This document shows, piece by piece, positions 1 through 64,000 of a DNA stretch of 64,000 nt (the stretch's first letter is position 1; every line of letters begins with the position of its first letter). This stretch comes from a virus (taxonomy: Duplodnaviria > Heunggongvirae > Uroviricota > Caudoviricetes): the IMG/VR virus record IMGVR_UViG_3300010998_001290; one strand, written 5' to 3'. The translations under genes were made by a program, and so were the position numbers. The notes beneath the pieces are model-generated. The model worked only from the letters and a program-made list of their open reading frames with translations. It had not been told where the DNA came from and did not search any database.

Positions 1-1
1 G

Positions 2-463
2 GAGATAGGGTCTCATGCGTTCGCTCACACAAATCTCATAATAGTTGATGTTAAGGGGGCTAAATGCGGCGGAGGAACATTTGCTGGCTGCGAGCAACTC
101 AGAGCTCTTAAAATTTCCAAGCTATCGGCTGTTGCCTCAACAGTGATAAACAGATGTGAAATGTTTAGCCTTCTGGAAGTGAAGGACACTATAAGTCGCG
201 CTAAGGCGTTTCCTTTTGTAACGAGCAACTACACCTATAAAATCAAGTCCAAAGACGGCGAAATAGAGGTAATAGGGAATTGGAACGATTGTAAGTCATA
301 CAATATTCTTCAGAAAATAATCATAGATCCCGAATATAGTATTTACGTCGTTAAAGGCGGATATTTGGTTTGGTCTCACAGCAAAGACACCTTTATCTCG
401 CACGAAAAAGAAAGTTTGGATAAAGCTATGAAAGATATAGAATACGACAGAAAGCGCAGATGA
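2..463 (+). CDS. C-terminal part of a BspA-type LRR (LRR_5-like) paralogue; start lies upstream of the window
   Basis: Open frame from base 2 to the stop at 463. 'AFAHTNL..FAGCEQL' repeat and a C-terminal 'VVKGGYLVW' tail match the downstream paralogues. Confidence 0.6.
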   Translation, partial: EIGSHAFAHTNLIIVDVKGAKCGGGTFAGCEQLRALKISKLSAVASTVINRCEMFSLLEVKDTISRAKAFPFVTSNYTYKIKSKDGEIEVIGNWNDCKSYNILQKIIIDPEYSIYVVKGGYLVWSHSKDTFISHEKESLDKAMKDIEYDRKRR

Positions 464-523
464 TTACACCGAACAGCAGAAGGGGCTTCAAGAGAGGCTC
501 CTTTTGTTTTTATTTCCGAAATG

Positions 524-561
524 ATATACTATTGTTAAGTAAAATTTATTGACGAACGGAG
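524..561 (+). promoter_or_regulatory. promoter cassette: ATATACTA -10-like element plus downstream GACGAACGGAG box
   Basis: Follows a terminator-like T-tract and precedes gene 606. Confidence 0.55.
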
Positions 562-605
562 ACTTAAGGTGTTGAAGTTCGTATTATCGAAAGGATGTGT
601 ATATA

Positions 606-1541
606 GTGATTGTCGTAAAAGGAAATGTTGAATACATAGGAGCAGATGATGTAAAGCTCGGCGTTATTACTTTCCCAGAATGGGCAGAATATATTAGAGA
701 TGGCTGTACATTTGCCTTGACTCCGGCAGAAATGCACGAGGTCAAGTTGATAGATTTTGGCTCTGTTAAGTATATCGGTTCAAGATTCTATAACAAAAAC
801 CATCTGATGATAGGCGGCATGGATGCGCTGGAGAGAATATCGTTCTGCGAGATATTTGACAATCTCGAACGAGTTAATGCACCTGAGCTTGTGGAAATCA
901 ACGAAAATCAGTTTAAGGCGTGCAAAATGCTTGAAAGTGTGTCTATCCCAAAGGCACAGGTGATAGGACCTTGCGCTTTTGCATTATGCCCCAAGCTTAA
1001 GAATGTGACCTTTGGTAATATCCAAAGAATAATGTCAAGCGCATTTGACTCTTGCAGGTCACTCAAAACGATTGAACTTCCGGAAGACAGCGAGGTTATT
1101 ATCCAAACGCAAGCATTCGCAAGAACGGGTCTTGAAAAGGTTGATCTACATTCCTGTTCTCTGAGATCATCAGCATTTTTTGCTTGCAGTGACTTAAAAG
1201 AAGTCAAAATAGATGATTTATCTCGTGTTCCCGGAAATTCCTTTTCCTATTGCAATAATCTCAGCAGTATAACCTTACTCACGGCACCGAGAGAGTATAA
1301 CCTGCCGTACACAGGCGAATGCTGCGAATATGAGCTGCGGATTAGCGAAGATGCGTATATACTTCCGAGTGAACCTATGAAAACGGTATGTTACAACGGC
1401 ACGACGGGAGAATATGTACAGACAATACAGTTGTATAATAAAAAGGTATATGTGATGAAGGATGGCAGGTATGTAATGTCCGAACTCGGAGAAGCCTTTG
1501 AAATAAGCTTTGAACAGCTTAAAACGGAGCTCGGAGAGTAA
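606..1541 (+). CDS. BspA-type leucine-rich-repeat (LRR_5-like) protein, paralogue 1 (alternative GTG start 597)
   Basis: Repeated 'AF..C..L..V.LP' units. Conserved N-terminus (IVVKGNVEYIGADDV) and C-terminus (YVMKDGRYV). AAAGG RBS 10 nt upstream of GTG 606. Confidence 0.7.
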   Translation: MIVVKGNVEYIGADDVKLGVITFPEWAEYIRDGCTFALTPAEMHEVKLIDFGSVKYIGSRFYNKNHLMIGGMDALERISFCEIFDNLERVNAPELVEINENQFKACKMLESVSIPKAQVIGPCAFALCPKLKNVTFGNIQRIMSSAFDSCRSLKTIELPEDSEVIIQTQAFARTGLEKVDLHSCSLRSSAFFACSDLKEVKIDDLSRVPGNSFSYCNNLSSITLLTAPREYNLPYTGECCEYELRISEDAYILPSEPMKTVCYNGTTGEYVQTIQLYNKKVYVMKDGRYVMSELGEAFEISFEQLKTELGE

Positions 1542-1583
1542 TCATTCTCTTGATACCAACGAAAAATCAACACTTAAGCGGAA

Positions 1584-1611
1584 GGGGCACTCGGTTGCCC
1601 CTTTTGTTTTT
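1584..1611 (+). terminator. intrinsic terminator
   Basis: GGGGCAC-tcgg-TTGCCCC hairpin plus TTTTGTTTTT. Confidence 0.7.
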
Positions 1612-1624
1612 ATGCCCGAAATAG

Positions 1625-1660
1625 CATACTAATAATAGTATCATATCAAGATGAATGGAG
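1625..1660 (+). promoter_or_regulatory. promoter cassette: CATACTA plus GATGAATGGAG box
   Basis: Sits 14 nt after the terminator at 1584-1611, spacing 18 nt. Confidence 0.6.
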
Positions 1661-1713
1661 GTTCAGAGTGGTATTTAGTCAAAATATGAATAATATAGAA
1701 AGGTGTGTATGAA

Positions 1714-2907
1714 ATGATAATAGAAAATGGCGTTGTTATAAAAATCACAGATGCTGATGTAGCGTTTGATATGCAGCGCGAAGGATATGGAGTACTGAAC
1801 CTTCCTGATGAAGCGACAGTACTTAAGGCTGACGTTACCGGTATCTCACCGTCAATGAGGTCAAACATAAAGGAACTCAGAGGGAAAAACATTCAGTATA
1901 TAGAGGCTTTTACAGATCATTGCGGAGAAAAGTCGTCTTTGACGCCCACTTTTCCCGCTCTGGAGCTTTTCGATATGCCGAGCCTTAAAGAGATCCCAAA
2001 GGAGGCTTTTGTTCAGCATAATATGCTTAAAAAAGTAGACCTCCCAAGCGTTAAATATGTCAGGGAGATGGCTTTTGAGGATAGCAGTATCGAAACTGTC
2101 ATATTGCCTGAAGCAGTGACAATATACGAGTCTGCTTTTAACTTTTCGGATATCAGCTCTATATATGCAGATAAGGTCGAAATCATTGAAGAGCGGGCAT
2201 TTGACGAATGTAAGAAATTGGATAAGCTTCATATGCTTAATGTTCGGCTGATAGGGAAATACGCATTTCAGAATTGCAACAAACTTAGGCTTATATATTT
2301 CGCCAAAGTGACGAACATAGACGATGCTGCTTTTATGGGGTGTAAATCTCTTGAAGAAGCGAATCTTCCCTCTGTACAGTCCATTGGTGAATACGCTTTT
2401 TCTAACTGTAAAAAGTTGAGCAGGGTGCATTTAGGCGATGACCTTAAAGCTATTCAGTACATGGCATTTTACTCCTGCGCAATAACAAATCTAAAAATCG
2501 GAAAAGCTGCCATTGTAGAAGCAGAAGCTTTTGAAAACATACAGAAGGACGTGGATGTTTATTGCGATGTTCCGGAGCAAATCGATGGAGCATTCGGATT
2601 TTTCCCCAACGGGAGAAAGGTCAAAAATGTATATTTCGCGAAGAAATATACCGAAAGGCAAAAGCTTCCTTTCTTGACAAGTAACGAATGCAGTTATCTT
2701 GTATTTCCGAATAAGAGAATGAGAGCCCTTTCAGTGAATACTTCACAGGTCTTTGAGGTGGAGCAGGAGATTTCCTGTATAGACGGAAAAACCTTGTGGA
2801 TACTGCGTAACGGCTGTTATGCTGTTAAGGAGACATACGGCAAGGTGATAAAGTATTGTTCAGGCAAAGAAGAGCTTGAAAAGGCTTTGAATGCTCCGCC
2901 GTTTTGA
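1714..2907 (+). CDS. BspA-type LRR protein, paralogue 2
   Basis: 'MIIENGVVIKITDADV' N-terminus, many 'AF..C..L' repeats, C-terminal 'LWILRNGCYAV'. RBS AAAGG. Confidence 0.7.
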   Translation: MIIENGVVIKITDADVAFDMQREGYGVLNLPDEATVLKADVTGISPSMRSNIKELRGKNIQYIEAFTDHCGEKSSLTPTFPALELFDMPSLKEIPKEAFVQHNMLKKVDLPSVKYVREMAFEDSSIETVILPEAVTIYESAFNFSDISSIYADKVEIIEERAFDECKKLDKLHMLNVRLIGKYAFQNCNKLRLIYFAKVTNIDDAAFMGCKSLEEANLPSVQSIGEYAFSNCKKLSRVHLGDDLKAIQYMAFYSCAITNLKIGKAAIVEAEAFENIQKDVDVYCDVPEQIDGAFGFFPNGRKVKNVYFAKKYTERQKLPFLTSNECSYLVFPNKRMRALSVNTSQVFEVEQEISCIDGKTLWILRNGCYAVKETYGKVIKYCSGKEELEKALNAPPF

Positions 2908-2918
2908 TGGAGGTTAAT

Positions 2919-3833
2919 ATGATAATATACAATGGTTTAGTAAAAAGGATAGAAGCTCATGATTTCGTGGACAAAGAGATACGATTTCCGGACGAAGCTC
3001 GTCGTATATGCGAAGATGTTCAGATAAGCTTTGAAGTCCAGCTTTTATTTGAAACTGTAGAATACATTGATTTCAACAATATTGAGGGCATTGACAGGAA
3101 AATTGTTCTCAATAAGGTAAAGAAGATCGATGCACCTCAGCTTTATATTGTGTGGGAAGACCAATTCTCGTACTGTGAGAAGCTTATGGAAATCAATATT
3201 CCGAGAGTAGAAACGATCAAAAGGAGAGGGTTCTTTAACTGTCGCGCTTTAGAGAGCATCACGCTGTCTAATATAGCGAGGATTGATGAAGAAGCTTTCT
3301 ATTGCTGTGTTGCTCTTACAAAAGCAGAGCTTGGAGACAACATTAAGTTTGTTGGCACAAATGCTTTCAGAAATACGAATTTATCGTATATAGATCTGAA
3401 ACAGGCTGAAGAAGTAAGAACCGGTGCGTTTAAGAACTGTACTCATCTATTCCAAATCAGGGTAGCAAACCTGAATGTGCTGAAGAGTAAGGCTAATGTT
3501 CTTGAAGGATGTGAAGACCTCAGATGTATAACCTTAACTCAGGGCTCTGTCTCAGCTAAGAAGTATCCTTATACCAAAATAGGCTGTGAATACACCATTG
3601 AGAGCATAAAGGGAAACGAGCACATCAGGCTGCTATCGGGCAACAGTGCTGCCGACGTGTATCACATAAGCCAAAAGATAAGCGGGGAAAGCTTTGATGA
3701 TGAGGAATTTATGAGCGATATTTATGTTACGGACGGCGGTGATATGGTGGCTGTTAAGAAAAGTAAGACAACTGGATTTAAATATGTTTGTCGAGGAGAC
3801 ACTGCAAAAATCAGGCAGTTTTTAGAAGCGTAG
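2919..3833 (+). CDS. BspA-type LRR protein, paralogue 3
   Basis: GGAGG RBS 5 nt upstream. 'MIIYNGLVKRIEAHDF' N-terminus and LRR repeats. Confidence 0.7.
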   Translation: MIIYNGLVKRIEAHDFVDKEIRFPDEARRICEDVQISFEVQLLFETVEYIDFNNIEGIDRKIVLNKVKKIDAPQLYIVWEDQFSYCEKLMEINIPRVETIKRRGFFNCRALESITLSNIARIDEEAFYCCVALTKAELGDNIKFVGTNAFRNTNLSYIDLKQAEEVRTGAFKNCTHLFQIRVANLNVLKSKANVLEGCEDLRCITLTQGSVSAKKYPYTKIGCEYTIESIKGNEHIRLLSGNSAADVYHISQKISGESFDDEEFMSDIYVTDGGDMVAVKKSKTTGFKYVCRGDTAKIRQFLEA

Positions 3834-3842
3834 GAGGAATAT

Positions 3843-4784
3843 ATGGTCATAGATAACGGATGTGTAATCGATATAGATAAGACTGATATTATCGAAGGAG
3901 TCCTTACATTCCCAGCTGGAGCAAAGATGCTTGGGTCAAAATCTCAAATATTAGAAGTTTGCAACGAACGGGGCGAATTAACGCGATATTTGGACGGGAA
4001 AAAGTATATTTGTCGGAATTTGCAGGAAGAAAATACTGTAAAAAGATTTACCCCGTTTTTACCTGAGATAAAAGAAATAAATTTTTCTGGCATAGAGAAT
4101 ATAGCGCTCCCAATAGCGCGAATTGCTCCACGGATTCAAACAGTGCATGGAGAAAACATATTATCTATATGCGATTGTTGTTTTGAAGATTGTGAAAAAT
4201 TAAAGGCTATAGATCTTTCAAATGCAAATACGATAGGGAAATACGCTTTTGCTGGTGCAGGGCTTGAAATAGTACTTTTTGGAACATCGATAAAAAATAT
4301 AGACTTTGGTGCATTTTCTTATACAATGCTTGAATCCGTAAATATTCAAAACGCTAAAATAGCTACTCATGCATTTCGGGGCTGCGATTGCCTTCAAACG
4401 GTTTACATGAATTCAACAGATTTATGCGAAACTTGGTCTTTTTATCAATGTGAGGCAATAAATGAAATATATGTAAAAGAATACAATGTTTCGAATATAC
4501 CATATATAGATTCGGGGTATGAGTACAGCATATGTGAATGTAACGGGAATGGAACAATGCATAACATCATATGTGGAGACGATGAGGTCAGTGAAGAGAT
4601 AGTGTATGAATATGTTCAAAAAATGAAATGTCAGGGGGTTGACGGCAACTTATACATTTTGAAGGATGGAAGAATTATTCATATTTACCAGTATGAGACT
4701 TATGACGGAATTGAAAATAAGGTAAGTCCTGAGTTCAGCAGCATAGATGAGTTTAAAGATTATATGGATATGGAGGGAAGTTAA
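3843..4784 (+). CDS. BspA-type LRR protein, paralogue 4
   Basis: GGAGG RBS. 'MVIDNGCVIDIDKTDI' N-terminus, LRR repeats, C-terminal 'LYILKDGRIIHIY'. Confidence 0.7.
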   Translation: MVIDNGCVIDIDKTDIIEGVLTFPAGAKMLGSKSQILEVCNERGELTRYLDGKKYICRNLQEENTVKRFTPFLPEIKEINFSGIENIALPIARIAPRIQTVHGENILSICDCCFEDCEKLKAIDLSNANTIGKYAFAGAGLEIVLFGTSIKNIDFGAFSYTMLESVNIQNAKIATHAFRGCDCLQTVYMNSTDLCETWSFYQCEAINEIYVKEYNVSNIPYIDSGYEYSICECNGNGTMHNIICGDDEVSEEIVYEYVQKMKCQGVDGNLYILKDGRIIHIYQYETYDGIENKVSPEFSSIDEFKDYMDMEGS

Positions 4785-5731
4785 TGATTCTTTCAGGAAA
4801 AGTTTTGTACGGAATAAACGAAGATGATGTAAATGTGAAGGAAAAGACCCTTCGTATTGGCAACGGCGTTAAAGAGATGTCGGATAGGTGTAATGTCAAT
4901 ATAAGAAAAGAAATCAGGGAACAGATAAAAACCATTGACTTTAATGAACTTGTAGCAGTAGATCATTTGAGTGGATGTACTGTTCACGATGTTTTCCCGA
5001 ACGTAGAAGTCGTACTGATGCCTAAAGCAAAGACGGTATATGCTAATATGTTTGAGAAGTGTCAAAAGCTCAAGAAAGTAGACATGAAAAACGTAGAAAG
5101 AGTACACGAAGCGGCGTTTAAGGGCTGTACCAAACTACAACAAGTTCTTCTTCCTAACGTCATATTTATTGGGAAGGAAGCTTTTGCCGGTTGCGAACGA
5201 CTTGAAACTATCTCCTTAAGGAAAGAGAGAAAGGTAATCCAATACTTTGCGTTCAGCGAAACAGCTGTTGAGACTATCGATCTTGGAGATGCAAAAGTTG
5301 ATCTTGGCGCGTTTAAATGGTGTGGATATTTGCAATCGTTAAGTATAGACACTTTACGGGATTTCGACAGAAGAGCATTAGCAGAGTGTTATGCCTTCAA
5401 AGAGATTTTGGTCAGGGACAAGGAATATGCCTATATAGAAAAGGCACCATGTATAGCAAGAGGTAAGACGTATTCCCTTGTGTATGACGATGAAGAGTCT
5501 CCATTTGCGCCAGATGAAAAACATATGATATGTGGAGTCGAGAAATATGATCATGATCGCGTTTATCCCGTGTTTGAGTACATACAAGCAATAGATACAA
5601 AGTCTGTTAATTCCGGTACATTTTCCAGATTGTACGTTCTGAAAAACGGGAAATATATTGCAGTGTTCACAAACGGAAAGATAAGTCTTGTAAGCGATTC
5701 CGTATCATCGCTCGTTGAAGCAAAAGACTAA
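4784..5731 (+). CDS. BspA-type LRR protein, paralogue 5
   Basis: TAATG overlap with the previous gene. GGAGGG RBS. LRR repeats and C-terminal 'LYVLKNGKYIAVF'. Confidence 0.7.
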   Translation: MILSGKVLYGINEDDVNVKEKTLRIGNGVKEMSDRCNVNIRKEIREQIKTIDFNELVAVDHLSGCTVHDVFPNVEVVLMPKAKTVYANMFEKCQKLKKVDMKNVERVHEAAFKGCTKLQQVLLPNVIFIGKEAFAGCERLETISLRKERKVIQYFAFSETAVETIDLGDAKVDLGAFKWCGYLQSLSIDTLRDFDRRALAECYAFKEILVRDKEYAYIEKAPCIARGKTYSLVYDDEESPFAPDEKHMICGVEKYDHDRVYPVFEYIQAIDTKSVNSGTFSRLYVLKNGKYIAVFTNGKISLVSDSVSSLVEAKD

Positions 5732-5745
5732 AAATACCCAAAAGT

Positions 5746-5780
5746 AAGAGAGAGCAGCAATGCTCTCTTTTATTTTTTTG
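5746..5780 (+). terminator. intrinsic terminator
   Basis: AGAGAGC-agcaat-GCTCTCT hairpin plus a T-tract. Confidence 0.7.
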
Positions 5781-5786
5781 AAAAGA

Positions 5787-5836
5787 TGTGTACGAAAGAC
5801 AATAGTTTTTCTTTTTCCTTCTGCTTAATCATACTA
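5787..5836 (+). promoter_or_regulatory. promoter cassette: TGTGTACGAAAGACAATAGTTT upstream box, 21 nt, CATACTAATAGT
   Basis: Motif shared with four other sites. Follows the terminator at 5746-5780. Confidence 0.6.
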
Positions 5837-5867
5837 ATAGTGACACACTTAAGGAAGGGGGATAAAA

Positions 5868-6527
5868 GTGAAAATTGAAGTAAAGGAGTACCTCAGGTCA
5901 AGGTCAGAAAGCTATGAATACGCTGTGAGGCACGCCAGCAGGCTTAATCTGAACATTGCATTGGTCTTAAGTGCAGTTACAGGTGAATTTTACACACAGC
6001 ACGCTTCGTACATAGACTTGATACCGACAGAAGACATCGTTATATGTCAGTTCACCGAACACGAAGAGGCTTCCGAGGATGAAACACTTCCCGGAAAACT
6101 GCTCCTGAAAGCAGAAGGACTCATAGATACAGATGAGGTTGAGAAGAACCAGAAGAAGGGAAAGCTTATATATATGTATGAGTTTGAGCTTTATGGTTCG
6201 GGACGAATGACAGAAGCACAAACGAGTGGACTTGAAACGGTTGTAAGGTTTACCGGTCCTATCACACAGGTACAGCTTGATAACGCTTACAAAATCGCAA
6301 AAGATTATATGACTGCTCGCAAAACAAACGAAGCTGCTAAGCGTCTCATCTTCGATATTGAGGTAGTCAATCGACCGGGAAACGTCATAAAGCCGGATGA
6401 GGAGCGAGACTATTGCACTTGTCCCAATTGCGGTCATCAGCTTACAGGCAGCGAATATAGTCTGTTCGGTGAACACAACGGCAAAAACTTCTGTGAAAAC
6501 TGTGGGCAGAAGCTTGTTTGGACATAA
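5868..6527 (+). CDS. hypothetical protein with C-terminal CxxC..CxxC zinc ribbon
   Basis: GTG start after a GGAAGGGGG RBS. 'CTCPNCGHQ...CENCGQK' motif. Confidence 0.6.
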   Translation: MKIEVKEYLRSRSESYEYAVRHASRLNLNIALVLSAVTGEFYTQHASYIDLIPTEDIVICQFTEHEEASEDETLPGKLLLKAEGLIDTDEVEKNQKKGKLIYMYEFELYGSGRMTEAQTSGLETVVRFTGPITQVQLDNAYKIAKDYMTARKTNEAAKRLIFDIEVVNRPGNVIKPDEERDYCTCPNCGHQLTGSEYSLFGEHNGKNFCENCGQKLVWT

Positions 6528-6577
6528 GATTATACACATCCTTTCACTTAAGAACGAGCGTTTTCCTTCTGAACAAT

Positions 6578-6584
6578 CATACTA
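6578..6584 (+). promoter_or_regulatory. CATACTA -10-like promoter element
   Basis: 'caATCATACTAaatat' between genes. Confidence 0.45.
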
Positions 6585-6614
6585 AATATGACGGTTCTGA
6601 AGGAGGTGAGAAAG

Positions 6615-6989
6615 ATGCACGATTTATGTCACGAACTGGATCTGATATGCAAACACATCCCTTATATAAAGGGAGAAAACGAGAAGCATGAGAAAGCTAT
6701 AGTATTTAAGGTAGGAAAGATGATCGGCAAGGTCGAATTCTTGGAATCCGACTATGTCGAAGAAGCGTATGACAGACTTAAGGTGTCAATAATACACCCC
6801 GAAGTCGGGACTATTGACCATATTGAAATCGAATTCAGGTATATTCTTGACAGCGAATGTTACCTGAAAATTGATGAATTATCGGCTGACTGGCATACCA
6901 GTAGGAAGATTTGCAGAGAGTTATCGGAAGACGACTACAAGCTTATCGCCGAGGTTGCCTTGTCATATCTGAAGGAATTTGACTATTGA
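6615..6989 (+). CDS. hypothetical protein
   Basis: GAAGGAGG RBS 7 nt upstream. The track start at 6588 lies inside the promoter element. Confidence 0.6.
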   Translation: MHDLCHELDLICKHIPYIKGENEKHEKAIVFKVGKMIGKVEFLESDYVEEAYDRLKVSIIHPEVGTIDHIEIEFRYILDSECYLKIDELSADWHTSRKICRELSEDDYKLIAEVALSYLKEFDY

Positions 6990-7004
6990 TAATCAGGAGG
7001 AATA

Positions 7005-8753
7005 ATGATGATTAAGGAACTGTTAAAGAAGTATTCGTACGATGATGTATGCGCATCTATAATAAGGTATGTGTACCGAAATATGGAATGTGCGCCTAAT
7101 GCAAGCTCTGACTTTATGGCGGAACTCAAGAAGGGCAAGGATGAGATCGTAGAGTACTTCGAGGAGGAAAAGGTAGACCAGAGCATCCAGAATGTTCTGT
7201 CTATGTTTGAAGAGGTCGCCAGCGAGAGAAGCAGGGGTGTCGTATACACACCTTTCAAGGTTTCCAAGCTCATGTTTGATAAGATAGAGGACTATAATAC
7301 CGGCATCAAGTTTATGGATCCCTCCTGCGGCAGCGGCGCAATACTCGTTAATCTGGTGGATTATATCCATAACAAGTTTATGATTTCGCCTATCGACATC
7401 ATCAACAACAGCATTTACGGCATGGACAATGACTATTTCAGCACTAAGCATTGCAAGTTTCTTCTTGAACTGCTTTGCCTCAAGCTCGGATATCACGCTG
7501 ATGGGCTCAAGATGCACATAGTCAATAACAACAGTATGCTCGTTGATTGGGATACCCTCGGCGTAAGAAAGTTTGACTACATCTTCGGCAATCCGCCTTA
7601 TATCGCTTTAAGGGATATGGATAAGGAAGAGCGCGAGCAGTATGAGAAGCAGTATGAAGTCGCTAAGGGAACATACAATATGGCGCATCTGTTCCTTGAA
7701 AAGGCTATAAAATATGTTAAGCCTAACGGCACTATATCATTCCTTGTCATCAATAATCTTTTCACACACATCTCATCGAAACCGGTAAGAGAACTCATAA
7801 TGCGCACAGGCTATCTTCACGAGGTTATTGAGTTCAATAAGATAAGGTTGTTTGAGAATGCCGAGGTGCTTACCACGCTTATCACATTAAAGGCTGCGTC
7901 GCATACCAAATTCGGCTATGCGAGACCTGAAGCTCTTAATAAGATAGTTCTTGTACAGCTTCCGCTGTCGGAACTTAAGGCTGAAGAATGGGTGTTTGCG
8001 AACGCAAAACAGAAGGAATACCTTGAGCATATCAGGTCTTTTGATACTAAGCTTAAGCCCTATATGAGCGGTTGTATAGCAACTCTTGCCGATAAGGTGT
8101 TCATTCTTGACGATGACGGAAAGACAAGAAGCAACCCCAAGAGACAGAGAGCCATAAAAATCGAGGATGGTATAATCAAGGAAATGTATCGTCCTCGCAA
8201 TATGGAAGGTGAAAAGGCTAAGAAGCTGAAGGTACTGTTTCCGTATGACGAAGACTTTAACACGCTGAGTCTCGATGATATTAAAGAAAGGTTCCCTAAG
8301 GCTTATCAGTATCTTAAAAACAACGAGGAAAAGCTGAAGCAGAGAAGCTGGCAGGATCAGTGGTACGCGTTCGGCAGAAGACAGGGGCTTGCAGTGGAGC
8401 ATAAGGCTGTTCTATTCGGCTGCTATTCCAGAAAGCCGAGATTTATCGTTCCTGATGACGATACGGCACTTCTTCTTAGCGGCGCGTACATAAGCAGCAA
8501 CATACCGGTGAAGCCTGATGTGCTTGCGGTTATCCTGAATTCCGATGTAATGGCGTGGTATATTAAGAAGGTATCGTTCCCCATTTACGGAGACTATTAC
8601 TACTACGGCAAGAAGGTCGTGGGCGACTTCTCGATACCTCCGCTTACCGAGGAAGAGGAAAAGGCGCTGCTTTCTATGACGAAGAGCGAGGTTAACGAAT
8701 TCCTTATCAAGAAGTACGATATAGAGGGTATCGAACTCGAAGAAACGGCATAA
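7005..8753 (+). CDS. N6-adenine DNA methyltransferase (gamma-class, Eco57I/TaqI-like), orphan
   Basis: Motif I '[13 protein letters not shown]' and motif IV 'IFGNPPY'. AGGAGG RBS. 582 aa with a C-terminal target-recognition-like region and no nuclease domain. Confidence 0.85.
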
Positions 8754-8763
8754 GGAGGCTTTT

Positions 8764-9207
8764 ATGAGTACGGTATATATATACAGTGACGGCGCATGTT
8801 CGGGCAACCCCGGTCCCGGAGGATACGGGGTTCTGCTCCGGCAGAAAGACAAGGAACTTGAGCTTTCAGGCGGCGAACCGGAGACAACCAATAACAGGAT
8901 GGAGCTTATGGGCGTTATTACGGGGCTTGAAGCTCTCAAAAAGCCCTGCAAGGTAATCGTCCAGACTGACTCTAAGTATGTTGTTGACGGCATAATGAAG
9001 GGCTGGGCTAAGTCTTGGAAGAAGAATGGCTGGGTTAAAGGCGATAAGAAGCCTGCGCTCAACGCAGATCTATGGGACAGACTCCTAAACCTGCTTGAAA
9101 AACACGAGGTAGAGTTTAACTGGATCAAAGGTCATGCAGGGCATCCTGAGAACGAAAGATGTGACAAACTGGCTGTAGCGGCACGCAAGAAATATGTACA
9201 CAAGTAA
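8764..9207 (+). CDS. rnhA: ribonuclease HI
   Basis: '[14 protein letters not shown]', 'TNNRMEL', 'QTDSKYV', 'WKKNGW', '[14 protein letters not shown]' are the canonical RNase H catalytic motifs. AAGGAGG RBS. Confidence 0.9.
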
Positions 9208-9222
9208 GAGGAGGAAATACAT

Positions 9223-9942
9223 ATGAATGTAAAGCAGCTTATTGACAAATGTGACGTCACCCTTCTTACCGACCAGTATCTCAATATGAACCCTGTTCCT
9301 ATTGCGGAGAGGGAAGATGAGGCGAGAGCGTTCTTAGATTTCCTGACAAGGCTTAAGGAAATAAAACCGTCTGTATCTGAGAACTACATACTTGTGTATA
9401 AGGGTTATGACGGAGATAAAGAGTTCCTGAACGCCGCTATGTTCGAGGCATCCGACATTCGAGAAAAAGTACATGATGTGTACGAATTCGATAAGCTTTT
9501 ATTCCCTGAAGACCTTTCGGATGAAGGATTTGAGGGCTTAAGAGAAATATGTAACGACTTTTTACATAATAACTATGCCATTGACTTCATCGAATGGGAT
9601 AGAGTTCTCGGCTTCAATACTGACGAAGACAACATAAAGGAGTTCGGAGCTGAAGCTGTTGCAGTAGCTATCCTCACCGAAATGACCTTTGTTTCGTTCT
9701 ACGAAGAGGATATAAAAGCCAAAAGACAGGAGATCGATGATGCTTTATCGGAGGTCGAAGAGCTTTGTGCGTCATCTTTAGAAGAAAGTAAGCTCAAAGA
9801 ACATGATCTTTTCGAGTTTAAGGACAATCGGACAGAGGAAGAAAAAGAAGTTGACAGGAAAAAGGCGCTTAAGGAGTATGTTCTTACGACGATAAGTATG
9901 TATAAGGCGTTGAAGCCTGTACATAAAAGGCTTAACGGCTGA
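9223..9942 (+). CDS. hypothetical acidic protein
   Basis: GAGGAGG RBS. Continuous ORF with codon usage like its neighbours. Confidence 0.6.
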   Translation: MNVKQLIDKCDVTLLTDQYLNMNPVPIAEREDEARAFLDFLTRLKEIKPSVSENYILVYKGYDGDKEFLNAAMFEASDIREKVHDVYEFDKLLFPEDLSDEGFEGLREICNDFLHNNYAIDFIEWDRVLGFNTDEDNIKEFGAEAVAVAILTEMTFVSFYEEDIKAKRQEIDDALSEVEELCASSLEESKLKEHDLFEFKDNRTEEEKEVDRKKALKEYVLTTISMYKALKPVHKRLNG

Positions 9943-9993
9943 TATATCAGATAGCAGCCCAATGTCATTAAGTTAAGAAAAGGGGGATAAAAT

Positions 9994-10257
9994 ATGAAAA
10001 TATCAGAAGCAAAAGAGATAATAACAAGCCTTAAAAAATTATCGGTAAATTTAGAGAAATTACGCGCTTTATCAACAGGCAATATGGGGTCAATGGTAGG
10101 CGAAGTTAAGGCTCGTGAATGGTGCAAGAACATAGAAAGTATGGCAGATATATATAATACTCCACTCCCGCTTGTTTTTCAAGAAGCCAAAAATGTCGTT
10201 GATAATGAAATCAATAGACTGAATGATTTGATTGATAACACGGACATAAATCCTTAG
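9994..10257 (+). CDS. hypothetical small protein, flanked by 18-bp inverted repeats
   Basis: AAGGGGGA RBS. The stop codon lies inside the right inverted repeat. Confidence 0.55.
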   Translation: MKISEAKEIITSLKKLSVNLEKLRALSTGNMGSMVGEVKAREWCKNIESMADIYNTPLPLVFQEAKNVVDNEINRLNDLIDNTDINP

Positions 10258-10328
10258 CTTAATGACATTGTATAGCACCCGCCGGTTCACATGAACTGAC
10301 GGGGCTTTTTATTTTCAAAATAAAATAT

Positions 10329-10335
10329 CATACTA
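10329..10335 (+). promoter_or_regulatory. CATACTA -10-like promoter element
   Basis: 'atatCATACTAttatt' after a T-tract. Confidence 0.45.
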
Positions 10336-10388
10336 TTATTATACAACCTAAACGAAGGTTGCAAAATGTACGGTAAAGGAGCATTATA

Positions 10389-10955
10389 ATGTTTAAGAAG
10401 AACGAAATCAAGAAGGCTCTTCATACAATATGTAAGAGCGAAACAATCAGCAAATCTATTCTTTCCGGTAAAACAGACGCCGAACAGTCCGATGCGGCGT
10501 TTATCAAAGGATATTCGGCTAAGATGTACTCAGACGAACTTTACGAATTCCTTAACGATGAGGCAATATCAGAACTTAAGTGTATAGAGTTTGGCGACAC
10601 TGCTGACCTTGGTGTTCTCGGCGAATGTGTATCTCACACCAATACATCTGTTAATCTGAATACTGAAATGTATGGCAACAGTAACAGAGTAGAGCGCGTC
10701 TGCAAGATAGGAACATCGAGCAAGACGGGTAGTGGTGAAACTGAAGAGACCGACGCGTTCAGGGTACAGCAGGATGAAACGACTTACATTACCGAGAACG
10801 GCAATGTGCTGACAGTAAAGGAAATCACCTATATGAAGGGCAACAAGGCGCTTGTTACGGTAAGAATCCCCGATGCTGCCATCGCACCGTCCTTCAACTT
10901 GATAAGCGGGTTACTCTCGGCTGAAGACGCAGAAGCAGAAGAAGTATCAGATTGA
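10389..10955 (+). CDS. hypothetical protein
   Basis: AAAGGAG RBS. Preceded by a CATACTA promoter element. Confidence 0.6.
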   Translation: MFKKNEIKKALHTICKSETISKSILSGKTDAEQSDAAFIKGYSAKMYSDELYEFLNDEAISELKCIEFGDTADLGVLGECVSHTNTSVNLNTEMYGNSNRVERVCKIGTSSKTGSGETEETDAFRVQQDETTYITENGNVLTVKEITYMKGNKALVTVRIPDAAIAPSFNLISGLLSAEDAEAEEVSD

Positions 10956-11031
10956 GCCATTTGCCGGGGTCAATATAATCTTAATGACTAATGGAATTGA
11001 GAGTACGATAACACTTAAGTATCGGTAAGAC

Positions 11032-11120
11032 ATGGTTACAGCGGCAATAATGGTCGCGGGAATACCTGCGGCTGCGGCAGTGACGGCGTTTGAAAAGGAT
11101 TCCGGCAAATGTTCAATAGT
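11032..11120 (+). repeat. GC-rich ~90-nt non-coding element, copy 1 (homologous to 19505-19625), ending in the shared CCCCTC..GAGGGG terminator
   Basis: Blocks 'cggcaataatggtcgcgg', 'gcggcagtgacggcg', 'tttgaaaagga' align with the second copy. GC is well above the local average. Confidence 0.5.
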
Positions 11121-11146
11121 CCCCTCTTCGGAGGGGATTTTTGCTT
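11121..11146 (+). terminator. intrinsic terminator
   Basis: CCCCTC-ttcg-GAGGGG plus a T-tract. Confidence 0.7.
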
Positions 11147-11167
11147 TCCGATTTCCAAATAAACAAT

Positions 11168-11174
11168 CATACTA
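11168..11174 (+). promoter_or_regulatory. CATACTAATAGT promoter element
   Basis: After the terminator at 11121-11146. Confidence 0.55.
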
Positions 11175-11210
11175 ATAGTAAGCTTTTTAGAAAGGAAGGT
11201 TTTTAAAACT

Positions 11211-11951
11211 ATGAAAAAGCGTACAGTAGGCGCTCTTTTAGCGAGCGCTTTAATGGCAATAATGACAGTAAGCGGATGCTCAGGGCAGAGCTCGGATAGG
11301 ACTCCGACAGGAACTCTTGCATCTACGACAACAACCAAGGCTACAACAAAGGCGACGACAGAAGAAACGGAGGAAACAACCGTGGAAGTTGAAGAGACAG
11401 AGATCGAGACCGAAGCGACGATAGAGGAAGAAGAGGAAAGCGCAGAGCCTACCGAGAAGCAGGCGGAGCTTATTGCCTTCCTTATGGAAGATCTGGACGA
11501 GAACCCTAACTCAAAGGAAAATAAGACGGCAGAGCTTAAGGAGAGTGGCTGGACGGACGAAGATATTGAGTTCGCGTTTGATTATCTTCAGGTAGATTGG
11601 GGGTATGTAGCGTCTATCAAAATGTTCAGTCTTATGGCGGATACCGAAAATCTTTCCGCGCAGGCTGTAGTAAACGAACTCAGCGGGCTCGGCTTTACAA
11701 ACGAGGAAATCGAGACAGCAATCAACGATGATATGATTGACTGGCACGAACAGGCGTTCTTTGCGGCAACCTCACTTATAGAGGATGATATGTCAATGGA
11801 AGACCTTAAGAAGAAAATGGTCGAAGATTATCTGTTTACCGAAGAGGAAGCAGACTACGCAATCAAGACCCTTGAAGATTCTGATTTCAGTTTTGAGTAC
11901 GACGGCGACATAGAAATCGGGGATGTATTCTATCCCGAAGAAGAGGAATAA
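11211..11951 (+). CDS. acidic lipoprotein
   Basis: Signal peptide with lipobox 'TVSGC', Thr/Glu low-complexity linker. AAAGGAAGG RBS. Confidence 0.7.
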   Translation: MKKRTVGALLASALMAIMTVSGCSGQSSDRTPTGTLASTTTTKATTKATTEETEETTVEVEETEIETEATIEEEEESAEPTEKQAELIAFLMEDLDENPNSKENKTAELKESGWTDEDIEFAFDYLQVDWGYVASIKMFSLMADTENLSAQAVVNELSGLGFTNEEIETAINDDMIDWHEQAFFAATSLIEDDMSMEDLKKKMVEDYLFTEEEADYAIKTLEDSDFSFEYDGDIEIGDVFYPEEEE

Positions 11952-12003
11952 TTAACATTAAGCCTTCCGTTTGGAGGGCTTTTTGTTTTTGCAACTACTC
12001 TGT

Positions 12004-12010
12004 CATACTA
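12004..12010 (+). promoter_or_regulatory. extended -10-like TGtCATACTA promoter element followed by a ~165-nt leader
   Basis: 'gcaactactcTGtCATACTAtat' after a terminator. Confidence 0.55.
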
Positions 12011-12176
12011 TATAAGCAAACACTCTTGACGCTTATATGTGATGAGCCTTCCCAGCGCTCCTTTTAGGATTATTAGAGTAAGTGTAAATGAGAAGTAGTT
12101 CGCATTTTCTCAAATAATCTGTGCTCATCAATGAAGCATTGAGAAGTTTGAATAATACTTAAAGGAGGAATTAGCA

Positions 12177-13634
12177 ATGGTTAATTCAAGAAAGTCGGTT
12201 TTTACGAAAGCCGCAGCGATAGCAATGTCTATCACAATGCTTACATCAGCGTTATCGTTTGGTGTTAACGCATCAGCAGCAGACCTCGAAAGTACAGCAA
12301 CAGTTGCATCATCCGGACCTGTAGTATCGTGTCCGATTGAAGATGGTGTTCTTTACATAACTATCGAGGGCGGTCAGTGGAAACACTGGATTGAGTACGC
12401 CTCCGGCGAAGCAACATCGGGATACGGCACGCTTGATATCAAGACAATCAACGGAGTTGAAACATTCATTTATTCGGATACTGACGGAAATGTAATTCTT
12501 CAGTGGGATGAAGAGGCTCCCTCTAATTCCGGCGGCAGAGGCGATATCACTGATGGCGAAGAAGAGGAGAACGAAGAGGAGACCGGTGCGGTTGACCTCA
12601 AAATCGCGGAAAAGCTTCTGAATATGCTTTATGCAGAACAGAGTGCGTTGAGCGAGGAAGCGGGCTACTTCAACGATATGTACAAGGAACTGAAGTCGTC
12701 AATATCTGAAGCTACAACGATAAAATCAGTTCTGAGAAACACGATGTCCAACGATGAACTGGCTGACATCACAGAGTATATCAAAGCCGCTAATAAGCAG
12801 AAGACATATGCTTATAATCAGTATAAGCGTTTCAATTCTGCTGCTACAAGATGCGGGAATGAGATAAGACTTATCGAAAAACGTCTCGGCAAGAGTAATT
12901 CCGTAGTAGATGTATCCGGTGGAGAAGGCACTTCGTCTAAGAGCGCAGGCACAGGCGGTCTGTCCTTCTGGAAGAGCAGTGCTTATCAGAACGCGGCATC
13001 TAACGGCTATGGTGATGCAACAGATAAGATCGTTACATTCTCCGATGACGAAAAACTGTTCCTTAAGGCGATAAACGAGTATAAGCAGAGTTATTCCACT
13101 AAGGTTTATGCTGTAATTACAGTAAGAAGCAAGACGGAGACTTACTACCTTAAGTATTTCCCCAAGGATAAGGCTGTGTACAGAGTAACTGTAAAGGGCA
13201 CGAAGCTCAGTAATACGCCTGAATACAGTTCGGCGGATATAGCGAAGGGACTGCTCAAGAATTATAAGTTCGCTTATGATAAGCTGAAACAGATCCTTAA
13301 CTATGATTACGCGGTATATACGGCTGCTACCTCTTTCTATGAAGAAAAGGGCAAGCTGTTAAACGAGAAGTATAACGCCATAAAGGACTATAAGACGGAA
13401 CACAAAAAGGATTTTTCTGTAGCTGAACGCGAAACTGTTGATGCAATCATCAACACGTTGGGAGGCAGCGGCACACATCATTATAGGGTTATGGCTGTAA
13501 AGACCGGTAAGATATACCAATCTGGTCCCATAAGCCTTTACAAGTATGCTGCGAAGGAAGTTGAAAAGACAGCGAAATCTATGGGTGTAACGCTTACGTC
13601 TACCGCGACCTCTGGCGATACAGCTAACGGATAA
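12177..13634 (+). CDS. secreted protein, paralogue family member A
   Basis: Sec signal peptide 'AAAIAMSITMLTSALSFGVNASA'. Paralogous to 14328..15920. AAAGGAGG RBS. Confidence 0.75.
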   Translation: MVNSRKSVFTKAAAIAMSITMLTSALSFGVNASAADLESTATVASSGPVVSCPIEDGVLYITIEGGQWKHWIEYASGEATSGYGTLDIKTINGVETFIYSDTDGNVILQWDEEAPSNSGGRGDITDGEEEENEEETGAVDLKIAEKLLNMLYAEQSALSEEAGYFNDMYKELKSSISEATTIKSVLRNTMSNDELADITEYIKAANKQKTYAYNQYKRFNSAATRCGNEIRLIEKRLGKSNSVVDVSGGEGTSSKSAGTGGLSFWKSSAYQNAASNGYGDATDKIVTFSDDEKLFLKAINEYKQSYSTKVYAVITVRSKTETYYLKYFPKDKAVYRVTVKGTKLSNTPEYSSADIAKGLLKNYKFAYDKLKQILNYDYAVYTAATSFYEEKGKLLNEKYNAIKDYKTEHKKDFSVAERETVDAIINTLGGSGTHHYRVMAVKTGKIYQSGPISLYKYAAKEVEKTAKSMGVTLTSTATSGDTANG

Positions 13635-13660
13635 GGCTTTTATCACCGACATATTACAAG

Positions 13661-13690
13661 ACCCCGTTCTATACGGGGTTTTGTTTTTGC
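13661..13690 (+). terminator. intrinsic terminator
   Basis: CCCCG-ttctata-CGGGG plus TTTTGTTTTT. Confidence 0.7.
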
Positions 13691-13701
13691 AACTGCTCTG
13701 T

Positions 13702-13708
13702 CATACTA
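13702..13708 (+). promoter_or_regulatory. extended -10-like TGtCATACTA promoter element
   Basis: 'gcaactgctcTGtCATACTAat' after the terminator at 13661-13690. Confidence 0.55.
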
Positions 13709-13762
13709 ATCTCACAGGCTTTAAAGGCTTGGAATTATTTTATTATTAAGGAGGAGATAACA

Positions 13763-14209
13763 ATGGTTAATCTCAAGAAAACGGTAGCATCGCTTTTAGC
13801 GGTAACGGCAATCATTTCGTCCATGTCAGTAGGGGCAAGTGCGGCGACGGTTTATTCGTCCGGCGGCACAAGTAGCTCGTCAAGCAGCTCATCTAACTCG
13901 TCCTCCAGCAGCGGTACAAACAGCGGTTCAGGGTCAAGCTCAGGCAGCTCATGGAACGGCGGAGTATCACGCAGTTCAGGACTGAATATTGACGCCAAAA
14001 GTATGACCGGTAGCGGTACATTTAAATCACCTTATAAGGCAGTGAAGGGAACTCTTACTGTAAGAGCACCCGGCAAACTCACAAAGACCACAAAGACTAC
14101 CGTAAACGGCAGGAAGGTCACTGTTCTGACCTACAAAGGTGCTAACAGCAACGATACCGTTTATGTACAGAAGGGTTCAATACTCTACAAGTACGTACTT
14201 ACTAAGTAA
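13763..14209 (+). CDS. secreted Ser/Gly-rich protein, signal peptide related to the flanking paralogues
   Basis: Signal peptide 'LLAVTAIISSMSVGASAATVYSSG' matches 14328's 'LTSALSVGASAATIYSSG'. AAGGAGGAG RBS. Confidence 0.7.
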   Translation: MVNLKKTVASLLAVTAIISSMSVGASAATVYSSGGTSSSSSSSSNSSSSSGTNSGSGSSSGSSWNGGVSRSSGLNIDAKSMTGSGTFKSPYKAVKGTLTVRAPGKLTKTTKTTVNGRKVTVLTYKGANSNDTVYVQKGSILYKYVLTK

Positions 14210-14267
14210 ATCATAACACAAACAAAGCTCCTCCTCTGAGGGGCTTTTGTTTTTTGTATTAGTCTGT

Positions 14268-14294
14268 CATACTAATACATGCGAATGATGACAT
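14268..14294 (+). promoter_or_regulatory. TGtCATACTA promoter element plus the 16-bp perfect palindrome CGAATGATGACATTCG
   Basis: The palindrome begins 5 nt after the -10-like element. Confidence 0.5.
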
Positions 14295-14327
14295 TCGTAT
14301 ACATTATTAAAGAAGGAGGAGTTAACG

Positions 14328-15920
14328 ATGGTTACTTCAAAGAAAAACGCGATGATAAGAGCGGCGGCTATAGCTATGTCTTTGACGATGCTTACATCTG
14401 CTTTATCTGTCGGAGCAAGCGCGGCAACTATCTATTCAAGTGGTTCTGCTTCAAGTTCAAACAACGAATCAAGAGACAATGATATTGGACCTGCAATCAT
14501 TGCTTTCCCGTTAGCGGAAGGTGTTCTCCATATCACTACGGGGAATTCGACAGGTTCTTGGACGCAGCATTGGATAGAAGCTTATCCGGAAGGGGCTATG
14601 TCGGCAGACGAGCTTTATGTCCTCACACAAGTGGAAGGCAATAAGGGTATTGATTATGCGCTTACCGATCCTTCGGGCAATATCGTTCAGCAATGGACGG
14701 AAGAGTATTCCTATCCTACAGGGGGCGTACTCGAAGCAGAGGCGATAGAACTTACTGAAGAGGAAGCCGAAAGGATTACAAGTTCCTTAAGGAAAGACTA
14801 TGCAGCGGCCGGAGAGATCGATAACGAGCTCGGTTATCAGCTTCTCGATGCTCTTTACGAGGAACAGACGGTATTGACAAAAGCTGTAAACTTCTATAAG
14901 GAGTTATCAACCTCGCGCAGGGAATCGGCAAAGGGCGCGGCTAATGTCAAGGTAAAGCTTTCAGCGGCGCTTTCCAGTGCTCAGAAGAACGACCTTACAG
15001 ATTACATCAACAATTGTAATAAGGAAGCGTCATACTTCACGAGACGGGCAACCACGCTTAATAGTATGCTTTCTCAGACAAAAACGGAGATAAAGAGACT
15101 TACAAAGGCTCTGGGCAACATCTCTAAGAAATATGGCTCCGGTGACGAAAAAGAGTATTTTATTCCGGTGTATGGCGGCTTAAGTGAGAATATAGACACT
15201 TCTACAACAAGAATGAGCAACGATGGCTACTTCGCATTCTGGAACAGCTATCATATAGGTAATGCTCTCGGAGTTGACACAAGCTCAGGAATGTATCTCG
15301 TTATAGGCAAGCCGATAGTAGGTATTTCGGGGGATATGGCACTTCTCTTAGCACTTTGCAACAATCCCGGCAAGCCTTATGACCTTACGAACTCAAAAGG
15401 TGAGACTGTTTATGTTGCTTACATAGGCGGCAAGGTCTATAATGTGGACGCAAAGGGCAAAAAGCTCAGCAAGAAGGAAGCATTTGACATCAGCGATACC
15501 GTTAAGCATATCGTAGGTCGTTATTCCTTAAGCAGCAGCGAGGCAGCTCTTAACGCTTCACTTGAGGAAAAGCTGGTCTATGAGACGGCGGCGGACTTCT
15601 ATAAGACAAAATCCGAAGAAATCAAGGAAATTGTATCTCTTCTGAAGAAGTATAAGAACGATAATTCCAAGACATTATCTTCTACCGACAAATCTAAGCT
15701 TACAGCTTATATTAACGCTTATAACAGCTCAGCAACCTACTTCACGAGAAGAAAGAACTCGTACACAAGTATGTCGAAGACGGCGAATACTGAGGCAAAG
15801 AGACTTTCTAAGCTTCTTGAGGTAACAGGCGACAGTTCCGGCAAGACAGGCGACTTCGGCTTCTGGAAGACGGCTCTTACAGAGGGAAGATTCGTTCCGA
15901 CATATATGTACGCTTCGTAA
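14328..15920 (+). CDS. secreted protein, paralogue family member B, with an internal duplication
   Basis: Signal peptide almost identical to 12177's. Internal repeats 'YINNCNKEASYFTRR' and 'YINAYNSSATYFTRR'. GAAGGAGGAG RBS. Confidence 0.75.
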   Translation: MVTSKKNAMIRAAAIAMSLTMLTSALSVGASAATIYSSGSASSSNNESRDNDIGPAIIAFPLAEGVLHITTGNSTGSWTQHWIEAYPEGAMSADELYVLTQVEGNKGIDYALTDPSGNIVQQWTEEYSYPTGGVLEAEAIELTEEEAERITSSLRKDYAAAGEIDNELGYQLLDALYEEQTVLTKAVNFYKELSTSRRESAKGAANVKVKLSAALSSAQKNDLTDYINNCNKEASYFTRRATTLNSMLSQTKTEIKRLTKALGNISKKYGSGDEKEYFIPVYGGLSENIDTSTTRMSNDGYFAFWNSYHIGNALGVDTSSGMYLVIGKPIVGISGDMALLLALCNNPGKPYDLTNSKGETVYVAYIGGKVYNVDAKGKKLSKKEAFDISDTVKHIVGRYSLSSSEAALNASLEEKLVYETAADFYKTKSEEIKEIVSLLKKYKNDNSKTLSSTDKSKLTAYINAYNSSATYFTRRKNSYTSMSKTANTEAKRLSKLLEVTGDSSGKTGDFGFWKTALTEGRFVPTYMYAS

Positions 15921-15945
15921 GCGGCTACTATACGAATGAAATAAC

Positions 15946-15976
15946 AGAGCTTTGTGAACGCAAGGCTCTGTTTTTC
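15946..15976 (+). terminator. intrinsic terminator
   Basis: CAGAGC-tttgtgaacgcaag-GCTCTG plus TTTTTCTT. Confidence 0.65.
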
Positions 15977-15977
15977 T

Positions 15978-16058
15978 TGTGTACGAAAGACATAAGTTTC
16001 CATTTTTACCTCTGAACTATCATACTATTATTAGAATCATTATCTGAGACGAACGGAG
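15978..16058 (+). promoter_or_regulatory. full tripartite cassette: TGTGTACGAAAGACATAAGTTT, 21 nt, CATACTA, 20 nt, GACGAACGGAG
   Basis: All three boxes present, after the terminator at 15946-15976. Confidence 0.6.
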
Positions 16059-16126
16059 TTTCTGATATGGTTTGACAAGATTATCTTAAGGATAACAATT
16101 TTAATTCAAGAAAGGAAAGAAAGATT

Positions 16127-16786
16127 ATGAACTACGAAATGCCTATACGCTTTTTTGACGCACAGGGCGGAAGAGTATTCTCGCTTATCGGAGAGATAAA
16201 CGAATCTGTGTACGAAAACAGGGCGAAAATCATCGACAAGAGGCTGTACGACATTCCGACTGTAAACGAAGGGGCTACAGCTAAACTCTCAAATGAACTT
16301 TCTGCAAAGGATAGGAGCTGGATAACAGAGCTTTTCACAGTAAAGTTCATTTATTGGGCAAAGAAGGGTATCCTTGGTGTAGCAGGAGCCGCTGCTGAGA
16401 TAGAAAATTTCAGCGTTCCTTCAAGCGCAGTCATCTTCCAGAACGGATACGACCGCGATTATGCGTGCGAGTCTTATCCTAAACTTCCGTTCTTTCAGGT
16501 TATGATCCAGAGGAACAGGGAGCTTTCGGTCGAAGATATACGTCGGATTGCCAACAGAACCGCCGATGAAAGCGAGGACTACGTCAACATCGTCGTGCGT
16601 GATACATATCTCTACGATTGTATCGAAAGCGAACTCGAAATTCCTGCTATCATCGCCGGAACAGAAGGCGAAAGCTTTGAAACTATCAGCATCAATGCTC
16701 TTAACAGCTTTGATAAGGTCAAGACCGTAGAAAAGATGGTCTATGACTACATCTATCGTGAGCAGTTAAGACGCGAGCTTAAGTAA
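16127..16786 (+). CDS. hypothetical protein
   Basis: AAAGGAAAG RBS region. Preceded by a full tripartite promoter cassette. Confidence 0.6.
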   Translation: MNYEMPIRFFDAQGGRVFSLIGEINESVYENRAKIIDKRLYDIPTVNEGATAKLSNELSAKDRSWITELFTVKFIYWAKKGILGVAGAAAEIENFSVPSSAVIFQNGYDRDYACESYPKLPFFQVMIQRNRELSVEDIRRIANRTADESEDYVNIVVRDTYLYDCIESELEIPAIIAGTEGESFETISINALNSFDKVKTVEKMVYDYIYREQLRRELK

Positions 16787-16796
16787 TGGGGGTTAT

Positions 16797-17456
16797 ATGA
16801 ACTGTAATAAGAAAATTGATAACGGGATAATAAAGCTTACACGCCCTGAGCTTCAGGAAAACGAGCGATATTGTCCCGCTTGTGATGGCTACGGCTATGT
16901 AATGAACGGATATGGGTGGTTTCAGCCTTGCCCTAAATGCGATTGGGGCAAAGTCTACTTATGCCCTCATGGAAATATGACAAGCAATGTCAATAACTGT
17001 TCCTGCTTCTTATGTGTCAAAGACCGTAACGAAAAAAGCTTTAAAAGCCAAATTAAGATCACAAAAGCCAGACCTCTCGAAGAAGTACCTGAAGATGAGA
17101 AGATAATGTTCTTCTCGGAATATATGGGTGAGTATGGCGACTATTTCAGTGACATTGAAGAGCTGGTCGATTACTGTTTGACCAACAGCAAGGATATTCC
17201 TGATTATGTGTGGCCGACGGTGAAGAGTACTATTGCAACTGAGCTTAACGCATATAGCATCATTGAGGAGGCGTGTGAAAACTTACACACAGATGCGATG
17301 GATTTCATATCCAATGATGATATTAAGGCTCTTGACACAAAGCTTCAGGAATGGGCAAGTGGTATAACCGGCACTGAAACCTATTATCAGCTCGATTATT
17401 ACCGCATAGATATAAAAGATGCGGTAAAAGAGATACTTGAGAGAAGAAAGGACTAA
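16797..17456 (+). CDS. hypothetical protein with a DnaJ-CR-like zinc finger (CxxCxGxG) and extra Cys clusters
   Basis: 'CPACDGYGYV...CPKCDWG...CPHG'. GGGGG RBS. Confidence 0.6.
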   Translation: MNCNKKIDNGIIKLTRPELQENERYCPACDGYGYVMNGYGWFQPCPKCDWGKVYLCPHGNMTSNVNNCSCFLCVKDRNEKSFKSQIKITKARPLEEVPEDEKIMFFSEYMGEYGDYFSDIEELVDYCLTNSKDIPDYVWPTVKSTIATELNAYSIIEEACENLHTDAMDFISNDDIKALDTKLQEWASGITGTETYYQLDYYRIDIKDAVKEILERRKD

Positions 17457-17461
17457 GACGA

Positions 17462-17707
17462 ATGCTTTCGGAAAGACTTCATGAATTGAGAAAGATTAAA
17501 AACCTTACACAGAATGAAGCTGCTGAAGCGATGGGCATTGTATCAAGAACATATGGCGGTTACGAGCGCGGAGAAAGGGAGCCTGATATCAAAACAATGA
17601 TAAAAATGGCTGATTATTTCAACTGCACCCTTGACTACCTTGTAGGAAGATCATTTAAGCCCAAATATGTTGTAAAGGTAAAGGTCAGAAAGTCAAAAAA
17701 GAGGTGA
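17462..17707 (+). CDS. XRE-family helix-turn-helix transcriptional regulator
   Basis: 'LRKIKNLTQNEAAEAMGIVSRTYGGYERGEREPDIKTMIKMADYFNCTLDYLVGR' is the canonical Cro/C1-type HTH. Confidence 0.85.
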   Translation: MLSERLHELRKIKNLTQNEAAEAMGIVSRTYGGYERGEREPDIKTMIKMADYFNCTLDYLVGRSFKPKYVVKVKVRKSKKR

Positions 17708-17719
17708 AAATCAGAAAGA

Positions 17720-18175
17720 ATGGAAACACTTGAAGCGAGAAAAGCTAAAGCAGCAACTCTCTTGAAGAACATAAAGAACGAGTATGAAGTCGAAATCCAA
17801 CAGGTATGTACAGAACTTAAAGCCGGGTACGAACAGGCAGACGATATACAAAGCGTTGTTGATGAGGCTCAATGGATAATGTGCCTTGATTGGGTCAAGA
17901 AACAAATCATTGACCGCGAAGGCGATATGTTTTGGGCTTTTCAAAGAGGTTATGAAGACGGAAATTATCTGTTTTGGATTGATGATGACGACATTATGAT
18001 GATGTTAGCCCTCAAAGATAAGTGGATAAGAAAACTGTTCTTTGTGACAATGCTTGAGTGCGGAAGCATTTACGGTTTAACCGATGTGAATGAAACATCC
18101 ATCGGGCGACTAATGTTTACTGCTCTTGATGCAGTAATGTATAAGCAAAATACGGAAATCTTTCAAATCGTCTGA
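17720..18175 (+). CDS. hypothetical protein
   Basis: AGAGGTGA RBS region. Continuous ORF. Confidence 0.55.
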   Translation: METLEARKAKAATLLKNIKNEYEVEIQQVCTELKAGYEQADDIQSVVDEAQWIMCLDWVKKQIIDREGDMFWAFQRGYEDGNYLFWIDDDDIMMMLALKDKWIRKLFFVTMLECGSIYGLTDVNETSIGRLMFTALDAVMYKQNTEIFQIV

Positions 18176-18200
18176 GCTAATCAGGAAGGAGAATATAATA

Positions 18201-18737
18201 ATGAACAATGAAGTAACATACGCAAACAGAATGACAGTAGGTCAGCTTGCCGATGAGCTTAAGAAGCACAACCCGGAATTATATGTGGTTGTTTCCCAGA
18301 GTAAAGGAAGCTACACATTTTTACAGTCGATTTCGGTTGAGCACGACGACAACGAGGATATAAAGGACGTTCTCGCTCTCACGGCTAATCCTATGACCTT
18401 TGTTGACGGCAAGCCTGTCACAACAGGGGGAGTTAAGTACAAAATCGGCAAGGATGGCGCTCTCGTGTTAGGCAAGGAAGGCGAAGACTCCGAAAGCGAC
18501 GCTATAGCCGCTCGTATCAATGAGCTTGAGGACAATTATCTCGCTCAGGGAGCTGAGCTGGAAATCGATTGGGACGATGACCGTAAGGCGTGGATGGCGA
18601 TGAACTATTACAGTGCTATGGGTCAGGCTTCTCCTATCGAAGATAAAGACGGCAATCCCATAATCGCTTTCTCTGGGGTAAACCACAGCCTTGCTATCAA
18701 TGTTCTTGACAACTTCGAGATATACTATGTTTATTAA
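18201..18737 (+). CDS. hypothetical protein
   Basis: GGAAGGAG RBS. Confidence 0.6.
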   Translation: MNNEVTYANRMTVGQLADELKKHNPELYVVVSQSKGSYTFLQSISVEHDDNEDIKDVLALTANPMTFVDGKPVTTGGVKYKIGKDGALVLGKEGEDSESDAIAARINELEDNYLAQGAELEIDWDDDRKAWMAMNYYSAMGQASPIEDKDGNPIIAFSGVNHSLAINVLDNFEIYYVY

Positions 18738-18813
18738 AGATCATCTATGGTAATACCATATCAACTTCAAAGACCCCTTGTATAAGGGGTTTTTGTTTTT
18801 CTTGGGCAACAAT

Positions 18814-18820
18814 CATACTA
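18814..18820 (+). promoter_or_regulatory. CATACTAATAGT promoter element
   Basis: After the terminator at 18772-18800. Confidence 0.55.
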
Positions 18821-18866
18821 ATAGTAGCAGGGAAACCTGAAATCAACAAGAAGGAGGAAAACGGCA

Positions 18867-19004
18867 ATGGTTAAGTCCAATAAGGTCAAGGCAGCGCTCA
18901 TCGGCGGAGCTATTGTGCTTGTAGTTGCGGCGGCAGCTGTATTTGCAGGAACAATGGGCGTTGAGATGCCCAAGGCGGTGCTTGCCAGCATTTGTCCTAA
19001 GTAA
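18867..19004 (+). CDS. small hydrophobic (single-TM) peptide, 45 aa; not in the ORF track
   Basis: GAAGGAGGAAAA RBS 7 nt before ATG 18867. 'MVKSNKVKAALIGGAIVLVVAAAAVFAGTMGVEMPKAVLASICPK'. Sits between a promoter element and a terminator. Confidence 0.55.
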   Translation: MVKSNKVKAALIGGAIVLVVAAAAVFAGTMGVEMPKAVLASICPK

Positions 19005-19072
19005 ATTGCTCAATTTCAGAGTGATTGTTAACCCCTCCGAGCGAGGGGTTTTTGTTTTCTCTTCTAAACTGT

Positions 19073-19110
19073 CATACTATGTTTATGAGAATCGAATAAG
19101 ACGAATGGAG
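19073..19110 (+). promoter_or_regulatory. TGtCATACTA plus GACGAATGGAG cassette
   Basis: After the terminator at 19032-19058. Confidence 0.6.
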
Positions 19111-19153
19111 TTTTATTACGGTTCTTAATAATCAGAAAGGAAAGGTAATTGTT

Positions 19154-19468
19154 ATGATCAAAACAATTGACAATGTGAATGTCACCATCAATGGCGATGA
19201 TACCATGTCTGACGAGGAAGTAAAGGCTTACATCGACCGTGGTCGCGAGCAGAAGAAGCATATGAAGCTTCTCGAAATCGAGGTTACAGTAGACGGCGAT
19301 GAAGTTGACCTCAAGTACAGATATGAAGATCAGCCTTTTGAACGCATCCGCAGAATAACGGGTTATCTGGTCGGAACACTTGACCGCTTTAACAACGCAA
19401 AACGCGCTGAGGTCAACGACAGAGTAAAGCATACTATTCAGGATGACTGCGAGGACGTTTACATCTAA
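19154..19468 (+). CDS. hypothetical protein
   Basis: AAAGGAAAGG RBS. Preceded by a CATACTA plus GACGAATGGAG cassette. Confidence 0.6.
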   Translation: MIKTIDNVNVTINGDDTMSDEEVKAYIDRGREQKKHMKLLEIEVTVDGDEVDLKYRYEDQPFERIRRITGYLVGTLDRFNNAKRAEVNDRVKHTIQDDCEDVYI

Positions 19469-19504
19469 ACAGAAGAAGAAATACAGACGAATAAGGAACT
19501 GAAA

Positions 19505-19625
19505 GCGGCTTTCGGCATTGTTCCGGAGGCGTCGCCGCAATAGTGGCGGCAGGCGGTGACAGCGGCGAGTCGGCAGGCTGATCACTAAGGTTTTGAAAGT
19601 ACTGACAAAAAGAATCGTAAACAGA
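19505..19625 (+). repeat. GC-rich non-coding element, copy 2, with hairpin GCCGC-aatagtg-GCGGC
   Basis: No ORF in any frame. Aligns block-wise with 11032-11120. Directly precedes the terminator and dnaG. Confidence 0.5.
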
Positions 19626-19650
19626 CCCCTCTGCGGAGGGGTTTTGTTTT
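19626..19650 (+). terminator. intrinsic terminator immediately upstream of dnaG, with no promoter element between
   Basis: CCCCTC-tgcg-GAGGGG plus TTTTGTTTT. Confidence 0.65.
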
Positions 19651-19666
19651 AGGGGGAAGTGATAAT

Positions 19667-20659
19667 ATGAGTGAAGAGCTTTCTACACAGGGTTCGAATG
19701 CAAAGGAAATAACAAGACTTCTTGAAATGAATAGGGAAGCGGCAAGGTACTTCAGGGATACTCTTCTCTCTCCCAATGGAAGTGAAGGACTTGAGTATCT
19801 GAAGGAAAGGCAGCTAACTTCCGGCACTATAAGAAAGTACGGTCTTGGTTATGCTACCGATGAATGGCACGGTCTTCATTATTATCTTCGTAAAAAAGGC
19901 TACTCTGACTCCGAGATGGAGGAAGCCGCATTGGTTTCGAGAGGTAAAAAGGGTGTTTATGACAAGTTCAGACAACGAGTAATATTCCCTATAATTGACA
20001 GATGCGGCAATGTTGTTGCTTTTGGCGGCAGAGCTCTTGATAAAGAGGCTAAGGCAAAGTACATCAATAGCGATGAAACGCCTTTGTTTCATAAGAGAAT
20101 GAGCTTGTTTTCGCTGAATTTTGCCCAAAAGACAAAGAAAAGGTATCTTATACTGTGCGAAGGATATATGGATGTGATTTCTTTAAATCAGGCGGGCTAC
20201 GATAACGCCATAGCAACGCTTGGTACATCTATGACTTTGCAGCAGGCTGAAATTATGAAGCATTATGCTGAAGAAATCATTATTTCATACGATTCTGATG
20301 AAGCAGGACAAAACGCCACCAAAAAGGCAATCAGGCTTCTTAATGAGGTTGATTTACCTTCACGGGTGATAAAAGTCCCTAACGCAAAGGATCCTGATGA
20401 GTTTATCAAGGCGTATGGAGCTAAAAGCTTTGAGGAAGTGATAAACGCATCGATATCCTTGGTAAGCTTTGAGTTTGAGATACTTAAGAACAGTTTCGAT
20501 GTCAAGACAGCTAACGGAAAGGCAGAATTTCTGAAGGAAGCCATTGCTTTCCTTGCGAGTTATAGAGACAAGTATGATTGTTCAGCTTATATGTATGTGA
20601 TATCCGATATGACCGGGATCCCGTACAACGCAATCAATGAGCTTGTTGAAATGGCATAA
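19667..20659 (+). CDS. dnaG: DnaG-type DNA primase, TOPRIM core only; lacks the N-terminal zinc-binding and C-terminal helicase-binding domains
   Basis: 'FRQRVIFPIIDRCGNVVAFGGRAL...KYINSDETPLFHK', 'LILCEGYMDVISLNQAGYDNAIATLGTSMT', 'IISYDSDEAGQNATKKA' match the DnaG RNA-polymerase/TOPRIM region. AGGGGGAAG RBS. Confidence 0.8.
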   Translation: MSEELSTQGSNAKEITRLLEMNREAARYFRDTLLSPNGSEGLEYLKERQLTSGTIRKYGLGYATDEWHGLHYYLRKKGYSDSEMEEAALVSRGKKGVYDKFRQRVIFPIIDRCGNVVAFGGRALDKEAKAKYINSDETPLFHKRMSLFSLNFAQKTKKRYLILCEGYMDVISLNQAGYDNAIATLGTSMTLQQAEIMKHYAEEIIISYDSDEAGQNATKKAIRLLNEVDLPSRVIKVPNAKDPDEFIKAYGAKSFEEVINASISLVSFEFEILKNSFDVKTANGKAEFLKEAIAFLASYRDKYDCSAYMYVISDMTGIPYNAINELVEMA

Positions 20660-20731
20660 GAACCGGAATACAAACAACTCCTCTTAAGGTGATATACCTT
20701 AGGGGAGTTTTTGTTTTTCTTTCAGTTATAT

Positions 20732-20773
20732 CATACTAAAATATAGAATCATTATCTGAGACGAATGGAGTTT
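20732..20773 (+). promoter_or_regulatory. CATACTA plus GACGAATGGAG cassette; leader 29/30 identical to the 16032-16061 copy
   Basis: After the terminator at 20677-20718. Confidence 0.6.
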
Positions 20774-20813
20774 TGGAATGGTTTTATTATTATTTTGAAA
20801 GGAATGAGTAAGT

Positions 20814-20981
20814 ATGACGAAAGAAAATATTACAAAGGAGAAGTATAATACTTTTCTTGAGGCAGTCGATACCGTGTGTGGCGAATGTATCAGGTGTGGC
20901 GAAGAGACTTGCACGTTTTGCCCGGTCAGAGAGACTACTGACCATATAAACGAAACAGCAAAGGAAGCTGGTGTGAGATAA
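20814..20981 (+). CDS. small zinc-ribbon protein, 55 aa; not in the ORF track
   Basis: AAAGGA RBS 11 nt upstream. 'CGECIRCGEETCTFCPV'. TAATG-coupled to the next gene. Confidence 0.5.
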   Translation: MTKENITKEKYNTFLEAVDTVCGECIRCGEETCTFCPVRETTDHINETAKEAGVR

Positions 20982-21322
20982 TGGGCTGGAATGCCGGTTA
21001 TACCGTGATGGAAGCTCAAGTCATTGCTCTTTACGACAAGGGTGTTTTGACGGCTGAACTGCTTGATACAGTCATGGAGCCTTATAAGTACACCGATTGC
21101 GATGAAGGCGGCAGTAAAAATCTTAAAACAAAAGATGGGCTGCCTGTCGAGCTGGTAATCTGTAAGGTCATGAAACCTGACGAATATCAAAAGGCAATCG
21201 ATAACCCCGATTGGAAGGATTTACCTTACCAGTATGATAAATCATTAGACAATTGGGCTAACAACGAAAAGCTATGGGACTTGTACTGGTCCATATGGAA
21301 CGGTATGTGGGAAATCTGTTGA
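20981..21322 (+). CDS. hypothetical protein
   Basis: Translationally coupled ORF. Confidence 0.55.
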   Translation: MGWNAGYTVMEAQVIALYDKGVLTAELLDTVMEPYKYTDCDEGGSKNLKTKDGLPVELVICKVMKPDEYQKAIDNPDWKDLPYQYDKSLDNWANNEKLWDLYWSIWNGMWEIC

Positions 21323-21359
21323 ACGAACATGGAACAAACAACATCGAAAGGAGCTAAAG

Positions 21360-21602
21360 ATGATAAGAAAATCTGGTGTTATCCCCGAAGTGGATGTAAT
21401 CCTGCACTCTATGTATGACAGGTTTCAGAAAGATGAGAATGAGAGTGTAGAAATACGCAAAAAGTACAGAGATTTTGAGTTCTTTGTCAACGATGTGGCA
21501 ATACAGGCTGACGGCATAAGGGATTATTGCACTCCCGAAGAAGCTGCCGTCTTAAATGCCTATCTTGACAATTACTTCAAAAACTGTAAAGATGTTGCTT
21601 GA
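21360..21602 (+). CDS. hypothetical protein
   Basis: AAAGGAG RBS. Confidence 0.55.
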   Translation: MIRKSGVIPEVDVILHSMYDRFQKDENESVEIRKKYRDFEFFVNDVAIQADGIRDYCTPEEAAVLNAYLDNYFKNCKDVA

Positions 21603-21623
21603 TTAAGCAGAAAGGAAAAGAAT

Positions 21624-21923
21624 ATGGGCGTTTTATACGAAGAAATGTATCCGCAGGTAGAGCTGAAACCGGGAGTTGACTATGTTTTTCCTATTAAGGA
21701 TGGCTGTCTTAACATCAATGTCAGCATAGACCCCGATTATCCGGGTGTAGACATTGAGTATATCCCTAACAACAGCACAAGTGTGCCTTGTACGCGTCCT
21801 CGTGTGCTTATTGAGGCACCTGTGGATGATGCAACGGGAAAACCCGGAAAGCTGAGAACTCTTATATGGAGTGATCCGAACGGAGAGGACTATACCGAAA
21901 AGGTTGAGTTTGAAGATTTATAA
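21624..21923 (+). CDS. hypothetical protein
   Basis: AAAGGAAAAG RBS. Confidence 0.55.
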   Translation: MGVLYEEMYPQVELKPGVDYVFPIKDGCLNINVSIDPDYPGVDIEYIPNNSTSVPCTRPRVLIEAPVDDATGKPGKLRTLIWSDPNGEDYTEKVEFEDL

Positions 21924-21937
21924 GAAGGAGAGATACA

Positions 21938-22219
21938 ATGGGCATTAAAAGGACTAACAAAAGGAAACAGGCAACCTTCCTCGTTTTTGTTAACAGCAGT
22001 GATGAAATCAAGAAGGAAATATCGTTATCCGGACTTGCATTCGTGCGCGATTACAATATGGGCTGGTTTGAAGTCCCTTATTCAATGGTCGAGAAGTTCA
22101 CCGAAAGGTTTGGACTTAAGGTCGATACAAGGGAAGACTCCTCGATTTGTGATCTCGATGTCACTGAAGAAGGCATTATAGCATCGAATATGAGCAGATG
22201 GGGAGGCTGCATAGCATGA
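21938..22219 (+). CDS. hypothetical protein
   Basis: AAGGAGAG RBS. Confidence 0.55.
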   Translation: MGIKRTNKRKQATFLVFVNSSDEIKKEISLSGLAFVRDYNMGWFEVPYSMVEKFTERFGLKVDTREDSSICDLDVTEEGIIASNMSRWGGCIA

Positions 22220-22593
22220 ATAAATCTGATTTCAAAGTGGGACAGACGGTGTATATCCGCATAATCCCCGGTTCAAACGCCGCGAGATCGCAGTCCGACA
22301 AGGATCCGCTTAAATGGGTCTTTGCCAGAAAGGTCAAGTCCATAGGCAGAAAGTATATCTCTTTAGATGATGGATTATACGACATCCGCTTTAACATAAG
22401 CGACTTTAAGCATGAGGACTACCAATACGAGCTTTTCCTTACGGAAGAACAGGCTATAGATAAAGCTAAGGCTGTTTCTGTAGGGCTTGGCATCTCTCAG
22501 AAATTTGCTAAACATGTAAGCTGGCGGGATACCGACATTTCCTACACAGATCTTATGACAATAAACGGCATACTTGATAAGTATGAAAAGTGA
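22216..22593 (+). CDS. hypothetical protein
   Basis: GGGGAGG RBS 9 nt before ATG 22216. The track start at 22198 includes the RBS. Confidence 0.55.
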   Translation: MNKSDFKVGQTVYIRIIPGSNAARSQSDKDPLKWVFARKVKSIGRKYISLDDGLYDIRFNISDFKHEDYQYELFLTEEQAIDKAKAVSVGLGISQKFAKHVSWRDTDISYTDLMTINGILDKYEK

Positions 22594-22612
22594 TGGGGGT
22601 ATAAGAACTGAA

Positions 22613-22852
22613 ATGAACGAGATAAAGAACTTAAAGACAGCGCTTACTAATTTTAAGGGCAGAAACTGGAAAGGTCGCACCAAATGCGGAAATTGGGCTG
22701 TAGCCAACGGGGGATATGACCTTTGGTTCGAGGTGTACTTCAACGATGTGTCCGTTATGCAATGCATAGCAGGCGAACTTAGCTGGTGTACCGATGAACA
22801 GTCCTTTACAGAGGAAGCTCTTGCTGTCACGAAGAAAATTATGAATCTATGA
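22613..22852 (+). CDS. hypothetical protein (alternative start 22574)
   Basis: GGGGG RBS about 13 nt before ATG 22613. Confidence 0.5.
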   Translation: MNEIKNLKTALTNFKGRNWKGRTKCGNWAVANGGYDLWFEVYFNDVSVMQCIAGELSWCTDEQSFTEEALAVTKKIMNL

Positions 22853-22864
22853 GGAGGATGACAG

Positions 22865-23656
22865 ATGATTACAAAACAGGTAATGAATCATCTTGAACTG
22901 AATATCGGAACGGATTTCTCTAAGGCTTGTGACAAGTTCGGTTACAAAAATGTCAAGCAGTATTCAGCTGAATACCGCGAAAACGCCGAACGCGTCTTGG
23001 CTGCGAGACTTTCGTTCTTCGATTGGTGCAAGATGCGCAATCGCGGCGCAGAAGGCTTTTCATTTGAGGATGCCATCAAGCACATGAAGAAGACATACAC
23101 ACCCGGAACTCGTGTAAAGCTTGTGTATGCTCAGCATAATGGCAATCCGCCGATAGGGAGCAAAGGCTCGGTTATTTCGGTTACTGATGAAGGTAACATT
23201 GAAGTTGAATGGGATGCATGGAAGAGGAGCTACAGCAATGTTTCTGTAATAGTCTTCGGTGCGGACAGTGTAGCTTTGCTGACCCCAGCGGAAATTAAGG
23301 CTGAAACTTTCAGCAAGAAGGATGCGGTTGCACATTCCACTGAAAAATGCTTAGGCTCCTATGTATGTTACACTTGTGCCAGACGAATCCCTTCGGGAGA
23401 AACGATAAACAAGTATACATTTGAGAAACGCTTTGACCGCATCTGTGTCAACATGTGCGAAGACTGCGCCAGCTATATCCGAAATCACAACATACGCTTT
23501 GGAGCCAAATCGCTCAAGGATAAGTTCGGTGAATATATCGAGAAGCTTGAAGGTATGACATTGTGCATCGAATCAGACGGGACTGAAATAGATACCCCTA
23601 TGTCGTTAGAGGACGCTGAAGCCTATATCGAGAATATGGGTAAGCCGGTCGTATGA
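22865..23656 (+). CDS. hypothetical protein with a Cys cluster (CYTCARR...CVNMCEDC)
   Basis: GAGGAGG RBS. Confidence 0.6.
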   Translation: MITKQVMNHLELNIGTDFSKACDKFGYKNVKQYSAEYRENAERVLAARLSFFDWCKMRNRGAEGFSFEDAIKHMKKTYTPGTRVKLVYAQHNGNPPIGSKGSVISVTDEGNIEVEWDAWKRSYSNVSVIVFGADSVALLTPAEIKAETFSKKDAVAHSTEKCLGSYVCYTCARRIPSGETINKYTFEKRFDRICVNMCEDCASYIRNHNIRFGAKSLKDKFGEYIEKLEGMTLCIESDGTEIDTPMSLEDAEAYIENMGKPVV

Positions 23657-23685
23657 GTTGCCAAGCTTAAGAGAAAAGGAGAAAA

Positions 23686-23892
23686 ATGATGAATAGACCT
23701 ATAAAGGTTCGTGTATTTAAGGCATCCACCTGTTCAGAGCTTGAAAACAAGCTCAACGAGTTTCTCTCGTCAAGCGAAACCTATGAAATCAACAGCATAC
23801 AGTATGCTACCGCGAGCGGCTCTGCGTCTTCCGTAGAGCCTCCTACGGTATATACAGCGATGGTTGTGTACGAAGTCAGTGTATACAGATAA
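23686..23892 (+). CDS. hypothetical small protein
   Basis: AAAGGAGAAAA RBS. Confidence 0.5.
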   Translation: MMNRPIKVRVFKASTCSELENKLNEFLSSSETYEINSIQYATASGSASSVEPPTVYTAMVVYEVSVYR

Positions 23893-23909
23893 TCAGAAAG
23901 GAAAAAGAA

Positions 23910-24236
23910 ATGCAGATACTTATCAATAAAGTCGTTTATGGTTCGGATTTCGCCGCTATGCTTACGGGAAAGTACCCTATGAATTGTGATACCCTTGCTG
24001 AGGTCAAGGATTATCTCCGTACAGAAGGCATTTATATCGGCGACGGCAGTGAGCTCATAAATATACCGGGCGAGCTTGCAAAGTCCAGCAGTGAGGATAA
24101 GAACTTTGTGTTTGTTGAGTTCTCCAAGGAAGAGGACTATACACAGCACGAAGTAAGGCTGATGACTATTCAGAAGAGATACCTTTCTCGCGTGAAGAAG
24201 TTCATCGCGGAGCATCTTGAAGAAGAAGGAGAATGA
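23910..24236 (+). CDS. hypothetical protein
   Basis: AAAGGAAAAAG RBS. Confidence 0.55.
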   Translation: MQILINKVVYGSDFAAMLTGKYPMNCDTLAEVKDYLRTEGIYIGDGSELINIPGELAKSSSEDKNFVFVEFSKEEDYTQHEVRLMTIQKRYLSRVKKFIAEHLEEEGE

Positions 24237-24238
24237 AT

Positions 24239-24763
24239 ATGAGTAAGAAGTTTGTAGACAGCCTGTTTGAGATCAAGAATACGAAGGGCAATCTGATAGC
24301 TATTACGGACTCGGCTGATAAGGTTAAGGATATCGCAGACAACTGCGGCGAAGCAACATTAACGGAGCTTATAAAGCCTGTTGACTGTAAATACCCTGAG
24401 TTCTCTATTATTGAGAACGATGAGGAGTTCGATTATGGCTACTCGTATGCCTACTGGAAGGATGACGCCGGAATGGATGTCACCACTTGTAAGCAACGAT
24501 TAAGAGTTGATCCTGATGAAGATTGGGCGTTAATTCTTGATGAATATCTGGAAAATGCTGATCAGTACTGGAGCGATGGGCATAAGACGGTCAACAGCGC
24601 TATCAATGCGCACCTTGACTGGTGGATGAGAGCTAACGAAGCTTTATCCGATGAGGAGAATGTTCCTATTTTCAAACTCGCCAATGAGCAGATTAAGATA
24701 TTACTGCTTACCGGCTTTGAGGCTGACAGAATAGTTCTTCTTGATAACGATTGCACAGAATAA
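24239..24763 (+). CDS. hypothetical protein
   Basis: GAAGGAG RBS 7 nt before ATG 24239. Confidence 0.55.
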   Translation: MSKKFVDSLFEIKNTKGNLIAITDSADKVKDIADNCGEATLTELIKPVDCKYPEFSIIENDEEFDYGYSYAYWKDDAGMDVTTCKQRLRVDPDEDWALILDEYLENADQYWSDGHKTVNSAINAHLDWWMRANEALSDEENVPIFKLANEQIKILLLTGFEADRIVLLDNDCTE

Positions 24764-24790
24764 GTTGAATAGGAGATTAAACAAAACAAT

Positions 24791-25057
24791 ATGGCTAAAA
24801 ACACTATACGCGAAATAGGCGATGGTACACAGATTCGTGCAAGAAACAAAAACATTGACATAAACACAGATCTCTTCGACGATCTCGAAAATGATTGCTG
24901 GAAATTATTCAAGCAATATGCAGCCGCATTTGATGTGGAACTCAAATTAAAAGATCCTAATGATGTGGACTTCTATATCGCGAAGACAATTCAGGACACA
25001 ATCCTTGACATTTTCACGGAAGCTGGATTCCATCTGAAGTTTGAAGAAACCAACTAA
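24791..25057 (+). CDS. hypothetical protein
   Basis: Weak RBS (AGGAGA). Last gene before the terminator at 25079. Confidence 0.5.
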   Translation: MAKNTIREIGDGTQIRARNKNIDINTDLFDDLENDCWKLFKQYAAAFDVELKLKDPNDVDFYIAKTIQDTILDIFTEAGFHLKFEETN

Positions 25058-25078
25058 TAACAAAACCATACAAAGCAA

Positions 25079-25107
25079 GCCCCTCTTCGGAGGGGCTTTG
25101 TTTTTTT
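25079..25107 (+). terminator. intrinsic terminator
   Basis: GCCCCTC-ttcg-GAGGGGC plus TTTGTTTTTTT. Confidence 0.75.
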
Positions 25108-25121
25108 GAGTAGCGGGAAAT

Positions 25122-25128
25122 CATACTA
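25122..25128 (+). promoter_or_regulatory. CATACTA -10-like promoter element
   Basis: After the terminator at 25079-25107. Confidence 0.5.
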
Positions 25129-25156
25129 TTATATATAGAGAAAAGGCGGTGAGGGT

Positions 25157-25750
25157 GTGTATAAATCGTGGGTACAGACACCTATAGGATATGAATTATA
25201 TGCTCAAGGACAGTACGAACGTGAATTTCTGGCATTTATGTATGGAGGTGTGTACGACGGCTGGTTTTTCTATATCCCATACCATTCCGATAAAGAGATA
25301 CTCCTTAAGGCGGGTAGCCTTAAAGAAGCTAAACGGGAAGTAGAACAGCGGATGCAGAGAAATATCCTGAATGAAAGAAACAGATACGAACATTATATAA
25401 ACGAGACATCAAGCCGTTACGGGTGGCTTGAATACAACGACGACTCCTATGAATTAAAGGTTAAGTCCCCGGAGAAGGAAATGGTAACAGCCGCAAGGGT
25501 CGAAAAGGACGAATGGTACGGCTATAAGTACAGCACATTGTTCGAACCTTGCTTTACCCGTCATGTTCTGCTTTTACACACGGATGTTCAGAGATTGGCA
25601 ATTGACAGTATAAAGGAATACGGCGAGCGTCAAATAGATATATGCGAAATGCTTATCCTTATGCTCGAAGAAGAAGCTCCGGTAAAAAATATTGTGTACG
25701 AACAGCAAAAACACTGCCAAATAGGAAATAAAAAGTCATACTATGTATAA
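25157..25750 (+). CDS. hypothetical protein; start uncertain
   Basis: The GTG at 25157 sits only 1-2 nt after GGTGAGGG. No better in-frame start was found. Follows a CATACTA promoter. Confidence 0.45.
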   Translation: MYKSWVQTPIGYELYAQGQYEREFLAFMYGGVYDGWFFYIPYHSDKEILLKAGSLKEAKREVEQRMQRNILNERNRYEHYINETSSRYGWLEYNDDSYELKVKSPEKEMVTAARVEKDEWYGYKYSTLFEPCFTRHVLLLHTDVQRLAIDSIKEYGERQIDICEMLILMLEEEAPVKNIVYEQQKHCQIGNKKSYYV

Positions 25751-25840
25751 AAAGAGAGAAAGAGGTGGGTCCAATGGCTCATTGAGATGTCAAAAAAACA
25801 AGAAACCTGCGTAATGATGCAAGGTTTTGAAGCTTAAGTA

Positions 25841-25870
25841 TTGACAATGTATATGCTTTTATGCTATACT
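25841..25870 (+). promoter_or_regulatory. consensus sigma-70/sigma-A-type promoter TTGACA-18 nt-TATACT
   Basis: Canonical -35 and -10 hexamers upstream of 25893. It is the only copy with a clear -35. Confidence 0.7.
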
Positions 25871-25892
25871 AAACTAAGGGAAGTGTTTGTGT

Positions 25893-26252
25893 ATGAGAAA
25901 GTTTATTTATTTTGGTGAAGGAATGTGCCCTTCGTACTTAGCAGACCAGCTCCGTTCCTGTGGAGTTAAGGTAGAAACTGACATTAGGCGCATACCGGAG
26001 AAAGACATTGATGAGAAACATAAGGCGCAGGTCGAGTTCTTCAAGAAATACGGAGCATACTCGGCTGACTTTGAAAGCCTTGGAAGAGAAATGATGGTGA
26101 CGATCTTATTCAAGAAAGGCGTTAAGTTCGATAAAGACGCTATTGAAAAGATCAGAATAATGACAAAGGATGACGTGAGAGGTTTGGCAATTGACAATGC
26201 CGGCTCAAATGAAAGGGAGTTTGCGATTACTTACTGCTATCCTTTGCAGTGA
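25893..26252 (+). CDS. hypothetical protein expressed from the consensus sigma-70-type promoter
   Basis: GGGAAG RBS. TTGACA-18-TATACT promoter immediately upstream. Confidence 0.55.
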   Translation: MRKFIYFGEGMCPSYLADQLRSCGVKVETDIRRIPEKDIDEKHKAQVEFFKKYGAYSADFESLGREMMVTILFKKGVKFDKDAIEKIRIMTKDDVRGLAIDNAGSNEREFAITYCYPLQ

Positions 26253-26268
26253 CACACGGAGGTATCAT

Positions 26269-26631
26269 ATGGGTAACGCGAAAGAAAAGGAAAAGAACGT
26301 ACTTTTACGTAGTTCGGATGCAGAACTGAACGAACACAGACCACCAGAGCCGAATATGGCTTACGAGCTTAATGAAACCAAGCTCCAGACGATATTCTCA
26401 ATGATCAAGACTGTCATGGAGAATACAAAGAATTCATTCTATGGGTTTCAAGTGACACCGGATGGGTTGGACGCAGTAATAACCTTCAAGACCGATATGT
26501 TTACAGCAGAATGTCTTGATGAAATTCTCCCGGAGATATCGGAGTTGATTATTATTCCGATAGACTCACTCTTTGCTGTACAGTTCAGAGTGAGTGATGC
26601 GGTAGATATATTATCGTCCGACTTAATATAA
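26269..26631 (+). CDS. hypothetical protein
   Basis: GGAGG RBS 7 nt before ATG 26269. The track start at 26191 overlaps the previous gene. Confidence 0.55.
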   Translation: MGNAKEKEKNVLLRSSDAELNEHRPPEPNMAYELNETKLQTIFSMIKTVMENTKNSFYGFQVTPDGLDAVITFKTDMFTAECLDEILPEISELIIIPIDSLFAVQFRVSDAVDILSSDLI

Positions 26632-26651
26632 GCGATAATGCTACATGGGAA

Positions 26652-26686
26652 AAAGGCTTGCTTCGGCAAGCCTTTATTATTTTCGG
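26652..26686 (+). terminator. intrinsic terminator
   Basis: AAGGCTTGC-ttcg-GCAAGCCTT plus a T-rich tail. Confidence 0.7.
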
Positions 26687-26690
26687 CAAT

Positions 26691-26697
26691 CATACTA
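26691..26697 (+). promoter_or_regulatory. CATACTAATAGT promoter element upstream of the ABC transporter genes
   Basis: After the terminator at 26652-26686. Confidence 0.55.
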
Positions 26698-26765
26698 ATA
26701 GTAGCCAAATTCAGCGATTGCGGGATTTCGGAGGCTATTACAGATATAGAAAGAGAGACTATATT

Positions 26766-27491
26766 ATGCTTAATGTTAAGGATATATCGAAGAGTTTCGG
26801 CACAAATAAAGTGCTTAACAGGGTCTCATTGGATGTCAATGAAGGCGAAATAGTAGGGATACTCGGTGAGAACGGAGCAGGAAAGTCAACTTTGATGCGT
26901 ATCTTAAGCACGATGCTTAGCTTTGATAGCGGTGAAGCAAGTGTAAACGGACACTATATAGGGAAAGATGACATAGAAGTAAGGAAGTCGATAGGAGTAC
27001 TGTTCGGAAGCGAAGTAGGACTTTACGGAAATCTTACTGCGAGAGAGAATATCGACTATTTTGGTAGGCTTAATGGGATGAAATCGACTAAAATACAGAT
27101 CGATAGACTGGCGGAGGTACTTGGTTTCGGAGATTATCTTGACAAACAGGCGCGGCATCTGTCAAGGGGTATGAAACAGAAGGTATCCTTTGCAAGGGCT
27201 GTAGTACACGATCCACCGGTCATACTGCTTGATGAGCCTGAAACAGGACTTGATTTTGTAGCTGCTAAGACCGTATTTGATTTTATGCTTTCCTGTAAAA
27301 AGCAGGGTAAAGCTGTGTTCTTCAGCAGTCATTCTATGGAGAATATAAGATATTGCAGTGACCGTATCATTCTCCTTAGGAATGGCATAATCCAATACAG
27401 CGGAGATATGCATCAGATAAACGAAAATAAATCCGACAGCGAAATAAGGACAATGTTCTATAATATGATACTCGGCGAGGAGGTATACTGA
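26766..27491 (+). CDS. ABC transporter ATP-binding protein
   Basis: Walker A 'GENGAGKST', ABC signature 'LSRGMKQKVSFARA', Walker B 'ILLDEPETGLD'. Confidence 0.85.
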   Translation: MLNVKDISKSFGTNKVLNRVSLDVNEGEIVGILGENGAGKSTLMRILSTMLSFDSGEASVNGHYIGKDDIEVRKSIGVLFGSEVGLYGNLTARENIDYFGRLNGMKSTKIQIDRLAEVLGFGDYLDKQARHLSRGMKQKVSFARAVVHDPPVILLDEPETGLDFVAAKTVFDFMLSCKKQGKAVFFSSHSMENIRYCSDRIILLRNGIIQYSGDMHQINENKSDSEIRTMFYNMILGEEVY

Positions 27492-28633
27492 TGCTTGCTG
27501 TATATTTAAAAGAACTCAAAGAGATGGTAAGGGACAGGAAAACGCTCTTCATTACGGTAGCTACACCGCTTATCGTAATAATGTTCATGATATCTATCAT
27601 CTCATTTTCAACAAATGAGCTGACTACAAGTATTGTAAACAACATTACCATAGGTGTAGAGGATACAAACAGCGACTTTGCTCAATTGCTTGCGGCAGCG
27701 GACGGCATAAAGGTCGTAGAAAGCAAGGAACCTCTTAAGGATATGAGAGCCGGATCCATCGGAGCATATCTTGAAGCTCCGGATAATATGACAGAGCTTA
27801 TGCGGTCGGACGAGGAGATACCGGTCGAGATAACATATAACAACGGGTTATTGGAATCTCAGGCAGCAGTATCAGTCTTAAGTGAGTTTATCAACACACT
27901 AAACGATACTTATCTCACAAATAAGCTTGATGAAAATGGGCTGCCTCATACATATGCGGCGAAGTATTCTACCGAACTCAACAATGTAGAAGTAAAGACA
28001 AATGGCTCTATAATGCTTACTATGTTCCCTATGTTGCTAATCACATATTGTCTGTTCGGCGTATCAGCAATAGCCAATGACCTTGGAACAGGGGAGAAGG
28101 AGAGAGGAACGCTTGAGTCTCTCCTTGCAACAGGCGTAAAGAGAAACTCTATAATGGCAGGCAAATACCTTGCTATATGTACATCGGGCATCTTATGTGC
28201 TGCCAGCTCACTGTTGGGTTTTGTTTTCTCGTCCGGATTAAATCCCATGTTATCGCTTGATATATCGTTTACGGATGGTTTGATAATACTGTTTCTGGCG
28301 CTTTTGGTAGCAAGTGCGTTTGCTGGATTATGCTTTGCATTAAGTATTTTCGCCAAGACCAACAGGGAGGCGCAAATGTACAGCACAATAATCACATCTA
28401 TATCTATTCTTCCTTCGATAACTATGTCTTCGGTTGATGTAGCAAGGCTTAGCGCTGCGGACTTCATCGCACCTTTATATAATGTGGTATATTGCCTTAA
28501 GGAAATATTACAACATTCAATAAACCCTGTACATATCCTGATTACCGCAATCTCAATGGCAGTTTGCGTGGGGTTGTGTTTCTTCTTAACAAAGGTAATG
28601 TTCAACAACGAGAGGTTTTTGTTCAGAAAATAA
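27491..28633 (+). CDS. ABC-2 type transporter permease
   Basis: ATGA-coupled to the ATPase. N-terminal TM, large extracytoplasmic loop, then five more TM segments, which is the ABC-2/NatB-like topology. Confidence 0.75.
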   Translation: MLAVYLKELKEMVRDRKTLFITVATPLIVIMFMISIISFSTNELTTSIVNNITIGVEDTNSDFAQLLAAADGIKVVESKEPLKDMRAGSIGAYLEAPDNMTELMRSDEEIPVEITYNNGLLESQAAVSVLSEFINTLNDTYLTNKLDENGLPHTYAAKYSTELNNVEVKTNGSIMLTMFPMLLITYCLFGVSAIANDLGTGEKERGTLESLLATGVKRNSIMAGKYLAICTSGILCAASSLLGFVFSSGLNPMLSLDISFTDGLIILFLALLVASAFAGLCFALSIFAKTNREAQMYSTIITSISILPSITMSSVDVARLSAADFIAPLYNVVYCLKEILQHSINPVHILITAISMAVCVGLCFFLTKVMFNNERFLFRK

Positions 28634-28696
28634 GAGGATATGTACAAGTAAGAGCTGCTGCTTTGCGGCTCTTTTTTGTATGGGACTGGTTTCTTT

Positions 28697-28732
28697 CATA
28701 CTAATTATAGGTGCATTTTATGACGAATGGAG
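28697..28732 (+). promoter_or_regulatory. CATACTA plus GACGAATGGAG cassette upstream of the second MTase
   Basis: After the terminator at 28651-28678. Confidence 0.6.
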
Positions 28733-28770
28733 TTTTATGCACGAATGAGAATTGAAAGGAACTGAAAAAT

Positions 28771-30462
28771 ATGATGAAATTACCGGATAATTACTATCCA
28801 ATACCGGAAGAGCTGGCTTTTAAAATGGCTCAGAAGGCATTTAAGAACTACAAACCCGGCGATACTGCTTATGTCCTTGAGCCGTCCGCCGGAACAGGAG
28901 ACATGATTAAGGGTATTGAGAAGTTCTCAGACAGGCAGCATCCATATTGTTGCCGATATGACATTGACTGCATCGAGATCAACCCTGAGCTTGCCGCTAT
29001 ACTTAAGGAAAGATACTGTGAGTATGGCGAAGAACGGGTGAGAGTTGTGTATGACGATTTTCTTACATTTAAGACAGATAAGGTCTATACACACATACTG
29101 ATGAACCCGCCATTTGATGAAGGAGAAAAACATCTGCTGAAAGCTCTTGACATCTTGAAGAACGGCGGGGTCGTTGTGTGTCTCTTGAATGCTGAAACAT
29201 TAAGAAATCCGTACACAAACACAAGAAAAGAGTTGACAGATCGTCTTCTTGAGCTCGGCGCTGATATCGAGTATATCGAGCACGCCTTTTCTGAAGCGGA
29301 GCGTCCGACTGATGTTGAGGTAGCAATGATTACAGTAACGATAGAGTCAAAGCCTTATACAAGCTTCTTCTTTGATGATATGAAGAACTATAGGGATGAA
29401 GACGAGCCTATAGACGAGAATGTTACGGACATAATAGAAGGCTCCGGAACTATCAGAGCAGCAATTGTTTCCTACCGCAACGAGTTAATTCTCGGAAAGC
29501 GCTTCATAAGAGAGTATTATGGACTTCGGAAGTACATACCTGTAAATTTCTGTTCTTCCGATGCAGAAGAGTGGGAGAAAGAAATGTCAAGTGCGCCTAT
29601 CATCGATATCAAAATTGATGGCAATGAGGCGATAAGAAGTACTTATCCTGAAATGCTCAACGCCTTTATAAAACTCCTTAGAAATAAGTATTGGAAAGAA
29701 TTCTTCAAGAACAAGGAGCTTACTGACAAGTTTACCTCAAATCTCATTAAGTCCTTCTCATCTCAGGTGGAACGGCTCGAAAATTACGATTTTAATGAGC
29801 ATAACATAGCCGAGATACGCAATCAAATGATCAATCAACTTACCAAAGGTGTTGAAGATGCGGTCATAGGGATATTCGACAAGCTCTCAGCCCAGCATTC
29901 GTGGTTTCCGGAATGCAGCAAGAATATTCATTATTACAATGGATGGGCATCCAATAAAGCACACAAGATAAACGATAAGGTAGTGCTGCCTACGGAGAGC
30001 AGATACGGCGGGTCGAGTTGGATCTATACAGATAGCTGGCGCAATGAAGCCTTTGATGTGTACGAAGCGTACGGAATGTTGTCAAATATCGAAAAGGTTT
30101 GCTCTTATTTCTGCGTAGAAGGAAAATCTTACCTTGACTTAAGTACACAGCTTTCGATTGCATCTAAGAGAATGATCACGAAGAACATTGAGTGCCGCTA
30201 CTTTGATATCACAATCTATAAGAAAGGAACTGTACATATCAAGTTCACCTCAAAAGAGGCTCTTGAAGCACTCAATATTTACGGCTCAAAGATGAAAGGT
30301 TGGCTTCCTCCGAGTTATGGAAAGAAGCACTACAAGGATATGAATGAAGATGAAAGAATAGTAATTGACGCTTTTCAGGGAGAAGAAGCCTATGAAAAGG
30401 AGCTGGCTGACCCTAAGGGCGTTATCGGAGCAGGAAACGGTGCAATAGCATTGTTATCATAA
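28771..30462 (+). CDS. N6-adenine (amino-) DNA methyltransferase, second orphan MTase, with a C-terminal extension of unknown function
   Basis: Motif I 'YVLEPSAGTGDM' and motif IV 'ILMNPPFDEGEKH'. AAAGGAA RBS. Confidence 0.75.
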   Translation: MMKLPDNYYPIPEELAFKMAQKAFKNYKPGDTAYVLEPSAGTGDMIKGIEKFSDRQHPYCCRYDIDCIEINPELAAILKERYCEYGEERVRVVYDDFLTFKTDKVYTHILMNPPFDEGEKHLLKALDILKNGGVVVCLLNAETLRNPYTNTRKELTDRLLELGADIEYIEHAFSEAERPTDVEVAMITVTIESKPYTSFFFDDMKNYRDEDEPIDENVTDIIEGSGTIRAAIVSYRNELILGKRFIREYYGLRKYIPVNFCSSDAEEWEKEMSSAPIIDIKIDGNEAIRSTYPEMLNAFIKLLRNKYWKEFFKNKELTDKFTSNLIKSFSSQVERLENYDFNEHNIAEIRNQMINQLTKGVEDAVIGIFDKLSAQHSWFPECSKNIHYYNGWASNKAHKINDKVVLPTESRYGGSSWIYTDSWRNEAFDVYEAYGMLSNIEKVCSYFCVEGKSYLDLSTQLSIASKRMITKNIECRYFDITIYKKGTVHIKFTSKEALEALNIYGSKMKGWLPPSYGKKHYKDMNEDERIVIDAFQGEEAYEKELADPKGVIGAGNGAIALLS

Positions 30463-30487
30463 TTAAAAATAATGAAAGGAAAATGAT

Positions 30488-30691
30488 ATGAAGAAGGTAT
30501 TTTTAGTGTGGGCGAGCAACGAGGAAACAGAACCTATGCTTTTCGCCGTAACAAGCACAAAAGAAAAAGCAGAAGCTGCTATCCGTAAGTCTGTAGAAGT
30601 ATTTGAGGAAGGCGAAAGTAACCTTGATTACGATATAGACGAAGTATCACTTGACACAATCAACATAAACGATACAGAATATGAACTGTAA
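30488..30691 (+). CDS. hypothetical small acidic protein
   Basis: AAAGGAAAA RBS. Confidence 0.5.
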   Translation: MKKVFLVWASNEETEPMLFAVTSTKEKAEAAIRKSVEVFEEGESNLDYDIDEVSLDTININDTEYEL

Positions 30692-30715
30692 ACACAAACA
30701 GAAAGGTGATGTAAT

Positions 30716-31000
30716 ATGACAAAAACTCAATTTCCTATCTATGTAAGGGATAAAGATTACGATAAGACCGGCTGGAAAAACACTTCCGAAGCTATACTCT
30801 GGGATCCGTGGACAGACCAAGCGAATTGGGATCCAAACGATAAAAACTGGAGAAAGTTTCACTCAAGCAAAATACCTGAATATATATATAAGATGCTTGA
30901 AGAAAAAGTTATCTCGCGTTACGGTACAATTATTACCGACGTAAAAGTCTATGCAGAGATAAATGAAGCGTGTCGCGCACTGTATGTGACAGTATCGTGA
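30716..31000 (+). CDS. hypothetical protein
   Basis: AAAGGTGATG RBS region. Confidence 0.5.
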   Translation: MTKTQFPIYVRDKDYDKTGWKNTSEAILWDPWTDQANWDPNDKNWRKFHSSKIPEYIYKMLEEKVISRYGTIITDVKVYAEINEACRALYVTVS

Positions 31001-31123
31001 ACTACATGGCATTTGAATTGCCGAGGATTCCCGCCCGGAAATTGCAACTGAGGCAAATATTATAATTCTCATTCTTAAGGAAAGCTCACAGAAATGTGGG
31101 CTTTTTCTTATTTGAAAATAGGC

Positions 31124-31173
31124 TGTGTACGAAAAACAATAGTTTGTGATTTTCCTCACCAAAAATCATACTA
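31124..31173 (+). promoter_or_regulatory. TGTGTACGAAAAACAATAGTTT upstream box, 21 nt, CATACTA, upstream of the flotillin gene
   Basis: After the terminator at 31081-31108. Confidence 0.6.
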
Positions 31174-31220
31174 TTTACAGGGCATAGACCCAATGAAAAA
31201 TACTAAAGGAGGGCAATAAT

Positions 31221-32807
31221 ATGCCAGATTTTGAAGTAAATCCCGCAATCGTAATCGGTGTAATCGCGGTTATAGTGGTAGCAATCATTATTTCGCTTGG
31301 TTACATCAAGGTCCCACCCGACAAGGCTTATATCATCACAGGTATAAAGCGTCGTAGGGTAATCGGAAAAGCAACGATAAGGATCCCATTCCTTGAGCGT
31401 CTCGACAAACTCAACCTTGCCGCTATGCAGGTCGATGTTGTCACAAGGACACCGGTTCCTACCGCCGACTACATCAACATAAGGGTAGACTCCGTAGTCA
31501 ATATCAAGATACCAACTGAAGATATTGTACTGGAACACCTCAATGAAAACGGCGAAGCAGTAACAGTGACCTATCCGGCTGATAAATGTCTTGAGAAGGC
31601 TCAGCAGAACTTCCTTAACAGAGACCAGCAGTACATCGTAAAGATAGCATCTGAGGTGCTTGAAGGTAATGTCCGCGAGATTATCGGACAGATGAAGCTC
31701 GAAGAAATGGTATCCAACCGTCAGAGATTCGCGGAGCTTGTAAGGCAGAATGCTGCGCCTGACCTTGCTGAACTCGGTTTGTCGATAGTGTCGTTCAATG
31801 TCCAGAACTTCTCTGATGACAACAATATTATCACCGATATGGGTATCGACAATACTATGCAGATCAAGAAGAGAGCGGCTATATCCAAGGCACAGGCTGA
31901 AAGAGATATATCTATAGCTCAGTCCGAAGCAAACAGGGAGTCGAACGACGCTCAGGTCAACTCCGAAACAGCTATCGCAGAACGCCAGAACGAACTGGCT
32001 ATCAAACAGGCAGAGCTTAAGAAACTCTCTGACATCAAGAAGGCGGAATCCGATGCAGCTTATAAGATTCAGGAAGAAGAGCAGAGAAAGACCATAGAAA
32101 TCACAGCTGCGAACGCTAACCTTGCAAAGCAGGAGAAGGAAGTCGAGATAAAAGCTAAGGAAGCTCAGGTAAGAGAACAGGCGCTTGAGGCTGAGGTCAA
32201 GAAGACGGCTGAAGCTGAAAAGTATGCGGCACAGCAGAGAGCGGACGCAGAACTGTACACAACCGCTAAGAAGGCAGAGGCTGACCTTATAAGAACCCAG
32301 AAGGCAGCGGAAGCAAAGAAAGCGGAAGCAGAAGCGGCAAGGTTTGCGGCTGAACAGGAAGCTGAAGGTATCAAAGCAAAGGGTCTCGCGGATGCAGAGG
32401 CTATCAAGGCGGCGGCATTGGCTGAGGCTGAAGGTCTCGACAGAAAAGCAGAGGCTATGCTTAAGATGCAGCAGGCGGCGGTACTTCAGATGTACTTTGA
32501 TAAGCTGCCCGATATTGCAAAGGCTGTGGCTGAACCTCTTTCTAAGACAGATAAGATCATTATGTACGGCGAAGGCAACTCTTCTAAGCTGGTAGGAGAC
32601 ATCACAAAGTCAATAAGCCAGATAAACGAAGGTATGCTCGAAGGCACAGGTATAAGCTTACAGAGTCTGCTGAACGCTTTCGTATCGGGTAAGGCGGCAG
32701 GTACGGCTGTAGCCAATGCTGTACAGAGCAGCGGCGAGACGAAGAGTGCATCTGTGGCAGACGAAGCTGATACAAGTGGCGTATACGAAGCTACGGAAGA
32801 AGAATAA
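31221..32807 (+). CDS. flotillin-like SPFH/band-7 domain membrane protein
   Basis: N-terminal TM helix, SPFH core 'YIITGIKRRRVIGKATIRIPFLERLDKLNLAAMQVDV', long Ala/Glu coiled coil typical of flotillins (FloT/YqiK). AAAGGAGGG RBS. Confidence 0.8.
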   Translation: MPDFEVNPAIVIGVIAVIVVAIIISLGYIKVPPDKAYIITGIKRRRVIGKATIRIPFLERLDKLNLAAMQVDVVTRTPVPTADYINIRVDSVVNIKIPTEDIVLEHLNENGEAVTVTYPADKCLEKAQQNFLNRDQQYIVKIASEVLEGNVREIIGQMKLEEMVSNRQRFAELVRQNAAPDLAELGLSIVSFNVQNFSDDNNIITDMGIDNTMQIKKRAAISKAQAERDISIAQSEANRESNDAQVNSETAIAERQNELAIKQAELKKLSDIKKAESDAAYKIQEEEQRKTIEITAANANLAKQEKEVEIKAKEAQVREQALEAEVKKTAEAEKYAAQQRADAELYTTAKKAEADLIRTQKAAEAKKAEAEAARFAAEQEAEGIKAKGLADAEAIKAAALAEAEGLDRKAEAMLKMQQAAVLQMYFDKLPDIAKAVAEPLSKTDKIIMYGEGNSSKLVGDITKSISQINEGMLEGTGISLQSLLNAFVSGKAAGTAVANAVQSSGETKSASVADEADTSGVYEATEEE

Positions 32808-32857
32808 GATGTAAAAGCAATGGCAGACGGCGGTAAGATTTTTCCGATTCCAGCAAT

Positions 32858-32864
32858 CATACTA
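32858..32864 (+). promoter_or_regulatory. CATACTAATAGT promoter element followed 45 nt later by a strong terminator (small-RNA candidate)
   Basis: No ORF lies between the promoter and the terminator at 32908-32950. Confidence 0.5.
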
Positions 32865-32907
32865 ATAGTGTAGAATTTCTTACTGCCATTGGAAATTATA
32901 CATATAA

Positions 32908-32950
32908 AACGGGGTTTCTCTGAAGAGGGGACCCCGTTTTTGTTTTTGCA
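32908..32950 (+). terminator. intrinsic terminator
   Basis: AACGGGGT-ttctctgaagagggg-ACCCCGTT plus TTTTGTTTTT. Confidence 0.7.
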
Positions 32951-32960
32951 CTTACTCTGT

Positions 32961-32997
32961 CATACTATCTACAGATATAAATTTTTGACGAATGGAG
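32961..32997 (+). promoter_or_regulatory. TGtCATACTA plus GACGAATGGAG cassette
   Basis: After the terminator at 32908-32950. Upstream of 33114. Confidence 0.6.
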
Positions 32998-33113
32998 CTA
33001 TTCCTAATGTGCATTTGCGCAGAGATAGTTTTGAAGTTCGTCTATTTTTATGTCTAAATAGTACGACTGCCGTGTGCAGTAAAACACATTTAACATAAAA
33101 AGGAGTAATCACT

Positions 33114-33479
33114 ATGACAAACGTAAGAACTACCACCGACACAATGACCAAGAACACTCTCAGACTGCTCGCTAACCTCGCAGCATCTGATGCTCAGTCC
33201 GCTGAGATGAGACAGAAGAAGATGAACGCTCGTTCTTTCTTCCGTACTCTCGGCAAGCGTGTATGGCTTCAGGACGTAATTGAGTCCGAATCCCGTACAT
33301 CCCGCGACGTTGAACGTAAGGACTCCGCTAAGCGTAGCCTTAAGTTCTGCGAATCTCAGCTTAGCGCTGCGTGCTTCGCATACTGCCTCCCCAAGGACTA
33401 CAATATCCTTGATGACGCTGTATGGGACCTTTTTGGCTGCCATGCCGATACATTTGCTAATCGCATAGGCTGCCGTTAA
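33114..33479 (+). CDS. hypothetical protein with strongly biased, high-expression-type codon usage
   Basis: AAAGGAG RBS. Arg is CGT, Ser TCC, Leu CTC throughout, unlike neighbouring genes. Confidence 0.6.
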   Translation: MTNVRTTTDTMTKNTLRLLANLAASDAQSAEMRQKKMNARSFFRTLGKRVWLQDVIESESRTSRDVERKDSAKRSLKFCESQLSAACFAYCLPKDYNILDDAVWDLFGCHADTFANRIGCR

Positions 33480-33591
33480 TTTTCACCATTGCCATTGGTG
33501 AATTCTTTCCTCCGTTATTGATGTCCTGCGTAAATGCAGGAGAACTCTCCGTTCCGTGTGAATGGAGAGTTTTCTTTTTTGCGCACAAATT

Positions 33592-33641
33592 CTGTGTACG
33601 AAAGACATAAGTTTCGAGTTTTCCGCTTAGGCAATCATACT
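33592..33641 (+). promoter_or_regulatory. TGTGTACGAAAGACATAAGTTT upstream box, 21 nt, CATACTA
   Basis: After the terminator at 33544-33580. Confidence 0.6.
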
Positions 33642-33794
33642 ATTATTAGATATACGGGGCGACTCGACGTCCTTGGAACGATGAAGTACCTATCAATCAT
33701 AGGCAACTCTCGTTAAGGTTAATCCTTCCATAATATTCCGGGAGGCGCTTGTTGAAGTGCGAGAGTTTTCATGTTTGTTTGCGAAGAGGTGCTT

Positions 33795-34229
33795 ATGAAA
33801 AAGAGACAAAAAGGCGGCTCAATGCCAGAACATTTGAAAATCATCTCAACCAAAAAGAAGAATACAGAGAATGATTACGGTGTTAAGTATAAATGGAATA
33901 AAGAAGTCTATGTGATCATAGACAAGGATACCGGAGCTGTGTACGACGACGCAGATGGTGAAGGCTATAAATCATATGAAGCGGCGGAATCTGCTTTGAT
34001 ATTCTTGGAACAGCCGAGAGTAAAGAAAAAGGAAAGGCATCATCTTAAGAAAGGTGTATCAAAGTGGTGCGAGACGCATCCGACAATCGTAGACAAGATA
34101 TATCGTGCTCTTTTTGACGCAGCTCAGAACGGCAAGGAACTGTCTGATGAAGATATACTTAAGCTTATACCTACAGAGGCGCAAGAAGAGATGTCTTTTT
34201 CCGTACATGAGCTTATGAGTAACTGGTAA
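33795..34229 (+). CDS. hypothetical basic protein
   Basis: GAAGAGGTG RBS before ATG 33795. Confidence 0.5.
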   Translation: MKKRQKGGSMPEHLKIISTKKKNTENDYGVKYKWNKEVYVIIDKDTGAVYDDADGEGYKSYEAAESALIFLEQPRVKKKERHHLKKGVSKWCETHPTIVDKIYRALFDAAQNGKELSDEDILKLIPTEAQEEMSFSVHELMSNW

Positions 34230-34232
34230 GGG

Positions 34233-34460
34233 GTGAGAAAGATGATACCTGTGGGTACATACGTTCAGCTTAAGGAACCCGAAAACGGAAGGCGCTTTCC
34301 CGGAAAGGTAGCCAAAAATACCGATGAAGGGGTAAAAGTCGTGTTTCCTACGGGATATTATGTGATTTTCCCGGAAGAAAGATGGGAAATTTTAAAGAAA
34401 AGCACTGTAAAGGAGGGAGAAATCAATGAAGACGACGGATCCGAAGGAGAAGATGCTTAA
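34233..34460 (+). CDS. hypothetical small protein
   Basis: GGGGTGAGAAAG RBS. Confidence 0.5.
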   Translation: MRKMIPVGTYVQLKEPENGRRFPGKVAKNTDEGVKVVFPTGYYVIFPEERWEILKKSTVKEGEINEDDGSEGEDA

Positions 34461-35130
34461 TGAAATAGCTCGAACGAATGCAAATGGGGCTTTTATAGTT
34501 CCTGAAGGCATTGAGATCATAACAGGGGATGTTACCTATCCCTCTGACTTAAGGAAGCTTATACTCCCTGAAAGCGTAAAATCCGTTGAAAGGCTTGCTT
34601 TTCAAGGCTGTACCACACTTGAGTCTGTTGAAGGCGGGAACATCAGCAAGATAGGGGCTTATTCCTTCTCCGGCTGTACAAGTCTTAGCAGGTTTGATTT
34701 CGTACACAACTGTGAAATAGGAAACGGAGCGTTCTCGGAATGTGCCTTTACTAATCTGTCATTCGAGAATTGCAGGCTTCAGAGCAAGGCTTTTGAAAGC
34801 TGCAAAAGACTTAAGCGCGTCGTAATGGACGAAAGCACGACTGCCGAATACGATACATTCGATGAATGTACCGCGATAGAAAGCTTTATTTATTCAGGTA
34901 AAGAGTATGAAGCTTTTTGTATAAAAGGGACATGCCTTATAATAAAAGAGCGGTATATCGTTGACGGCATAGATGTTATCGAGGCGATGCACCCCGATGA
35001 TTTAAGCAATCCCACAACACGGATATTTGTCTGCTCAAAAGACGGTGTGTGGGAAAGCGACAACAATATTCGAGGCTGTATTCGTAAGCTTGAAAGGAAA
35101 ATAGGCATAAGCAGCCTCTACAGCGAGTAA
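34426..35130 (+). CDS. BspA-type LRR protein, seventh, dispersed paralogue
   Basis: AAGGAGGGAG RBS. 'LAFQGCTTLESV...AYSFSGCTSLSRF...GAFSECAFTNLSF' repeats. Confidence 0.65.
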   Translation: MKTTDPKEKMLNEIARTNANGAFIVPEGIEIITGDVTYPSDLRKLILPESVKSVERLAFQGCTTLESVEGGNISKIGAYSFSGCTSLSRFDFVHNCEIGNGAFSECAFTNLSFENCRLQSKAFESCKRLKRVVMDESTTAEYDTFDECTAIESFIYSGKEYEAFCIKGTCLIIKERYIVDGIDVIEAMHPDDLSNPTTRIFVCSKDGVWESDNNIRGCIRKLERKIGISSLYSE

Positions 35131-35157
35131 ATTATTTTGTTTTCCTTTTCACTATTT

Positions 35158-35194
35158 CATACTAATATTAGCATTTATATTAAGACGAATGGAG
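35158..35194 (+). promoter_or_regulatory. CATACTA plus GACGAATGGAG cassette
   Basis: Upstream of 35236. Confidence 0.55.
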
Positions 35195-35235
35195 CGTATA
35201 GGTGCTGATACTTATTATGAATAGGAGGATTACGA

Positions 35236-35817
35236 ATGAATCGTACAAAATATGTACATCTGCTGATTGACTCAGTGTGCAATCTTGCAGAGATAGACAG
35301 CGTGGCTTTAAAAGCGGCTTATGACAAAATGGAAGTTAAACCCGACAACTTTGATGCCGGATACCCTATCAGATACATAGTAGCTGATGGGAAAATAGGC
35401 AGTCTTGGGGAGCTTCTTGAAGTATTCTACGCCAATACATTCAAATATGAGGAATCAACATACTGCGAAGGCTATGGCAAGCTTATTGAATTCCTTTATG
35501 CGATAGATGTCGGCGAAGACTGCGATGTCAACGAAATCGTTGAAAGGCTTGACGATCTCACCAACGAGAACGCCTTATTCGATATCGAAGGCGAGAAAAT
35601 CAATGATGATGACGATATCCGCATTATGAGGAACGTGAACACGCTCTTCGGACTTAAGCAGCTGCTTAACAGAGATACCTCTGAAGAGAGTATCTGGCAG
35701 TTTATGAACGCTGACTATCGCGATCACAGAAAGGTAATGCGTCTGCTTGAAGAGAGTAAAGCGGGCGATGCGGACGAAATACTTTCCGAATGGTTAGTAT
35801 GCTGCGAAGGAGTGTAA
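35236..35817 (+). CDS. hypothetical acidic protein, paralogue of 43807..44376
   Basis: AGGAGG RBS. Shared 'KVKPDNF', 'TFKYEES', 'ADEILSEWLVCCE' blocks. Confidence 0.65.
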   Translation: MNRTKYVHLLIDSVCNLAEIDSVALKAAYDKMEVKPDNFDAGYPIRYIVADGKIGSLGELLEVFYANTFKYEESTYCEGYGKLIEFLYAIDVGEDCDVNEIVERLDDLTNENALFDIEGEKINDDDDIRIMRNVNTLFGLKQLLNRDTSEESIWQFMNADYRDHRKVMRLLEESKAGDADEILSEWLVCCEGV

Positions 35818-35820
35818 AAT

Positions 35821-37350
35821 ATGTGCAGAAAAGCGGTTGAAAAAACGATCTGGGAAAAAGCATTGGACAAGATTGATGTTGCGTTTACACCTGACGGACT
35901 TAAGTACCTTACAGACTATCGTGCTAAAAAAGGTGAGATAAAGATTACGTCGGATGCAACTACGGCAAACATTAAAATCTGTGCCTTTATAATGGGTACT
36001 ATTCTTGAGGCTGCCCAGAGCGGATATCTTGTATCCCTTGTCTTATCTTCAACAGAATATGCGCCAAGAGAATTCGTAAATATATGCGATTTCTGTGAGC
36101 AGATCTTGGATGAGCTTGACAAGAACACCTACGGCAATAACCTTGGAGAAGCCGGAATAGGAATTTCGGCTAACGAGAATTACCCTCCGGTCGTTATTGT
36201 CAATAAACGAGCTGGGGAATCACACCCTGTCCTTCTTGCAGACAATCTTAATGAGTTGTTTGTGGAGGAAGATGGCAAACTCACTCTTAGAAAGAAAAAC
36301 TCGACAGCTCTTTGGAGAGCTTCTCTTGGTTCGTTAAACCCTGCTTACACTTTCGAATATCTTGGCGAACTGGCAACGAAAACCGGTTCAAAGGGAAAAA
36401 GAGGGCAGTTTCCTTTCGAATACAGCAGATACCTTTGCAAGCTGGTTGCACTTACTCTTGACCTCTGCACGAGAAAGGATGAAGACGACGTATCTGTTGA
36501 ATTCTTTGTTAAAGGCGATTTCAAATCTCATTTCATGGCTTTGTCGGAGTTTCGTAAGGAAGAGAAGTTCAAAGGTCTGGGTATGGGCTCTCGCAACAAG
36601 GATATAAAGTTTTACAGAACTTTTGACTTTTTTGACAGAGAGTGCGAGCGCTTTAAGATAACAGCAAAAATCAACGAGAAGGTCTTTACGCTGTTCTTTA
36701 AGAAAGCGAAAGATAATAATATCTATATCAATCGTTCTAACATACTTAGGCTCGTAAAGGATTGCACATCGCCTGAGGATTTCGAATACTACACCGACAG
36801 CAAGACTGACACTCACAAGGTCGCTGCGGATAAGGTTTCCGAACCTTCTGTTACGATCAAGGCAAAAACCGAAGATACAGAGGAAATTGAGGTGCTGAAT
36901 GTTTCGGTTACGGAAACAGGCAACGCTGAAATCGAGTTCAAGGCAACTCCCAAGAAGAAAAAAGGTAAAACAGCTCAGAAAGATACGGATAATGTGACGG
37001 TTTCAAAAGAAAAGAACAGGGAAAAGGCTCTTCTTGAGGGACTTATCAATGCTACATCCGATATGCTTCTTCCTGCCGACTATTATCGGTTACTTAAGGG
37101 TATTGGTTTTGCCGAAGATGAGATGCTTGAGTACGGCATAACGGTTCCAAAAATCATCAACTTGATGAAAGATGCTTTTACCGGATACCCCGAAAAGCTT
37201 ATGAACGCGATGTTTTTCACGAAGGACGGGGAGCTTTCTCCGTTTACTCTGAATGTCGTAACTAAGGTGACGAATAACAACAACTATACCGCCGAGTATA
37301 TAAGAGAACTCGTTGCGGATGCGATCACAGGAGGACTCAATGCAGGTTAA
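35821..37350 (+). CDS. hypothetical protein, 509 aa
   Basis: Coupled to the previous gene. Continuous ORF. Confidence 0.6.
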   Translation: MCRKAVEKTIWEKALDKIDVAFTPDGLKYLTDYRAKKGEIKITSDATTANIKICAFIMGTILEAAQSGYLVSLVLSSTEYAPREFVNICDFCEQILDELDKNTYGNNLGEAGIGISANENYPPVVIVNKRAGESHPVLLADNLNELFVEEDGKLTLRKKNSTALWRASLGSLNPAYTFEYLGELATKTGSKGKRGQFPFEYSRYLCKLVALTLDLCTRKDEDDVSVEFFVKGDFKSHFMALSEFRKEEKFKGLGMGSRNKDIKFYRTFDFFDRECERFKITAKINEKVFTLFFKKAKDNNIYINRSNILRLVKDCTSPEDFEYYTDSKTDTHKVAADKVSEPSVTIKAKTEDTEEIEVLNVSVTETGNAEIEFKATPKKKKGKTAQKDTDNVTVSKEKNREKALLEGLINATSDMLLPADYYRLLKGIGFAEDEMLEYGITVPKIINLMKDAFTGYPEKLMNAMFFTKDGELSPFTLNVVTKVTNNNNYTAEYIRELVADAITGGLNAG

Positions 37351-37561
37351 GTATTACGAAGTGATATTCGATGCCGACGGGACTTCTATCTGCATCAAGG
37401 GAAAGAAGCCGCCTACTACAGAAGAGGCAGCTGCTTTTCTCGCAAAAGATATGAAGGAACTCGGCTTCAATAAGGTCGAACAGGTTCGCGAAATCTCCGT
37501 TGAAGAAGCTGAAAGCAGCTTTGACATGGAGAACGAAGCACGCTGGCCAGTCTTCGGCTGA
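37340..37561 (+). CDS. hypothetical small protein
   Basis: GGAGG RBS 6 nt before ATG 37340. Confidence 0.5.
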   Translation: MQVKYYEVIFDADGTSICIKGKKPPTTEEAAAFLAKDMKELGFNKVEQVREISVEEAESSFDMENEARWPVFG

Positions 37562-37578
37562 TGAGAGGTAAATGAAAT

Positions 37579-37794
37579 ATGAAGGACTACAAATATGATA
37601 AGGAATTTATCGAAAGTATGTTTCCGGTGGGAACGCGTATCGTAGTCGATCACATGGACGACCCTCGCCCTGTTGAGAGCGGAACCGGCGGGACAGTAGA
37701 ATGTGTCGATGATATCGGACAGATACACTGCGCATTTGATAACGGGCGCTGTATAGCTCTTATCTATGGACTGGATAAATTCCACAAAGAATAA
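37579..37794 (+). CDS. hypothetical small protein
   Basis: GAGAGGTAAATG RBS region. Confidence 0.5.
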   Translation: MKDYKYDKEFIESMFPVGTRIVVDHMDDPRPVESGTGGTVECVDDIGQIHCAFDNGRCIALIYGLDKFHKE

Positions 37795-37818
37795 CGATAA
37801 GTACAAAGCACAAGCAAA

Positions 37819-37846
37819 GGGCACTTCAGTGCCCTTTTTGTTTTAC
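37819..37846 (+). terminator. intrinsic terminator
   Basis: GGGCAC-ttca-GTGCCC plus TTTTTGTTTT. Confidence 0.75.
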
Positions 37847-37900
37847 TAATAACACTTAAGAATGCAAATTGTTCAACTTTTGTTTTGTCCTTAGCTCTGT

Positions 37901-37937
37901 CATACTAACTTATAGCAAATTATTAAGATGAATGGAG
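37901..37937 (+). promoter_or_regulatory. TGtCATACTA plus GATGAATGGAG cassette
   Basis: After the terminator at 37819-37846. Confidence 0.6.
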
Positions 37938-37999
37938 TATTACGAATATTGTTATCTTATGATTTGACTGATTTTCAAATATGAAAGGAAGATTTAAGA

Positions 38000-38242
38000 A
38001 TGATACTGGATGCAACATTTACAAGCGTATGGAACGGCGGATCCACGACAATCACCACTGGTTGTAAAGTCAATACAGAAACTCGTGAGGTTTTTGACAT
38101 TGAAGTATCTGATGATGCTGACTATGTTGATGTCCTTGACGAAGAGTATGTAACTATCAGCGGCGTTATGGTTCCGGCTGTCCAGAAGGATAATTTCGAT
38201 GAAGATGATGAGGACTGCGAGTACACCTACTGGTACGAATAA
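38000..38242 (+). CDS. hypothetical small acidic protein
   Basis: AAAGGAAG RBS. First gene after a promoter cassette. Confidence 0.55.
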   Translation: MILDATFTSVWNGGSTTITTGCKVNTETREVFDIEVSDDADYVDVLDEEYVTISGVMVPAVQKDNFDEDDEDCEYTYWYE

Positions 38243-38255
38243 GAAGGAGGAAGTC

Positions 38256-38660
38256 ATGGAGAACACCATAAAGAAGATAAAGGAACTCACAGCTAAGGTC
38301 GAAAACAGCGGCAATATCAATGACGCTGAAGAGCTGATGGCTGAAGTCTATCTGCTTATGCTGAAGATTGATCCGAAATTCATTCCCAAAACGGCGTATA
38401 TCCACTATCTTGCTAAGGAGAGGCAGTATTTCGATGATGAGTTTGAAACGGTTATGGAGACAAACCAGACCGAAGACTGCGTGAAATACTATAAAGGGCT
38501 TCCGGCGGATGATAAGGAGAAGTTTAAGGACACCATTCTTGAAAATATCAAGAGAGCTCGTCCTTATACAGTTGCCGACGATACGGAGATATTCACAGCT
38601 GTATCAGATGCTTATGATGAGTTCATGGAGCGTGAAGAAGCTAAGGCATTATTAGACTAA
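38256..38660 (+). CDS. hypothetical protein
   Basis: AAGGAGGAAG RBS before ATG 38256. Confidence 0.55.
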   Translation: MENTIKKIKELTAKVENSGNINDAEELMAEVYLLMLKIDPKFIPKTAYIHYLAKERQYFDDEFETVMETNQTEDCVKYYKGLPADDKEKFKDTILENIKRARPYTVADDTEIFTAVSDAYDEFMEREEAKALLD

Positions 38661-38673
38661 TAAGGAGGATTTT

Positions 38674-39141
38674 ATGTATCAGTATTGGGAAATATCAAGA
38701 ACTAACACCTTTTCCGGAGACAAGGAAAAGCTTCGTAAGATAATCAGCGCAGTTTCCTGCGAGGGAGATGCTGACATCTTCGATGATGAGAGGGACAGCA
38801 ATAAGTTCGGCTTCTACATTGATGGATGCTTTTCCGGCGTCCTTTTCGACAAAGAAGGCAACCTTATTGATGCCAGCGATACCGGCAACGAAGATTACGA
38901 TTATGCCGAAAATATGGACGGTGCTGAGCGCTTTAAGGGTTTCCTGAAGCTGCTCCAAACCGTTGTAGCTGAAGATGATGCCATTATAATGATGGGTATC
39001 GGCTATGAGGATACATCTTTCGTATCCGGCGGCGTAAACGTAATTACCCGTGACAGCATAGAGCGTCTGACGCTTGATGAATGGGGTACTGAGGTTGCTC
39101 GAATCAAGCTTAAGAACCCGGACTGGAAATTTACTTCGTGA
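38674..39141 (+). CDS. hypothetical protein
   Basis: AAGGAGG RBS. Confidence 0.55.
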   Translation: MYQYWEISRTNTFSGDKEKLRKIISAVSCEGDADIFDDERDSNKFGFYIDGCFSGVLFDKEGNLIDASDTGNEDYDYAENMDGAERFKGFLKLLQTVVAEDDAIIMMGIGYEDTSFVSGGVNVITRDSIERLTLDEWGTEVARIKLKNPDWKFTS

Positions 39142-39156
39142 AAGGAAAAAAAGAAA

Positions 39157-39471
39157 ATGACAAGAAGAGAGTGCCTTGAAAAGGCTATAGCTGCCGTTGG
39201 CGGTACTGACGGCGAGCACAACTACGGGAACGGTAAGCCTGAGAATAACTTCCAGACTATAGCCGGCTTATGGTCAACATATGTAAATGCGGCTTACAGT
39301 AAGGATGTTGAGTTCACGGCGAAGGATGTATCTATGATGATGATACTTCTTAAGGTCGCTCGTGCGGCTTCCAATAACAAAGAAGACACACTTGTAGACC
39401 TTGCTGGATACGCCGCTTGTGCCTGCGAAATGCTTTCGATAGCAGATAAGCCTACTAAGAATAAGGAGTAA
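39157..39471 (+). CDS. hypothetical protein
   Basis: AAAGGAAAAAAAG RBS. Confidence 0.55.
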   Translation: MTRRECLEKAIAAVGGTDGEHNYGNGKPENNFQTIAGLWSTYVNAAYSKDVEFTAKDVSMMMILLKVARAASNNKEDTLVDLAGYAACACEMLSIADKPTKNKE

Positions 39472-39474
39472 TAC

Positions 39475-39876
39475 ATGAATAAGAAAAGTTTCAGAGAAGC
39501 CCTTGCTTTATGCAGGGGTCTTCTCGATCACATTGAGAAGGAACCTGACATTGCTTACGTTGATAAGCTGGTCGAAAATTCTGTCAAGCTCGGCGAATCT
39601 ATTCGGAACAACTATCTGCCTACAGATGTGTATCTGAAGCTGAGAGACAGAGCTGATGGGGTTTACGCAGAGGAAAGGTTCGATGCTATCATGGAAACGA
39701 TGCATAGCGACATTCAGATGGCGTTTAATGCTCTTCCGGACGGCAAAAAGAAGGAGTTTAAGGACGAATGCTTAAGTGAAGCCGAGTATATGGTGGAACG
39801 CGAGTGTAAAGAACTTGATTCCGCTCTTTCTGAGGCTATCCTCAAAGAATATAACTTCTTGGATACAGATGAATAA
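39475..39876 (+). CDS. hypothetical protein
   Basis: AAGGAG RBS. Confidence 0.55.
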   Translation: MNKKSFREALALCRGLLDHIEKEPDIAYVDKLVENSVKLGESIRNNYLPTDVYLKLRDRADGVYAEERFDAIMETMHSDIQMAFNALPDGKKKEFKDECLSEAEYMVERECKELDSALSEAILKEYNFLDTDE

Positions 39877-39890
39877 GAAAGGAAAATGAT

Positions 39891-40271
39891 ATGAAGATAA
39901 GAGAGCTTTGCTATGAGCTTTACAAGATCGACTGGATGCGTCGTATTAGCGCAGACCGAATAGCTGACAGTCTGAAGACCTATTATCAGGAGTGCAACGA
40001 CTGCACTGATTACAGTTACGAAGATTTTATTTTCGAGAACGGGTATGACGGCGAGATCTATGTTTGTTACGATGAGTTCCTTGGCGCAGAATACACTGAT
40101 GAGGAGTATATGAAAGAACTTCTCGATAACGATATGCTCTTCGCTGAGTATGTGCAGGATTTCCACGATATGTATCTCGAAGATTTCGAGGAAGATTCGG
40201 ATGATGACGAAGGCGCTTACGACATCTATGACGATGATGCCGACGCAATGTACAATGACGACGATGAATAA
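39891..40271 (+). CDS. hypothetical protein with a poly-acidic C-terminal tail
   Basis: AAAGGAAAATG RBS. The C-terminus is 'DFEEDSDDDEGAYDIYDDDADAMYNDDDE'. Confidence 0.55.
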   Translation: MKIRELCYELYKIDWMRRISADRIADSLKTYYQECNDCTDYSYEDFIFENGYDGEIYVCYDEFLGAEYTDEEYMKELLDNDMLFAEYVQDFHDMYLEDFEEDSDDDEGAYDIYDDDADAMYNDDDE

Positions 40272-40281
40272 GGAGGATAAT

Positions 40282-40716
40282 ATGGGAACAAATACGTCTT
40301 ACGACAAGGCTTACGCATATCTTAAGCGTGCCGCTGAGAAGGACTTAACTCATCCCCCCTATGAAATAGTGGAGGATACTTACAAGTTCGAGAACGGACT
40401 GCTCCTTATCGTGTATAAGGATAGCGAACACAAGGAAGAGGATTGGCACATGTGTGTCAATATCGATGACTTCACAGATGATGCAGAAGCTAAGCGCTAT
40501 GATAAGGCTTTTGAGTATCTTAAGGGAATCGCCAAGGAAGAAGGCGAAGAGAACTATCAGATACTTGAAGACTTTACAAGCACTGATGGCAAGGATTATT
40601 CAGGTACAGACGGCGAGAGACGGCTTGTTCTTACCGTTTACACCGATGAAAGCTGCCAGTACGAGAAGTTCGTGACTTGGGCATCGCTTGATGACTATGT
40701 GGAGGATGTAGCATGA
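40282..40716 (+). CDS. hypothetical protein with an internal duplication
   Basis: AAGGAGG RBS. Repeated 'YDKAYAYLKRAAE' and 'YDKAFEYLKGIAK' blocks. Confidence 0.55.
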   Translation: MGTNTSYDKAYAYLKRAAEKDLTHPPYEIVEDTYKFENGLLLIVYKDSEHKEEDWHMCVNIDDFTDDAEAKRYDKAFEYLKGIAKEEGEENYQILEDFTSTDGKDYSGTDGERRLVLTVYTDESCQYEKFVTWASLDDYVEDVA

Positions 40717-41207
40717 AGAATATAACTAAGGAAGATAAGGTTTGCGGCTGCATAATAAAGAGCTGGGATGAGTTTGAAAAGCTCGTCAAGCAGCTTTGCG
40801 GCAAAGGGATGGACATCGAAAACGAATTTTCGTGTTTATTTTTCGAACCTGACGACGAAGACATTGAAGATCCGAGAGAGTACGTTTATGATAAGCTTTC
40901 GGAATACTATGGTGTCACGGTAACAAACATTCACGCTGTTGTCTGGAACGAGTATAATACGGATATTTGGATATCTTATTCCACTCCTTATGAGCTTGTC
41001 GCTTCAGACGGTTATTCCATAGAGCGCACGGTGTATGCCACAAAAGCACTCGCAAACGAAATGATGTGCAGGGCATATAAAGAGTATGACAACAACGAAC
41101 CCGGCGATGAATGGGACGAAGAGTCTTATCTTGTTGATGGTTCTGCGCTTCTTTATGCAGGCGGCGAAAATGTGTATGCTTGGGAAGTTTTCCCTTGTAT
41201 TGAGTAA
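40713..41207 (+). CDS. hypothetical protein
   Basis: ATGA overlap coupling. Confidence 0.55.
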   Translation: MKNITKEDKVCGCIIKSWDEFEKLVKQLCGKGMDIENEFSCLFFEPDDEDIEDPREYVYDKLSEYYGVTVTNIHAVVWNEYNTDIWISYSTPYELVASDGYSIERTVYATKALANEMMCRAYKEYDNNEPGDEWDEESYLVDGSALLYAGGENVYAWEVFPCIE

Positions 41208-41286
41208 GGAACGAAAAACTTGTACACATCCGAGCTCAAAGCGGGTGTGTACAAAATTCTTAAGTGAATGAGAAAGGAACAGAACA

Positions 41287-41721
41287 ATGGTTGCTAAGGA
41301 TATTATCAATGATGTAAAGACAAACGCTGCAAAGATATGCGGCAGAGAGCTTACTGAAGATGAGCTTAACGAGAACGTACAGGCTATGCTTGATTACTAT
41401 GAGATGTGCCTTGAGGACAGCGAAGGTGACGAAGTAGCGGCAAAGGACTTCTTTGACGAGACTTTTTACGAACACCTTAAGGAAATCCTTGTAGATGAAC
41501 AGGAAACTGTTCGTGTGAGCTTCAATGTATGGTGTCAGGCGGTTTACACTACCGGCTTGGACGTACCAAAGTCACTTGCACGCAAAGATCGTGAAGATGA
41601 GCTTATAGCGTACATCAAGGCTCACCTTGACAAAGCACCTCTGGGTACTCTGGATTATGTTCAGGATTCCGATGACCTTGACACGGAGTCCATTGAACTT
41701 CCGGAAGAAGACGGGGAATAA
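41287..41721 (+). CDS. hypothetical acidic protein
   Basis: AAAGGAACAG RBS. A TGTACA palindrome lies upstream. Confidence 0.55.
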   Translation: MVAKDIINDVKTNAAKICGRELTEDELNENVQAMLDYYEMCLEDSEGDEVAAKDFFDETFYEHLKEILVDEQETVRVSFNVWCQAVYTTGLDVPKSLARKDREDELIAYIKAHLDKAPLGTLDYVQDSDDLDTESIELPEEDGE

Positions 41722-41764
41722 CTCAGACTGATATATGTATATGTGTGTATGAAAGGAATATAAA

Positions 41765-42358
41765 ATGAAAGCTACGAAAAAGGCGATGAATCCGAGAACT
41801 ATTGTCTACGGAATACTGTATGGCATAGGAGCTATAATTCTTCTGATTATCTTTGTGAACTATGTGGTAGCGCCGTTCTTTCTGGATACAGTTCAGATGA
41901 CTGTCACCGAAAAGAACATCAAGCGTACCCCTTACAGCAACAAGGATAGATATCTTATCTACGGCAAGACTGCTAATGATGAGATTGTGGTGTTTGAGAA
42001 CACCGACCAGCTCCTCTGGGGTAAATTTGACTCCACGTATGTGTATGGCGGTATAGAGGTCGGCAAAAAATACGAATTCACAGTCGGTGGGTTCAGGATA
42101 CCTTTCCTGTCTTGGCATCAGAATATCAAGGAGTATAAGCTCGTTGAAGAAGATACAAAGACAGATACGGTCGATGAGAGTGATGATAAAACATCTTCAT
42201 CTATTGAAAAGGAAACAACGATACGCTTAACCTGCAAGGACTGCGGAGAAAGTTTCGAACTTACACAGTCTGAAATAGACTGGTACAAGGAGAAGGGATT
42301 TACACTTCCGAAAAGGTGTGAGTCTTGCAGAGCGAAGAACAAAGCAGAAAATGCTTAA
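41765..42358 (+). CDS. membrane-anchored protein with a C-terminal zinc ribbon
   Basis: N-terminal TM 'IVYGILYGIGAIILLIIFVNYVVAPFF'. C-terminal 'CKDCGESF...CESCRAKNK'. Confidence 0.55.
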   Translation: MKATKKAMNPRTIVYGILYGIGAIILLIIFVNYVVAPFFLDTVQMTVTEKNIKRTPYSNKDRYLIYGKTANDEIVVFENTDQLLWGKFDSTYVYGGIEVGKKYEFTVGGFRIPFLSWHQNIKEYKLVEEDTKTDTVDESDDKTSSSIEKETTIRLTCKDCGESFELTQSEIDWYKEKGFTLPKRCESCRAKNKAENA

Positions 42359-42372
42359 GAAAGAGGTATCTT

Positions 42373-42615
42373 ATGGATTATAAAGGTTATGAAATCAATC
42401 TTGTATGCGCTAACAACGTGTCGCACGACGACGGCTCGTCTCCGGTCTACGGAGATATCTACGACAACTACTACGAATGCGTAGAGGAACATCCCGACGA
42501 TGAGGTAATCTATGGTTTCTTCGTTGATGATGATGAAGCTCCGGATTGGTTCTATGATGTTGAGGATGCTATCGACTGGATAGATGAACAGATATCAAAG
42601 GAGGAGAACGCATGA
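42373..42615 (+). CDS. hypothetical small acidic protein
   Basis: AAGAGG RBS before ATG 42373. Confidence 0.5.
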   Translation: MDYKGYEINLVCANNVSHDDGSSPVYGDIYDNYYECVEEHPDDEVIYGFFVDDDEAPDWFYDVEDAIDWIDEQISKEENA

Positions 42616-42938
42616 TACGTAATGTTGTTGCTGTAGAAAGGGACGGTTTTGATGTAAGAACACTTACTGTTTCGTTCGAAGTGCCGGATGAGAGTTTTGA
42701 TATTCTTGCTGCTATAGAAAGAGCAGTAGAGGACTATGTTAAAACTGAAGAAGGCAAGAAAACATACGAATACACCGGCGGGTACTTCAATCTGGCTGAT
42801 TTCGATATGAATGTACCGAATGAAATATGCGAAAACCACGGCTTTAAGAAAGTTGATTCGCTGATGCAGGATATCGAGATCGATTGGGATCATGATTTTT
42901 CATGTGGAATTGAAGAAGATGAGGAGGATGAAGAATGA
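42612..42938 (+). CDS. hypothetical acidic protein
   Basis: ATGA overlap coupling. Confidence 0.5.
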   Translation: MIRNVVAVERDGFDVRTLTVSFEVPDESFDILAAIERAVEDYVKTEEGKKTYEYTGGYFNLADFDMNVPNEICENHGFKKVDSLMQDIEIDWDHDFSCGIEEDEEDEE

Positions 42939-43186
42939 AGAAGATGTATGTAGTTGTGTCTGCTGATAATGTATCAATGGACGTTGATACCACTGATATC
43001 TATACGACCCTTAAGGCTGCAAGAAAAGCTCTTAATGCTAAGTATAAGTATATAGTTTCCAGCTTCAGCAGAAGAGAGATTGAGGAAAAGAACAAAACTT
43101 CAAACGGATTTTCGGTTTTGGTAGTAGGCGATGACCTGTTTTATGCCAATATCAAGGAAGTCAAGTTTGCGGAGGCTGCGGAATGA
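42935..43186 (+). CDS. hypothetical small protein
   Basis: ATGA overlap coupling. Confidence 0.5.
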   Translation: MKKMYVVVSADNVSMDVDTTDIYTTLKAARKALNAKYKYIVSSFSRREIEEKNKTSNGFSVLVVGDDLFYANIKEVKFAEAAE

Positions 43187-43383
43187 AATTCAATGTTGAA
43201 AACTGGACTTTCAGCTTTACCGTTGACGGCAAAAAGTATTTGCTGACCGTTGACGATGAGAGCTGCGAGCTCGGATGCACATTTTCCGTCGTAATAAGAG
43301 ATTCTGCCGGCATCGAAGACCTCAAAGAGAGGTTAGCTAAGCGTAATCTTAAATATTGCCTCTATGAGGTAAACAAAATCTAA
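43183..43383 (+). CDS. hypothetical small protein
   Basis: ATGA overlap coupling. Confidence 0.5.
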   Translation: MKFNVENWTFSFTVDGKKYLLTVDDESCELGCTFSVVIRDSAGIEDLKERLAKRNLKYCLYEVNKI

Positions 43384-43402
43384 ATCACAGGAGGAACAAA
43401 TC

Positions 43403-43660
43403 ATGGAAACTATGGAAGAGAAGGTTATATATGCGGAGAACGAGACATTAGAGTTATGTACTTTCCCGCACGAAGCTGAGGACTATTGTAAAGTGTATGC
43501 TGTTCCGCGTGTATGGTTCTCTTCCAAGATAGAGAGCACCACGCCGAAGGGCAGGAAGCTTTATCCGAGTTTCGACAAACAGAATTGGTCTGATACATAC
43601 TTCCTTTACAGAGATGCCAAAAATGAGGGCGTAATTCTTAAGGAGTATGAAGTTAGATAA
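43403..43660 (+). CDS. hypothetical small protein
   Basis: CAGGAGG RBS. Confidence 0.5.
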   Translation: METMEEKVIYAENETLELCTFPHEAEDYCKVYAVPRVWFSSKIESTTPKGRKLYPSFDKQNWSDTYFLYRDAKNEGVILKEYEVR

Positions 43661-43715
43661 CAATATAACAACAAAGGGCGCTGCGGCGTCCTTTTTGTTT
43701 TTCTGTCTGTTCTCA

Positions 43716-43754
43716 CATACTATTATTAGCATTGTATTTTTATGACGATTGGAG
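43716..43754 (+). promoter_or_regulatory. CATACTA plus GACGATTGGAG cassette
   Basis: After the terminator at 43675-43703. Confidence 0.55.
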
Positions 43755-43806
43755 TTATATGAATAATTGCTAATATGATATTTTGATACAGGAGGATGTT
43801 TTTAAA

Positions 43807-44376
43807 ATGAATACACTTAGAGGAGAAAGCCTTATAGACAGAGTTTGCTACCTCACGAATATGGGAACACACTCAAAAACGATAAGAAAGATTTATCGCG
43901 ATATGAAAGTTAAGCCGGACAACTTCAGCGAGCGCGTTTGCTTCGGCGACAACAGCGGCACTGAGTATAGTTTAAACTCTATACTCGCTGATTACTATGG
44001 CGAAACATTCAAATATCCGGAATCGGTTGAATGTGCGGCATTTGAGAAGCTTAAGTCGTTCCTTTGCGGCATTCCCTGTGATGCTACAGCGGATATGGTA
44101 GAGGAGCTTGATGCGCTGAACGAGATGAACGTAATCAGAGACAGAGATGATGAAATCGTTCGCAGCGATGACGAAATCGCCCTTCTCCGGAACGCCAAGA
44201 TACTCTTCTCGCTGTATGAAATGCAGTACGGGCAGAGTTCTGATATGGACTTCTGGACGTTCTACGATGAAGTATATCCTGACTGTCTTGAGATGAAAGA
44301 GCTTATCGAGAACAGCGAAGCAGATGATGCCGATGAGATCATGAGCGAGTTTCTGCGCTGTGCGGAGATGCTCTGA
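43807..44376 (+). CDS. hypothetical acidic protein, paralogue of 35236..35817
   Basis: AGGAGG RBS. N-terminus aligns with the paralogue's 'MNRTKYVHLLIDSVCNL'. Confidence 0.6.
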   Translation: MNTLRGESLIDRVCYLTNMGTHSKTIRKIYRDMKVKPDNFSERVCFGDNSGTEYSLNSILADYYGETFKYPESVECAAFEKLKSFLCGIPCDATADMVEELDALNEMNVIRDRDDEIVRSDDEIALLRNAKILFSLYEMQYGQSSDMDFWTFYDEVYPDCLEMKELIENSEADDADEIMSEFLRCAEML

Positions 44377-44387
44377 AAGGAGTAGAA

Positions 44388-45365
44388 ATGAGTATTGATA
44401 CTGCGAAGATAAGAGAATATCTTGATACGAAGTATTGGGATAGCGAAAACGGCGAAGGTGAAAGCAAGACGTATTCTTATGAAACATCAGCTAATTATGA
44501 CGAGGAATTGTCAGACGGCGACATCAAGAAAATCTTAGGAGCCAAGTATGACTATATGGAGGTCTTCTATGAGATTCTTGATGAAGCATACCGCGATTAT
44601 GAGTGGGAACTTCTGAAGGATCTTGCATATGATATTTACAAGAAACTGGAGCTTGACACCGAAGGCTATCATGAGGTTAAGGAGTATCTTGAGGATCATG
44701 TCTTTTATAGTCCTGATTATGACCACTTCCTTAATCAGACGGTCTATGTCAATATAATGATGGATACCGGCGATGGCAACTATGATTACGTTCTCAACTC
44801 TGTATATCCGCATTATGACGGCGAACAGGGCGAAGAGATAGACCCCAAGGCATCTATAGTATGGCTTGCGGAGACGCAGGGCTATACTAAAGAGCAGCTT
44901 GAGAAAGCACTTGACGAAGGTGATATGAGTAAGCCTAAGGGATTTCTTGAGTCTATGAGAACCGAGGTCGCCAATATGTCAACACATATGAACACAGTGA
45001 CATTCCTTGTAAAGATGACACTTAAGGAACTCTTCGAGCTTAATAAGCTCATCAAGCTTCAGGAACCGGATGGAAAGCCAATATACGATGCGACCAAAAA
45101 GCCTGATTGTGGGTACATAGTGCTCGACAAATCTGCTGAATGCGGTCTGTTTGACCCGTGGAACGGCGGCGGTTCTGTCTTTGAGATAGAGCTTGAGAAG
45201 GATGTCAATGTTCCTATACGCTTCATACGCTCCGCAGTTCCTGATGGAATGGACGGGTACGGTGTTGACAGTGTGTATGGAATGTGTGAAAGTGCTTGGA
45301 GAGAGGTACTTAAGGAAGTACATGGACCCGAAAAAGCACCTGAAGAAACACTTTTGGCATCATAA
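44388..45365 (+). CDS. hypothetical acidic protein
   Basis: AAAGGAG RBS. Confidence 0.55.
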   Translation: MSIDTAKIREYLDTKYWDSENGEGESKTYSYETSANYDEELSDGDIKKILGAKYDYMEVFYEILDEAYRDYEWELLKDLAYDIYKKLELDTEGYHEVKEYLEDHVFYSPDYDHFLNQTVYVNIMMDTGDGNYDYVLNSVYPHYDGEQGEEIDPKASIVWLAETQGYTKEQLEKALDEGDMSKPKGFLESMRTEVANMSTHMNTVTFLVKMTLKELFELNKLIKLQEPDGKPIYDATKKPDCGYIVLDKSAECGLFDPWNGGGSVFEIELEKDVNVPIRFIRSAVPDGMDGYGVDSVYGMCESAWREVLKEVHGPEKAPEETLLAS

Positions 45366-45399
45366 AAAGAAGCTTATTATAATAGAAAGGACGAACGAT

Positions 45400-45669
45400 A
45401 TGACAAAAGAAATAATTAAGCCCACAAGAGCCGAAAAAGCAGAATGGAAAGAATACCTGTGGAATGCACTGTATGAGCTTTCCACAGAAAGACCTGAGTT
45501 CTATCCCAGAAAGCGCGACAGTCTTGCGACTATGCTCGCTTCTTTCTTAAGCTGGGCAGAAAACTACAATGAAGGTTACTTTCCTGAGCGCGATGACGCA
45601 GATACTGACAGATACTGCGCTTGGCTTGTACAGGAATATGAAGCCAGATACGGCGAATATGAGGCTTGA
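45400..45669 (+). CDS. hypothetical protein
   Basis: AAAGGA RBS before ATG 45400. The longer track ORF overlaps the previous gene out of frame. Confidence 0.5.
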   Translation: MTKEIIKPTRAEKAEWKEYLWNALYELSTERPEFYPRKRDSLATMLASFLSWAENYNEGYFPERDDADTDRYCAWLVQEYEARYGEYEA

Positions 45670-45748
45670 CATCTGAAAGGAAGCAATTATTGTACAATCG
45701 GGCGGCATTTTGTCGTCCGATTTCGTACACAAACATAGGAGGATTATT

Positions 45749-46099
45749 ATGAACGGATTAGCAGAAGCGATGATAAAGAGAATAACGGAAGGTGCGCTGT
45801 CGGATATGGTTTCCATCATAAGTGACTACAAAAACAGCTTTATAACGGGAACCGATGGATTTGTCGTTCTTCCTTATGAAGAGAGTGCAAACATCAGGGC
45901 GGAAATCGTTATGCCCGAAGACGAATCGGCATACCTTAAGATTTCCTTCCGTAACAAGAAGGGCTGGGAGATATGCTGCAATGGCGACATTGAAAACAGT
46001 TCAGAGGTTATTATGAGAGCAGCTGACACACTCTGCAAGTTCTATGTAAGCGGTCATTTACAGACGGTTAAGCAGAAGAGCACAGTTTGCTGTGTGTGA
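45749..46099 (+). CDS. hypothetical protein
   Basis: GGAGG RBS 6 nt before ATG 45749. An imperfect TGTACA palindrome lies upstream. Confidence 0.55.
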   Translation: MNGLAEAMIKRITEGALSDMVSIISDYKNSFITGTDGFVVLPYEESANIRAEIVMPEDESAYLKISFRNKKGWEICCNGDIENSSEVIMRAADTLCKFYVSGHLQTVKQKSTVCCV

Positions 46100-46114
46100 A
46101 GGAGAGTGTAGATG

Positions 46115-46501
46115 ATGATATATAGCCATCGTGCAAAATCAACGGATACCGGCAAATGGGTATTCGGCGACCTTATACATCATAAGCGCGGAATGTACTT
46201 GTACAACAAGGATAAAGATTTCTTGGAAATCAAGTACGAAACGCTTGATAAGTATATAGGAAGCTATGACGATAATAAGCTCCCCATATTTGAGGAGGAT
46301 TTCGTCAAACTGACCTGCGTTAAGGGTAATCAGACAAGATATTTTATCGAAATGGTTATCTTTGATCCCGAAAACTGCCTTTACGTACCATTCTTCCTGA
46401 AGAATACGGTAGGACAGTGGGGCTGGAAGGTAAAGGAAATTGTCGTCATCGGCAATAAGCAGGACAATCCCGATATAAAAACCGGGTGGACTAACGGATA
46501 A
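46115..46501 (+). CDS. hypothetical protein
   Basis: GAAGGAGAG RBS. Confidence 0.55.
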   Translation: MIYSHRAKSTDTGKWVFGDLIHHKRGMYLYNKDKDFLEIKYETLDKYIGSYDDNKLPIFEEDFVKLTCVKGNQTRYFIEMVIFDPENCLYVPFFLKNTVGQWGWKVKEIVVIGNKQDNPDIKTGWTNG

Positions 46502-46515
46502 AGAAGGAGAAACGT

Positions 46516-47415
46516 ATGTACGAATTTAAAGACAAAGACGAATTTATCATCTGTGATGCATATTCTTATATACCGGAAATCACAGGCAAGCTCACAAGAG
46601 AGGGAGCGGCGCTTATCGAAGAGTTTAAGCGTAACGGAAAAGACTTTCAGGGAATTGACGTTCTTTTGCCTTCCGGTGAGGAGAAGTATGTGGAGATAAG
46701 AATCATACACACCTCGTATGAAGATTACGAAAAGGGAAAAAGAGTTGATGACCCTCCCTTTATTGATTATCGGTTCTGGGATGACAATGAGAAGGAAGTT
46801 TACAGCAATCACGATTTCGGACATCAGCTGATTGCGGCTAAGGACTTGGCGCAGCAGTTGTTCCTGAAGTATGTATTCGGAAAGGCTGAATATGTAGCTG
46901 AATATATGATACAGAACTCGATGAACCTTGTTGTTAAGAAGATCGCAGGAGATGACTGTGGCAAGCTTAAGAAAATCATAGAAAGTGATTTAAGCAAGAC
47001 AGCACTCAAAAAGTTTCTCATTCCAAACGGCACAAGAGTCTATTTGGAGGTGACAATCGAGGGAAAGAACGGGACCGAGGATTCTTATACTCAGACATAT
47101 CTCAGAAGAGGCGATACGCTGCACGAAGTTCTTGAAGACAAGACCATTGAAACGCCTGATATATATGGTATCGACATGTATATTGACAGCGGAACTGATT
47201 GCTCCGAGGTACACATTTCAGGAATAGACCTTGATGAGCTCAAAGAAAAGGTAAAGCCGGCGTTAGAGAACAACATCAAGGAGAACTTTCCCATCGCTGC
47301 GAAGAGTGGCGTGCCGTTCACTGTGAATATCACAATCACCAAGAGTGATGAGTACTTTGACTCTGACGAGTGTACTTTCAATATAATTGGAGGCAAGCTT
47401 GTCGGAGAGATATAA
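46516..47415 (+). CDS. hypothetical protein
   Basis: AAGGAG RBS. Confidence 0.55.
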   Translation: MYEFKDKDEFIICDAYSYIPEITGKLTREGAALIEEFKRNGKDFQGIDVLLPSGEEKYVEIRIIHTSYEDYEKGKRVDDPPFIDYRFWDDNEKEVYSNHDFGHQLIAAKDLAQQLFLKYVFGKAEYVAEYMIQNSMNLVVKKIAGDDCGKLKKIIESDLSKTALKKFLIPNGTRVYLEVTIEGKNGTEDSYTQTYLRRGDTLHEVLEDKTIETPDIYGIDMYIDSGTDCSEVHISGIDLDELKEKVKPALENNIKENFPIAAKSGVPFTVNITITKSDEYFDSDECTFNIIGGKLVGEI

Positions 47416-47441
47416 TTACAGTGCTGAAAGGAGGAAGTTTT

Positions 47442-47591
47442 ATGGATGGTAGGTTCGAAAGCTATGACGAGTTTTATGCTTATGTAGATGAGCTGGTAGC
47501 TGACGGGTACAGCGAAGAAGACGCGTACGAGATAGCTGAGAATGAGCTCGGCGCTATCGACCCTTTCAACAATGGAAACACTATCATTTAG
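47442..47591 (+). CDS. hypothetical small acidic protein, 49 aa
   Basis: AAAGGAGGAAG RBS before ATG 47442. Confidence 0.45.
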   Translation: MDGRFESYDEFYAYVDELVADGYSEEDAYEIAENELGAIDPFNNGNTII

Positions 47592-47602
47592 CAATGACAA
47601 GA

Positions 47603-47632
47603 AGGACGCTTCGGCGTCCTTTTTGTTTTTCT
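47603..47632 (+). terminator. intrinsic terminator (GGACGC-ttcg-GCGTCC family, repeated at 48191 and 43675)
   Basis: Perfect hairpin plus TTTTTGTTTTT. Confidence 0.75.
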
Positions 47633-47643
47633 TTCAGGTCTTT

Positions 47644-47678
47644 CATACTATATATGCGGTTCATTATGACGAATGGAG
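47644..47678 (+). promoter_or_regulatory. CATACTA plus GACGAATGGAG cassette
   Basis: After the terminator at 47603-47632. Confidence 0.6.
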
Positions 47679-47723
47679 TAATGAATGGCTATTATTATGC
47701 TATTATGAGGAGGATAGACTTTC

Positions 47724-48161
47724 ATGATTAAATTATCGGAAAGAAAACCGGTTGATCAGCGCTCAAAAGCCGAAAAGACATTGCTGGACTATTATTCTAA
47801 TTCCCAAAATGTCGATTTAAGCTTTTCGGACATAGGTTTTCCGGTCAAGACGGTTAAACCGGGGCAGATAGGTATGTATATAAACATCATGTATATGCCT
47901 GACCCGAATGATTATTCATCAATCGAAACGGCAGTTGACAACAAGCTGCGTGAGTATAGCTGTGTACAGGGGTATGTGGCACAGGAGGGCTATAAAGCCT
48001 ACATCTGTATTGCATATAGTGATGACCTTAAAACACTTGAACTCAACGAAAAGCGGATTGCCGAGAATGTAAGAAAGCTCTGTGGCTGTGGTTCTAAGGT
48101 GTATATTCTTACCAAGACCCGCGACGGCTTAAAGCTTGAAAAGCATACGGAAGCCGATTGA
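47724..48161 (+). CDS. hypothetical protein
   Basis: GAGGAGG RBS. Flanked by promoter and terminator cassettes on both sides. Confidence 0.6.
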   Translation: MIKLSERKPVDQRSKAEKTLLDYYSNSQNVDLSFSDIGFPVKTVKPGQIGMYINIMYMPDPNDYSSIETAVDNKLREYSCVQGYVAQEGYKAYICIAYSDDLKTLELNEKRIAENVRKLCGCGSKVYILTKTRDGLKLEKHTEAD

Positions 48162-48190
48162 TGCGAGCAAGCATATAATAGCTATTGAAA

Positions 48191-48221
48191 AGGGCGCTTC
48201 GGCGTCCTTTTTTGTTTTTCT
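48191..48221 (+). terminator. intrinsic terminator
   Basis: GGGCGC-ttcg-GCGTCC plus TTTTTTGTTTTT. Confidence 0.75.
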
Positions 48222-48232
48222 CTCCATTCAAT

Positions 48233-48268
48233 CATACTAACTATAGCATTATTTTCAGACGAATGGAG
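48233..48268 (+). promoter_or_regulatory. CATACTA plus GACGAATGGAG cassette
   Basis: After the terminator at 48191-48221. Confidence 0.6.
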
Positions 48269-48318
48269 TGATAATGAAATGCTGAAATTCTATTATATGT
48301 ATAGGAGGAGAATATGTG

Positions 48319-48633
48319 ATGCAGGATTTTAATAATGCAGACATGGACGGATTCGTCCTGTTTGGCAATTCTGCGTTGTTTACCGAGGAGCGAGTCAATC
48401 GAAACACTGTGCCAAAGAGCTTATACGCCTACGATATCGGCTCAGACGAGAATGATGACCCTACTATGGTAGCCAATTCAATAAGAGTAGATTTTCTTGG
48501 AACGGTATTTCTTAAGAAACCGCTCGAAGGAGATTTGACAAGAGGAAAGCAGCTTACAGAGGAAGATTGGTCTTTTGAAAGCTGGACAGAACAAATGATT
48601 AAGACGTTTATATCGTCTGCTAAGGTGGTGTGA
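48319..48633 (+). CDS. hypothetical protein
   Basis: GGAGGAG RBS 8 nt before ATG 48319. Confidence 0.55.
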   Translation: MQDFNNADMDGFVLFGNSALFTEERVNRNTVPKSLYAYDIGSDENDDPTMVANSIRVDFLGTVFLKKPLEGDLTRGKQLTEEDWSFESWTEQMIKTFISSAKVV

Positions 48634-48634
48634 T

Positions 48635-49339
48635 ATGGCATATCAAGTATTCAATGATGTTGTTTTTACGGGGAATGTTGACCTCATAAAAGCGGCTATT
48701 GGAGATGAACGAAATGCGATTGATTTTGAGAAGCTCATACCTATGCCGAAGGAACTTTCGGTTATAGAGAACGGACATGCGGCAGAGGCGGTCAGTGCAT
48801 ATCTATCCGCAGTCAATCCTGAAAACGAGGCTATTGTCTATGAGAAATACAGAATAAATGATTACAATGATCTGTACTACGAACTGAGTACATCATTTGT
48901 AGCACTCAGGGATGACCTTGAAAGCGTTGACTTCAGGAATGTACTGTTTGGCAAAAGGTATGCCCATAATGTCAGAAAATACGGGTTTATTACTTGGTAT
49001 GACTGGCGTATAGCTAAGTGGGGTACTGCAAAAGCTGCTTTCGAAGCTGCTTGGAACGGATCCACTCTGACCTTTTCAACTGCTGAAAACTGTTGTGAGC
49101 CTATCATTCAAAAGATCGCATTGATGTTTCCTGATGCCGAAATAAGATACAATTGGGTCTCTGAAGAACCCGGCGCTTTATACGGCGAAGCAACAATGAA
49201 AGGGAAGAAGATCAAGAGAAAAGAACTGCTCGGATACTCGAAAGAGGCGTTTGAGGCGTTCGCAAAGTATTTTGACGTAGACTTAGCCGATTACGGCTAT
49301 GTTTATGATATAAAGCGGGGAACATATATAATCCCGTAA
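48635..49339 (+). CDS. hypothetical protein
   Basis: Overlap coupling to the previous gene. Continuous 234-aa ORF. Confidence 0.55.
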   Translation: MAYQVFNDVVFTGNVDLIKAAIGDERNAIDFEKLIPMPKELSVIENGHAAEAVSAYLSAVNPENEAIVYEKYRINDYNDLYYELSTSFVALRDDLESVDFRNVLFGKRYAHNVRKYGFITWYDWRIAKWGTAKAAFEAAWNGSTLTFSTAENCCEPIIQKIALMFPDAEIRYNWVSEEPGALYGEATMKGKKIKRKELLGYSKEAFEAFAKYFDVDLADYGYVYDIKRGTYIIP

Positions 49340-49382
49340 AACAAAGGAAGGAGAGACAGCATAAAGCTGTCGGTTATGAGAA

Positions 49383-49607
49383 ATGAGCACAGAAGTAATC
49401 AACAAGATGACTTCAATTGTCAACAATATCGTTGACAACGAACGCAAGGCAGAGGGCGTTGCGGCAGATTCGTCTTTATTCAGACGCAATATGACCGCAT
49501 TCTTATGCGACCACTCGGCTATGAAGGAAAAGTTTGAGGCTGCCGGGCTTGATATGACCGATTGGGAAACCAATTATCGTCAGGCTCTTAGCTGCGTCTC
49601 ACTTTAA
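49383..49607 (+). CDS. hypothetical small protein; RBS weak
   Basis: ORF with codon usage like its neighbours. Start uncertain. Confidence 0.4.
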   Translation: MSTEVINKMTSIVNNIVDNERKAEGVAADSSLFRRNMTAFLCDHSAMKEKFEAAGLDMTDWETNYRQALSCVSL

Positions 49608-49667
49608 GCGGCACGGGGTACGTTCATCAACGAGCGTATCCCTTGTTTCTTATCAGGAGGTAAAATA

Positions 49668-50288
49668 ATGTCAAAAAGATGGACAAAGGCTGAGCTTGAT
49701 GCTATGAGCAACCGCGAGTTTCTTCTTGCATTCCTTGAGGAAGCACAGAAAGAGCGCACTTGGGGTTCACCTGTGGGCAAAAAGCTCGGAGAGGTTATCG
49801 AAGAGCTTACTAAGGACGAAATAAGTAACGGCGGCTTCGTTGCTTACAAGAGTTATGAAAATGACAGCGAATATGCCGGTATCAGTATCGACTACAAAGC
49901 GGCGGATGGTAATGTTATTCCTATAGCTACCGCTGAAAACACGCCTGAGGGTACACTTCAGGTAAGGATATATGAGGACGCTTATTGCGATGAGCCGACG
50001 CATATAGGTACTATAAACATGACCGACCCGGCTGACGTGGTCGTACACATCCCCGATGATGCTACCGCAATTCAGGTGACATATCCTGAATGTGGCGCGT
50101 GGGACACACGCTTGGAAAAAGCGATTCCGGGCGGTAAGCCTATAGAGTACAGAAAGGTAAATCCGGCGTGTCCGTTGGCTAAGTACGGTGACTGGTATAA
50201 TGCTGCTGATGGCACTTCTATACTTACAGAGGATATTGAAAAACTTGCATGTAAGATAGTTGTGCTTAAGTCTGAGGAAAACAAGTGA
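49668..50288 (+). CDS. hypothetical protein
   Basis: CAGGAGG RBS. Confidence 0.6.
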   Translation: MSKRWTKAELDAMSNREFLLAFLEEAQKERTWGSPVGKKLGEVIEELTKDEISNGGFVAYKSYENDSEYAGISIDYKAADGNVIPIATAENTPEGTLQVRIYEDAYCDEPTHIGTINMTDPADVVVHIPDDATAIQVTYPECGAWDTRLEKAIPGGKPIEYRKVNPACPLAKYGDWYNAADGTSILTEDIEKLACKIVVLKSEENK

Positions 50289-50318
50289 AATAACAAACAC
50301 AATAGGAGGAAAACATAT

Positions 50319-51413
50319 ATGAATATCAGTGAATTGTTATTTGCTGTAAAAGAAGAGGTTCGTTGCTGCCGCGATGGTAGTGGGGCAAAATATTTTGTGG
50401 GCGATACATTTTCTGAATATCGCTCATCGGCTCGTCCTAAAACAGCAGCGGCGAGGACAGCAAAAAGCAAACTTAACGCAGTTGCACTTCTCATGGACGC
50501 CATGCTTGTTGATAAGAAGATCTTTATCGGAACAATCAACGAAGGCGAGTACGGCTACGCTGAGTATCACGATAATGAAACTATTTTTGCAGCTATATGT
50601 GACGGCAATCAAATTGTATGGCTTAATCGCAATATTCCCAGCAACAGAGCGGCAAGACTTGCGCCGTTATTTGCATTTGCTCTTGGAGCTAACGCCGGAG
50701 ATAATCACACATATAAAGAGTTTTGTGGTGTTGTAAACTTCGCAAACATATTTGATAATAAATGTAGCGTAGCCCTTGTTACAATGCTTTGTGATGCTTT
50801 TTACTACGAATTTGTGAAATCAGCATTCGATGATATTCCCGAAGATGTCAAAATGACGAAAACGGAGTTTGATAGGATTGTAAAGAAGGGAAAGGTCTCA
50901 TATCTTCCTGATCTTTTGACAATAGGTATGCGCCCGACGTATATCAATGTTGATAAAGATGCACCTATCAAAATTATGGGACTTAAGAGCTATACTATAC
51001 CTATGTATGGCAACAGCAGACTCATGCCCTACGGAACACTTGAGGTTGAAATGAACGGGAAGCGCTATTTCGTTGACATTAAGGAAGAAGGCGCAGAACA
51101 GTATGTTACTGTAAATCGCAAGAGATATTATATCATCAACATCGGCGGGCATCACAATCCGAATTTCATCTTAAAGGACGACTATGAAGAGATGAAAAAG
51201 GCTGTAGCTAAAGCAAAAAGAGTGATGTATGAAGCGATGAAAGAGGCATTTAAAAAGTGCGGCGTAAATGTCGATGATTATGCGGCTAAGATAAACCGCG
51301 TTATTAACAATTGTCTCAACAAACGCGAAAAAGAGCTTGATTCCAGCAACTTGGACGAAAAATATCTGAAGCAAATAGCTGCTGAGGAGCTGCTTAACAG
51401 TCTCTCTGACTAA
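50319..51413 (+). CDS. hypothetical protein
   Basis: TAGGAGGAAAA RBS. Confidence 0.6.
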   Translation: MNISELLFAVKEEVRCCRDGSGAKYFVGDTFSEYRSSARPKTAAARTAKSKLNAVALLMDAMLVDKKIFIGTINEGEYGYAEYHDNETIFAAICDGNQIVWLNRNIPSNRAARLAPLFAFALGANAGDNHTYKEFCGVVNFANIFDNKCSVALVTMLCDAFYYEFVKSAFDDIPEDVKMTKTEFDRIVKKGKVSYLPDLLTIGMRPTYINVDKDAPIKIMGLKSYTIPMYGNSRLMPYGTLEVEMNGKRYFVDIKEEGAEQYVTVNRKRYYIINIGGHHNPNFILKDDYEEMKKAVAKAKRVMYEAMKEAFKKCGVNVDDYAAKINRVINNCLNKREKELDSSNLDEKYLKQIAAEELLNSLSD

Positions 51414-51423
51414 GAGGTATAGT

Positions 51424-51804
51424 ATGTCATTAATGAGAAGATGTGGAAGTAAGCCAATGAAATCTTATTGGTTTACTGTCAAGCACAGAGGAGAATTTAC
51501 AGAAGTAGTTAAAGCTGAAGGAGAGAATTTCCCTGAAGCTCAATACAATGCGGCTATGGGTGCTATGAGCAAGTATAACAGCTATAATGTTCAGGTCAAG
51601 AGATTTTTTGAGCCTGTTGATATGCTTGTCAGACTTAACCCTTGCCCGGAATGTGGAACTGAAGCTATACTTGTAATGAAGCATGTAAAGTCTCCAAATC
51701 CGAGCAGAATGCACTACTTTGTATGCTGCTGTAACTGTAAATACAGGAAAAATAATGAGTACAACAAGCCTGAAAAGGCTATTGCTGACTGGAATTCATA
51801 CTGA
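51424..51804 (+). CDS. hypothetical protein with a zinc ribbon
   Basis: AAGAGG RBS. 'CPECGTE...CCCNCKYRK'. Confidence 0.55.
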   Translation: MSLMRRCGSKPMKSYWFTVKHRGEFTEVVKAEGENFPEAQYNAAMGAMSKYNSYNVQVKRFFEPVDMLVRLNPCPECGTEAILVMKHVKSPNPSRMHYFVCCCNCKYRKNNEYNKPEKAIADWNSY

Positions 51805-51817
51805 AAGGAATAAAGAT

Positions 51818-52003
51818 ATGGCACTGATATGTAAAATCTGCGGTTATAAGCAGAGTGATGATGATACCGTAGAGTATTTCAAGAAGAAATTTTCCGGCAG
51901 GGAAGAGTACGATATACCGTACTACTGCGGTGCGTGTCTCAATAATATGTCGAATGATGAATATGACGCTGCAACAGACGAAATGTATGTTGTCAAGCAG
52001 TAA
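51818..52003 (+). CDS. small zinc-ribbon protein
   Basis: AAAGGAATAAAG RBS. 'CKICGYK...CGACLNN'. Confidence 0.5.
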   Translation: MALICKICGYKQSDDDTVEYFKKKFSGREEYDIPYYCGACLNNMSNDEYDAATDEMYVVKQ

Positions 52004-52023
52004 GAAGAAAGGAAGGAAATAAT

Positions 52024-52629
52024 ATGGGATGCTTTTCATGGTTAAAGGCGGTAGAATGCGCTGAATCAATCGAGGGTGAGTACAGGAATGTATATAGCGG
52101 CGCTCCCTTCAAGTGCTTGATACCTGAGAAATTCGGAGGAGGTTCAATCGTAGATAACAACTATCAACAGTACGGACGCATCGGCTATAAACCTGATGGC
52201 AGCCCGAAGTATGATATGTACGAGCTTCTTGCTATCTGGAATGCAGATACGCTTGTTGAAGATGGTGTAGTCACCTTTGATGGTGAGTTACATAAAGTTC
52301 CGGTCAAGTCTCTTCTTAAGGGTGTGGATTGGAACAATCCTCTCAAGGAGATAGATGAGAACACCGACCACAACAGAAGGCTCGGCATTGATATCGGCTG
52401 TTACGATGATCAGATAGACAGGCTCTTGTATCCGCTGAAGCTTGTTGATGTTGAATACTTCGGCGACTACGGAGACTGCGATGGCGTTTCATACGGAGAT
52501 CCCGATCAGGGGTTCTATCCGGTTCGTTGGGATGGCACTAATCCCGACGATGACGATGACGATGACTATTTCGACGAAGACGAAGACGATTATTTTGATG
52601 AATACGAGGAGGACGAAGAAGATGAGTAA
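52024..52629 (+). CDS. hypothetical protein with a poly-acidic C-terminal tail
   Basis: AAAGGAAGGAAA RBS. The C-terminus is 'DDDDDDDYFDEDEDDYFDEYEEDEEDE'. Confidence 0.55.
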   Translation: MGCFSWLKAVECAESIEGEYRNVYSGAPFKCLIPEKFGGGSIVDNNYQQYGRIGYKPDGSPKYDMYELLAIWNADTLVEDGVVTFDGELHKVPVKSLLKGVDWNNPLKEIDENTDHNRRLGIDIGCYDDQIDRLLYPLKLVDVEYFGDYGDCDGVSYGDPDQGFYPVRWDGTNPDDDDDDDYFDEDEDDYFDEYEEDEEDE

Positions 52630-52987
52630 AACAAACCTTAAAGCGCTTAAGGCGGCTATGCAGGAAGCGAAAGAACAGCTTATATCGGATATTGATGCAA
52701 TAGATTTCTCTATAGCAGGCGTGAAGCCTATATCCGACTCTCCGAGATGCTTTACGGTAAGCTTCAGCTCTATTGCGAGCAACAACTTCATTCTTTCGGC
52801 TGAGTACTATGATGTCAAGGCTCAGAAGCAGCATATTCTTGACATCGTAGACAGCAACAAGGATGTGTTTGCGACACTGGAGCAGCTTAAGGCTGTAAAT
52901 GATAAAAAGAAGTTCAAGGACGGCACTCCGATACATCCGGAGGTCGCCGCTGCTTTGAGTAGCTATCTCGTATCTGTCAATGTATAA
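52622..52987 (+). CDS. hypothetical protein
   Basis: Overlaps the previous stop. GGAGG RBS 10 nt upstream. Confidence 0.5.
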   Translation: MSKTNLKALKAAMQEAKEQLISDIDAIDFSIAGVKPISDSPRCFTVSFSSIASNNFILSAEYYDVKAQKQHILDIVDSNKDVFATLEQLKAVNDKKKFKDGTPIHPEVAAALSSYLVSVNV

Positions 52988-52997
52988 GGAGGACAAT

Positions 52998-53603
52998 ATG
53001 GAAAACAAAGAACTGAAGACGCTTGATGACGTTGTCGCTGAGTTTTACAGCGGTACTGATGAGACTGATGTTTCAAACGGCATATGGACAATCACCCCTG
53101 TCGCAGGAGAGGCTAAGTTATACCACAACGGCACGTATGAGTGTACTATACAGAAGTCTCCCGAAGGCGACTTTACTGTTGTACGTCATACACAACTGAG
53201 CTCGATACCGGCTATGGCTGTGAGAGCGCTGTGTGGAATGGCTCCGGATAAGAAGGTAATTCTTCTTGATGTTGAGAAGACATTCGACTCACCTCTCGAT
53301 GAAGCAAAGTACTATATCGACAGCTTTTGTGAAGCCGAATACGGCGGCAAAGCTGACTACAGCGACCTCAAAAACGTAGGTATAGCGTATACAACGCTTA
53401 CGGATGATGAACTTCCTGTTCAGATATCGGTAAATCTTATCGGATTTGAGGTTACTCATGAGTTCGATGGGGAAGTCTTTCTTACCGAAACATACGATAG
53501 CCTTGAGGACTTGATTGAGGATCAGCTTAAATGTCTGGACTTCAGCGATCTGGTCTATGTACCGGACGAAGTCCTTGAGAGGCACGGTATCAGCGTTGAA
53601 TAA
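52998..53603 (+). CDS. hypothetical protein
   Basis: AAGGAGG RBS before ATG 52998. Confidence 0.55.
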   Translation: MENKELKTLDDVVAEFYSGTDETDVSNGIWTITPVAGEAKLYHNGTYECTIQKSPEGDFTVVRHTQLSSIPAMAVRALCGMAPDKKVILLDVEKTFDSPLDEAKYYIDSFCEAEYGGKADYSDLKNVGIAYTTLTDDELPVQISVNLIGFEVTHEFDGEVFLTETYDSLEDLIEDQLKCLDFSDLVYVPDEVLERHGISVE

Positions 53604-53614
53604 GGAGAAACACT

Positions 53615-54463
53615 ATGTACATTTCAGATGAGATCAAGAACATTACCGTAACATTTACCGAATCGGTATATGTAAAGGAAATAAAGAAGAAGGTTCCCGC
53701 TAATACACCCATTTCCTTTAAGAGGTTGTTTTCCTCAGGAGCGTTTCCTTCAAATAAGTGGAGAAGTGAGGAATGCGGTGTGATGGATATGGATGACTTC
53801 GAGTCTTTGGGCGCTGTGATAACCCCCTCAGAGGAAGAAATCAGTATCAATGATCTTATATTCACAAGAACCGACTGTATACTTGACGGCGAATACCACA
53901 CAAGAGACCACGACTTTACATGGTATAAGGTAACTAATCAGAAAGAGCTTGATGTATTCAATTTCAATTTTGCGTACAAGAGCCCTTATACTGTTATTAG
54001 GTTTCCTGCGTTCTTTGCTGTTGATAATATGTGGAAAGTCATTCCTCTCACGGATTGCAACTCTGCTATAAAGGACTTCTACAGGGAGTTCGGAGTTAAA
54101 GTAAGCTTTGAAGAGAAGACTGAAATCAATGCCGATGCTCCTGCCTCAGTTTGCGAAATGGCAGGAAAAGAAGCTACTACAAAGGATTCGTTGCTTATCG
54201 AAGGACTTGATACGGCTCCTATGGACGGAGACACGCTCAATATAGACGACTCCACATTCAAGTGGTATAAGCTTCGTAACCAGAGGGAGTTGGATATATT
54301 CAATGCTTATATCGGCGGTATGATAAAGCTTAAGGACGAAGAGTTCCCTGCTTATTACTGCATAGTAAACGGGCTTGAAGACATGCCTATCTCTCTTACC
54401 GACTGCGAGAATGAAATCACAGATTTCTTTAAGCTATTCGGCAAAAAAGTAACAATAGAATAA
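53615..54463 (+). CDS. hypothetical protein with two repeated domains
   Basis: AAGGAG RBS. Repeated 'WYK..NQ.ELD.FN...FPA' and 'DC...I.DF...FG.KV' modules. Confidence 0.55.
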   Translation: MYISDEIKNITVTFTESVYVKEIKKKVPANTPISFKRLFSSGAFPSNKWRSEECGVMDMDDFESLGAVITPSEEEISINDLIFTRTDCILDGEYHTRDHDFTWYKVTNQKELDVFNFNFAYKSPYTVIRFPAFFAVDNMWKVIPLTDCNSAIKDFYREFGVKVSFEEKTEINADAPASVCEMAGKEATTKDSLLIEGLDTAPMDGDTLNIDDSTFKWYKLRNQRELDIFNAYIGGMIKLKDEEFPAYYCIVNGLEDMPISLTDCENEITDFFKLFGKKVTIE

Positions 54464-54520
54464 CAGCATAATGCAAAGGACGTCCTGCGTGGGCGTCTTT
54501 TGTTTTTCTGCGCTAAATTC

Positions 54521-54556
54521 CATACTAATAATAAGGTATATTATTGACGAACGGAG
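54521..54556 (+). promoter_or_regulatory. CATACTA plus GACGAACGGAG cassette
   Basis: After the terminator at 54477-54508. Confidence 0.6.
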
Positions 54557-54596
54557 AAATCTGAAATTGTTCGTTAACAGAAAGGAATGAATAGCG

Positions 54597-54830
54597 ATGA
54601 ATTATGAAGGCTATCTTGGCAAAACGATACTTATCAGGACCGATTACAGGGCGTACTATATACGCATCGACTATGTTTCTTCAGTTGATGGAAATATTGT
54701 CAGAGGCTATGCAGTTAACGACCTTAATCATCTTTATAAGTTTGAGTATGACTTCAGCAAAGAGACCGGCAAAGCACGATATGTAGCTCGCGGGGAATAT
54801 GTGAAGTCAGAAAGGAGCAATGAAGAATGA
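54597..54830 (+). CDS. hypothetical small protein
   Basis: AAAGGAATG RBS. First gene after a promoter cassette. Confidence 0.5.
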   Translation: MNYEGYLGKTILIRTDYRAYYIRIDYVSSVDGNIVRGYAVNDLNHLYKFEYDFSKETGKARYVARGEYVKSERSNEE

Positions 54831-55054
54831 CTAAACAGGAGAAGTATGACCTTGTTGATATGGTCGTCCGAGATTATATAGACGCTAAGAAGAAGTCTAT
54901 TGAATGGCAAATCAAAGACGCCGGCATCTCATTCAAGGCAGGAAAGATGGTAGGGGTACTTATGGCATTTGGATTAGAGTTGGAAGAGACTCAAAACCAG
55001 ATTAAAGTCTATTATCCCGACAAGAAGAGGCTTTTCTATGTAGCATCAAAATAA
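54827..55054 (+). CDS. hypothetical small protein
   Basis: ATGA coupling. Confidence 0.5.
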   Translation: MTKQEKYDLVDMVVRDYIDAKKKSIEWQIKDAGISFKAGKMVGVLMAFGLELEETQNQIKVYYPDKKRLFYVASK

Positions 55055-55065
55055 GGAAGAAGGCA

Positions 55066-55287
55066 ATGAACGTGAAGAATGATGAAAAAGGCTCTATATT
55101 ATGTACATACCTCTATACACCAAGTAATAGCATTACGGAAAATCTTGACAATGAGCGGAGAATGATCTGTGATTTGCAAGCGCTTGCCGAACAGTGGAAA
55201 GAGAAGGGGTACATAAGTCGGTATTCTATCATCGACGACGAGCTGATAAGCACAAAGCTGCTTAAGGAAGCGAAACAGGAGGTGTAG
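55066..55287 (+). CDS. hypothetical small protein
   Basis: AAGGAAGAAGG RBS. Confidence 0.5.
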   Translation: MNVKNDEKGSILCTYLYTPSNSITENLDNERRMICDLQALAEQWKEKGYISRYSIIDDELISTKLLKEAKQEV

Positions 55288-55289
55288 AT

Positions 55290-55586
55290 ATGTACACAAT
55301 TGAGGTCAAAGGCAAGTATGGTAGTGTAGACTACCTGTCTTGTACGGATGAAGAGAAAAGTACAGTCAATATGGATGATCTCAGGAAAGTTCATAAAGAA
55401 TGTGAAGGCGATGTCTACACTCTTCGGGCGTTTATGGAAGAAATAGACAACGGGATCGTCAGTTCATATGACGGAGTCGGCTACTTCCATGATGGAAAGC
55501 ATCGAACTAACGTGAAGGTCTGGAACAATGACCTGACATGGAATGATGTCAAGGATTATCCTTATGTATGCTGGTATAACAAGTGA
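55290..55586 (+). CDS. hypothetical protein
   Basis: Coupled to the previous gene. GGAGG RBS. Confidence 0.5.
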   Translation: MYTIEVKGKYGSVDYLSCTDEEKSTVNMDDLRKVHKECEGDVYTLRAFMEEIDNGIVSSYDGVGYFHDGKHRTNVKVWNNDLTWNDVKDYPYVCWYNK

Positions 55587-55600
55587 GAAAGGAAGAGAAA

Positions 55601-55927
55601 ATGGATAACAGATGTTTTTATTACGCACCGGACAGTGAATATTCAGGGAAGGATACTTACCGTATAGAGTGCCGCATAGTAATCTATCGTCAGAAATTCG
55701 GCAAACATCCTGATTTTCTGAAAGATTACGAGGGTAACAAACACGGCGAAGGGTACAACACTAAATTTTTCTTCCTTATTGAAGACGGCATACCGGATGA
55801 AGACACCGCTAAGACAAAGGTCGATAAGTATAATAAAGACTATGCAGACATTATTTCGAAGTGCGAGAACAGCGGTGAATGGGATGATTTCCCGTTCAAG
55901 TCCAGTATGATCACCTACTATAAATAA
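55601..55927 (+). CDS. hypothetical protein
   Basis: AAAGGAAGAG RBS before ATG 55601. Confidence 0.5.
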   Translation: MDNRCFYYAPDSEYSGKDTYRIECRIVIYRQKFGKHPDFLKDYEGNKHGEGYNTKFFFLIEDGIPDEDTAKTKVDKYNKDYADIISKCENSGEWDDFPFKSSMITYYK

Positions 55928-55939
55928 GGAGGCGTTCCA

Positions 55940-56362
55940 GTGAGTATATCTATAAGTTGCAAGAAGACAGGACGCGATATAACCGTGGACACAGGTGGTT
56001 TTTTACGCTTAAGAAGGGATATTGCGCTTTACTGCTACAAAGAGTGGGGAGAGCATTACACTGAATTAATGTCATTTCCTTTGCTTAAAGGTAAGGAGTG
56101 GTATAAAGCCTTTGACCGCAAAACGCTGGAACTGATAAACAGACGTAAGGTAAGCAAAAAATTTGTATATTTTTGTTTGCAGCCTGATGCAGGCGGTTCA
56201 ATTGCTCCGGGAACTTGTAAAATGATATATGACAGAATAAAGGATTATGACAACGATGCTATATACGGGTATCATGGTAAACCTAATCCTTGCAAGCTGT
56301 GCGATTTCAAGAAAATATTGAAAGAATGCATAGACACGAAATCAAGGCTGGAGTGGTGGTAA
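55940..56362 (+). CDS. hypothetical protein (GTG start)
   Basis: GGAGG RBS 7 nt before GTG 55940. Confidence 0.5.
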   Translation: MSISISCKKTGRDITVDTGGFLRLRRDIALYCYKEWGEHYTELMSFPLLKGKEWYKAFDRKTLELINRRKVSKKFVYFCLQPDAGGSIAPGTCKMIYDRIKDYDNDAIYGYHGKPNPCKLCDFKKILKECIDTKSRLEWW

Positions 56363-56363
56363 T

Positions 56364-56427
56364 ATTTAAACTACCTTTAAATGGGCTTTAAATGGTCTTT
56401 AAATAGCATTAAAATCATTTTAAAACG
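56364..56427 (+). repeat. array of five TTTAAA-core direct repeats, three as tandem CTTTAAATRG units
   Basis: 'atatTTAAActacCTTTAAAtgggCTTTAAAtggtCTTTAAAtagc...TTTAAAacg' in the 78-nt gap before 56440. Confidence 0.6.
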
Positions 56428-56439
56428 AGGAGGATAAAT

Positions 56440-56634
56440 ATGAGAGTAAAGTATGTACACGCATCCGACCCTAACAAGGTGAAGGTTTATGATATAGAGG
56501 AAGCATACAAGAAATGCCCTTTCTTGGATCCTTTAAACCGTCCGACGTTGGATGACTGGACGAGAAGGGAGCTTGATTATTTCGCTTCCGATAAGAAGAA
56601 AGGTATAATACTCACATACGAGATATGCGAATAA
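56440..56634 (+). CDS. hypothetical small protein downstream of a CTTTAAAT direct-repeat array
   Basis: GAGGAGG RBS. Confidence 0.5.
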   Translation: MRVKYVHASDPNKVKVYDIEEAYKKCPFLDPLNRPTLDDWTRRELDYFASDKKKGIILTYEICE

Positions 56635-56655
56635 TAACTGAAAGGAAAAGATGAT

Positions 56656-57069
56656 ATGAGTAACATTAGTCTCGAAGAGAAGAAAAGGGAAGCTGTAAGC
56701 AGGATGAAATCTATGAAGATGTTCCCTGAGGTTATAAAGCAGTTTTCCGAAGATGGGCTCGTAATGAAGACCGAAGGCTACTTAGGCGGCTGCTACTATC
56801 TTAACGATGAGCAGAAGAAGAGGGTCTCGGACTTCGAGAACAAGCATAATGCCCTTGTGTACCACGTCATTATGGCGCATACAACTGACGGGATAATGGA
56901 AAGCTACGTCTATGTAAGTGACAACAAGAAAGATTGGGCATCTGACCGTGATGATATTAACAACCGGCGGTTGTTTACTTATACTTATGTGTACGACGAC
57001 CCTATCTGCTCTGAATTTGGCACTATCGGATACAAGCTTTCACCCGGCGCGGGGCTTCAGAGATTGTAA
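56656..57069 (+). CDS. hypothetical protein
   Basis: AAAGGAAAAG RBS. Confidence 0.55.
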   Translation: MSNISLEEKKREAVSRMKSMKMFPEVIKQFSEDGLVMKTEGYLGGCYYLNDEQKKRVSDFENKHNALVYHVIMAHTTDGIMESYVYVSDNKKDWASDRDDINNRRLFTYTYVYDDPICSEFGTIGYKLSPGAGLQRL

Positions 57070-57110
57070 ATTACCCAACAATAACTATATAATGAAAAAG
57101 GAGTAAAAAT

Positions 57111-57800
57111 ATGATTTACAGAGAGACTATCGTAGTGGATAAGAATACCGCAGATTTCATCAACAACGCTCTTAACATCGAGCCTGATTGCGAGAGCAAC
57201 TGCTTTGGCGAAGACGAGAAGATCTCGTACACAGCTACTTTCAGCAACGGATTTCAGGCTGATATCGAGTGCATCGGCGTACAGTACGACGAGGGCGGCT
57301 GCAATACCGCTTGGACACAGGCTGTTCTTTTCAATCCGGATGGCGGTGAGGTCAATTGTTCAGCTCCCGACAGCTCTTTCTTTGATGAGTGGTGGCTTAC
57401 GGATAGTGATGGGAATGAGTACTATATCAATGTCGTAACCGACAACGATAACGACGGAGATACCGACGACGGCGATGATGATGCTGAGTTCATCACGAAG
57501 AACCGTAACCGTGCCGAAAGAAGACGCGCAAGACGGAACAGTATAGCTCGCAGGTCGAGAGAAACTGTTGAAAAGTGTCGTGTCGGCAACCCTGAGATAC
57601 TTGAGGATCTCGGAGAACGCAGAGTAGGACAGCTGGCGAAGGGTTCTTGGATCCACAGCAGCGTAGCTTATGATTGGGACTTCTTCGGCGTAGGTCGTCT
57701 TCTCAGATATAAGCCTTCTACTATGCGGAGACTTGACAAGGCTCGTTATGCTATGTCTGACTATTCTGCATATGCCGAGGATGACAAGGAGGCAGTATAA
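57111..57800 (+). CDS. hypothetical protein with an acidic 'DNDNDGDTDDGDDD' stretch followed by an Arg-rich stretch
   Basis: AAAGGAG RBS. Confidence 0.55.
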   Translation: MIYRETIVVDKNTADFINNALNIEPDCESNCFGEDEKISYTATFSNGFQADIECIGVQYDEGGCNTAWTQAVLFNPDGGEVNCSAPDSSFFDEWWLTDSDGNEYYINVVTDNDNDGDTDDGDDDAEFITKNRNRAERRRARRNSIARRSRETVEKCRVGNPEILEDLGERRVGQLAKGSWIHSSVAYDWDFFGVGRLLRYKPSTMRRLDKARYAMSDYSAYAEDDKEAV

Positions 57801-58294
57801 TGGGAATGACTCTTGCACAGCTTAAGAGAGATGCCAATAGTGGCTCTCTCGTACTTGAGATGATCGAGCGCTACGGCGATACCGGCGAAGCAATTCCTGA
57901 AAGGCTCAGAGGAAAGAGAAAGGTACTTAAGGCTAACAGCGTTGGGCTTATTCTCTTGAATGCTGATGGCAAGGAAAGCACGTTGGATATTGACAGCGCC
58001 AAGCTCATAGACTACACTGATGACACGCTTGTCGTATACAATCCCGGCTTAAGAGAACCTACCGATGAAGAAAAGAGGGTTCTTGATGGGATACACAGCA
58101 TCTATCAGAAGTACGCTGATACATACAACGGCGGTTATTGGCAGGGAAAGGACTTCGGAATGAAGAGCTCTTGCCCTTGGATGCTTGGATACGACAAGAT
58201 AAGAGGTAAGCGGTACGAATCTCACAGCGGAATGGTAAGAGACAATTCCGTAAGAGGCGAACAGTGCCTTAAGTATAAGGTGTATCGCGCTTAA
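57800..58294 (+). CDS. hypothetical protein
   Basis: TAATG coupling. Confidence 0.55.
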   Translation: MGMTLAQLKRDANSGSLVLEMIERYGDTGEAIPERLRGKRKVLKANSVGLILLNADGKESTLDIDSAKLIDYTDDTLVVYNPGLREPTDEEKRVLDGIHSIYQKYADTYNGGYWQGKDFGMKSSCPWMLGYDKIRGKRYESHSGMVRDNSVRGEQCLKYKVYRA

Positions 58295-58305
58295 CGAACA
58301 ATTAA

Positions 58306-58337
58306 ACATCAAGAAGAGAGTGTCCGCATGGCACTCT
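58306..58337 (+). terminator. intrinsic terminator
   Basis: AGAGTG-tccgcatgg-CACTCT plus TTTTCTTTTTT. Confidence 0.65.
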
Positions 58338-58338
58338 T

Positions 58339-58389
58339 TTCTTTTTTCTGTGTACGAGAAGTAAAATCGTATTCAATTTCCGTCCGTGC
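58339..58389 (+). promoter_or_regulatory. TGTGTACGAGAAGTAAAATCGT (diverged upstream box), 22 nt, CATACTA
   Basis: After the terminator at 58306-58337. Confidence 0.5.
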
Positions 58390-58597
58390 AATCATACTAT
58401 CTATAGAAACGTAAGATAATTACTTGCATCGGGCTGGCTCGACAGCCTTGTAGTGACGTAGTGGCAGCTATACGCTGTTAACTCTCACTAAGGTAAATCC
58501 CGCAATAGTATTCCTGCGGGCGCTTATAGTAGTGCGAGACCGCACACCCGGAGTTATGATAAGGCGACATCGAATGTGAGATGAAATAGGAGGTTCT

Positions 58598-59137
58598 ATG
58601 GAATTTACAGGAAGAATTATAGGAATAAAAGTAGATGGAAAGCCGGAAATAACGCTTACCATCAACGAAACAGAAGACGCAAAGGCAGCTTATGACGAGT
58701 TCAATCAGGAAAACATACTGTCCATAGAGATAGATAAGTTTCGTCCGAAGAGGTCATACAGCGCCAATGCTTACTTCTGGCTGCTTTGCGGTAAGCTTGC
58801 CGCTAAGATAGGGCAGAAAAAGACAGATGTGTACAAGGAACTCATCCGGGAGATAGGGGACAACTATAAAATCTTAAGAATAGAGAATGATGCCGTCGAT
58901 GACTTCATACACAGCTGGCAGGAAGGTCGTACAGGCTGGATATGTGATATCTTGGGAGATAGCGATATACAAGGGTACACGGATGTATGCGCTTATTTCG
59001 GAAGCAGTACATATAACAGTAAGCAGATGAGCAATCTCATCAATTTGGCTTTGCAGGAGTGTGAGGCGCAGGGCATACAGACGGAACCTCCGGAAGAAAT
59101 AAAGAAAATGAAGGAACAGTGGAGAAAGACCGCTTAA
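58598..59137 (+). CDS. hypothetical protein preceded by a ~210-nt GC-rich structured leader
   Basis: TAGGAGG RBS. Confidence 0.6.
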   Translation: MEFTGRIIGIKVDGKPEITLTINETEDAKAAYDEFNQENILSIEIDKFRPKRSYSANAYFWLLCGKLAAKIGQKKTDVYKELIREIGDNYKILRIENDAVDDFIHSWQEGRTGWICDILGDSDIQGYTDVCAYFGSSTYNSKQMSNLINLALQECEAQGIQTEPPEEIKKMKEQWRKTA

Positions 59138-59208
59138 CAAAATATAGAGCCTACTCGATATATTTCGGGTGGGCTTTATATGATTTTTTGTTTTTCCTCC
59201 TACTCTTA

Positions 59209-59245
59209 CATACTAAATTGTAGATAGCTTTTCAGACGACTGGAG
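59209..59245 (+). promoter_or_regulatory. CATACTA plus GACGACTGGAG cassette upstream of recJ
   Basis: After the terminator at 59148-59196. Confidence 0.55.
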
Positions 59246-59280
59246 AAATTTGAGCTATTCAGAAGGGATGATAATAATCA

Positions 59281-60966
59281 ATGAAATGGACGAAGCGTGA
59301 CGCTTCTACCACCATTGATGAAGTAGTGAAGCGTAACGTGGGCGGTGAACTCTCCGATATAACGGAGGAGACACCGATAGTTAACTTAGACAAGGCAGTA
59401 AACCGTATTGCCGATGCAATATCAGCAAAAGAAAAGATCACTATATTCGGAGATTACGATGTCGATGGAGTGACCTCTTCTTCTATCCTTTGGACGACAA
59501 TCAACGTATTAAGCGGTGTTGCGCCCAATATCAGGCTTCCGAGACGCTTTTCAGAGGGCTTTGGGTTTTCACTTAAGGCTGCCGATGAAATCAGCGAGGG
59601 ACTTCTGATAACTGTTGATAACGGAATAGCCGCAGTCGAGGCGATAAAAGCTGTCAAAGCTAAGGGAGTAGATGTTCTTGTAATAGACCATCATCTTCCC
59701 GGCGAGACAATGCCTGATGCGGACATAATCGTGGATCCTCACTGTTTTAAGGCTAATCCCGATGATTTCGAGGATTGGTGCGGTGCGGGTCTTGCTTATC
59801 GTATATGCAAAGAGCTGATCGAGAAAACGGATAATGACAGGCTTAAGAAAGGCACCTTGTCTTATATTATCCAGCTTGCTGCACTTGGTACGATATGTGA
59901 TGTTATGCCTCTCGTGAAGGATAACAGAGCGATTGTGATATCCGGACTTGATGCGGTAAACACAAAGCCTTGCAGAGGGTTAAAAGCTATATGCGAGCTC
60001 ACTGAGACCGAGGTGGTAGATGAAACTACCTGTGGCTTTTTAATAGGTCCAACTATTAATGCCGCCGGTAGAATGAAGGATGACGGAGCTATGATGGCAT
60101 TCGATGTTATAACAGCTTGTAACAGAGCAGGTGCCGGACAGCTTTCGCAAACAGCCAAAGAACTTATCGAGCTTAACGAATTGAGGAAGGCTAAGGTAAG
60201 TTCAGCTACAGAAACAGCAAAGGAAATCATATCCAATGAGTGCTTATACGGCAATTATCCTCTGGTAATTGCGTCTGATGAGATAAGTGAGGGCATCGTC
60301 GGTATAGTAGCAGGAAAGCTTGCCGAAGAGTATCATGTCCCCACTATAGTTCTCGCTAAGACAGATGATGGGCTGTATAAGGGTAGTGCCAGAAGCTATG
60401 GCGATGTAAATGTCAAGGCTATGATGGATGCGGCAAGTGACTGCATCGTAAAGTATGGCGGACATGAAGGAGCCGGAGGACTTACGGTAGCACCTGAGCG
60501 CTTAGACGATATGTACGACAAAATGAATGAGTATCTGGGAGATTACGAGTTCAAAACAACGGACGAACTGTTTTATGACCTTGAAATCGAGGCAGCCGAT
60601 ATGGAAAGCGCTATACAGGAGCTTAAGAAGTATAAGCCCTTTGGTGAAGGTAATGCGCCTATTGTTTTCAAGATAAAGAAGTTCGGCTTATCTCCCCGCG
60701 CAGGAGCTTTCTATAAGCTTATGGGAAAGAATAACGAACACGTTAAGCTGTTTGGGAACGGCTTTTCAGCCATAGGCTTTAACCTTGCAAATAAATTAAA
60801 CGATGAGAGCAAGGAAATTACATGTGTAGGAACACTGTCGGAAAACAGTTTCAGAGGCAAAACCGAAATTCAGGTCGAAATGGCTGATTTCGAGTATGTT
60901 TATGGGACTAATGAAACACAGCTTACCCGCCTTCTTCGCGAACGGCTTAGAGGAATGGGTATATGA
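59281..60966 (+). CDS. recJ: RecJ-like single-stranded-DNA exonuclease (DHH/DHHA1 phosphoesterase)
   Basis: DHH motifs 'FGDYDVDG', 'TVDNG', 'VIDHHLP'. DHHA1 'GGHEGAGG' motif. 561 aa. Confidence 0.8.
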   Translation: MKWTKRDASTTIDEVVKRNVGGELSDITEETPIVNLDKAVNRIADAISAKEKITIFGDYDVDGVTSSSILWTTINVLSGVAPNIRLPRRFSEGFGFSLKAADEISEGLLITVDNGIAAVEAIKAVKAKGVDVLVIDHHLPGETMPDADIIVDPHCFKANPDDFEDWCGAGLAYRICKELIEKTDNDRLKKGTLSYIIQLAALGTICDVMPLVKDNRAIVISGLDAVNTKPCRGLKAICELTETEVVDETTCGFLIGPTINAAGRMKDDGAMMAFDVITACNRAGAGQLSQTAKELIELNELRKAKVSSATETAKEIISNECLYGNYPLVIASDEISEGIVGIVAGKLAEEYHVPTIVLAKTDDGLYKGSARSYGDVNVKAMMDAASDCIVKYGGHEGAGGLTVAPERLDDMYDKMNEYLGDYEFKTTDELFYDLEIEAADMESAIQELKKYKPFGEGNAPIVFKIKKFGLSPRAGAFYKLMGKNNEHVKLFGNGFSAIGFNLANKLNDESKEITCVGTLSENSFRGKTEIQVEMADFEYVYGTNETQLTRLLRERLRGMGI

Positions 60967-60973
60967 AGAAAGG

Positions 60974-61903
60974 ATGAATATAGTGGAAGAAAAGAAGAAT
61001 TCAAGAGAGGAGTATCCTAATCAGATCCTCAGTTTCGGAAGAAAAAACCTTATATTTGCTGTAGACTGTCATCTGTATAAGCCGGCAGCTACAGACTCTC
61101 CGCTCCAGATGCACGCAGGCTATTCTCGCTTGGCGATAAATCTGATCGATAAGACAAAGGGCAGCACCTTCGTGGTTACAGGAAATATTCCTGCTACCGA
61201 CGTTCCTTATATGGTTCATAAGATAAAAGCCATAGAGGATGATTATATGTTCAACAGGAAGAAGATGCTTTCCGCTAAGGCAAAGCTGGGAACAGATGAT
61301 GTTACCCTTGCTTTCTCGGAGACATTTAAGATGGGTAATCTGAAGGGTAAGACTCCCGGCGAGGTAGTTACCGAAGAGAAGGGCGTTGAAACGGTAAAAT
61401 CTCAGGCTGAGTTCTTAAAGACCAACCTTGAGAAGTATCCGGCGAACAAGCGCATAATCGACGCTTGTGAGGCTGCAATCAGAGCATATGGTGAAGGCAA
61501 GATAAAGCCCGGTATGACCGGCGGGGTTTCACTCGTCAGATTCGCTTACCAGACGCCCTTAAAGTATCTGGCTTCAAGGAAAGATGAGACTACCGGAAAG
61601 TACTTTGCTTACAAGATCTCTATCAGCTGCGACTATGAGAAGGATACTAATCCGTGGACTATCAGTATAATCAACGGATATGCTGAAGTAACTCCTCAGG
61701 CGGATAAAACTGTAAGAATAAATCCGATGCTCGAAAATCAGAAGCAGAGTGCTATAAACCTCACCTCAGAGGAAGCATTCGCTTTTGCAGACAGATGCAG
61801 CAAGACTCTTACAGAGTTCGAGACCTGCAACTTCAGAGAACTGCATAAGATCGTTGACGCAATAAGAGAGGAAAATCGTAAGAAATACGGCTCTTCTAAC
61901 TAA
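60974..61903 (+). CDS. hypothetical protein adjacent to recJ (alternative GTG start 60983)
   Basis: AAAGGA RBS. Continuous ORF with no recognisable motifs. Confidence 0.5.
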   Translation: MNIVEEKKNSREEYPNQILSFGRKNLIFAVDCHLYKPAATDSPLQMHAGYSRLAINLIDKTKGSTFVVTGNIPATDVPYMVHKIKAIEDDYMFNRKKMLSAKAKLGTDDVTLAFSETFKMGNLKGKTPGEVVTEEKGVETVKSQAEFLKTNLEKYPANKRIIDACEAAIRAYGEGKIKPGMTGGVSLVRFAYQTPLKYLASRKDETTGKYFAYKISISCDYEKDTNPWTISIINGYAEVTPQADKTVRINPMLENQKQSAINLTSEEAFAFADRCSKTLTEFETCNFRELHKIVDAIREENRKKYGSSN

Positions 61904-61961
61904 GCTCATAAACGCAAAAGGACTCCGAAAGGAGCCCTTTTTGCTTTATCGTTTGAAAAAT

Positions 61962-61968
61962 CATACTA
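61962..61968 (+). promoter_or_regulatory. CATACTA -10-like promoter element
   Basis: After the terminator at 61917-61946. Confidence 0.5.
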
Positions 61969-61993
61969 ATATATTGAGAGGGGAGAGTGTGAA

Positions 61994-62800
61994 ATGTCCT
62001 ATAAAAAAGCATTATCAGCGGTTCTTATTGCAGCTGTATTGTGTCTTGGTTCCTGCTCCGAGGAAGAAGCGGCTCTTCAAAAGTATGTAGAGACACAGCC
62101 AAAGGAAACAACAGCGGCAATCACTGTTGAAACAGAAGTTCCTTTCAACGCATTGGGCGTGTATGTGGAAACAGAGGAAGAAGAACCGATTATTATAGAT
62201 TATGAATCATACAGAATGAGACCTACTCCGAATTGTATTAAGGTGTCTCATATCATCGATTACACACAGCAGGAAGGCTACGAGGGAACACAAAGGCAGG
62301 ACTGCAATTTTACTAATCTGTGTGTAAAGTTCAACGGCATAACGCTGAACTCTGCTACAGAGGAAGAGTTTGAAAGATTTATCCATTCGAGCGGATATTT
62401 TGTAAGATTTAAGGAAGATGCTGAGACCGGGATAAAAGAGTATGTACTTAAGTCCGGCACTGTCACTTTCTGCAACGGTATGCTCCAACATTTTGACGCT
62501 TTTGGCAATATCCAGATAAATGGGTATGCGATAGGCGACAGAATAGAGAGACTGAACAGTATAGGAAAGTTCAACTTCGAGGAAGATGGTCTTGAATATA
62601 TACTTTTGTTTGACCCTCTGAATAGCGCTACGATAAGGCTTGGCATCTCTGAGGGGGCTATATCGAGTATTGAATTCAATGTTGTCGCATCTGAAATCGA
62701 GAGGCTGTATAATTCTCTTGAAGATATCGGGTACGCTCCGATCATCACGATTTCAGAGCCAGAACCCCATCAGAATCCGACTGATAATACTTTACATTAA
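61994..62800 (+). CDS. lipoprotein
   Basis: Signal peptide with lipobox 'LGSC'. GGGGAGAG RBS. Confidence 0.65.
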   Translation: MSYKKALSAVLIAAVLCLGSCSEEEAALQKYVETQPKETTAAITVETEVPFNALGVYVETEEEEPIIIDYESYRMRPTPNCIKVSHIIDYTQQEGYEGTQRQDCNFTNLCVKFNGITLNSATEEEFERFIHSSGYFVRFKEDAETGIKEYVLKSGTVTFCNGMLQHFDAFGNIQINGYAIGDRIERLNSIGKFNFEEDGLEYILLFDPLNSATIRLGISEGAISSIEFNVVASEIERLYNSLEDIGYAPIITISEPEPHQNPTDNTLH

Positions 62801-63965
62801 CGGTATAAGTATTGGAACGACCAAAAGCGGATACAGTGACAGTAGCCCTACCCGGCTTTAACCCGTATACAACTCCGAATTCATCTATGGAAATAATGTC
62901 TGTATCTTTTGTGGAATACTTGACCTGTGCTCCACACTTATATTCGGTACTTGCCATTGAAGTGACGAATGTACACTCATTTACACTAATATTCTTCTTG
63001 TAACTGGTAAGTTCAAGCTTTTTAGATGAGCCTAAGGAGCCGCATTTGCCCTCTGAAGTCACATACATGAGAGCGTACTTGTCTATTCCGAACCAAGAGA
63101 GCGGGGCATTAAGGTTGGTCGTGCGTCCGCTGATATATTTAGGCTCAAGCGAGAAGGCAAAGTCCGAGTTAAGCTTTGCGAGCGTACTTACAGCATTTGT
63201 TGCAGCGTCATACACACGTATTTCCTTTTTCCAGTCGAAGTATAACTTACCGTTGTTATCATATACGGTCGATGATGGACACCATCCATCAAACTCGTAC
63301 ACAAGTGTCGCAGATTTCTTCTGGAAATCGGATGAAACGGTGTAGATGCCATCGGGAGTATATGCGTACCATTGTTTGTTGAATTCGAAGAACCTTATTC
63401 CTTTTGCGGATACATAAGGAGATTCGGCTTCAACTGTAGGAAGTTCTTTATTATAAGCGGCATTATCGCCGCCCCTTAAGAAATGTCCTCCATCACAGTC
63501 AATTTCATACCACTTTCCGTTTACATTGACCACATTTATGCTGTGATGGCTTATATATGAGCCATTTATGCCGGAGCCTGTGACAGATTTAGACTCGATT
63601 CCTACAGCATCACACACTTCGTTGAAGGTATCCGAGAAGTTATTACAGTCGCTGCAACCTCTGAAAAGGATCCCAAATGTGCCATTTTCGTTGCCGGTAT
63701 GTCTTCCTTGATTGCTTATATATGAGTAAATATAAGCGATTTTCTGCTCAACAGTCCATTCGGGATTGATATTGTTGGTTATCCGCTTTATTACTTCTTT
63801 GTTCACCATGTTCAGTATCGACTTGGACTGACCTATTGAATACTCGGACTTATAGCTTTCAAGCATCTGCTTGTCATAATTATAAGCACGAGCATTGACG
63901 GTGAGCGAGAAAGCGGCAAGGATGGATAAAATAACAGATATTACTTTTTTCATAAAGACCTCCAA
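62745..63965 (-). CDS. secreted transglutaminase-like cysteine-protease-domain protein with a C-terminal Big_2 Ig-like domain
   Basis: Signal peptide 'KKVISVILSILAAFSLTVNARA'. Transglutaminase core 'GCSDCNNFSDTF..CDAVGI...YISHHSINVVNVNGKWYEIDCD'. Big_2-like 'GLKPGRATVTVSAFG'. Its own CATACTA promoter is on the minus strand. Confidence 0.7.
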   Translation of the reverse strand: MEVFMKKVISVILSILAAFSLTVNARAYNYDKQMLESYKSEYSIGQSKSILNMVNKEVIKRITNNINPEWTVEQKIAYIYSYISNQGRHTGNENGTFGILFRGCSDCNNFSDTFNEVCDAVGIESKSVTGSGINGSYISHHSINVVNVNGKWYEIDCDGGHFLRGGDNAAYNKELPTVEAESPYVSAKGIRFFEFNKQWYAYTPDGIYTVSSDFQKKSATLVYEFDGWCPSSTVYDNNGKLYFDWKKEIRVYDAATNAVSTLAKLNSDFAFSLEPKYISGRTTNLNAPLSWFGIDKYALMYVTSEGKCGSLGSSKKLELTSYKKNISVNECTFVTSMASTEYKCGAQVKYSTKDTDIISIDEFGVVYGLKPGRATVTVSAFGRSNTYTVNVKYYQSDSDGVLALKS

Positions 63966-63980
63966 AATCTTCTTTATATT

Positions 63981-63987
63981 TAGTATG
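63981..63987 (-). promoter_or_regulatory. CATACTA promoter element on the minus strand, driving 62745..63965
   Basis: The reverse complement reads 'caATCATACTAaatat', then an RBS and the ATG. Confidence 0.55.
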
Positions 63988-64000
63988 ATTGCCCGTTATA

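Follow-up and report, generated by a model that had tools for sequence, protein, structure and literature searches.

The question raised by this locus is what a small cassette, made up of a transcriptional stop, an unusual promoter and sometimes a leader, does at almost every gene block boundary, where it is repeated across the 64,000 nt of phage DNA analyzed here (the window). The window belongs to a 301.6-kb metagenomic contig (Ga0139362_1000266) which resembles a jumbo phage infecting gut Firmicutes; the genome is probably that of a large uncultured phage with genes mostly on one strand and a host among the gut Firmicutes. The genes in the window include methyltransferases, Lar and paralogous LRR proteins, and the region resembles an early or accessory gene set. 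On balance, we think it probable that the repeats are composite regulatory cassettes, each combining a terminator, a non-canonical phage promoter and, in half of the copies, an RNA leader box, and that they also act as crossover points.

The cassettes are intergenic and co-oriented with genes

With both strands counted, CATACTA has 35 matches in the window, 30 of them on the + strand. The expectation from 100 shuffles, again for both strands, was 7.3 ± 2.7, and none of the shuffles reached 35. All but one of the + strand copies (29/30) are within an intergenic region or touch its edge, the sole intragenic copy being at 19430. On the - strand, four matches are intragenic, a number as expected by chance, and the remaining one (63981-63987) precedes the gene at 62745-63965, the only one on the - strand, in a cassette that runs off the window end (63966-64000) and in which CATACTA is followed by GGAGG and the ATG of this gene. 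The sequence-only reading had counted about 31 cassettes, all co-oriented with their genes including a lone minus-strand gene. This agrees with our count of 29 CATACTA copies on the + strand, a TATACTA at 525 and the single - strand copy, and all real copies point in the same direction as the downstream gene.

The second motif, the box GAYGAHYGGAG, has 15 matches against a shuffle expectation of 0.44. The 14 matches on the + strand were exactly at the positions listed earlier, and the 15th (62736, - strand) is within a gene and has no cassette. The two promoter classes proposed before, with and without the box, were both present.

A terminator and a putative -10 element

The cassettes had been described as terminator-plus-promoter units, and an intrinsic terminator indeed precedes 26 of the 30 CATACTA copies, where it would close the upstream transcription unit. 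The hairpin and T-tract (dG -9 to -20 kcal/mol) end 16-29 nt upstream in 20 copies. Five further copies have their terminator 48-63 nt upstream, an extra module being inserted between, and for the copy at 59209 it is ~34 nt upstream. Box-minus cassettes on the + strand (terminator and CATACTA in brackets) are at 10274-10335 (10274-10306, 10329-10335), 11119-11180 (11119-11138, 11168-11174), 11955-12017 (11955-11986, 12004-12010, the latter within TGTCATACTA), 13656-13708 (13656-13684, 13702-13708), 14221-14282 (14221-14251, 14268-14274), 18768-18826 (18768-18795, 18814-18820), 25073-25128 (25073-25103, 25122-25128), 26655-26703 (26655-26672, 26691-26697) and 61919-61968 (61919-61938, 61962-61968), the last with a start codon 25 nt past the motif. 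Two more are at 6555-6590 (TTTTCC, CATACTA 6578-6584, adjacent hairpin absent) and 32835-32864 (TTTTTCC, CATACTA 32858-32864). The latter may yield a small RNA, because a terminator (32907-32939) lies ~50 nt downstream.

A third module, GTGTACGAAAGACA, is found 42-43 nt upstream of CATACTA in six window copies. The GTGTACGA class, also on the + strand, includes the box-minus cassettes at 5742-5843 (terminator 5742-5775; GTGTACGAAAGACA 5788-5801; CATACTA 5830-5836, AATCATACTAATAGT), 31082-31173 (terminator 31082-31103; GTGTACGA 31125; CATACTA 31167-31173) and, in degenerate form, 25694-25743 (GTGTACGA 25694-25701; CATACTA 25737-25743), as well as one box-plus cassette at 15943-16074 (terminator 15943-15972; GTGTACGA 15979; CATACTA 16021-16027; box 16048-16058). 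Two other members are the predicted promoters of candidate ncRNAs: 33539-33642 (terminator 33539-33575; GTGTACGA 33594; CATACTA 33636-33642) for the ncRNA at 33654-33775, and 58311-58399 (terminator 58311-58343; GTGTACGA 58350; CATACTA 58393-58399) for that at 58430-58552.

A T-tract occupies a fixed position, -36 to -26 relative to the CATACTA promoter, and its spacing does not change in six copies whose terminator is 48-63 nt off. Since this distance is fixed, the T-tract is part of the conserved module. Across 137 non-redundant sites, drawn from the window and from other loci, the distance from CATACTA to the start codon is 18 nt or more, and where leaders are shortest the ribosome site starts 5-7 nt past the motif. 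These distances fit a -10 element and rule out a -35 element. Positions 2 (A) and 6 (T) of the hexamer are invariant, and C is found at -12 in 29/31 copies, with T tolerated at this position (525 in the window; 12920 in L156). TG is present at -15/-14 in six window copies, and no TTGACA-like -35 was found at 16-18 nt from CATACTA. Architecture and leader distances thus agree with the earlier proposal of a putative -10 with C at -12 and no sigma-A -35. Transcription would restart from the T-tract (~-36 to -26), CATACT at -12 to -7 and A at -6, probably initiating ~6 nt past CATACTA, mostly at the purine within a TAG or TATG.

The promoter at 25841-25870 (+ strand, TTGACA-18-TATACT, no cassette) provides a contrast. 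It had been called the single canonical sigma-70 promoter; the promoter is real, but "single" holds for a perfect -35 only, because sigma-70-type matches in the window were at chance level overall (46 vs 39.8 ± 6.7).

The promoter grammar is shared by distant phages

A search of other phage sequences had been suggested earlier, and the same promoter grammar recurs in numerous phage contigs from gut and rumen (31-55% GC), where it would drive homologous genes of replication and recombination; it was also seen at CATACTA sites of other contigs outside the selection made by the search pattern. In these contigs CATACTA precedes genes for SSB, a PolC-like protein with a PHP domain, primase and RecD/Dda helicase, and also SbcC, RecJ, methyltransferases and kinases. 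Homologous proteins of cassette-bearing phages are as distant as 37% (RecJ) and 31% (helicase) identity. The CATACTA excess was absent in a control phage that has only a distant sigma factor. The promoter class appears to belong to a deep phage lineage and differs from the host sigma-A consensus.

A phage-directed sigma was among the options named by the sequence-only reading, and our best guess is likewise that host core RNA polymerase reads CATACTA with a dedicated, probably phage-encoded sigma factor. Sigma-70-family genes were found in three cassette-bearing loci. They are mutually 25-28% identical and score best on RpoD-type rather than sporulation models, all below the family cut-offs. 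One of them (L055) follows a sigma-A-like promoter and another a CATACTA promoter; the latter arrangement would need either bootstrapping or a host enzyme that reads the motif. In the window and the flanks read (~6 kb upstream and ~7 kb downstream, on the 301.6-kb contig), no sigma gene was found.

As the motif is common to phages of 31-55% GC whose sigmas are only 25-28% identical, a single conserved host factor is a reasonable alternative. It is possible, though we hold it to be less probable, that the host housekeeping sigma-A reads these as early promoters, either directly, as a phage-typical variant, or through a phage appropriator that replaces -35 recognition. The conserved A at -11 and T at -7, the TG copies, the tolerated T at -12, the sigma gene that itself follows a CATACTA promoter and the early or accessory character of the region would all be consistent with this. 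However, drift under sigma-A should favor T at -12, whereas C predominates; the -35 is missing, sigma-70-type matches are not enriched, and a separate class of canonical TTGACA/TATAAT-type promoters exists alongside (25841 in the window; L082 and the L055 sigma gene in relatives).

The box as a probable RNA leader element

Every + strand box lies 17-21 nt past CATACTA, as claimed before, except that the box at 551 follows TATACTA. In the predicted transcripts GACGAAYGGAG would be at about +13 to +27. Besides the cassette at 15943-16074, whose box lies within a leader hairpin loop (dG -11.7), the box is also in a hairpin loop at 19030-19126 (terminator 19030-19050; CATACTA 19073-19079; box 19100-19110; dG -16.5), 20671-20786 (20671-20713; 20732-20738; 20760-20770; dG -12.4), 28650-28748 (28650-28673; 28697-28703; 28722-28732; dG -8.2), 35135-35210 (T-tract; CATACTA 35158-35164; box 35184-35194; dG -8.6), 43668-43770 (43668-43698; 43716-43722; 43744-43754; dG -10.3) and 47596-47694 (47596-47627; 47644-47650; 47668-47678; dG -11.9). 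The other box-plus cassettes, all on the + strand, are 476-561 (terminator 476-507; TATACTA 525-531, T at -12; box 551-561), 1578-1660 (1578-1607; 1625-1631; 1650-1660), 32907-32997 (32907-32939; TGTCATACTA containing CATACTA 32961-32967; 32987-32997), 37816-37937 (37816-37837; T-tract; TGTCATACTA containing CATACTA 37901-37907; 37927-37937), 48188-48284 (48188-48211; 48233-48239; 48258-48268), 54473-54556 (54473-54503; 54521-54527; 54546-54556) and, before a RecJ-like gene, 59150-59261 (hairpin ~59150-59181; T-tract; CATACTA 59209-59215; box 59235-59245).

The spacer had been described as not conserved. This is true of its sequence, but in about half of the copies it is self-complementary around the box, which sits in the loop at the hairpin apex in ~10/17 copies; in ~7/17 the hairpin is absent or weak. 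Constrained folding of the box leaders gave a mean z of -1.8 (p = 0.006), pairing in a fixed register around the box reached 59.2% vs 53.5 ± 2.2 in shuffles, and the covariation score was 0.312 vs 0.218 (reached by 0/500 shuffles; slid controls ≤0.221). The fixed-register pairing signal is modest, and in other loci the hairpin around the box was not significant. In four copies the complementarity extends 2-6 nt upstream of the predicted +1. Start codons 4-10 nt past the box were enriched (14/17 vs 6.4), which could reflect real mini-ORFs or be a by-product of pairing with the conserved 5' CAU.

The box has a GGAG core, matches the extended Shine-Dalgarno GAAAGGAG at 7/8 positions and is asymmetric. 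A genuine ribosome site is found 23-57 nt downstream in 15/16 copies and 106 nt downstream in the other. In relatives, the box is itself the true ribosome site of long genes, with a start codon 6-11 nt downstream, and in distant relatives it is simply the ribosome site of the gene. Only ~10% of unselected promoters in other loci have a box. Taken together, of the options offered earlier, an RNA leader element fits these sequence features better than an operator. The likeliest role of the leader, with its box near the 5' end, would be that of a 5' module that binds the 30S subunit or an RNA-binding regulator, and the bound leader would set the stability or translation of box-plus mRNAs.

Overlapping with this without excluding it, and advanced only tentatively, is the idea that the box hairpin is a high-affinity site for a CsrA/RsmA-type (or other) RNA-binding translational regulator, which would bridge the loop GGA and the one in the ribosome site and repress all box-plus genes together. 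The GAAUGGA or GAACGGA loop contains A-N-GGA and is closed by C3:G11, and the second GGA, in the real ribosome site, is 23-57 nt away in all but one of the copies, inside the 10-63 nt spacing range for two-site CsrA binding. On the other hand, the 7-nt loop has its GGA at the 3' edge and not in the center, the hairpin is absent or weak in ~7/17 copies, and no CsrA-family gene was detected among the window ORFs scanned.

Another reading, also proposed from the sequence alone, is that the box acts as DNA: an operator at +12 to +22, bound by a phage repressor (the HTH_3 (XRE) protein encoded at 17462-17707 being one candidate), would split the promoters into temporal classes. This seems doubtful to us. 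The position of the box relative to the promoter is fixed, its orientation is strict, and it is intact between the close relatives L021 and L022 although the flanks differ. However, it has no half-site repeat, and its core is a ribosome-site sequence that works as such in relatives; moreover, the flanks co-vary so that the hairpin is kept, which argues for RNA structure rather than protein-DNA contact. Nothing in the analysis shows the early/middle code that had been envisaged.

Sporulation sigma factors

A reading by mother-cell sporulation sigmas, raised by the sequence-only reading, is not supported. CATACTA is identical to the -10 consensus of the Bacillus subtilis forespore sigma-G, and all four sporulation sigmas typically use a -10 that starts with CATA. 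Expression would be tied to sporulating cells if the motif were read by a sporulation sigma of the host (G, F or K type) or by a copy encoded in the phage. In line with this, one window ORF has a weak match to Spore_Cse60 (E = 1e-4), and small genes that do not look phage-like, e.g., one for a DUF2196 protein, follow the motif in a Hydrogeniiclostridium chromosome. Phage-encoded homologues of sporulation sigmas are also known (PMC9429907). We nevertheless regard this reading as improbable: the T-tract lies 17-18 nt upstream, where GnATA would be expected, and no ATATT or AC element is present; replication genes (SSB, polymerase, primase and helicase) are under the motif in many phages, which is hard to reconcile with forespore-only expression; and the sigma genes near cassettes score best on RpoD-type models, all below the family cut-offs.

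Indels bounded by cassettes

A recombination role and the wide distribution of the cassettes go beyond what had been noted earlier. Compared with the relative L022 (89-93% identical), two of the three indels are exactly bounded by cassettes, with shared junctions of 26 nt and 42 nt. The 2.27-kb indel has its left crossover zone at 11976-12017 (cassette 11955) and its right one at 14241-14282 (cassette 14221), and the T-tract of the cassette at 1578-1660 holds an indel junction. L022 also carries an IS605/TnpB element, inserted ~10 nt before the -10 of cassette 11119-11180. The cassettes have 40-100 nt of similar sequence in common and may therefore serve as crossover points for the gain and loss of gene blocks. 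That they are functionless remnants of one intergenic sequence duplicated with genes is very hard to believe and is contradicted by the motif distribution: some neighboring cassettes are clearly paralogous (e.g., those before tandem LRR genes; 16021 with 20732), but the conserved blocks are split by non-conserved spacers of variable length, the motifs precede unrelated genes, and the same grammar is found in phages with a protein identity of no more than 31-37%.

Comparison with known systems

The appropriator variant of host sigma-A reading can be likened to AsiA/MotA of T4, with the T-tract at ~-30 as a co-factor or UP-like element. The layout of the box-plus leaders resembles that of the B. 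subtilis hag leader, which has a 5' hairpin site and a site over the ribosome site. Finally, the cassette-bounded gene gain and loss seen here resembles that at the PeSL cassettes of T4-type phages.

Terminator-promoter cassettes across the window

The window contained 35 matches to CATACTA, 30 of them on the plus strand, compared with 7.3 ± 2.7 for both strands together in dinucleotide-preserving shuffles, and 15 matches to the 11-nt box GAYGAHYGGAG (14 on the plus strand; 0.44 in shuffles). All but one of the 30 plus-strand CATACTA copies were intergenic or at gene boundaries, the sole intragenic copy being the one at 19430. On the minus strand, the match at 63981-63987 precedes the only minus-strand gene of the window, and the remaining four were intragenic and at chance expectation. 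Every plus-strand box followed the promoter motif at a distance of 17 to 21 nt, this motif being CATACTA except ahead of the box at 551, where it reads TATACTA. The positions that a sequence-only reading of this DNA had assigned to the box were exactly those of the 14 plus-strand matches, and its total of 31 cassettes agrees with our recount of plus- and minus-strand copies. The 31 copies are spread over 64 kb, and most of the genes flanking them had no Pfam or PHROG match.

A hairpin followed by a T-tract was found upstream of 26 of the 30 plus-strand copies, ending 16 to 29 nt upstream in 20 copies, 48 to 63 nt upstream in five others and approximately 34 nt upstream in copy 59209. These structures had the features of intrinsic terminators, i.e., a hairpin (ΔG of −9 to −22 kcal/mol) and then a T-tract, located on the coding strand at gene ends. 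When stems of at least 9 pairs were considered in the region 1-20000, all eight terminator matches (seven distinct sites) were on the plus strand. Alignment of the window copies on CATACTA resulted in the consensus gtTTTTGTTTTTcc.t.t..tCtaT CATACTA aTa.TA, with a fixed distance between the T-tract and CATACTA. In six copies with a more distant terminator, the T-tract was found in the same place (as TTTTCC), and a third module, GTGTACGAAAGACA, was inserted 42 to 43 nt before CATACTA. This module was seen in the window phage only, with two further copies just outside the window. We conclude with high confidence that the cassettes are genuine.

CATACT as the predicted −10 element

In a set of 137 non-redundant promoter-like sites, drawn from the window and other motif-bearing loci, the first real ORF never had its start codon less than 18 nt from CATACTA, a sharp lower bound, and in the shortest leaders the ribosome site began 5 to 7 nt past CATACTA. 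Together, this lower limit and the ribosome sites fit a transcription start approximately 6 nt after CATACTA and rule out a −35 role for the motif. The predicted +1 is a purine within TAG or TATG. The hexamer was invariant at its second (A) and sixth (T) bases; the first C could be replaced by T, as in copy 525 and in locus L156 of another phage, and six copies had a TG one base before the hexamer. CATACT is thus predicted, with high confidence, to be the −10 element.

Alternative registers were also considered. The 18-nt minimum to start codons excluded both CATACTA as a −35 and TAGNAT as the real −10, the latter also lacking a conserved T at its last position. TACTAA/TACTAT as a −10 was rejected because approximately 60% of the window copies would then carry A at −7.

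Phage identity and distribution of the promoter grammar

The window corresponds to about 20,380-84,379 of the 301,622-bp contig Ga0139362_1000266 (JGI metagenome 3300011008). No close match was found in phage or plasmid collections by megablast with 20 to 24-kb pieces, and a motif scan of IMG/VR returned only another phage species and chance matches. Nearly all genes of the window are on one strand. They encode N6 and DUF4942 methyltransferases, RNase H, a DnaG-type primase, a RecJ-like exonuclease (PHROG 2484), Lar, YopX, a phage ProQ-like domain and an XRE regulator, in addition to many ORFs without a family match. We read the window as the early/accessory and replication part of a Firmicute jumbo phage, a megaplasmid being a much less likely source. 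GC skew was positive throughout 1-64000 (0.08 to 0.19) with a monotonic cumulative curve, and the plus strand was purine-rich (A 32%, G 24%), which fits one-directional transcription and replication across the window. We also noted a tandem array of BspA-type LRR_5 genes, with at least 14 paralogues of approximately 310 aa, at 597-5731, at 34426-35130 and, upstream of the window on the same contig, at L021:1-6158. Most of these genes have their own box-plus cassette, and their copy number differs in L022, a related contig.

Public collections were scanned for the T-tract, CATACTA and the box in that order. Among genomes, four sites were found in one 458-kb contig binned as an Eubacteriales MAG, and single sites in Ruminococcus, Blautia, Hydrogeniiclostridium and a Selenomonadales MAG. 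The metagenome scan gave at least 120 matches and, among the matches listed, these were mostly from gut, rumen and similar samples, with 31 to 55% GC. Unselected CATACTA sites in those loci displayed a T-tract, the sequence t.T CATACTA T.TA[TG][GA]A and then a ribosome site, with 5 to 6 sites per 14 kb in several loci. The search of other phage genomes for the spaced motifs, as proposed in the sequence-only reading, has in this way recovered the same grammar in many loci. The genes behind the promoters elsewhere encode SSB, a PolC-like protein with a PHP domain, primase, a RecD/Dda-type helicase, an SbcC-like ATPase, a RecJ-like exonuclease, DNA methyltransferases and nucleotide kinases. The RecJ proteins of the window and of locus L144, each with a CATACTA promoter ahead of its gene, share 37% identity, and the helicases of L156 and L099 share 31%. 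Such homologous RecJ and helicase genes behind the same promoters indicate a deep phage lineage that shares both replication genes and promoter grammar.

Several of these loci had further motifs of their own. At L156:9746-10000 and other sites of L156, L039 and L105 (a phage with 33% GC), TTATACAGAAAAAT occurs approximately 21 nt before several CATACTA/TATACTA promoters, paralleling the GTGTACGAAAGACA module of the window phage. At L082:9588-9680, two tandem copies of the perfect palindrome CATACTATGTATG immediately precede a canonical TTGACA-17-TATAAT promoter, with a related copy 1 kb away at L082 10598; the motif of that phage looks less like a promoter than like a set of operators belonging to a genetic switch. 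Finally, an isolate chromosome (L029; Hydrogeniiclostridium mannosilyticum NZ_QLYR01000001.1) has four CATACTA promoter-like sites within 3 kb on its minus strand (7816, 6619, 6371, and 4875), ahead of small non-phage-like genes, including one for a DUF2196 protein. One of the four is followed by a box and then an 8-codon mini-ORF, as in the window.

Which sigma factor reads the promoters

The cassettes lack the hallmarks of sigma-A promoters (TATAAT with T at −12, plus either an extended TG or a TTGACA −35 spaced by 17 ± 1 nt): 29 of the 31 copies had C at −12, the T-tract fills the −35 position, with nothing resembling TTGACA at 16 to 18 nt, and only 6 copies had a TG ahead of the hexamer. 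Matches of the sigma-70 type were at chance in 1-20000 (46 versus 39.8 ± 6.7). The canonical promoter at 25841, which the sequence-only reading had aligned with the cassettes, is genuine (TTGACA-18-TATACT) but distinct from them. This promoter, the only one with a perfect TTGACA −35 (18-nt spacer, TATACT), drives a 121-aa ORF without a family match, which could be an early regulator; promoter and ORF together span 25841-26252.

The reading ranked first is that the promoters are read by a dedicated sigma, probably phage-encoded, with low confidence as to which sigma this would be. Three cassette-bearing loci carry sigma-70-family genes: a 277-aa gene product in L131/L156, encoded behind a CATACTA promoter; one of 255 aa in L055, behind the sigma-A-like TTGCGC-17-TAGAAT; and one of 297 aa in L049. 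All three were below every curated family cut-off except that of the generic sigma-70 superfamily model, with RpoD-type models scoring best. In region 2.4 of E. coli sigma-70, Q437 and T440 contact −12, and the positions matching Q437 / T440 in the L131 and L055 proteins are K/R and R/M. Co-occurrence is what suggests a link between these sigmas and the motif. The pairwise identity of the three was only 25 to 28%, and a single sigma family behind the promoter was rejected since they are too divergent to form one. Nor was a sigma seen in the window or its readable flanks, which also speaks against a single phage sigma: Pfam scans found no sigma or RNA polymerase gene among the approximately 95 window ORFs, and tblastn with approximate sigma sequences gave nothing in the window or in the adjoining flanks (about 6 kb upstream and 7 kb downstream). 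All relatives of the L131 sigma belonged to one phage species. The L055 sigma had no relatives in IMG/VR, and its distant relatives in cultured or annotated phages (at most 35% identity) include a phage without the motif. CATACTA was not in excess in a phage from feces whose sole sigma is a distant relative. Ranked second is host sigma-A, acting with or without a phage co-factor on promoters that have C at −12 and a T-tract in the −35 position.

A host sporulation sigma was a further candidate. The −10 consensus of sigma-G is CATACTA, that of sigma-F/G promoters is CATnnTA and those of sigma-E and sigma-K begin with CATA. Every CATACTA copy matches the sigma-G −10 exactly, including the C that opens it; the sequence-only reading had pointed to a resemblance to the −10 elements of mother-cell sporulation sigmas. 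However, the GnATA/GTATA −35 of sigma-G/F promoters, expected at 17 to 18 nt (14 to 15 nt for sigma-F), was absent in the window and in unselected sites elsewhere; the expected sigma-G −35 positions read TTTTG/TTTGT in the window and were T-rich in the unselected sites. Furthermore, the promoters serve replication and accessory genes of phages rather than spore genes, and expression from sigma-G/F promoters is confined to the forespore. With the expected −35 absent, a sporulation sigma is an unlikely reader of these promoters. Extrapolating from 31 promoters in the 64-kb window, a 300-kb phage would probably have at least 100. We consider it very improbable that these promoters, and those of the whole lineage of gut Firmicutes phages, are read by a host sporulation sigma or a phage-encoded mimic of one, tying phage replication and accessory genes to sporulation, with box-plus mRNAs as a second regulon under post-transcriptional control through an A-N-GGA loop hairpin.

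Other transcription-related features were noted in the cassette-bearing loci. L050:483-1703 encodes a 406-aa protein combining sigma-70 region 4 with the RNA polymerase alpha C-terminal domain, and the sequence of the L050 box-plus cassette is the same as in the phage with 32 to 35% GC that encodes the 277-aa sigma (L131/L156). In L156, the sigma gene is flanked by two divergent CATACTA promoters.

The box as a putative RNA leader module

The box has GGAG as its core, and its GAAYGGAG portion agrees with the extended Shine-Dalgarno sequence GAAAGGAG in 7 of 8 bases. In relatives, the start codon of a long gene follows 6 to 11 nt after the box, making the box the ribosome site of the gene there, and a box-like sequence was found in approximately 10% of unselected promoters in other loci. 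In the window phage, the real gene start was located 35 to 68 nt past the box, and a genuine ribosome site 23 to 57 nt after the box GGA, each in 15 of 16 copies. Start codons 4 to 10 nt after the box were nevertheless enriched (14 of 17 versus 6.4 expected; p < 0.0005), opening ORFs of 2 to 39 codons only; part of this AUG/GUG enrichment may come from pairing with the conserved 5′ CAU. Between the window's own contig (L021) and L022, the box was unchanged while its flanks differed.

The non-conserved sequences on either side of the box base-pair with one another. When folding was constrained to leave the core GAAYGGA single-stranded, an enclosing helix was found in 10 of 17 leaders, with a mean z of −1.8 relative to shuffled flanks (p = 0.006). 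The general accessibility of the box, by comparison, did not differ from that in flank-shuffled controls (unpaired probability 0.52 versus 0.50). When 16 pairs were counted in a fixed register, starting at C3:G11 and moving outwards, 59.2% of cells were paired, compared to 53.5 ± 2.2% after shuffling and 41 to 47.5% in slid controls, and none of 500 shuffles reached the covariation score of 0.312 (0.218 ± 0.029 in shuffles). In four copies, the pairing extends 2 to 6 nt upstream of the predicted +1; use of the hairpin to fix the 5′ end was abandoned, as extra upstream sequence brings long-range pairs into the fold. The hairpin signal was not significant in other loci. Together, the hairpin signal is genuine but partial.

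The ribosome-site-like core and the flank pairing suggested, with moderate confidence, that the box is an RNA leader module in which a ribosome-site-like sequence would be shown in the loop of a 5′ hairpin. The sequence-only reading had left the choice between an operator and an RNA leader element; the Shine-Dalgarno match and the flank pairing favor the leader, and of the readings considered, a DNA operator has the least support. Identification of the box with a sigma-H or sigma-D −10, or with a restriction-modification recognition site, was rejected given that no matching −35 was present and that position and orientation are strict. Pairing of the box with the genuine ribosome site, or with loops of candidate noncoding RNAs, was rejected as well, as no complementarity was found.

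Candidate RNAs beside the cassettes

A candidate structured RNA of approximately 120 nt was found as three paralogues, at 33654-33775 and 58430-58552 in the window and at L001:19905-20062 in the downstream flank (about 69185-69342, outside the window), each directly behind a CATACTA promoter of the GTGTACGA class, i.e., with a third upstream module. RNAalifold predicted 4 helices with 30 pairs, 14 of which showed compensatory changes, and the conserved loops were TAACTCTC..TAAGGT, ATAGTATTCC, and GTGCGAGA. This RNA had no Rfam match even at E <= 1, and no matches to known RNA families or tRNAs were found in the window. In addition, at 32858-32945, the CATACTA promoter at 32858 is followed approximately 50 nt on by a strong terminator (32907-32939) with no ORF between, and this may be a small RNA gene of approximately 80 nt.

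Recombination at the cassettes

Comparison of the window contig with L022 (Logan SRR27755830; 89 to 93% identical) revealed three indels. Window 523-1596, containing one LRR gene, is absent from L022, and its 26-nt junction is common to cassettes 525 and 1625. Window 12010-14274, with two genes, is likewise absent, with a 42-nt junction common to cassettes 12004 and 14268. The third is an IS605/TnpB insertion in L022 (17451-18569, minus strand), approximately 10 nt upstream of the CATACTA matching window 11168. A second IS605-family TnpB gene was noted just past the window end (L001:15137-16585; about 64417-65865 in window coordinates), behind a GTGTACGA-class cassette.

Implications

If these readings are true, they provide a ready map of promoters and transcription units for a deep lineage of uncultured gut and rumen Firmicutes phages, including genomes of 300 to 460 kb; we know of no promoter consensus for this lineage. 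They would also point to a phage or host sigma with a preference for C at −12 and for a T-tract where the −35 would otherwise be. To our knowledge, cassette-mediated gene shuffling has so far been described for T4-type phages of Gram-negative hosts, and it would shape a Gram-positive jumbo phage as well. The box hairpin, a compact element with at least 17 copies in one genome, could mark phage mRNAs for stabilization or translational control. The motifs are, moreover, good search keys for related phages and for operon boundaries in metagenomes.

Comparison with known systems

We regard the cassettes as a new combination of element types that are already known: a non-canonical, lineage-wide phage promoter is embedded in terminator-promoter cassettes at which genes are also shuffled, and half of the copies carry a structured Shine-Dalgarno-like leader. 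For the leader, the closest parallels appear to be STAB-SD and the SP82 stabilizer, 5′ hairpin stabilizers, the start-associated sequences (SAS) of Cluster K mycobacteriophages and two-site leaders of the CsrA type.

CsrA/RsmA binds GGA in hairpin loops, with two-site binding at sites 10 to 63 nt apart, and T4 RegB targets GGAG. The box would resemble such targets in having GGA/GGAG in a hairpin loop near the 5′ end and a second GGA at the ribosome site, and a sequence-defined subset of phage mRNAs could in this way be open to post-transcriptional control. The GGA hairpin loop was clear in approximately 10 of 17 copies, with only 59% of fixed-register cells paired, and the spacing to the second GGA (15 of 16 copies) falls inside the CsrA range. 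GGA is, however, atypically placed within the loop, and the window showed no homologue of CsrA or RegB (for CsrA, its ORFs were scanned).

Stabilizer leaders of the STAB-SD kind lengthen mRNA half-life by binding 30S subunits or ribosomes. STAB-SD was reportedly described as a 5′ mRNA stabilizer by Agaisse and Lereclus in 1996, and the polypurine element of phage SP82 early RNA reportedly by Hue et al. in 1995. The reference list of PMC3997798 includes STAB-SD, the SP82 early-RNA polypurine element and 5′-terminal stem-loops as 5′ mRNA stabilizers of Firmicutes. With its GGAG core, its predicted place near the 5′ end, its joining to a 5′ hairpin and the real ribosome site further downstream, the box would be similar to STAB-SD, and it shares with the stabilizers its presence in phage transcripts. 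It differs from STAB-SD in being a conserved 11-nt sequence with three bases (GAC) unexplained by 16S pairing, and in being repeated at least 17 times in one genome. The SAS, found 3 to 7 nt from the start codon of a real gene, are similarly asymmetric repeats of 11 to 13 nt with a Shine-Dalgarno core and conserved positions unable to pair with 16S rRNA, occurring in a single orientation ahead of non-structural genes and without an assigned function (PMC3203893). However, the two sequences are unrelated, and the box is located well upstream of the real start and at a fixed distance from a promoter.

Phage-sigma-dependent promoter classes, e.g., those of SPO1 gp28 and gp33/34 (PMC13401047), have, like the cassettes, a phage-specific consensus unlike that of host sigma-A and serve DNA-metabolism genes. 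The motif-bearing phages also share with them the presence of sigma-70-family genes, one of which is behind a sigma-A-like promoter. The cassette consensus is, however, unrelated to the SPO1 middle or late consensus, and, unlike in SPO1, no sigma gene was found in the window phage (window and readable flanks searched).

For the cassette as a whole, the comparison is with PeSLs (promoter-early stem-loops), the mobile regulatory cassettes of T4-type phages (PMC2839356, PMC4122927). Both are small composites of a terminator stem-loop and a promoter, each unit closing with a Shine-Dalgarno sequence; both occur in tens of copies in ORFan-rich variable parts of a large phage genome, and both bound indels between close relatives, here the two at 523-1596 and 12010-14274. 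PeSLs are homologous among T4-type phages and have early promoters with a strong sigma-70 consensus, whereas the cassettes have a CATACT −10 without a sigma-A −35. Unlike in PeSLs, the stem-loop of the cassettes invariably comes first, upstream of the promoter, and the T-tract behind it doubles as an upstream promoter element; the predicted host is Gram-positive, and a structured leader is added in half of the copies. The cassettes have no sequence homology to PeSLs, nor has the window similarity to T4-type phages. This lack of a sequence relationship makes the cassettes an analogue rather than a member of the PeSLs, one that appears to show the same recombination behavior.

Follow-up and report, generated by a model that had tools for sequence, protein, structure and literature searches.

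A box of 22 bases recurs at a rigid distance upstream of the -10-like element CATACTA in a large, uncultivated mobile element, and the pattern of its conservation supports regarding it as a discrete element that is kept by selection. The box most likely binds a regulatory protein. We give an even chance to the more specific reading that it is a composite cis-regulatory site of some 22-30 bp defining a second promoter class, which would be read by way of a bound activator. The analysis covers a window (the whole stretch of 64,000 nt considered here), extended where stated by about 9 kb of the same contig. The parent replicon measures about 301 kb and comes from ruminant-gut (rumen) Clostridia; the only hints as to its host are rumen Clostridia genome bins, and curated phage and plasmid collections contain no relatives of it. 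Gene annotation on the element is nearly absent, and a grammar of two promoter classes offers one of few ways in which its unannotated genes might be ordered into an expression programme.

A spaced box and the promoters that carry it

Searching the window with the pattern TGTGTACGAAAGACAWAAGTTT, at up to three mismatches, returned four matches, where dinucleotide shuffles average 0.02 (Table 1). All four start 43 nt before a CATACTA, with 21 nt between the end of the box and that element, and two further full boxes just past the window are placed identically. The preliminary description, which reported five copies, was right that an upstream box exists, although only four of its copies are full boxes, one of them misplaced by a base (33593, given as 33592). 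Its fifth, "diverged" copy begins at 58349 rather than 58339 and is no full box: the nine bases TGTGTACGAG, 44 nt before CATACTA, are all that it holds in common with the others. Its promoters do carry the box or the nine-base word, but its set of five was too small, since the copies at 25693, 64280 and 69104 had been missed; six full boxes and two copies of the word alone, counted over the window and beyond, bring the set to at least eight. The promoter status of the copy at 25693 is doubtful because the T-rich upstream element is absent there.

Mean pairwise identity among the six full boxes is about 87% within the box, as against 35% for the 22 nt preceding it, 55% for the 21-nt spacer and 38% beyond CATACTA. 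Paralogous copies whose spacing is exact retain only 35-55% identity in spacer and flanks, which requires selection to have acted on the box and its placement. The box is kept only in close relatives, and in those at 91-97% nucleotide identity the 43-nt spacing is unchanged (boxes A and B in L010 and L011, boxes C and D in L108, the 64280 box in L101). Between orthologs, neither the boxes nor the nine-base words exceed background conservation: L010 has 4 changes among the 22 positions of box A, within surroundings that are 95% identical, and 6 of 10 ortholog comparisons of the nine-base word are unchanged, against about 0.5 for background. Individual sites turn over among close relatives, the copy at 23865..23873 being absent in L010 and present in L108; that at 15759..15767 is unchanged in L010, L011 and L012. 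In the distant relative L102, whose RecJ is 59% identical, TGTGTACGA, the left nine bases of the box, follows a terminator T-run, 16 nt before a TTTTTC run and 41 nt before a CATAATA -10-like element. Counts of TGTGTACGA in distant relatives that share the promoter type are two (L100), one (L102, L106) or zero (L103, L107).

Table 1. Positions of box, nine-base word and promoter features; distances run from the first base of the feature to the C of CATACTA unless stated.
Feature	Position	Strand	Details
Full box A, TGTGTACGAAAGACAATAGTTT	5787..5808	+	1 mismatch; 43 nt before CATACTA at 5830
Box A operon	5868-10257		zinc-ribbon protein, N6-adenine methylase, RNase H, DUF6557
Full box B, TGTGTACGAAAGACATAAGTTT	15978..15999	+	0 mismatches; 43 nt before CATACTA at 16021; heads operon 16127-18737
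Full box C, TGTGTACGAAAAACAATAGTTT	31124..31145	+	2 mismatches; 43 nt before CATACTA at 31167
Box C downstream gene	31221-32807		SPFH/flotillin-like
Full box D, TGTGTACGAAAGACATAAGTTT	33593..33614	+	0 mismatches; 43 nt before CATACTA at 33636; heads genes 33771-35130
Full box, TGTGTACGAGAGACAATAGTTT	64280 (window-equivalent)		same contig, just past window; 43 nt before CATACTA
Full box, TGTGTACAAGGAACAATAGTTT	69104 (window-equivalent)		same contig, just past window; 43 nt before CATACTA
Nine-base word only, TGTGTACGAG	58349..58357	+	44 nt before CATACTA at 58393; heads NinB-like 58598-59137
Nine-base word only	25693..25701	+	44 nt before CATACTA at 25737; in frame, 3' end of gene 25238-25750
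CATACTA, -10-like element, box-paired	5830..5836; also at 16021, 25737, 31167, 33636, 58393	+
TTTCC	5814..5818	+	-16..-12 from C of CATACTA; part of common T-rich upstream element
TGTGTACGA in gene	9477..9485	+	read nnT-GTG-TAC-GAn
TGTGTACGA in gene 14328-15920	15759..15767	-	219 bp upstream of box B
TGTGTACGA in gene 16127-16786	16207..16215	+	229 bp downstream of box B
TGTGTACGA in gene 23686-23892	23865..23873	+
TGTGTACGA in gene 25238-25750	25249..25257	+	444 bp upstream of copy at 25693
TGTGTACGA in DUF4942 methylase gene	30057..30065	+
TGTGTACGA in gene 33771-34229	33938..33946	+	345 bp downstream of box D
TGTGTACGA in LRR_5 gene	34700..34708	-
TGTGTACGA, intergenic	45723..45731	-	exact; between hairpin and next gene's ribosome-binding site
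TGTGTACGA in gene 49668-50288	50041..50049	-
TGTGTACGA in gene 56656-57069	56988..56996	+
TGTGTACGA in gene 57111-57800	57225..57233	-
TGTGTACGA in transglutaminase-like gene (minus strand)	63295..63303	-	sense orientation, same V-Y-E frame
Inverted repeat TTGTACACA-N17-TGTGTACAA	41220..41254	.	two one-mismatch copies of the word; intergenic; no T-run after

CATACTA occurs 30 times on the plus strand of the window and 5 times on the minus strand, where 7.3 are expected on both strands together; transcription of the window runs almost wholly on the plus strand. Counting from the C of CATACTA, the element itself, a T at -1 and TTTCC at -16..-12 do not distinguish the two classes of promoter. TTTCC is exact in six of eight box promoters and in three promoters without a box, the remaining non-box promoters having T-rich variants such as TTTCT and TTTGC. 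What separates the classes is TTG at -21..-19, found in none of the eight box promoters as against 17 of the 25 others, and presumably serving as the -35 element. The box directly adjoins the upstream side of the common upstream promoter element and does not overlap the core promoter; its earlier placement where a -35 should be is not supported.

These features suggest a simple grammar. Most promoters (class A) are fused to the preceding terminator in the order hairpin-TTTTTGTTTTTCC-N11-CATACTA, with the -35-like TTG at -21..-19. Class B is the same promoter with a cassette, (A-rich)-TGTGTACGA-RRR-ACAWWAGTTT, set between the terminator T-run and TTTTCC, and it lacks the -35-like TTG because the cassette shifts that triplet about 30 bp away; the box thus looks like an inserted cassette that displaces the -35-like element in favour of a site for a factor. 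On the strength of this displacement, the best reading is a binding site for an activator that serves a class of delayed or conditional promoters. The activator site put forward in the preliminary description is reasonable on the same ground, since a missing TTG is the usual signature of factor-dependent promoters, although the activator's binding is something we infer from sequence.

Under the activator reading, a sequence-specific DNA-binding protein, putatively a product of the host or of another part of the 301-kb element, would bind the cassette and recruit the same RNA polymerase that reads CATACTA. The site would have two parts: RE1, the asymmetric TGTGTACGA at -43..-35 from the C of CATACTA, and RE2, a short dyad RRAC-WWWW-GTTT at -33..-22. 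If transcription begins some 13-14 nt after the same C, the middle of RE2 would lie at about -41 relative to the start. Copies of RE1 in neighbouring genes may be auxiliary sites for cooperative binding or looping. The grammar offers a concrete bait for the regulator and predicts the co-regulation of at least eight units; as a delayed or conditional regulon, the class B genes would include the methylase/RNase H operon, the 16127 operon, the flotillin-like gene, genes 33771-35130, the NinB gene just upstream of RecJ and a TnpB-like gene just outside the window. About 70 scanned window proteins, and the precomputed Pfam calls for the remaining ones, contained no DNA-binding protein, HTH protein or sigma factor, and no Rfam family reached its gathering score anywhere in the window, box and leader included.

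The nine-base word away from promoters

The word TGTGTACGA is the most over-represented 9-mer of the window, with 19 exact copies on the two strands where 0.25 (shuffles) to 0.67 (order-3 Markov model) are expected, and it stays at the top with promoters masked; its one-mismatch halo amounts to 30 copies spread over 27 possible variants. In the extended stretch (the window plus about 9 kb), 7 of 20 exact copies precede a like-oriented CATACTA by 43-44 nt, a placement expected about 0.01 times by chance. The window holds 13 copies away from promoters, seven on the plus strand and six on the minus strand, and none is followed by a -10-like element. Twelve of these 13 are inside genes (12 of 14 in the extended stretch), where they are fitted in through codon choice: of the 22 V-Y-D/E tripeptides, 9 use GTG-TAC where about 1.4 would be expected, each of the nine after a codon that ends in T. 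The word is thereby a clear example, on a mobile element, of selection at the level of DNA over codon preference.

Copies away from promoters gather near the box promoters, 10 of 14 lying within 1.5 kb (p ~0.004) and 5 of 14 within 500 bp (p ~0.013), both by tests devised after the data had been seen, and only two copies of the word occur between 34.7 and 56.9 kb. Such clustering suggests auxiliary binding sites. The flanks of the non-promoter copies have a G at -2 in 8 of 13 and a C at +12 in 11 of 13 (signature GnTGTGTACGAnnnC), unlike the full promoter boxes with their C at +13, and the two kinds of copy may therefore not be read identically. The preliminary description had taken TGTGTAC for a half-site recurring in TGTACA palindromes in two regions, and had proposed one protein for all of the sites. 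Both regions exist, but the unit is the 9-mer, 19 exact copies strong in the window and twelve of them genic, rather than a mere half-site. A single protein is plausible in view of the clustering; the differing flank signature speaks against it, and no such protein was identified. A DnaA box was considered for the word and rejected, as the reverse complement TCGTACACA matches the textbook consensus TTATCCACA at six of nine positions and differs at position 2.

Alternatives to an activator site

Activation and repression cannot be told apart by sequence, and we regard as unlikely a repressor that would occupy RE1/RE2 at eight promoters together with auxiliary genic 9-mers, loop the DNA and silence the units until removed. 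Coliphage 186 CI and lac O2/O3 provide precedents for operator sites that flank a promoter at a few hundred bp, much as non-promoter copies lie to either side of box promoters here (-219 and +229 for box B), while phage P1 C1, phi105 and mycobacteriophage L5 have dispersed asymmetric operators, and the inverted pair at 41220-41254 resembles a dyad operator. However, the box stands upstream of the core promoter without overlapping it, the missing -35-like TTG fits promoters that need help rather than strong promoters that need silencing, and a scan of the window proteins identified no repressor gene. We think it very improbable that the box is a relic of a copied promoter cassette or small insertion, persisting by descent without present function. 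Class B does resemble class A with about 30 bp inserted after the terminator T-run, and orthologous copies stay at background conservation, box A having drifted in L010; yet paralogous copies conserve box and promoter elements only, at exact spacing, and the 9-mer appears at a promoter again in far-diverged L102. More improbable still is the -35 element for an alternative sigma factor that the preliminary description had also entertained. The relatives L100 and L096 carry ECF-like sigma factors (Sigma70_r2 plus r4_2 beside DUF4367), and box promoters are without the TTG of the others. Holoenzymes of the sigma-70 family, however, need 16-18 nt between -35 and -10, whereas the gap to CATACTA is 21 nt from the end of the box and 34 nt from the 9-mer; with the spacing wrong, CATACTA and TTTCC common to both classes and 13 copies of the word lacking a downstream -10-like element, the assignment does not fit.

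Two further readings begin from the word rather than from the promoters. TGTGTACGA might primarily be a signal of the whole genome with no role in transcription initiation, whether as a Chi-type recombination or protection site, as a word for uptake or self-recognition, as a place of nicking or modification, or as the binding site of an architectural protein, with the promoter copies a secondary use or a coincidence of cassette duplication. The near-even strand split of the 13 non-promoter copies, the strong preference for the exact word over its variants, a codon-choice fitting such as has been described for uptake sequences, a flank signature proper to non-promoter copies and site turnover among close relatives are all consistent with this, but we hold it to be quite unlikely: the fixed position of 7 of 20 exact copies far exceeds chance, the others cluster near box promoters instead of spreading evenly, and distant relatives of the same promoter type show little or no enrichment (0-2 copies). 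The Chi type, being short (5-8 nt), G-rich and strongly strand-skewed, suits the word poorly, since the latter comprises nine specified bases and flanks, is not rich in G and, away from promoters, has no strand bias; known Chi sites are all shorter. A little less unlikely, though doubtful, is that TGTGTACGA(nnnC) is a self-marking or architectural word of a giant mobile element, read roughly every 3-4 kb, on one strand or the other, by a dedicated protein that also acts as the promoter-class switch. Were this true, the need for sites would have reshaped codon and even tripeptide usage, and a phage or plasmid would have its own transcription-coupled equivalent of the words that span whole chromosomes, among them uptake sequences and Noc/parS-type sites.

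Comparison with known systems

The uptake sequences of Haemophilus (the USS 9-mer core) and Neisseria (DUS) resemble the word in being exact, strongly over-represented on both strands, surrounded by a one-mismatch halo and fitted to reading frames through codon and tripeptide choice. They extend over whole host chromosomes without any fixed relation to promoters, whereas here a third of the copies share a single fixed place at promoters, with the remainder clustered about them; no uptake specificity is known from Firmicutes. Dispersed or flanking operators (L5 gp71 stoperators, P1 C1, phi105, 186 FL/FR, lac O2/O3) likewise involve an asymmetric site of some 9-15 bp, here in about 20 copies per 73 kb, some of them at promoters and the others dispersed in the vicinity, in part inside genes and a few hundred bp to either side of a promoter. 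The orientation of stoperators follows transcription and most are intergenic, unlike the non-promoter copies here (7:6 by strand in the window, 12 of 14 genic in the extended stretch), and no promoter copy, at -43..-35 and upstream of the core promoter, overlaps the promoter as a true operator at an early promoter would. Nothing, moreover, marks this element as temperate.

The T4 MotA box, which replaces the -35 at middle promoters as a 9-bp word centred at -30 and acts through sigma appropriation with AsiA, is alike in that an asymmetric 9-bp word marks a temporal class of promoters with an ordinary -10; it differs in that the 9-mer here ends 34 nt before the -10-like element, and neither a MotA nor an AsiA homologue was seen in the window. 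Factor-dependent phage promoters in which an activator site abuts a defective -35 include those of Mu Mor at Pm, Mu C at the late promoters and lambda cI at PRM, to which class II CRP promoters may be added; in class II promoters the activator binds next to or over the -35 region, with its site centred near -41.5 relative to the start of transcription. The box promoters differ from these in that RE1, where conservation is highest, has no symmetry and would lie farther from the start, at about -50, and in that the word also occurs many times inside genes. Those systems share with the box promoters a normal -10-like element, a missing -35-like element and a conserved site directly upstream, at a rigid distance and common to a subset of transcription units; the short dyad RE2, if the start lies where we place it, would be centred near -41 as well.

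Box copies and promoter architecture

A search for the 22-nt pattern with up to three mismatches recovered four matches in the window (boxes A–D), where shuffled sequence gives 0.02, and each of them starts exactly 43 nt before the -10-like promoter element CATACTA. Extending the contig by 8.8 kb added two more full boxes at the same distance, so the preliminary description was right that the box is real and rigidly placed. Its five promoters are also borne out, as four full boxes and the copy at 58349. Three of its positions (5787, 15978 and 31124) stand, 33592 was off by one, 58339 has to be moved by ten, and three additional copies (25693, 64280 and 69104) join the set. Mean pairwise identity among the six full copies is 87% within the box, falling to 35% upstream, 55% in the spacer and 38% downstream of CATACTA; this contrast with the flanks (35-55%) marks the box as a discrete element, selected in both sequence and position, and not as part of a longer duplicated segment. 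Outside the boxes, the right half (AARACAWWAGTTT) is not enriched (16 matches vs. 19 expected, at two mismatches or fewer). Three 219-aa proteins encoded downstream of boxes are not paralogues of each other.

Thirty plus-strand CATACTA sites, aligned with the C of CATACTA as position 0, yield the consensus TTTTTGTTTTTCC (-24 to -12), N7, C/A-W-n-T, CATACTA, W-T. Because a GC-rich hairpin directly precedes most of these sites, the T-run can be read as both terminator tail and upstream promoter element. The box spans -43 to -22, positions that hold the terminator stem in other promoters, and its final three T's run into the T-rich element. TTG at -21 to -19 is present in 17 of 25 non-box promoters and in none of the eight box promoters; exact TTTCC at -16 to -12 occurs in 3/25 and 6/8, respectively, and the leader word GAYGAnnGGAG in 12/25 and 1/8. 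In sequence, box promoters resemble ordinary ones into which a cassette has been inserted past the terminator T-run: (A-rich)-TGTGTACGA-RRR-ACAWWAGTTT, with TTG displaced by ~30 bp. Here TGTGTACGA (RE1) forms the left nine bases of the box, and a dyad (RE2) lies in its right part (variants named beside the two: GnTGTGTACGAnnnC).

The replacement of CATACTA by CATAATA in three relatives (L102, L106 and L107) suggests CATACT/CATAAT as the -10 hexamer; alternatively, TTG could pair with TACTAW at 17-bp spacing, and under either assignment we infer the position of the transcription start. An upstream sigma-70-like promoter (TTGAAA-N17) leading into the box was rejected as a conserved feature, being found at only three of six boxes and in two registers. 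Fused terminator-promoter modules occur at about 17 promoters, in which TTTTTGTTTTT comes after a GC-rich hairpin and is both the terminator tail and the -35-like element for the unit that follows, with its G fixed 19 nt before CATACTA. The leader word (commonest form GACGAATGGAG) lies at about +26 to +36 after CATACTA, just 5' of the start codon. Its GGAG is a Shine-Dalgarno sequence, which leaves the GACGA part unaccounted for; that part is conserved also in the distant relatives L100, L102, L103, L106 and L107.

Coordinates of the box copies and of other features (window positions unless a locus is named; (-) marks minus-strand copies)
Feature	Position	Sequence or extent	Remark
Box A	5787		43 nt before CATACTA
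Box B	15978		43 nt before CATACTA; flanking 9-mers at -219 and +229 bp
Box C	31124		43 nt before CATACTA
Box D	33593		43 nt before CATACTA
Full box beyond window	64280 (window-equivalent)	TGTGTACGAGAGACAATAGTTT	43 nt before CATACTA
Full box beyond window	69104 (window-equivalent)	TGTGTACAAGGAACAATAGTTT	43 nt before CATACTA
Partial copy	58349	only TGTGTACGAG in common with box	start 44 nt before CATACTA
Partial copy	25693	9-mer alone in common with box	44 nt before CATACTA; in frame at 3' end of a gene; promoter without T-rich upstream element
Second dispersed word	738, 1857, 12599(-), 19312(-), 19409, 24000, 32193, 36465(-), 48685(-), 55302, 57348	(T)GAGGTCAA	all eleven inside genes
Fused terminator-promoter modules (examples)	11981-12010, 18791-18820, 47621-47650
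CATACTA followed by leader word	1625, 16021, 19073, 20732, 28697, 32961, 35158, 37901, 43716, 47644, 48233, 54521, 59209	GAYGAnnGGAG
BspA-type leucine-rich-repeat paralogues	597-5731; 34426-35130	five in tandem; one more copy
Further paralogue pairs	12177-13634 with 14328-15920; 35236-35817 with 43783-44376
DnaG-type primase	19667-20659		catalytic core, Toprim and DnaB-binding domains
Flotillin-like protein	31221-32807
IS605-type OrfB/TnpB gene	L010 7854-8972, minus strand		missing from window (corresponds to about 11159)
TnpB-like gene	L105 12424-13872	482 aa	window's own contig; directly downstream of box promoter 64280
ECF-like sigma gene adjoining DUF4367 protein	L100 16043-17231; L096 3923-5183	Sigma70_r2 + r4_2	CATACTA promoter immediately upstream in L100

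The nine-base word beyond the promoters

The window has 19 copies of the 9-mer TGTGTACGA (13 on the plus strand and six on the minus), where shuffles predict 0.25 and an order-3 Markov model 0.67. With promoter regions masked it is still the top 9-mer (7 + 6 copies vs. 0.66 expected), and its 30 one-mismatch variants include nine copies of TGTGTATGA and three of TGTGTACAA, both of which are transitions at the CpG of the word. Within the window, 12 of the 13 non-promoter copies lie in genes, and those in sense orientation are read as nnT-GTG-TAC-GAn without exception. The tripeptides V-Y-D/E number 22 vs. 10 expected, nine of them are encoded with GTG-TAC where codon usage predicts about 1.4, and in all nine the preceding codon ends in T; this skewed codon choice points to selection of the word at the DNA level, within coding limits. 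Non-promoter copies commonly carry G at -2 (8/13) and C at +12 (11/13), in place of which the full boxes have C at +13.

On the extended stretch of the contig, seven of 20 exact copies lie 43-44 nt before CATACTA in the same orientation. Ten of the 14 other copies fall within 1.5 kb of a box promoter (p about 0.004 under random placement) and five within 500 bp (p about 0.013), in a post hoc test that was devised with the data in view and that partly reflects a common gap at about 35-56 kb. In the 30-60 nt after non-promoter copies, no CATACTA-like element has fewer than two mismatches, and the positions are scattered. As a sequence pattern, the clustering is not what a uniformly distributed signal would give, and it favours the view that the dispersed copies are auxiliary sites for the putative factor that reads the boxes. 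A second dispersed word occurs on both strands, and its 9-mer TGAGGTCAA is present in eight copies vs. 0.58 expected with promoters masked. The palindromes CTTAAG (86 vs. 43 expected) and GGATCC (15 vs. 4.3) are over-represented, not avoided, in the whole window.

The replicon and its relatives

The window corresponds to about 20,380-84,379 of JGI metagenome contig Ga0139362_1000266 (301,622 bp; sample 3300011008), has a GC content of 41-44% and carries its long ORFs on the plus strand, with the exception of 62745-63965. Recognised genes encode a BspA-type LRR array, an N6-adenine methylase, RNase H, a DUF4942 methylase, a DnaG-type primase without zinc domain, an ABC transporter, an SPFH/flotillin-like protein, YopX, LPD28, Lar, NinB and RecJ; the majority of the proteins have no family. 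In the primase, no N-terminal zinc-ribbon domain was matched; this domain is present in the primases of ICE-like relatives. The relative L010 lacks the first of the paralogous genes. INPHARED phages gave no near-identity match to the window, a protein search with the methylase returned distant haloarchaeal and cyanophage matches and nothing else, and the conserved neighbour of RecJ has no homologue in phage or PLSDB plasmid collections.

Among relatives of about 91% nucleotide identity, L010 and L011 have an identical box B and a box A changed at 4/22 positions with its spacing of 43 kept, and have lost the 25693 copy through synonymous changes, and L101 retains the box at 64280; L108 (96-99%) retains boxes C and D, the latter with one change. 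More distantly, L100 (RecJ 58% identical, same promoter grammar) has two 9-mers in 21.7 kb, both within genes, L102 (RecJ 59%) has one, which directly follows a terminator T-run and precedes CATAATA by 41 nt, and L103 (RecJ 48%) has none; of two Clostridia genome bins with CATAATA promoters, L106 has one and L107 none. By sequence comparison, the promoter grammar is an old one with a wide distribution in the group; the full box is confined to close relatives, and only there is the word strongly enriched. Six of ten orthologous 9-mer comparisons are unchanged, against a fraction of about 0.5 for random 9-mers, so single sites are not visibly more constrained than their mostly coding background. 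L103 has a repeated plus-strand word of its own, GATACTGAGGAACAGACA (about 18 nt, about 4-5 copies in 21.7 kb), and an upstream AAATTTAATTTT common to two promoters, so boxes may differ between lineages.

Scans for the box with CATACTA gave no match in IMG/VR and one unrelated chance match (L002) in JGI metagenomes; an RE1-promoter pattern found nothing in GTDB genomes, a T-tract with TCATACTA found 83 single chance matches and no relatives in IMG/VR, and BLAST of the box module against PLSDB plasmids and phages gave nothing meaningful. Distant relatives come from ruminant-gut data and from genome bins named Ruminiclostridium sp. and uncultured Clostridia. Sequencing runs SRR27755830, SRR33322335 and SRR33675019 contain relatives of the contig. 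Several protein-level leads were set aside: the flotillin homologues L003-L009 (IMG/VR) and P0124 (71% identity; L109, L110) come from unrelated elements that have neither CATACTA promoters nor the 9-mer, and the RecJ homologues P0004, P0007 and P0008 have a different, ICE-like context. IMG/VR contains no relatives of the protein encoded at 16127. Leaving aside near-identical copies in other samples and that one unrelated element (71%), the flotillin-like protein has its closest homologues at 59-65% identity; the few of these with a named source are from Oscillospiraceae genome bins, a hint to the lineage of the host or to where the gene came from.

A putative regulator and its alternatives

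On the best-supported reading of the sequence, a putative regulator that serves a -35-defective promoter class would bind the box as a composite site. The activator half of the earlier proposal, an activator site or an alternative-sigma -35, fits the 0/8 count of TTG, and this absence makes activation the more likely direction, with a repressor acting through DNA looping as a serious rival. The sigma half is disfavoured, since 21 nt separate the box, and 34 nt its 9-mer, from CATACTA, and both promoter classes use one -10. Copies of the word in flanking genes would then be auxiliary sites of the same predicted regulator. The distinct flank signature of the non-promoter copies and the turnover of sites keep alive a genome-wide signal unrelated to transcription, a reading weakened by the fixed promoter position and by the clustering near box promoters. 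That the box is a functionless relic is unlikely, because it has been selectively conserved between paralogous copies.

The window yielded no candidate regulator: neither an HTH nor a sigma domain was found among its proteins (about 70 compared with Pfam or PHROGs, and precomputed calls for the rest). The ECF-like sigma factor of relatives is a possible reader of CATACTA promoters; no gene of the L100/L096 type is present in the window. Rfam returned no match to the window, and searching the literature for the words TCATACTA, the 9-mer and its reverse complement brought up unrelated microRNA papers only. By inspection, with consensus sequences taken from general knowledge, the box fits neither Spo0A, CcpA cre, LexA or CRP/FNR sites nor TnrA, sigma-54, DnaA or MuA end sites. 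The box is a cis-regulatory motif that is new but of a well-known type, situated in an uncharacterised giant mobile element; its less ordinary feature is that its nine bases are written repeatedly into nearby coding sequence.

Follow-up and report, generated by a model that had tools for sequence, protein, structure and literature searches.

Two genes of this phage-like sequence end in long, GC-rich, hairpin-forming tails that run from the stop codon to a stock intrinsic terminator. We consider this finding to be of modest weight, and propose, tentatively and at somewhat less than even confidence, that structured 3′-UTR modules are the best reading of both loci. The window analyzed here, 64,000 nt in length, is part of a 301-kb phage-like contig with all genes on the plus strand, and the host of the phage is apparently of a Clostridia type. 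The initial annotation had described the loci as copies of a repeated element; that description was partly real but over-read, and past one 20-base hairpin the likeness of the two loci as copies of one repeated element is not convincing.

The first locus (copy 1) lies downstream of orf188 (10389–10955 in the list of open reading frames), where 162 nt separate the stop codon from an intrinsic terminator, AGUCCCCUC-UUCG-GAGGGGAUU with a U-tract (11118–11146). The second (copy 2; 19469–19622) is a 154-nt GC-rich 3′ UTR that follows the gene for a 104-aa stand-alone glycyl-radical domain (NrdD C-terminus, GrcA-like; 19154–19468; Pfam PF13597, E = 8.8e-8; PHROG 487) and ends at the terminator AGACCCCUC-UGCG-GAGGGGUUU with its U-tract (19623–19650). 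The ribosome-binding site of a DnaG-type primase that lacks the zinc-binding domain (19667–20659) comes directly after, and this downstream neighbor lies outside the element. Where other terminators of the window come after a stop codon, the corresponding distance is 4–78 nt, mostly 4–36. No promoter motif occurs between the stop codon and the terminator at either locus; the phage promoter motif CATACTAATAGT, which with its close variants is found 14 times in the window and mostly ~20–45 nt downstream of a terminator, follows copy 1 at 11168–11179, where it serves an Ltp-like lipoprotein gene (11211–11951). Both loci had been placed at the 3′ end of an operon, of which the 3′ end of a gene is borne out for each.

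Over the intervals of the initial annotation the GC content is 52% for copy 1 and 56% for copy 2, not the ~60% claimed; only the 50-nt cores are higher (66% and 74%, respectively), against a mean of 42.5% and a standard deviation of 6.9% for 50-nt windows across the 64 kb. The copy 2 core is the highest-GC 50-mer of the 64 kb, and the copy 1 core is among the top five. The terminators, which had been counted as part of the element, are a stock part: CCCCTC-N4/5-GAGGGG occurs four times in the window, the 16-base stem-loop of the copy 1 terminator recurs at 25080 with no GC-rich element upstream, and the same terminator hairpin is present in Streptomyces and other unrelated phages.

In both MFE and centroid structures, copy 1 is predicted to form an extended stem-loop (11035–11084) with an outer stem GUUAC...GUGAC, and the same structure is predicted in relative L006. 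This stem-loop contains the hairpin shared by the two loci, GUCGCGGG-AAUA-CCUGCGGC (11053–11072), and is followed by a second predicted hairpin with the apex AAAAGGAUUCC (11085–11113). For copy 2 the predicted fold consists of a first hairpin (19508–19530), the shared hairpin, GUCGCCGC-AAUA-GUGGCGGC (19531–19550), and a third hairpin with a GUGAC block (19555–19586). Without the terminator the cores fold at z ~ -2.8, and relatives give the same MFE. The shared hairpin had been recognized in copy 2 only, as GCCGC-AATAGTG-GCGGC at 19528–19545; a hairpin is indeed present there, better drawn as the 8 bp of GTCGCCGC-AATA-GTGGCGGC at 19531–19550, and its counterpart of the same type in copy 1 had been missed.

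What the two loci have in common is a core of ~37 nt, made up of the 8-bp hairpin with its AAUA loop, GUCGC-NNN-AAUA-NNN-GCGGC, and then the GUGAC block; the overall folds around it are unlike. Three pairs of the hairpin differ between the copies and all are still paired, with all five mismatches of the 20-mer placed so that eight pairs persist. Among the three distinct hairpin versions 24 of 24 cells are paired, two pairs having changed in both bases and two in a single base, a result that was matched by 49 of 500 shuffles in a pairing test on the three sequences. The pattern GTCGCNNNAATANNNGCGGC matches only these two sites, even at two mismatches.

The statistical case for a kinship between the two loci is borderline. 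The sequence blocks of the initial annotation are found where it put them, at 11043, 11074 and 11089 and at 19536, 19552 and 19592, but their alignment block by block as a ~100-nt repeat is not confirmed as going beyond chance. Local alignment upstream of the terminators gives p = 0.004–0.03 against dinucleotide shuffles; other places in the window reach equal or greater scores, and the pair ranks 6th of 300 among terminator-upstream pairs. When only copy 1 is used to build a covariance model, copy 2 is recovered with 15.3 bits (E ~0.09), below a spurious match, and no third copy was found in the ~79 kb searched. These results do not establish that the loci form one repeated family to which the terminator is fused. 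The suggested link through CGCAATAGT to a third site at 58501 is at chance level: two copies are reached in 9 of 100 shuffles, and the supposed structured leader at 58.5 kb folds no better than shuffles (z = -0.8) and is not matched by the core model.

Relatives that are ~90% identical show two differences in the 234 nt around copy 1 (10938–11171), whereas divergence at the four-fold sites of the two flanking genes is ~0.24. The only substitution within the copy 1 hairpin in these relatives, C11057U, converts a C–G pair to U–G and keeps the pair. In copy 2 the substitutions in the third hairpin (19576 and 19581) affect bases that are not paired, and the MFE structure is unaltered; the low divergence of this copy is weak as evidence of selection, because four-fold sites of the adjacent gene are equally unaltered (1/35). 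Copy 2 and the GrcA-like gene are held together in a low-divergence tract (~19040–19657) that starts within one CCCCTC..GAGGGG terminator, stops just past the next, just before the primase, and has far more diverged flanks. Several further intergenic regions are likewise near-invariant, and the conservation may therefore reflect recombination or homogenization of intergenic modules rather than RNA function. Both elements are absent from relatives at 47–67% identity, and there were no diverged homologues usable for covariation. Homologues of orf188 span 47–98% identity; in those at 47–49% the next gene begins 15 nt downstream, without such a UTR. Cassette indels separate the window from its relatives.

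A structured 3′-UTR RNA was among the candidates of the initial annotation, and we favor it on the basis of where the loci lie among stop codons, promoter motifs and terminators, their predicted fold, the kept pairs of the hairpin and the conservation of copy 1. Each locus would be a long (~155–160 nt), GC-rich, hairpin-forming 3′ UTR ending at a stock intrinsic terminator, probably transcribed as the mRNA tail of the upstream gene (copy 1 with orf188, copy 2 with the GrcA-like gene). The loci would not be copies of a 100-nt repeat, but would present a ~37-nt common core in otherwise unlike folds. The stable stem-loops before the terminator would most likely act at the RNA level: they could shield the upstream message at its 3′ end or mark that end, the common hairpin could bind a phage or host RNA-binding protein, and segments could be released as 3′-UTR-derived small RNA. 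The copy 2 terminator would lie inside an operon, with the primase start ~17 nt past the U-tract. No promoter motif is found between this terminator and the primase ATG (19667); with no recurrent-motif promoter before it, the primase would on this reading be transcribed by read-through, and the copy 2 terminator would therefore be an attenuator that sets the primase well below the upstream gene.

A coding origin for the loci appears doubtful to us. Copy 1 would in this case be the gene for a hydrophobic peptide of 32–47 aa, ORF47 (MVTAAIMVAGIPAAAAVTAFEKDSGKCSIVPSSEGIFAFRFPNKQSY; 11032–11175), and copy 2 the frameshifted, start-less relic of a similar gene for a small membrane or signal peptide, with the GC-richness and hairpins arising as by-products of Ala/Gly (GCN/GGN) codons. 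Hairpin potential can be such a by-product because GCN-rich coding sequence is self-complementary, and an identical 20-mer is found within a Gly-rich gene of a soil contig. The ORF47 frame, annotated by the JGI gene caller, has a codon-usage score of 0.325 bits/codon, which is also the average of true genes, with negative off-frames; copy 2 is pieced together from coding-like frames (TEEEIQTNKELKAAFGIVPEASPQ to a stop, then VAAIVAAGGDSGESAG to a stop), and both hairpins translate as V-A-x-I-x-A-A in these frames. A bona fide gene for a 45-aa Ala-rich membrane peptide, with promoter, strong SD and terminator, lies close to copy 2 (18867–19004). However, the anti-SD pairing of ORF47 is at the level of random positions (-3.1 kcal/mol, versus -10.6 ± 2.6 for 63 genes), with only 3% of genes as weak. 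Its stop codon is located past the terminator, and its C-terminus varies between relatives through an IS insertion or a TAG in the terminator loop, the latter in the four aligned IS-carrying relatives. There are no synonymous changes where ~5 are expected, and the sole change is non-synonymous yet keeps its base pair. A search of 5.8 billion proteins returned only ORF47 itself and one relative, with no homologues outside the lineage, and no protein family was found for it; protein-level similarity among ORF45, ORF47 and the copy 2 frames is not significant, and true TM segments in the genome are AT-rich, unlike the cores. The initial statement that neither locus has a consistent ORF agrees with our data, copy 1 having only the 47-codon ORF through the terminator and copy 2 stops in all six frames. 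A zinc-finger-relic reading was also tried, and failed its test. It is likewise unlikely that the loci are unrelated GC-rich leftovers, such as scars where cassettes were deleted, with a chance 20-mer and a role as mere spacer before the terminator. The pairwise p values, the rank among terminator-upstream pairs and the leave-one-out E value given above are compatible with coincidence, the p values being prior to any correction for post-hoc choice. The hairpin-plus-GTGAC pattern occurs at 48 sites in other metagenome or viral contigs, most of them GC-rich, with the inner three positions fully paired in 4 of the 48, about the chance rate, and the elements are missing in more distant relatives. 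Against this, a neutral divergence of 0.24 predicts tens of differences around copy 1 rather than two, and the loci are alike in strand, 3′-UTR position, length class and a hairpin type whose mismatches preserve its pairs.

We regard as improbable that copy 1 is a stand-alone trans-acting sRNA of ~160 nt, transcribed from its own sigma-70-like promoter to the terminator and working, for example, as a CsrA/RsmA-type sponge via GGA motifs or by base-pairing. The hexamers TTGAGC-N16-TATAAT upstream of copy 1 (10952–10979) match the consensus at 10 of 12 positions, with a perfect TATAAT, and are unchanged in relatives; they are a possible, weak candidate for such a promoter, but sigma-70-like sites are not more numerous than in shuffles. 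Conservation of copy 1 is strong, jumbo phages are known to have small RNAs (PMC11512511), and the lowest E value of the whole-window Rfam scan (0.015) belongs to a full-length, sub-threshold RsmY match of 26.9 bits, in which the second hairpin of copy 1 is aligned to RsmY GGA motifs and AAGGAU lies at a hairpin apex. This score is nevertheless far under the gathering cut-off of 57, copy 1 has only about three GGA motifs, one of them in a predicted loop, and copy 2 has no such match. The other CCCCTCTTCGGAGGGG terminator (25080) gives an STnc100 match of 27.7 bits, which argues that such Rfam matches are largely terminator-driven. A DNA-level element is highly improbable, whether as a replication origin or primase-loading site or as a miniature mobile repeat (REP/MITE-like), both of which had initially been listed as candidates. 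Copy 2 does adjoin the primase gene, and in relatives an IS605-family element uses the copy 1 intergenic region. However, GC skew stays positive and flat throughout the window, with no inflection, no iterons were found, the zinc-finger-less primase of distant phages overlaps the preceding gene and has no upstream intergenic region, and copy 2 belongs to the low-divergence tract of its upstream gene. Only two copies were found in ~79 kb, with no terminal repeats and no empty-site (presence/absence) polymorphism, and the IS605-type TnpB unit is inserted outside copy 1, between 11158 and 11159, with unrelated end hairpins.

REP sequences protect upstream mRNA from 3′–5′ exonucleases, and GC-rich palindromes in 3′ UTRs are REP-like. 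The structured 3′-UTR segments resemble REP and other stabilizing stem-loops as GC-rich imperfect palindromes past a stop codon, on the transcribed strand and upstream of or near the transcript end, and in that the stem ends stay the same from one to the other while the inner pairs vary. In contrast to REP, only two copies were found in ~79 kb, each hairpin sits in a different larger fold, and the effect on stability is putative; among the proteins that were scanned close to the loci we noted no RAYT-type transposase. Prophage type I toxin genes encode small hydrophobic peptides, such as Fst, TxpA and BsrG. ORF47 is similar in its 32–47 aa with one hydrophobic helix and a charged tail, its structured mRNA, terminator and phage location, but differs in having no ribosome-binding site, no detected antisense promoter and no homologues found. 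The resemblance to RsmY (RF00195) lies in a length of ~110–120 nt, GGA motifs, a terminal GC-rich terminator and alignment to the full-length model, whereas the sub-cut-off, largely terminator-driven score, the few GGA motifs and a phage of an apparently Clostridia-type host, not Pseudomonas, set copy 1 apart. Jumbo phages produce small RNAs, some of them UTR-derived (PMC11512511; PMC8244752), and our segments are likewise short, structured, non-coding and terminator-bounded, in a giant phage, and kept among close relatives; the jumbo-phage sRNAs are transcript-mapped and mostly 5′-UTR-derived, whereas these are predicted 3′-UTR segments, and Rfam revealed no sequence relation between them. 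T4-like phages carry the composite terminator/promoter motifs termed PeSL (PMC2839356; PMC4122927), in which the terminator–promoter junction itself is the motif; here the GC-rich segments lie upstream of the junction and outside it, and the copy 2 terminator has no promoter after it. As in PeSL, gene cassettes are divided by stock terminators with a stock promoter motif close behind, and the low-divergence tract bounded by terminators is what exchange at such motifs predicts.

The window is part of the 301,622-bp JGI metagenome contig Ga0139362_1000266, and its plus strand carries nearly all of the genes. No tRNA genes and no Rfam families at gathering level were found in the window, and no close relative of it was found among GenBank phages; many gut-type assemblies yielded a sister lineage, whose primase is 92% identical. 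The genes of the window are set apart by stock intrinsic terminators, which fall into a few recurring sequence types such as CCCCTC..GAGGGG and AAGGACGYC..GRCGTCCTT, and these are usually followed within ~20-45 nt by the promoter-like motif aATCATACTAaTAnT. This motif, which has no canonical -35 element, occurs itself or as close variants at 14 sites in the window, from 1625 to 61962. A 22-nt motif, TGTGTACGAAAGACAWAAGTTT, is found at 5787-5808, 15978-15999, 31124-31145 and 33593-33614, with a looser variant near 58350; up to three mismatches it gives four matches in the window, against none in shuffles. At several of these sites the promoter motif CATACTA(A/T)TA follows ~20 nt later; the 22-nt motif may serve one class of genes as an operator or as an upstream promoter element. 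At least 12 paralogous LRR_5 genes (BspA-type leucine-rich repeats; products of ~310 aa) stand in tandem at 597-5731 and in the region upstream (1-11889 of the fetched locus L152), and two cassettes of the window are missing from the sister lineage, one at 12177-14209 (orf485 and orf148, flanked by terminator/promoter junctions) and one at 17462-18175 (an HTH gene and orf151). A Phage_ProQ_C_like protein is encoded at 22198-22593, ~3 kb downstream of the second of the two segments considered here, and just beyond the 3' end of the window (12424-13872 of the fetched locus L151) is a gene for a 482-aa product that weakly matches Cas12f1-like_TNB (TnpB-type).

The two GC-rich segments both follow the last codon of an upstream gene. 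Copy 1 (~11032-11146) follows orf188 (10389-10955) and precedes an Ltp-like lipoprotein gene (11211-11951); copy 2 (19505-19650) lies between a 104-aa stand-alone glycyl-radical gene (NrdD C-terminal, GrcA-like; 19154-19468) and a gene for a 330-aa DnaG primase without a zinc-binding domain (19667-20659). The promoter-like motif is present upstream of orf188, as CATACTATTATT at 10329, and an apparent variant, CATACTATG, is present upstream of the GrcA-like gene near 19075. No terminator was found between the upstream gene and 11118 in copy 1 or 19623 in copy 2, and both segments would be transcribed as 3'UTRs. The distance from stop codon to terminator is 162 nt for copy 1 and 154 nt for copy 2, compared with 4-36 nt for most other terminators of the window and 63-78 nt for a few. 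The terminators themselves are both predicted to be intrinsic by a terminator scan, each with nine pairs, a 4-nt loop and a T-tract. No 50-mer of the 64 kb is richer in GC than the core of copy 2 (74%; the mean is 42.5%), and the core of copy 1, at 66%, is among the top five; the ~60% GC that the initial annotation assigned to the segments is too high, the values over its intervals being 52% and 56%. The sequences and blocks from which it argued were recovered at or near the positions it reported, and its description of the reading frames is accurate: the sole ORF of copy 1 has 47 codons and continues through the terminator (ORF47, 11032-11175, plus strand), and copy 2 has stops in all frames.

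The two segments had been described as copies of a ~100-nt element fused to a terminator, and this larger repeat is not established. The near-identical terminators provide no evidence for it, since they are stock parts of the terminator-promoter cassette system that also occur without the element and in unrelated phages. There are four CCCCTC-N4/5-GAGGGG terminators in the window, two of them with no GC-rich element; the one at 25080 has a 16-base stem-loop identical to that of copy 1 and no GC-rich element upstream. The sole database DNA matches of either copy region are to this terminator hairpin in unrelated phages, those of Streptomyces among them. The similarity of the stretches that precede the terminators is borderline. 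Their best local alignment spans 37 columns with 28 identities, and comparison with dinucleotide shuffles gives p = 0.004-0.03, varying with the scoring; with strict scoring the partner copy is outscored by other parts of the window, and with lenient scoring it comes within the top 0.02-0.4% of windows. The pair ranks sixth when 300 pairs of regions upstream of terminators are compared. When a covariance model is trained on copy 1 only, copy 2 is its third-ranked match (15.3 bits, E about 0.09), and a spurious minus-strand match scores better. A model of the shared ~37-nt core, run with filters off, found no third copy in the 64-kb window and none in ~15 kb of extra flank from the same contig or in other relatives, so that the search covered ~79 kb of the 301,622-bp contig. 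The proposed link of the hairpin loop and flank to a structured leader at ~58.5 kb also falls away: two occurrences of CGCAATAGT arise in 9 of 100 shuffles, the shared-core model does not detect the site, and the leader (58.4-58.6 kb) folds no better than shuffles (z = -0.8) and has no significant Rfam match, the only two sub-threshold ones lying just upstream on the terminator region. The connection to the promoter motif through its terminal AATAGT is a trivial hexamer overlap.

What the copies do share is a 20-nt hairpin of one design, followed 5-7 nt on by a GUGAC-containing block. The hairpin reads GUCGCGGG-AAUA-CCUGCGGC in copy 1 (11053-11072) and GUCGCCGC-AAUA-GUGGCGGC in copy 2 (19531-19550); the loop and the five outer pairs are identical, and the three inner pairs differ and are all still paired. 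The pattern GTCGCNNNAATANNNGCGGC matches just these two sites, even at two mismatches. When the C11057U substitution of the relatives is included, the hairpin GUCGC-N3-AAUA-N3-GCGGC is paired in 24 of 24 cells, with both partners altered in two pairs and one partner altered in two more, although this comparison has only three distinct sequences and little power, and is equalled by 49 of 500 shuffles. Without their terminators both cores have a predicted fold with z about -2.8. The overall folds are not alike: the GUGAC block of copy 1 pairs in an outer stem that encloses the hairpin, and that of copy 2 is part of a separate third hairpin. A scan of IMG/VR with the copy-2 20-mer gave no match, and a degenerate hairpin-plus-GTGAC pattern gave 48, all in contigs other than the source; most of these contigs are GC-rich, pairing is no more frequent than by chance, and the closest match is inside a Gly-rich gene.

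Comparison with the sister lineage bears on the conservation of copy 1. Both copy regions are 98-99% identical to the window there, against ~89-92% DNA identity for the genes, in which four-fold sites differ by 0.14-0.38. Copy 1 (10938-11171) has two differences, between flanking genes that both have a four-fold divergence of 0.24. We retain a small gene, ORF47 or a relic of one, as the main rival to a structured 3'UTR. The codon usage of the first 29 codons of ORF47 scores as high as that of true genes does on average, with negative off-frames; two coding-like frames, broken by stops, make up a mosaic in copy 2; and a real gene for a 45-aa Ala-rich membrane peptide (ORF45, 18867-19004) lies nearby. 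ORF45, a single helix with a promoter motif at 18814, a strong Shine-Dalgarno sequence and its own terminator, was used as the positive control in the tests for signals of small genes. Codon usage is the one coding feature that ORF47 displays. It has no ribosome-binding site (-3.1 kcal/mol, compared with -10.6 +/- 2.6 in 63 genes and -4.0 at random positions), its stop codon lies beyond the terminator, its C-terminus varies among relatives, and no homologues were found outside the lineage; nor do the cores resemble the genome's true transmembrane segments, which are AT-rich. No significant protein-level relation was found among ORF45, ORF47, the copy-2 frames and the Ltp signal peptide, the hints seen being insignificant. 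Nor is there a synonymous bias: in the sister lineage ORF47 has no synonymous change and one non-synonymous change (Ala to Val), which keeps the hairpin pair. On this comparison of sequences, the absence of synonymous change and a sole substitution that alters the peptide yet keeps the pair point to constraint on the nucleotides of copy 1 rather than on a peptide. Homogenisation of intergenic modules could also lie behind the conservation of copy 1, since several other intergenic regions are as invariant. Between the two lineages 9943-9993, 10219-10388 and 15921-16126 have 0-1 difference in 51-206 nt, next to genes that differ at 14-24% of their four-fold sites; other intergenic regions are 7-12% diverged. 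Two further coding explanations were rejected: recoding of TAG to open a copy-2 frame leaves no start codon and a negative coding score after the TAG, and copy 1 as a C-terminal relic of orf188 does not agree with the homologues, which have no such tail.

Readings at the DNA level fare less well than a structured 3'UTR. An origin or primase-loading element, suggested earlier from the proximity of copy 2 to dnaG, is not supported, given a flat skew, the absence of iterons, a primase linkage that is not conserved, and the position of copy 2 inside the low-divergence tract of its upstream gene. The miniature mobile repeat that was also suggested, considered here as an element of REP or MITE type, is not supported either: ~79 kb gave two copies only, with no polymorphism and no terminal repeats. 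Both copies are present in all close relatives, and no flanking repeats were found at them. An IS605-family element (~1.4 kb, TnpB only, 372 aa, minus strand) is present in six fetched sister-lineage loci (L004, at 3120-4500, L005 and L007-L010), inserted between window positions 11158 and 11159, ~12 nt past the tail of the copy 1 terminator (11146) and just ahead of the promoter motif. The site is empty in the window and in locus L006, and in the relatives that carry the insertion the terminator loop reads UUAG, not UUCG. An origin of copy 1 as an IS200/IS605 end or PATE derivative was rejected, as the element lies outside copy 1 and its end hairpins (ctccgccc..gggcggag type, ccccaactt..aagttgggg) are unrelated. 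The possibility that copy 2 is a relic of a primase zinc-binding domain was likewise rejected: the tblastn match of TESGFRHCSG..AAGGD to TESQSFYCFGCGAGGD reached only E = 0.08 (800-nt target, ~100 queries), and with a profile of the zinc-binding domains of 91 homologues the site is outside the top 15 window matches. This profile found no such domain anywhere in the 64 kb. The primase (19667-20659) begins directly at its catalytic core; its closest homologues (56-62% identity) mostly have the zinc-binding domain, and other phage homologues at 51-55% are without it.

Among known RNA families, RsmY (RF00195) gives a full-length match to copy 1 at 26.9 bits, short of the gathering cut-off of 57. 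Matches of this type are largely driven by the terminator, since another sRNA family gives a similar sub-threshold match on the identical terminator at 25080. Copy 1 contains about three GGA motifs, one of which (AAGGAU) is placed at a hairpin apex by the predicted fold. A solitary CRISPR repeat, as in an RNA anti-CRISPR, was rejected, the sub-threshold CRISPR-DR matches being confined to the terminator hairpin and the start of the Ltp gene, with none on the cores. Both elements are missing from more distant relatives (43-67% protein identity). Where the primase is zinc-finger-less and 53-55% identical, its gene overlaps the one before it, and the fetched loci L015 and L016 have no intergenic region there; the GrcA-like homologue at 67% identity is followed by an AT-rich region, and orf188 homologues at 47-49% identity by the next gene after 15 nt. 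The relatives that do carry the elements are all 98-99% identical there and allow no real test of covariation.

Taken together, our data confirm the observation of the initial annotation in part and support its interpretation in part: the 100-nt repeat is not established, and the links to the third site, the promoter motif and an origin fail. Both features are ordinary in kind, namely 3'UTRs with structure that precede stock terminators, in a phage genome built of cassettes, and the shared hairpin is the one modestly interesting detail. We propose an action of the extra stem-loops at the RNA level, by stabilizing or marking the 3' end or by offering a binding site at the AAUA hairpin that both have; release as a 3'UTR-derived RNA is a further possibility. 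The terminator of copy 2 is followed by the primase start within 17 nt, with no promoter of the recurrent motif between them. The primase would be transcribed by read-through, and this dependence would make the terminator an intra-operon attenuator. The positions of the segments, their predicted folds, the kept pairs and the conservation are observed; their transcription, effects on stability, binding and read-through are inferred. It is a long shot, in our judgement, that the AAUA hairpin and GUGAC block form a lineage-specific RNA recognition module in 3'UTRs of certain early or auxiliary genes, bound by a phage RNA-binding protein (the ProQ-C-like protein being a candidate), or that the segments are instead set free as small RNAs which control message stability and read-through into the primase. 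If the hairpin module were functional, it would represent post-transcriptional 3'UTR control in an uncultured giant phage of gut or rumen type, and would give a handle on the dosing of a primase that sits behind a terminator without a promoter of the recurrent type. To our knowledge, RNA-level regulation in such giant phages is almost unexplored. At present the main value of these observations is corrective.

The conservation of copy 2 allows no inference on constraint, because this copy sits in a low-divergence tract in which the adjacent gene is equally unchanged. This tract (19040-19657), which includes the promoter, the GrcA-like gene, its 3'UTR and the terminator, is ~2% diverged from the sister lineage, compared with ~10-12% in its flanks, and the GrcA-like gene has one change in 35 four-fold sites. 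Its left edge falls inside the CCCCTC..GAGGGG terminator that comes before, and its right edge just beyond that of copy 2. Its boundaries and divergence suggest a recently exchanged promoter-gene-UTR-terminator cassette, with exchange at the terminator sequences; in this the tract resembles the PeSL-mediated shuffling seen in T4-like phages (PMC2839356; PMC4122927).
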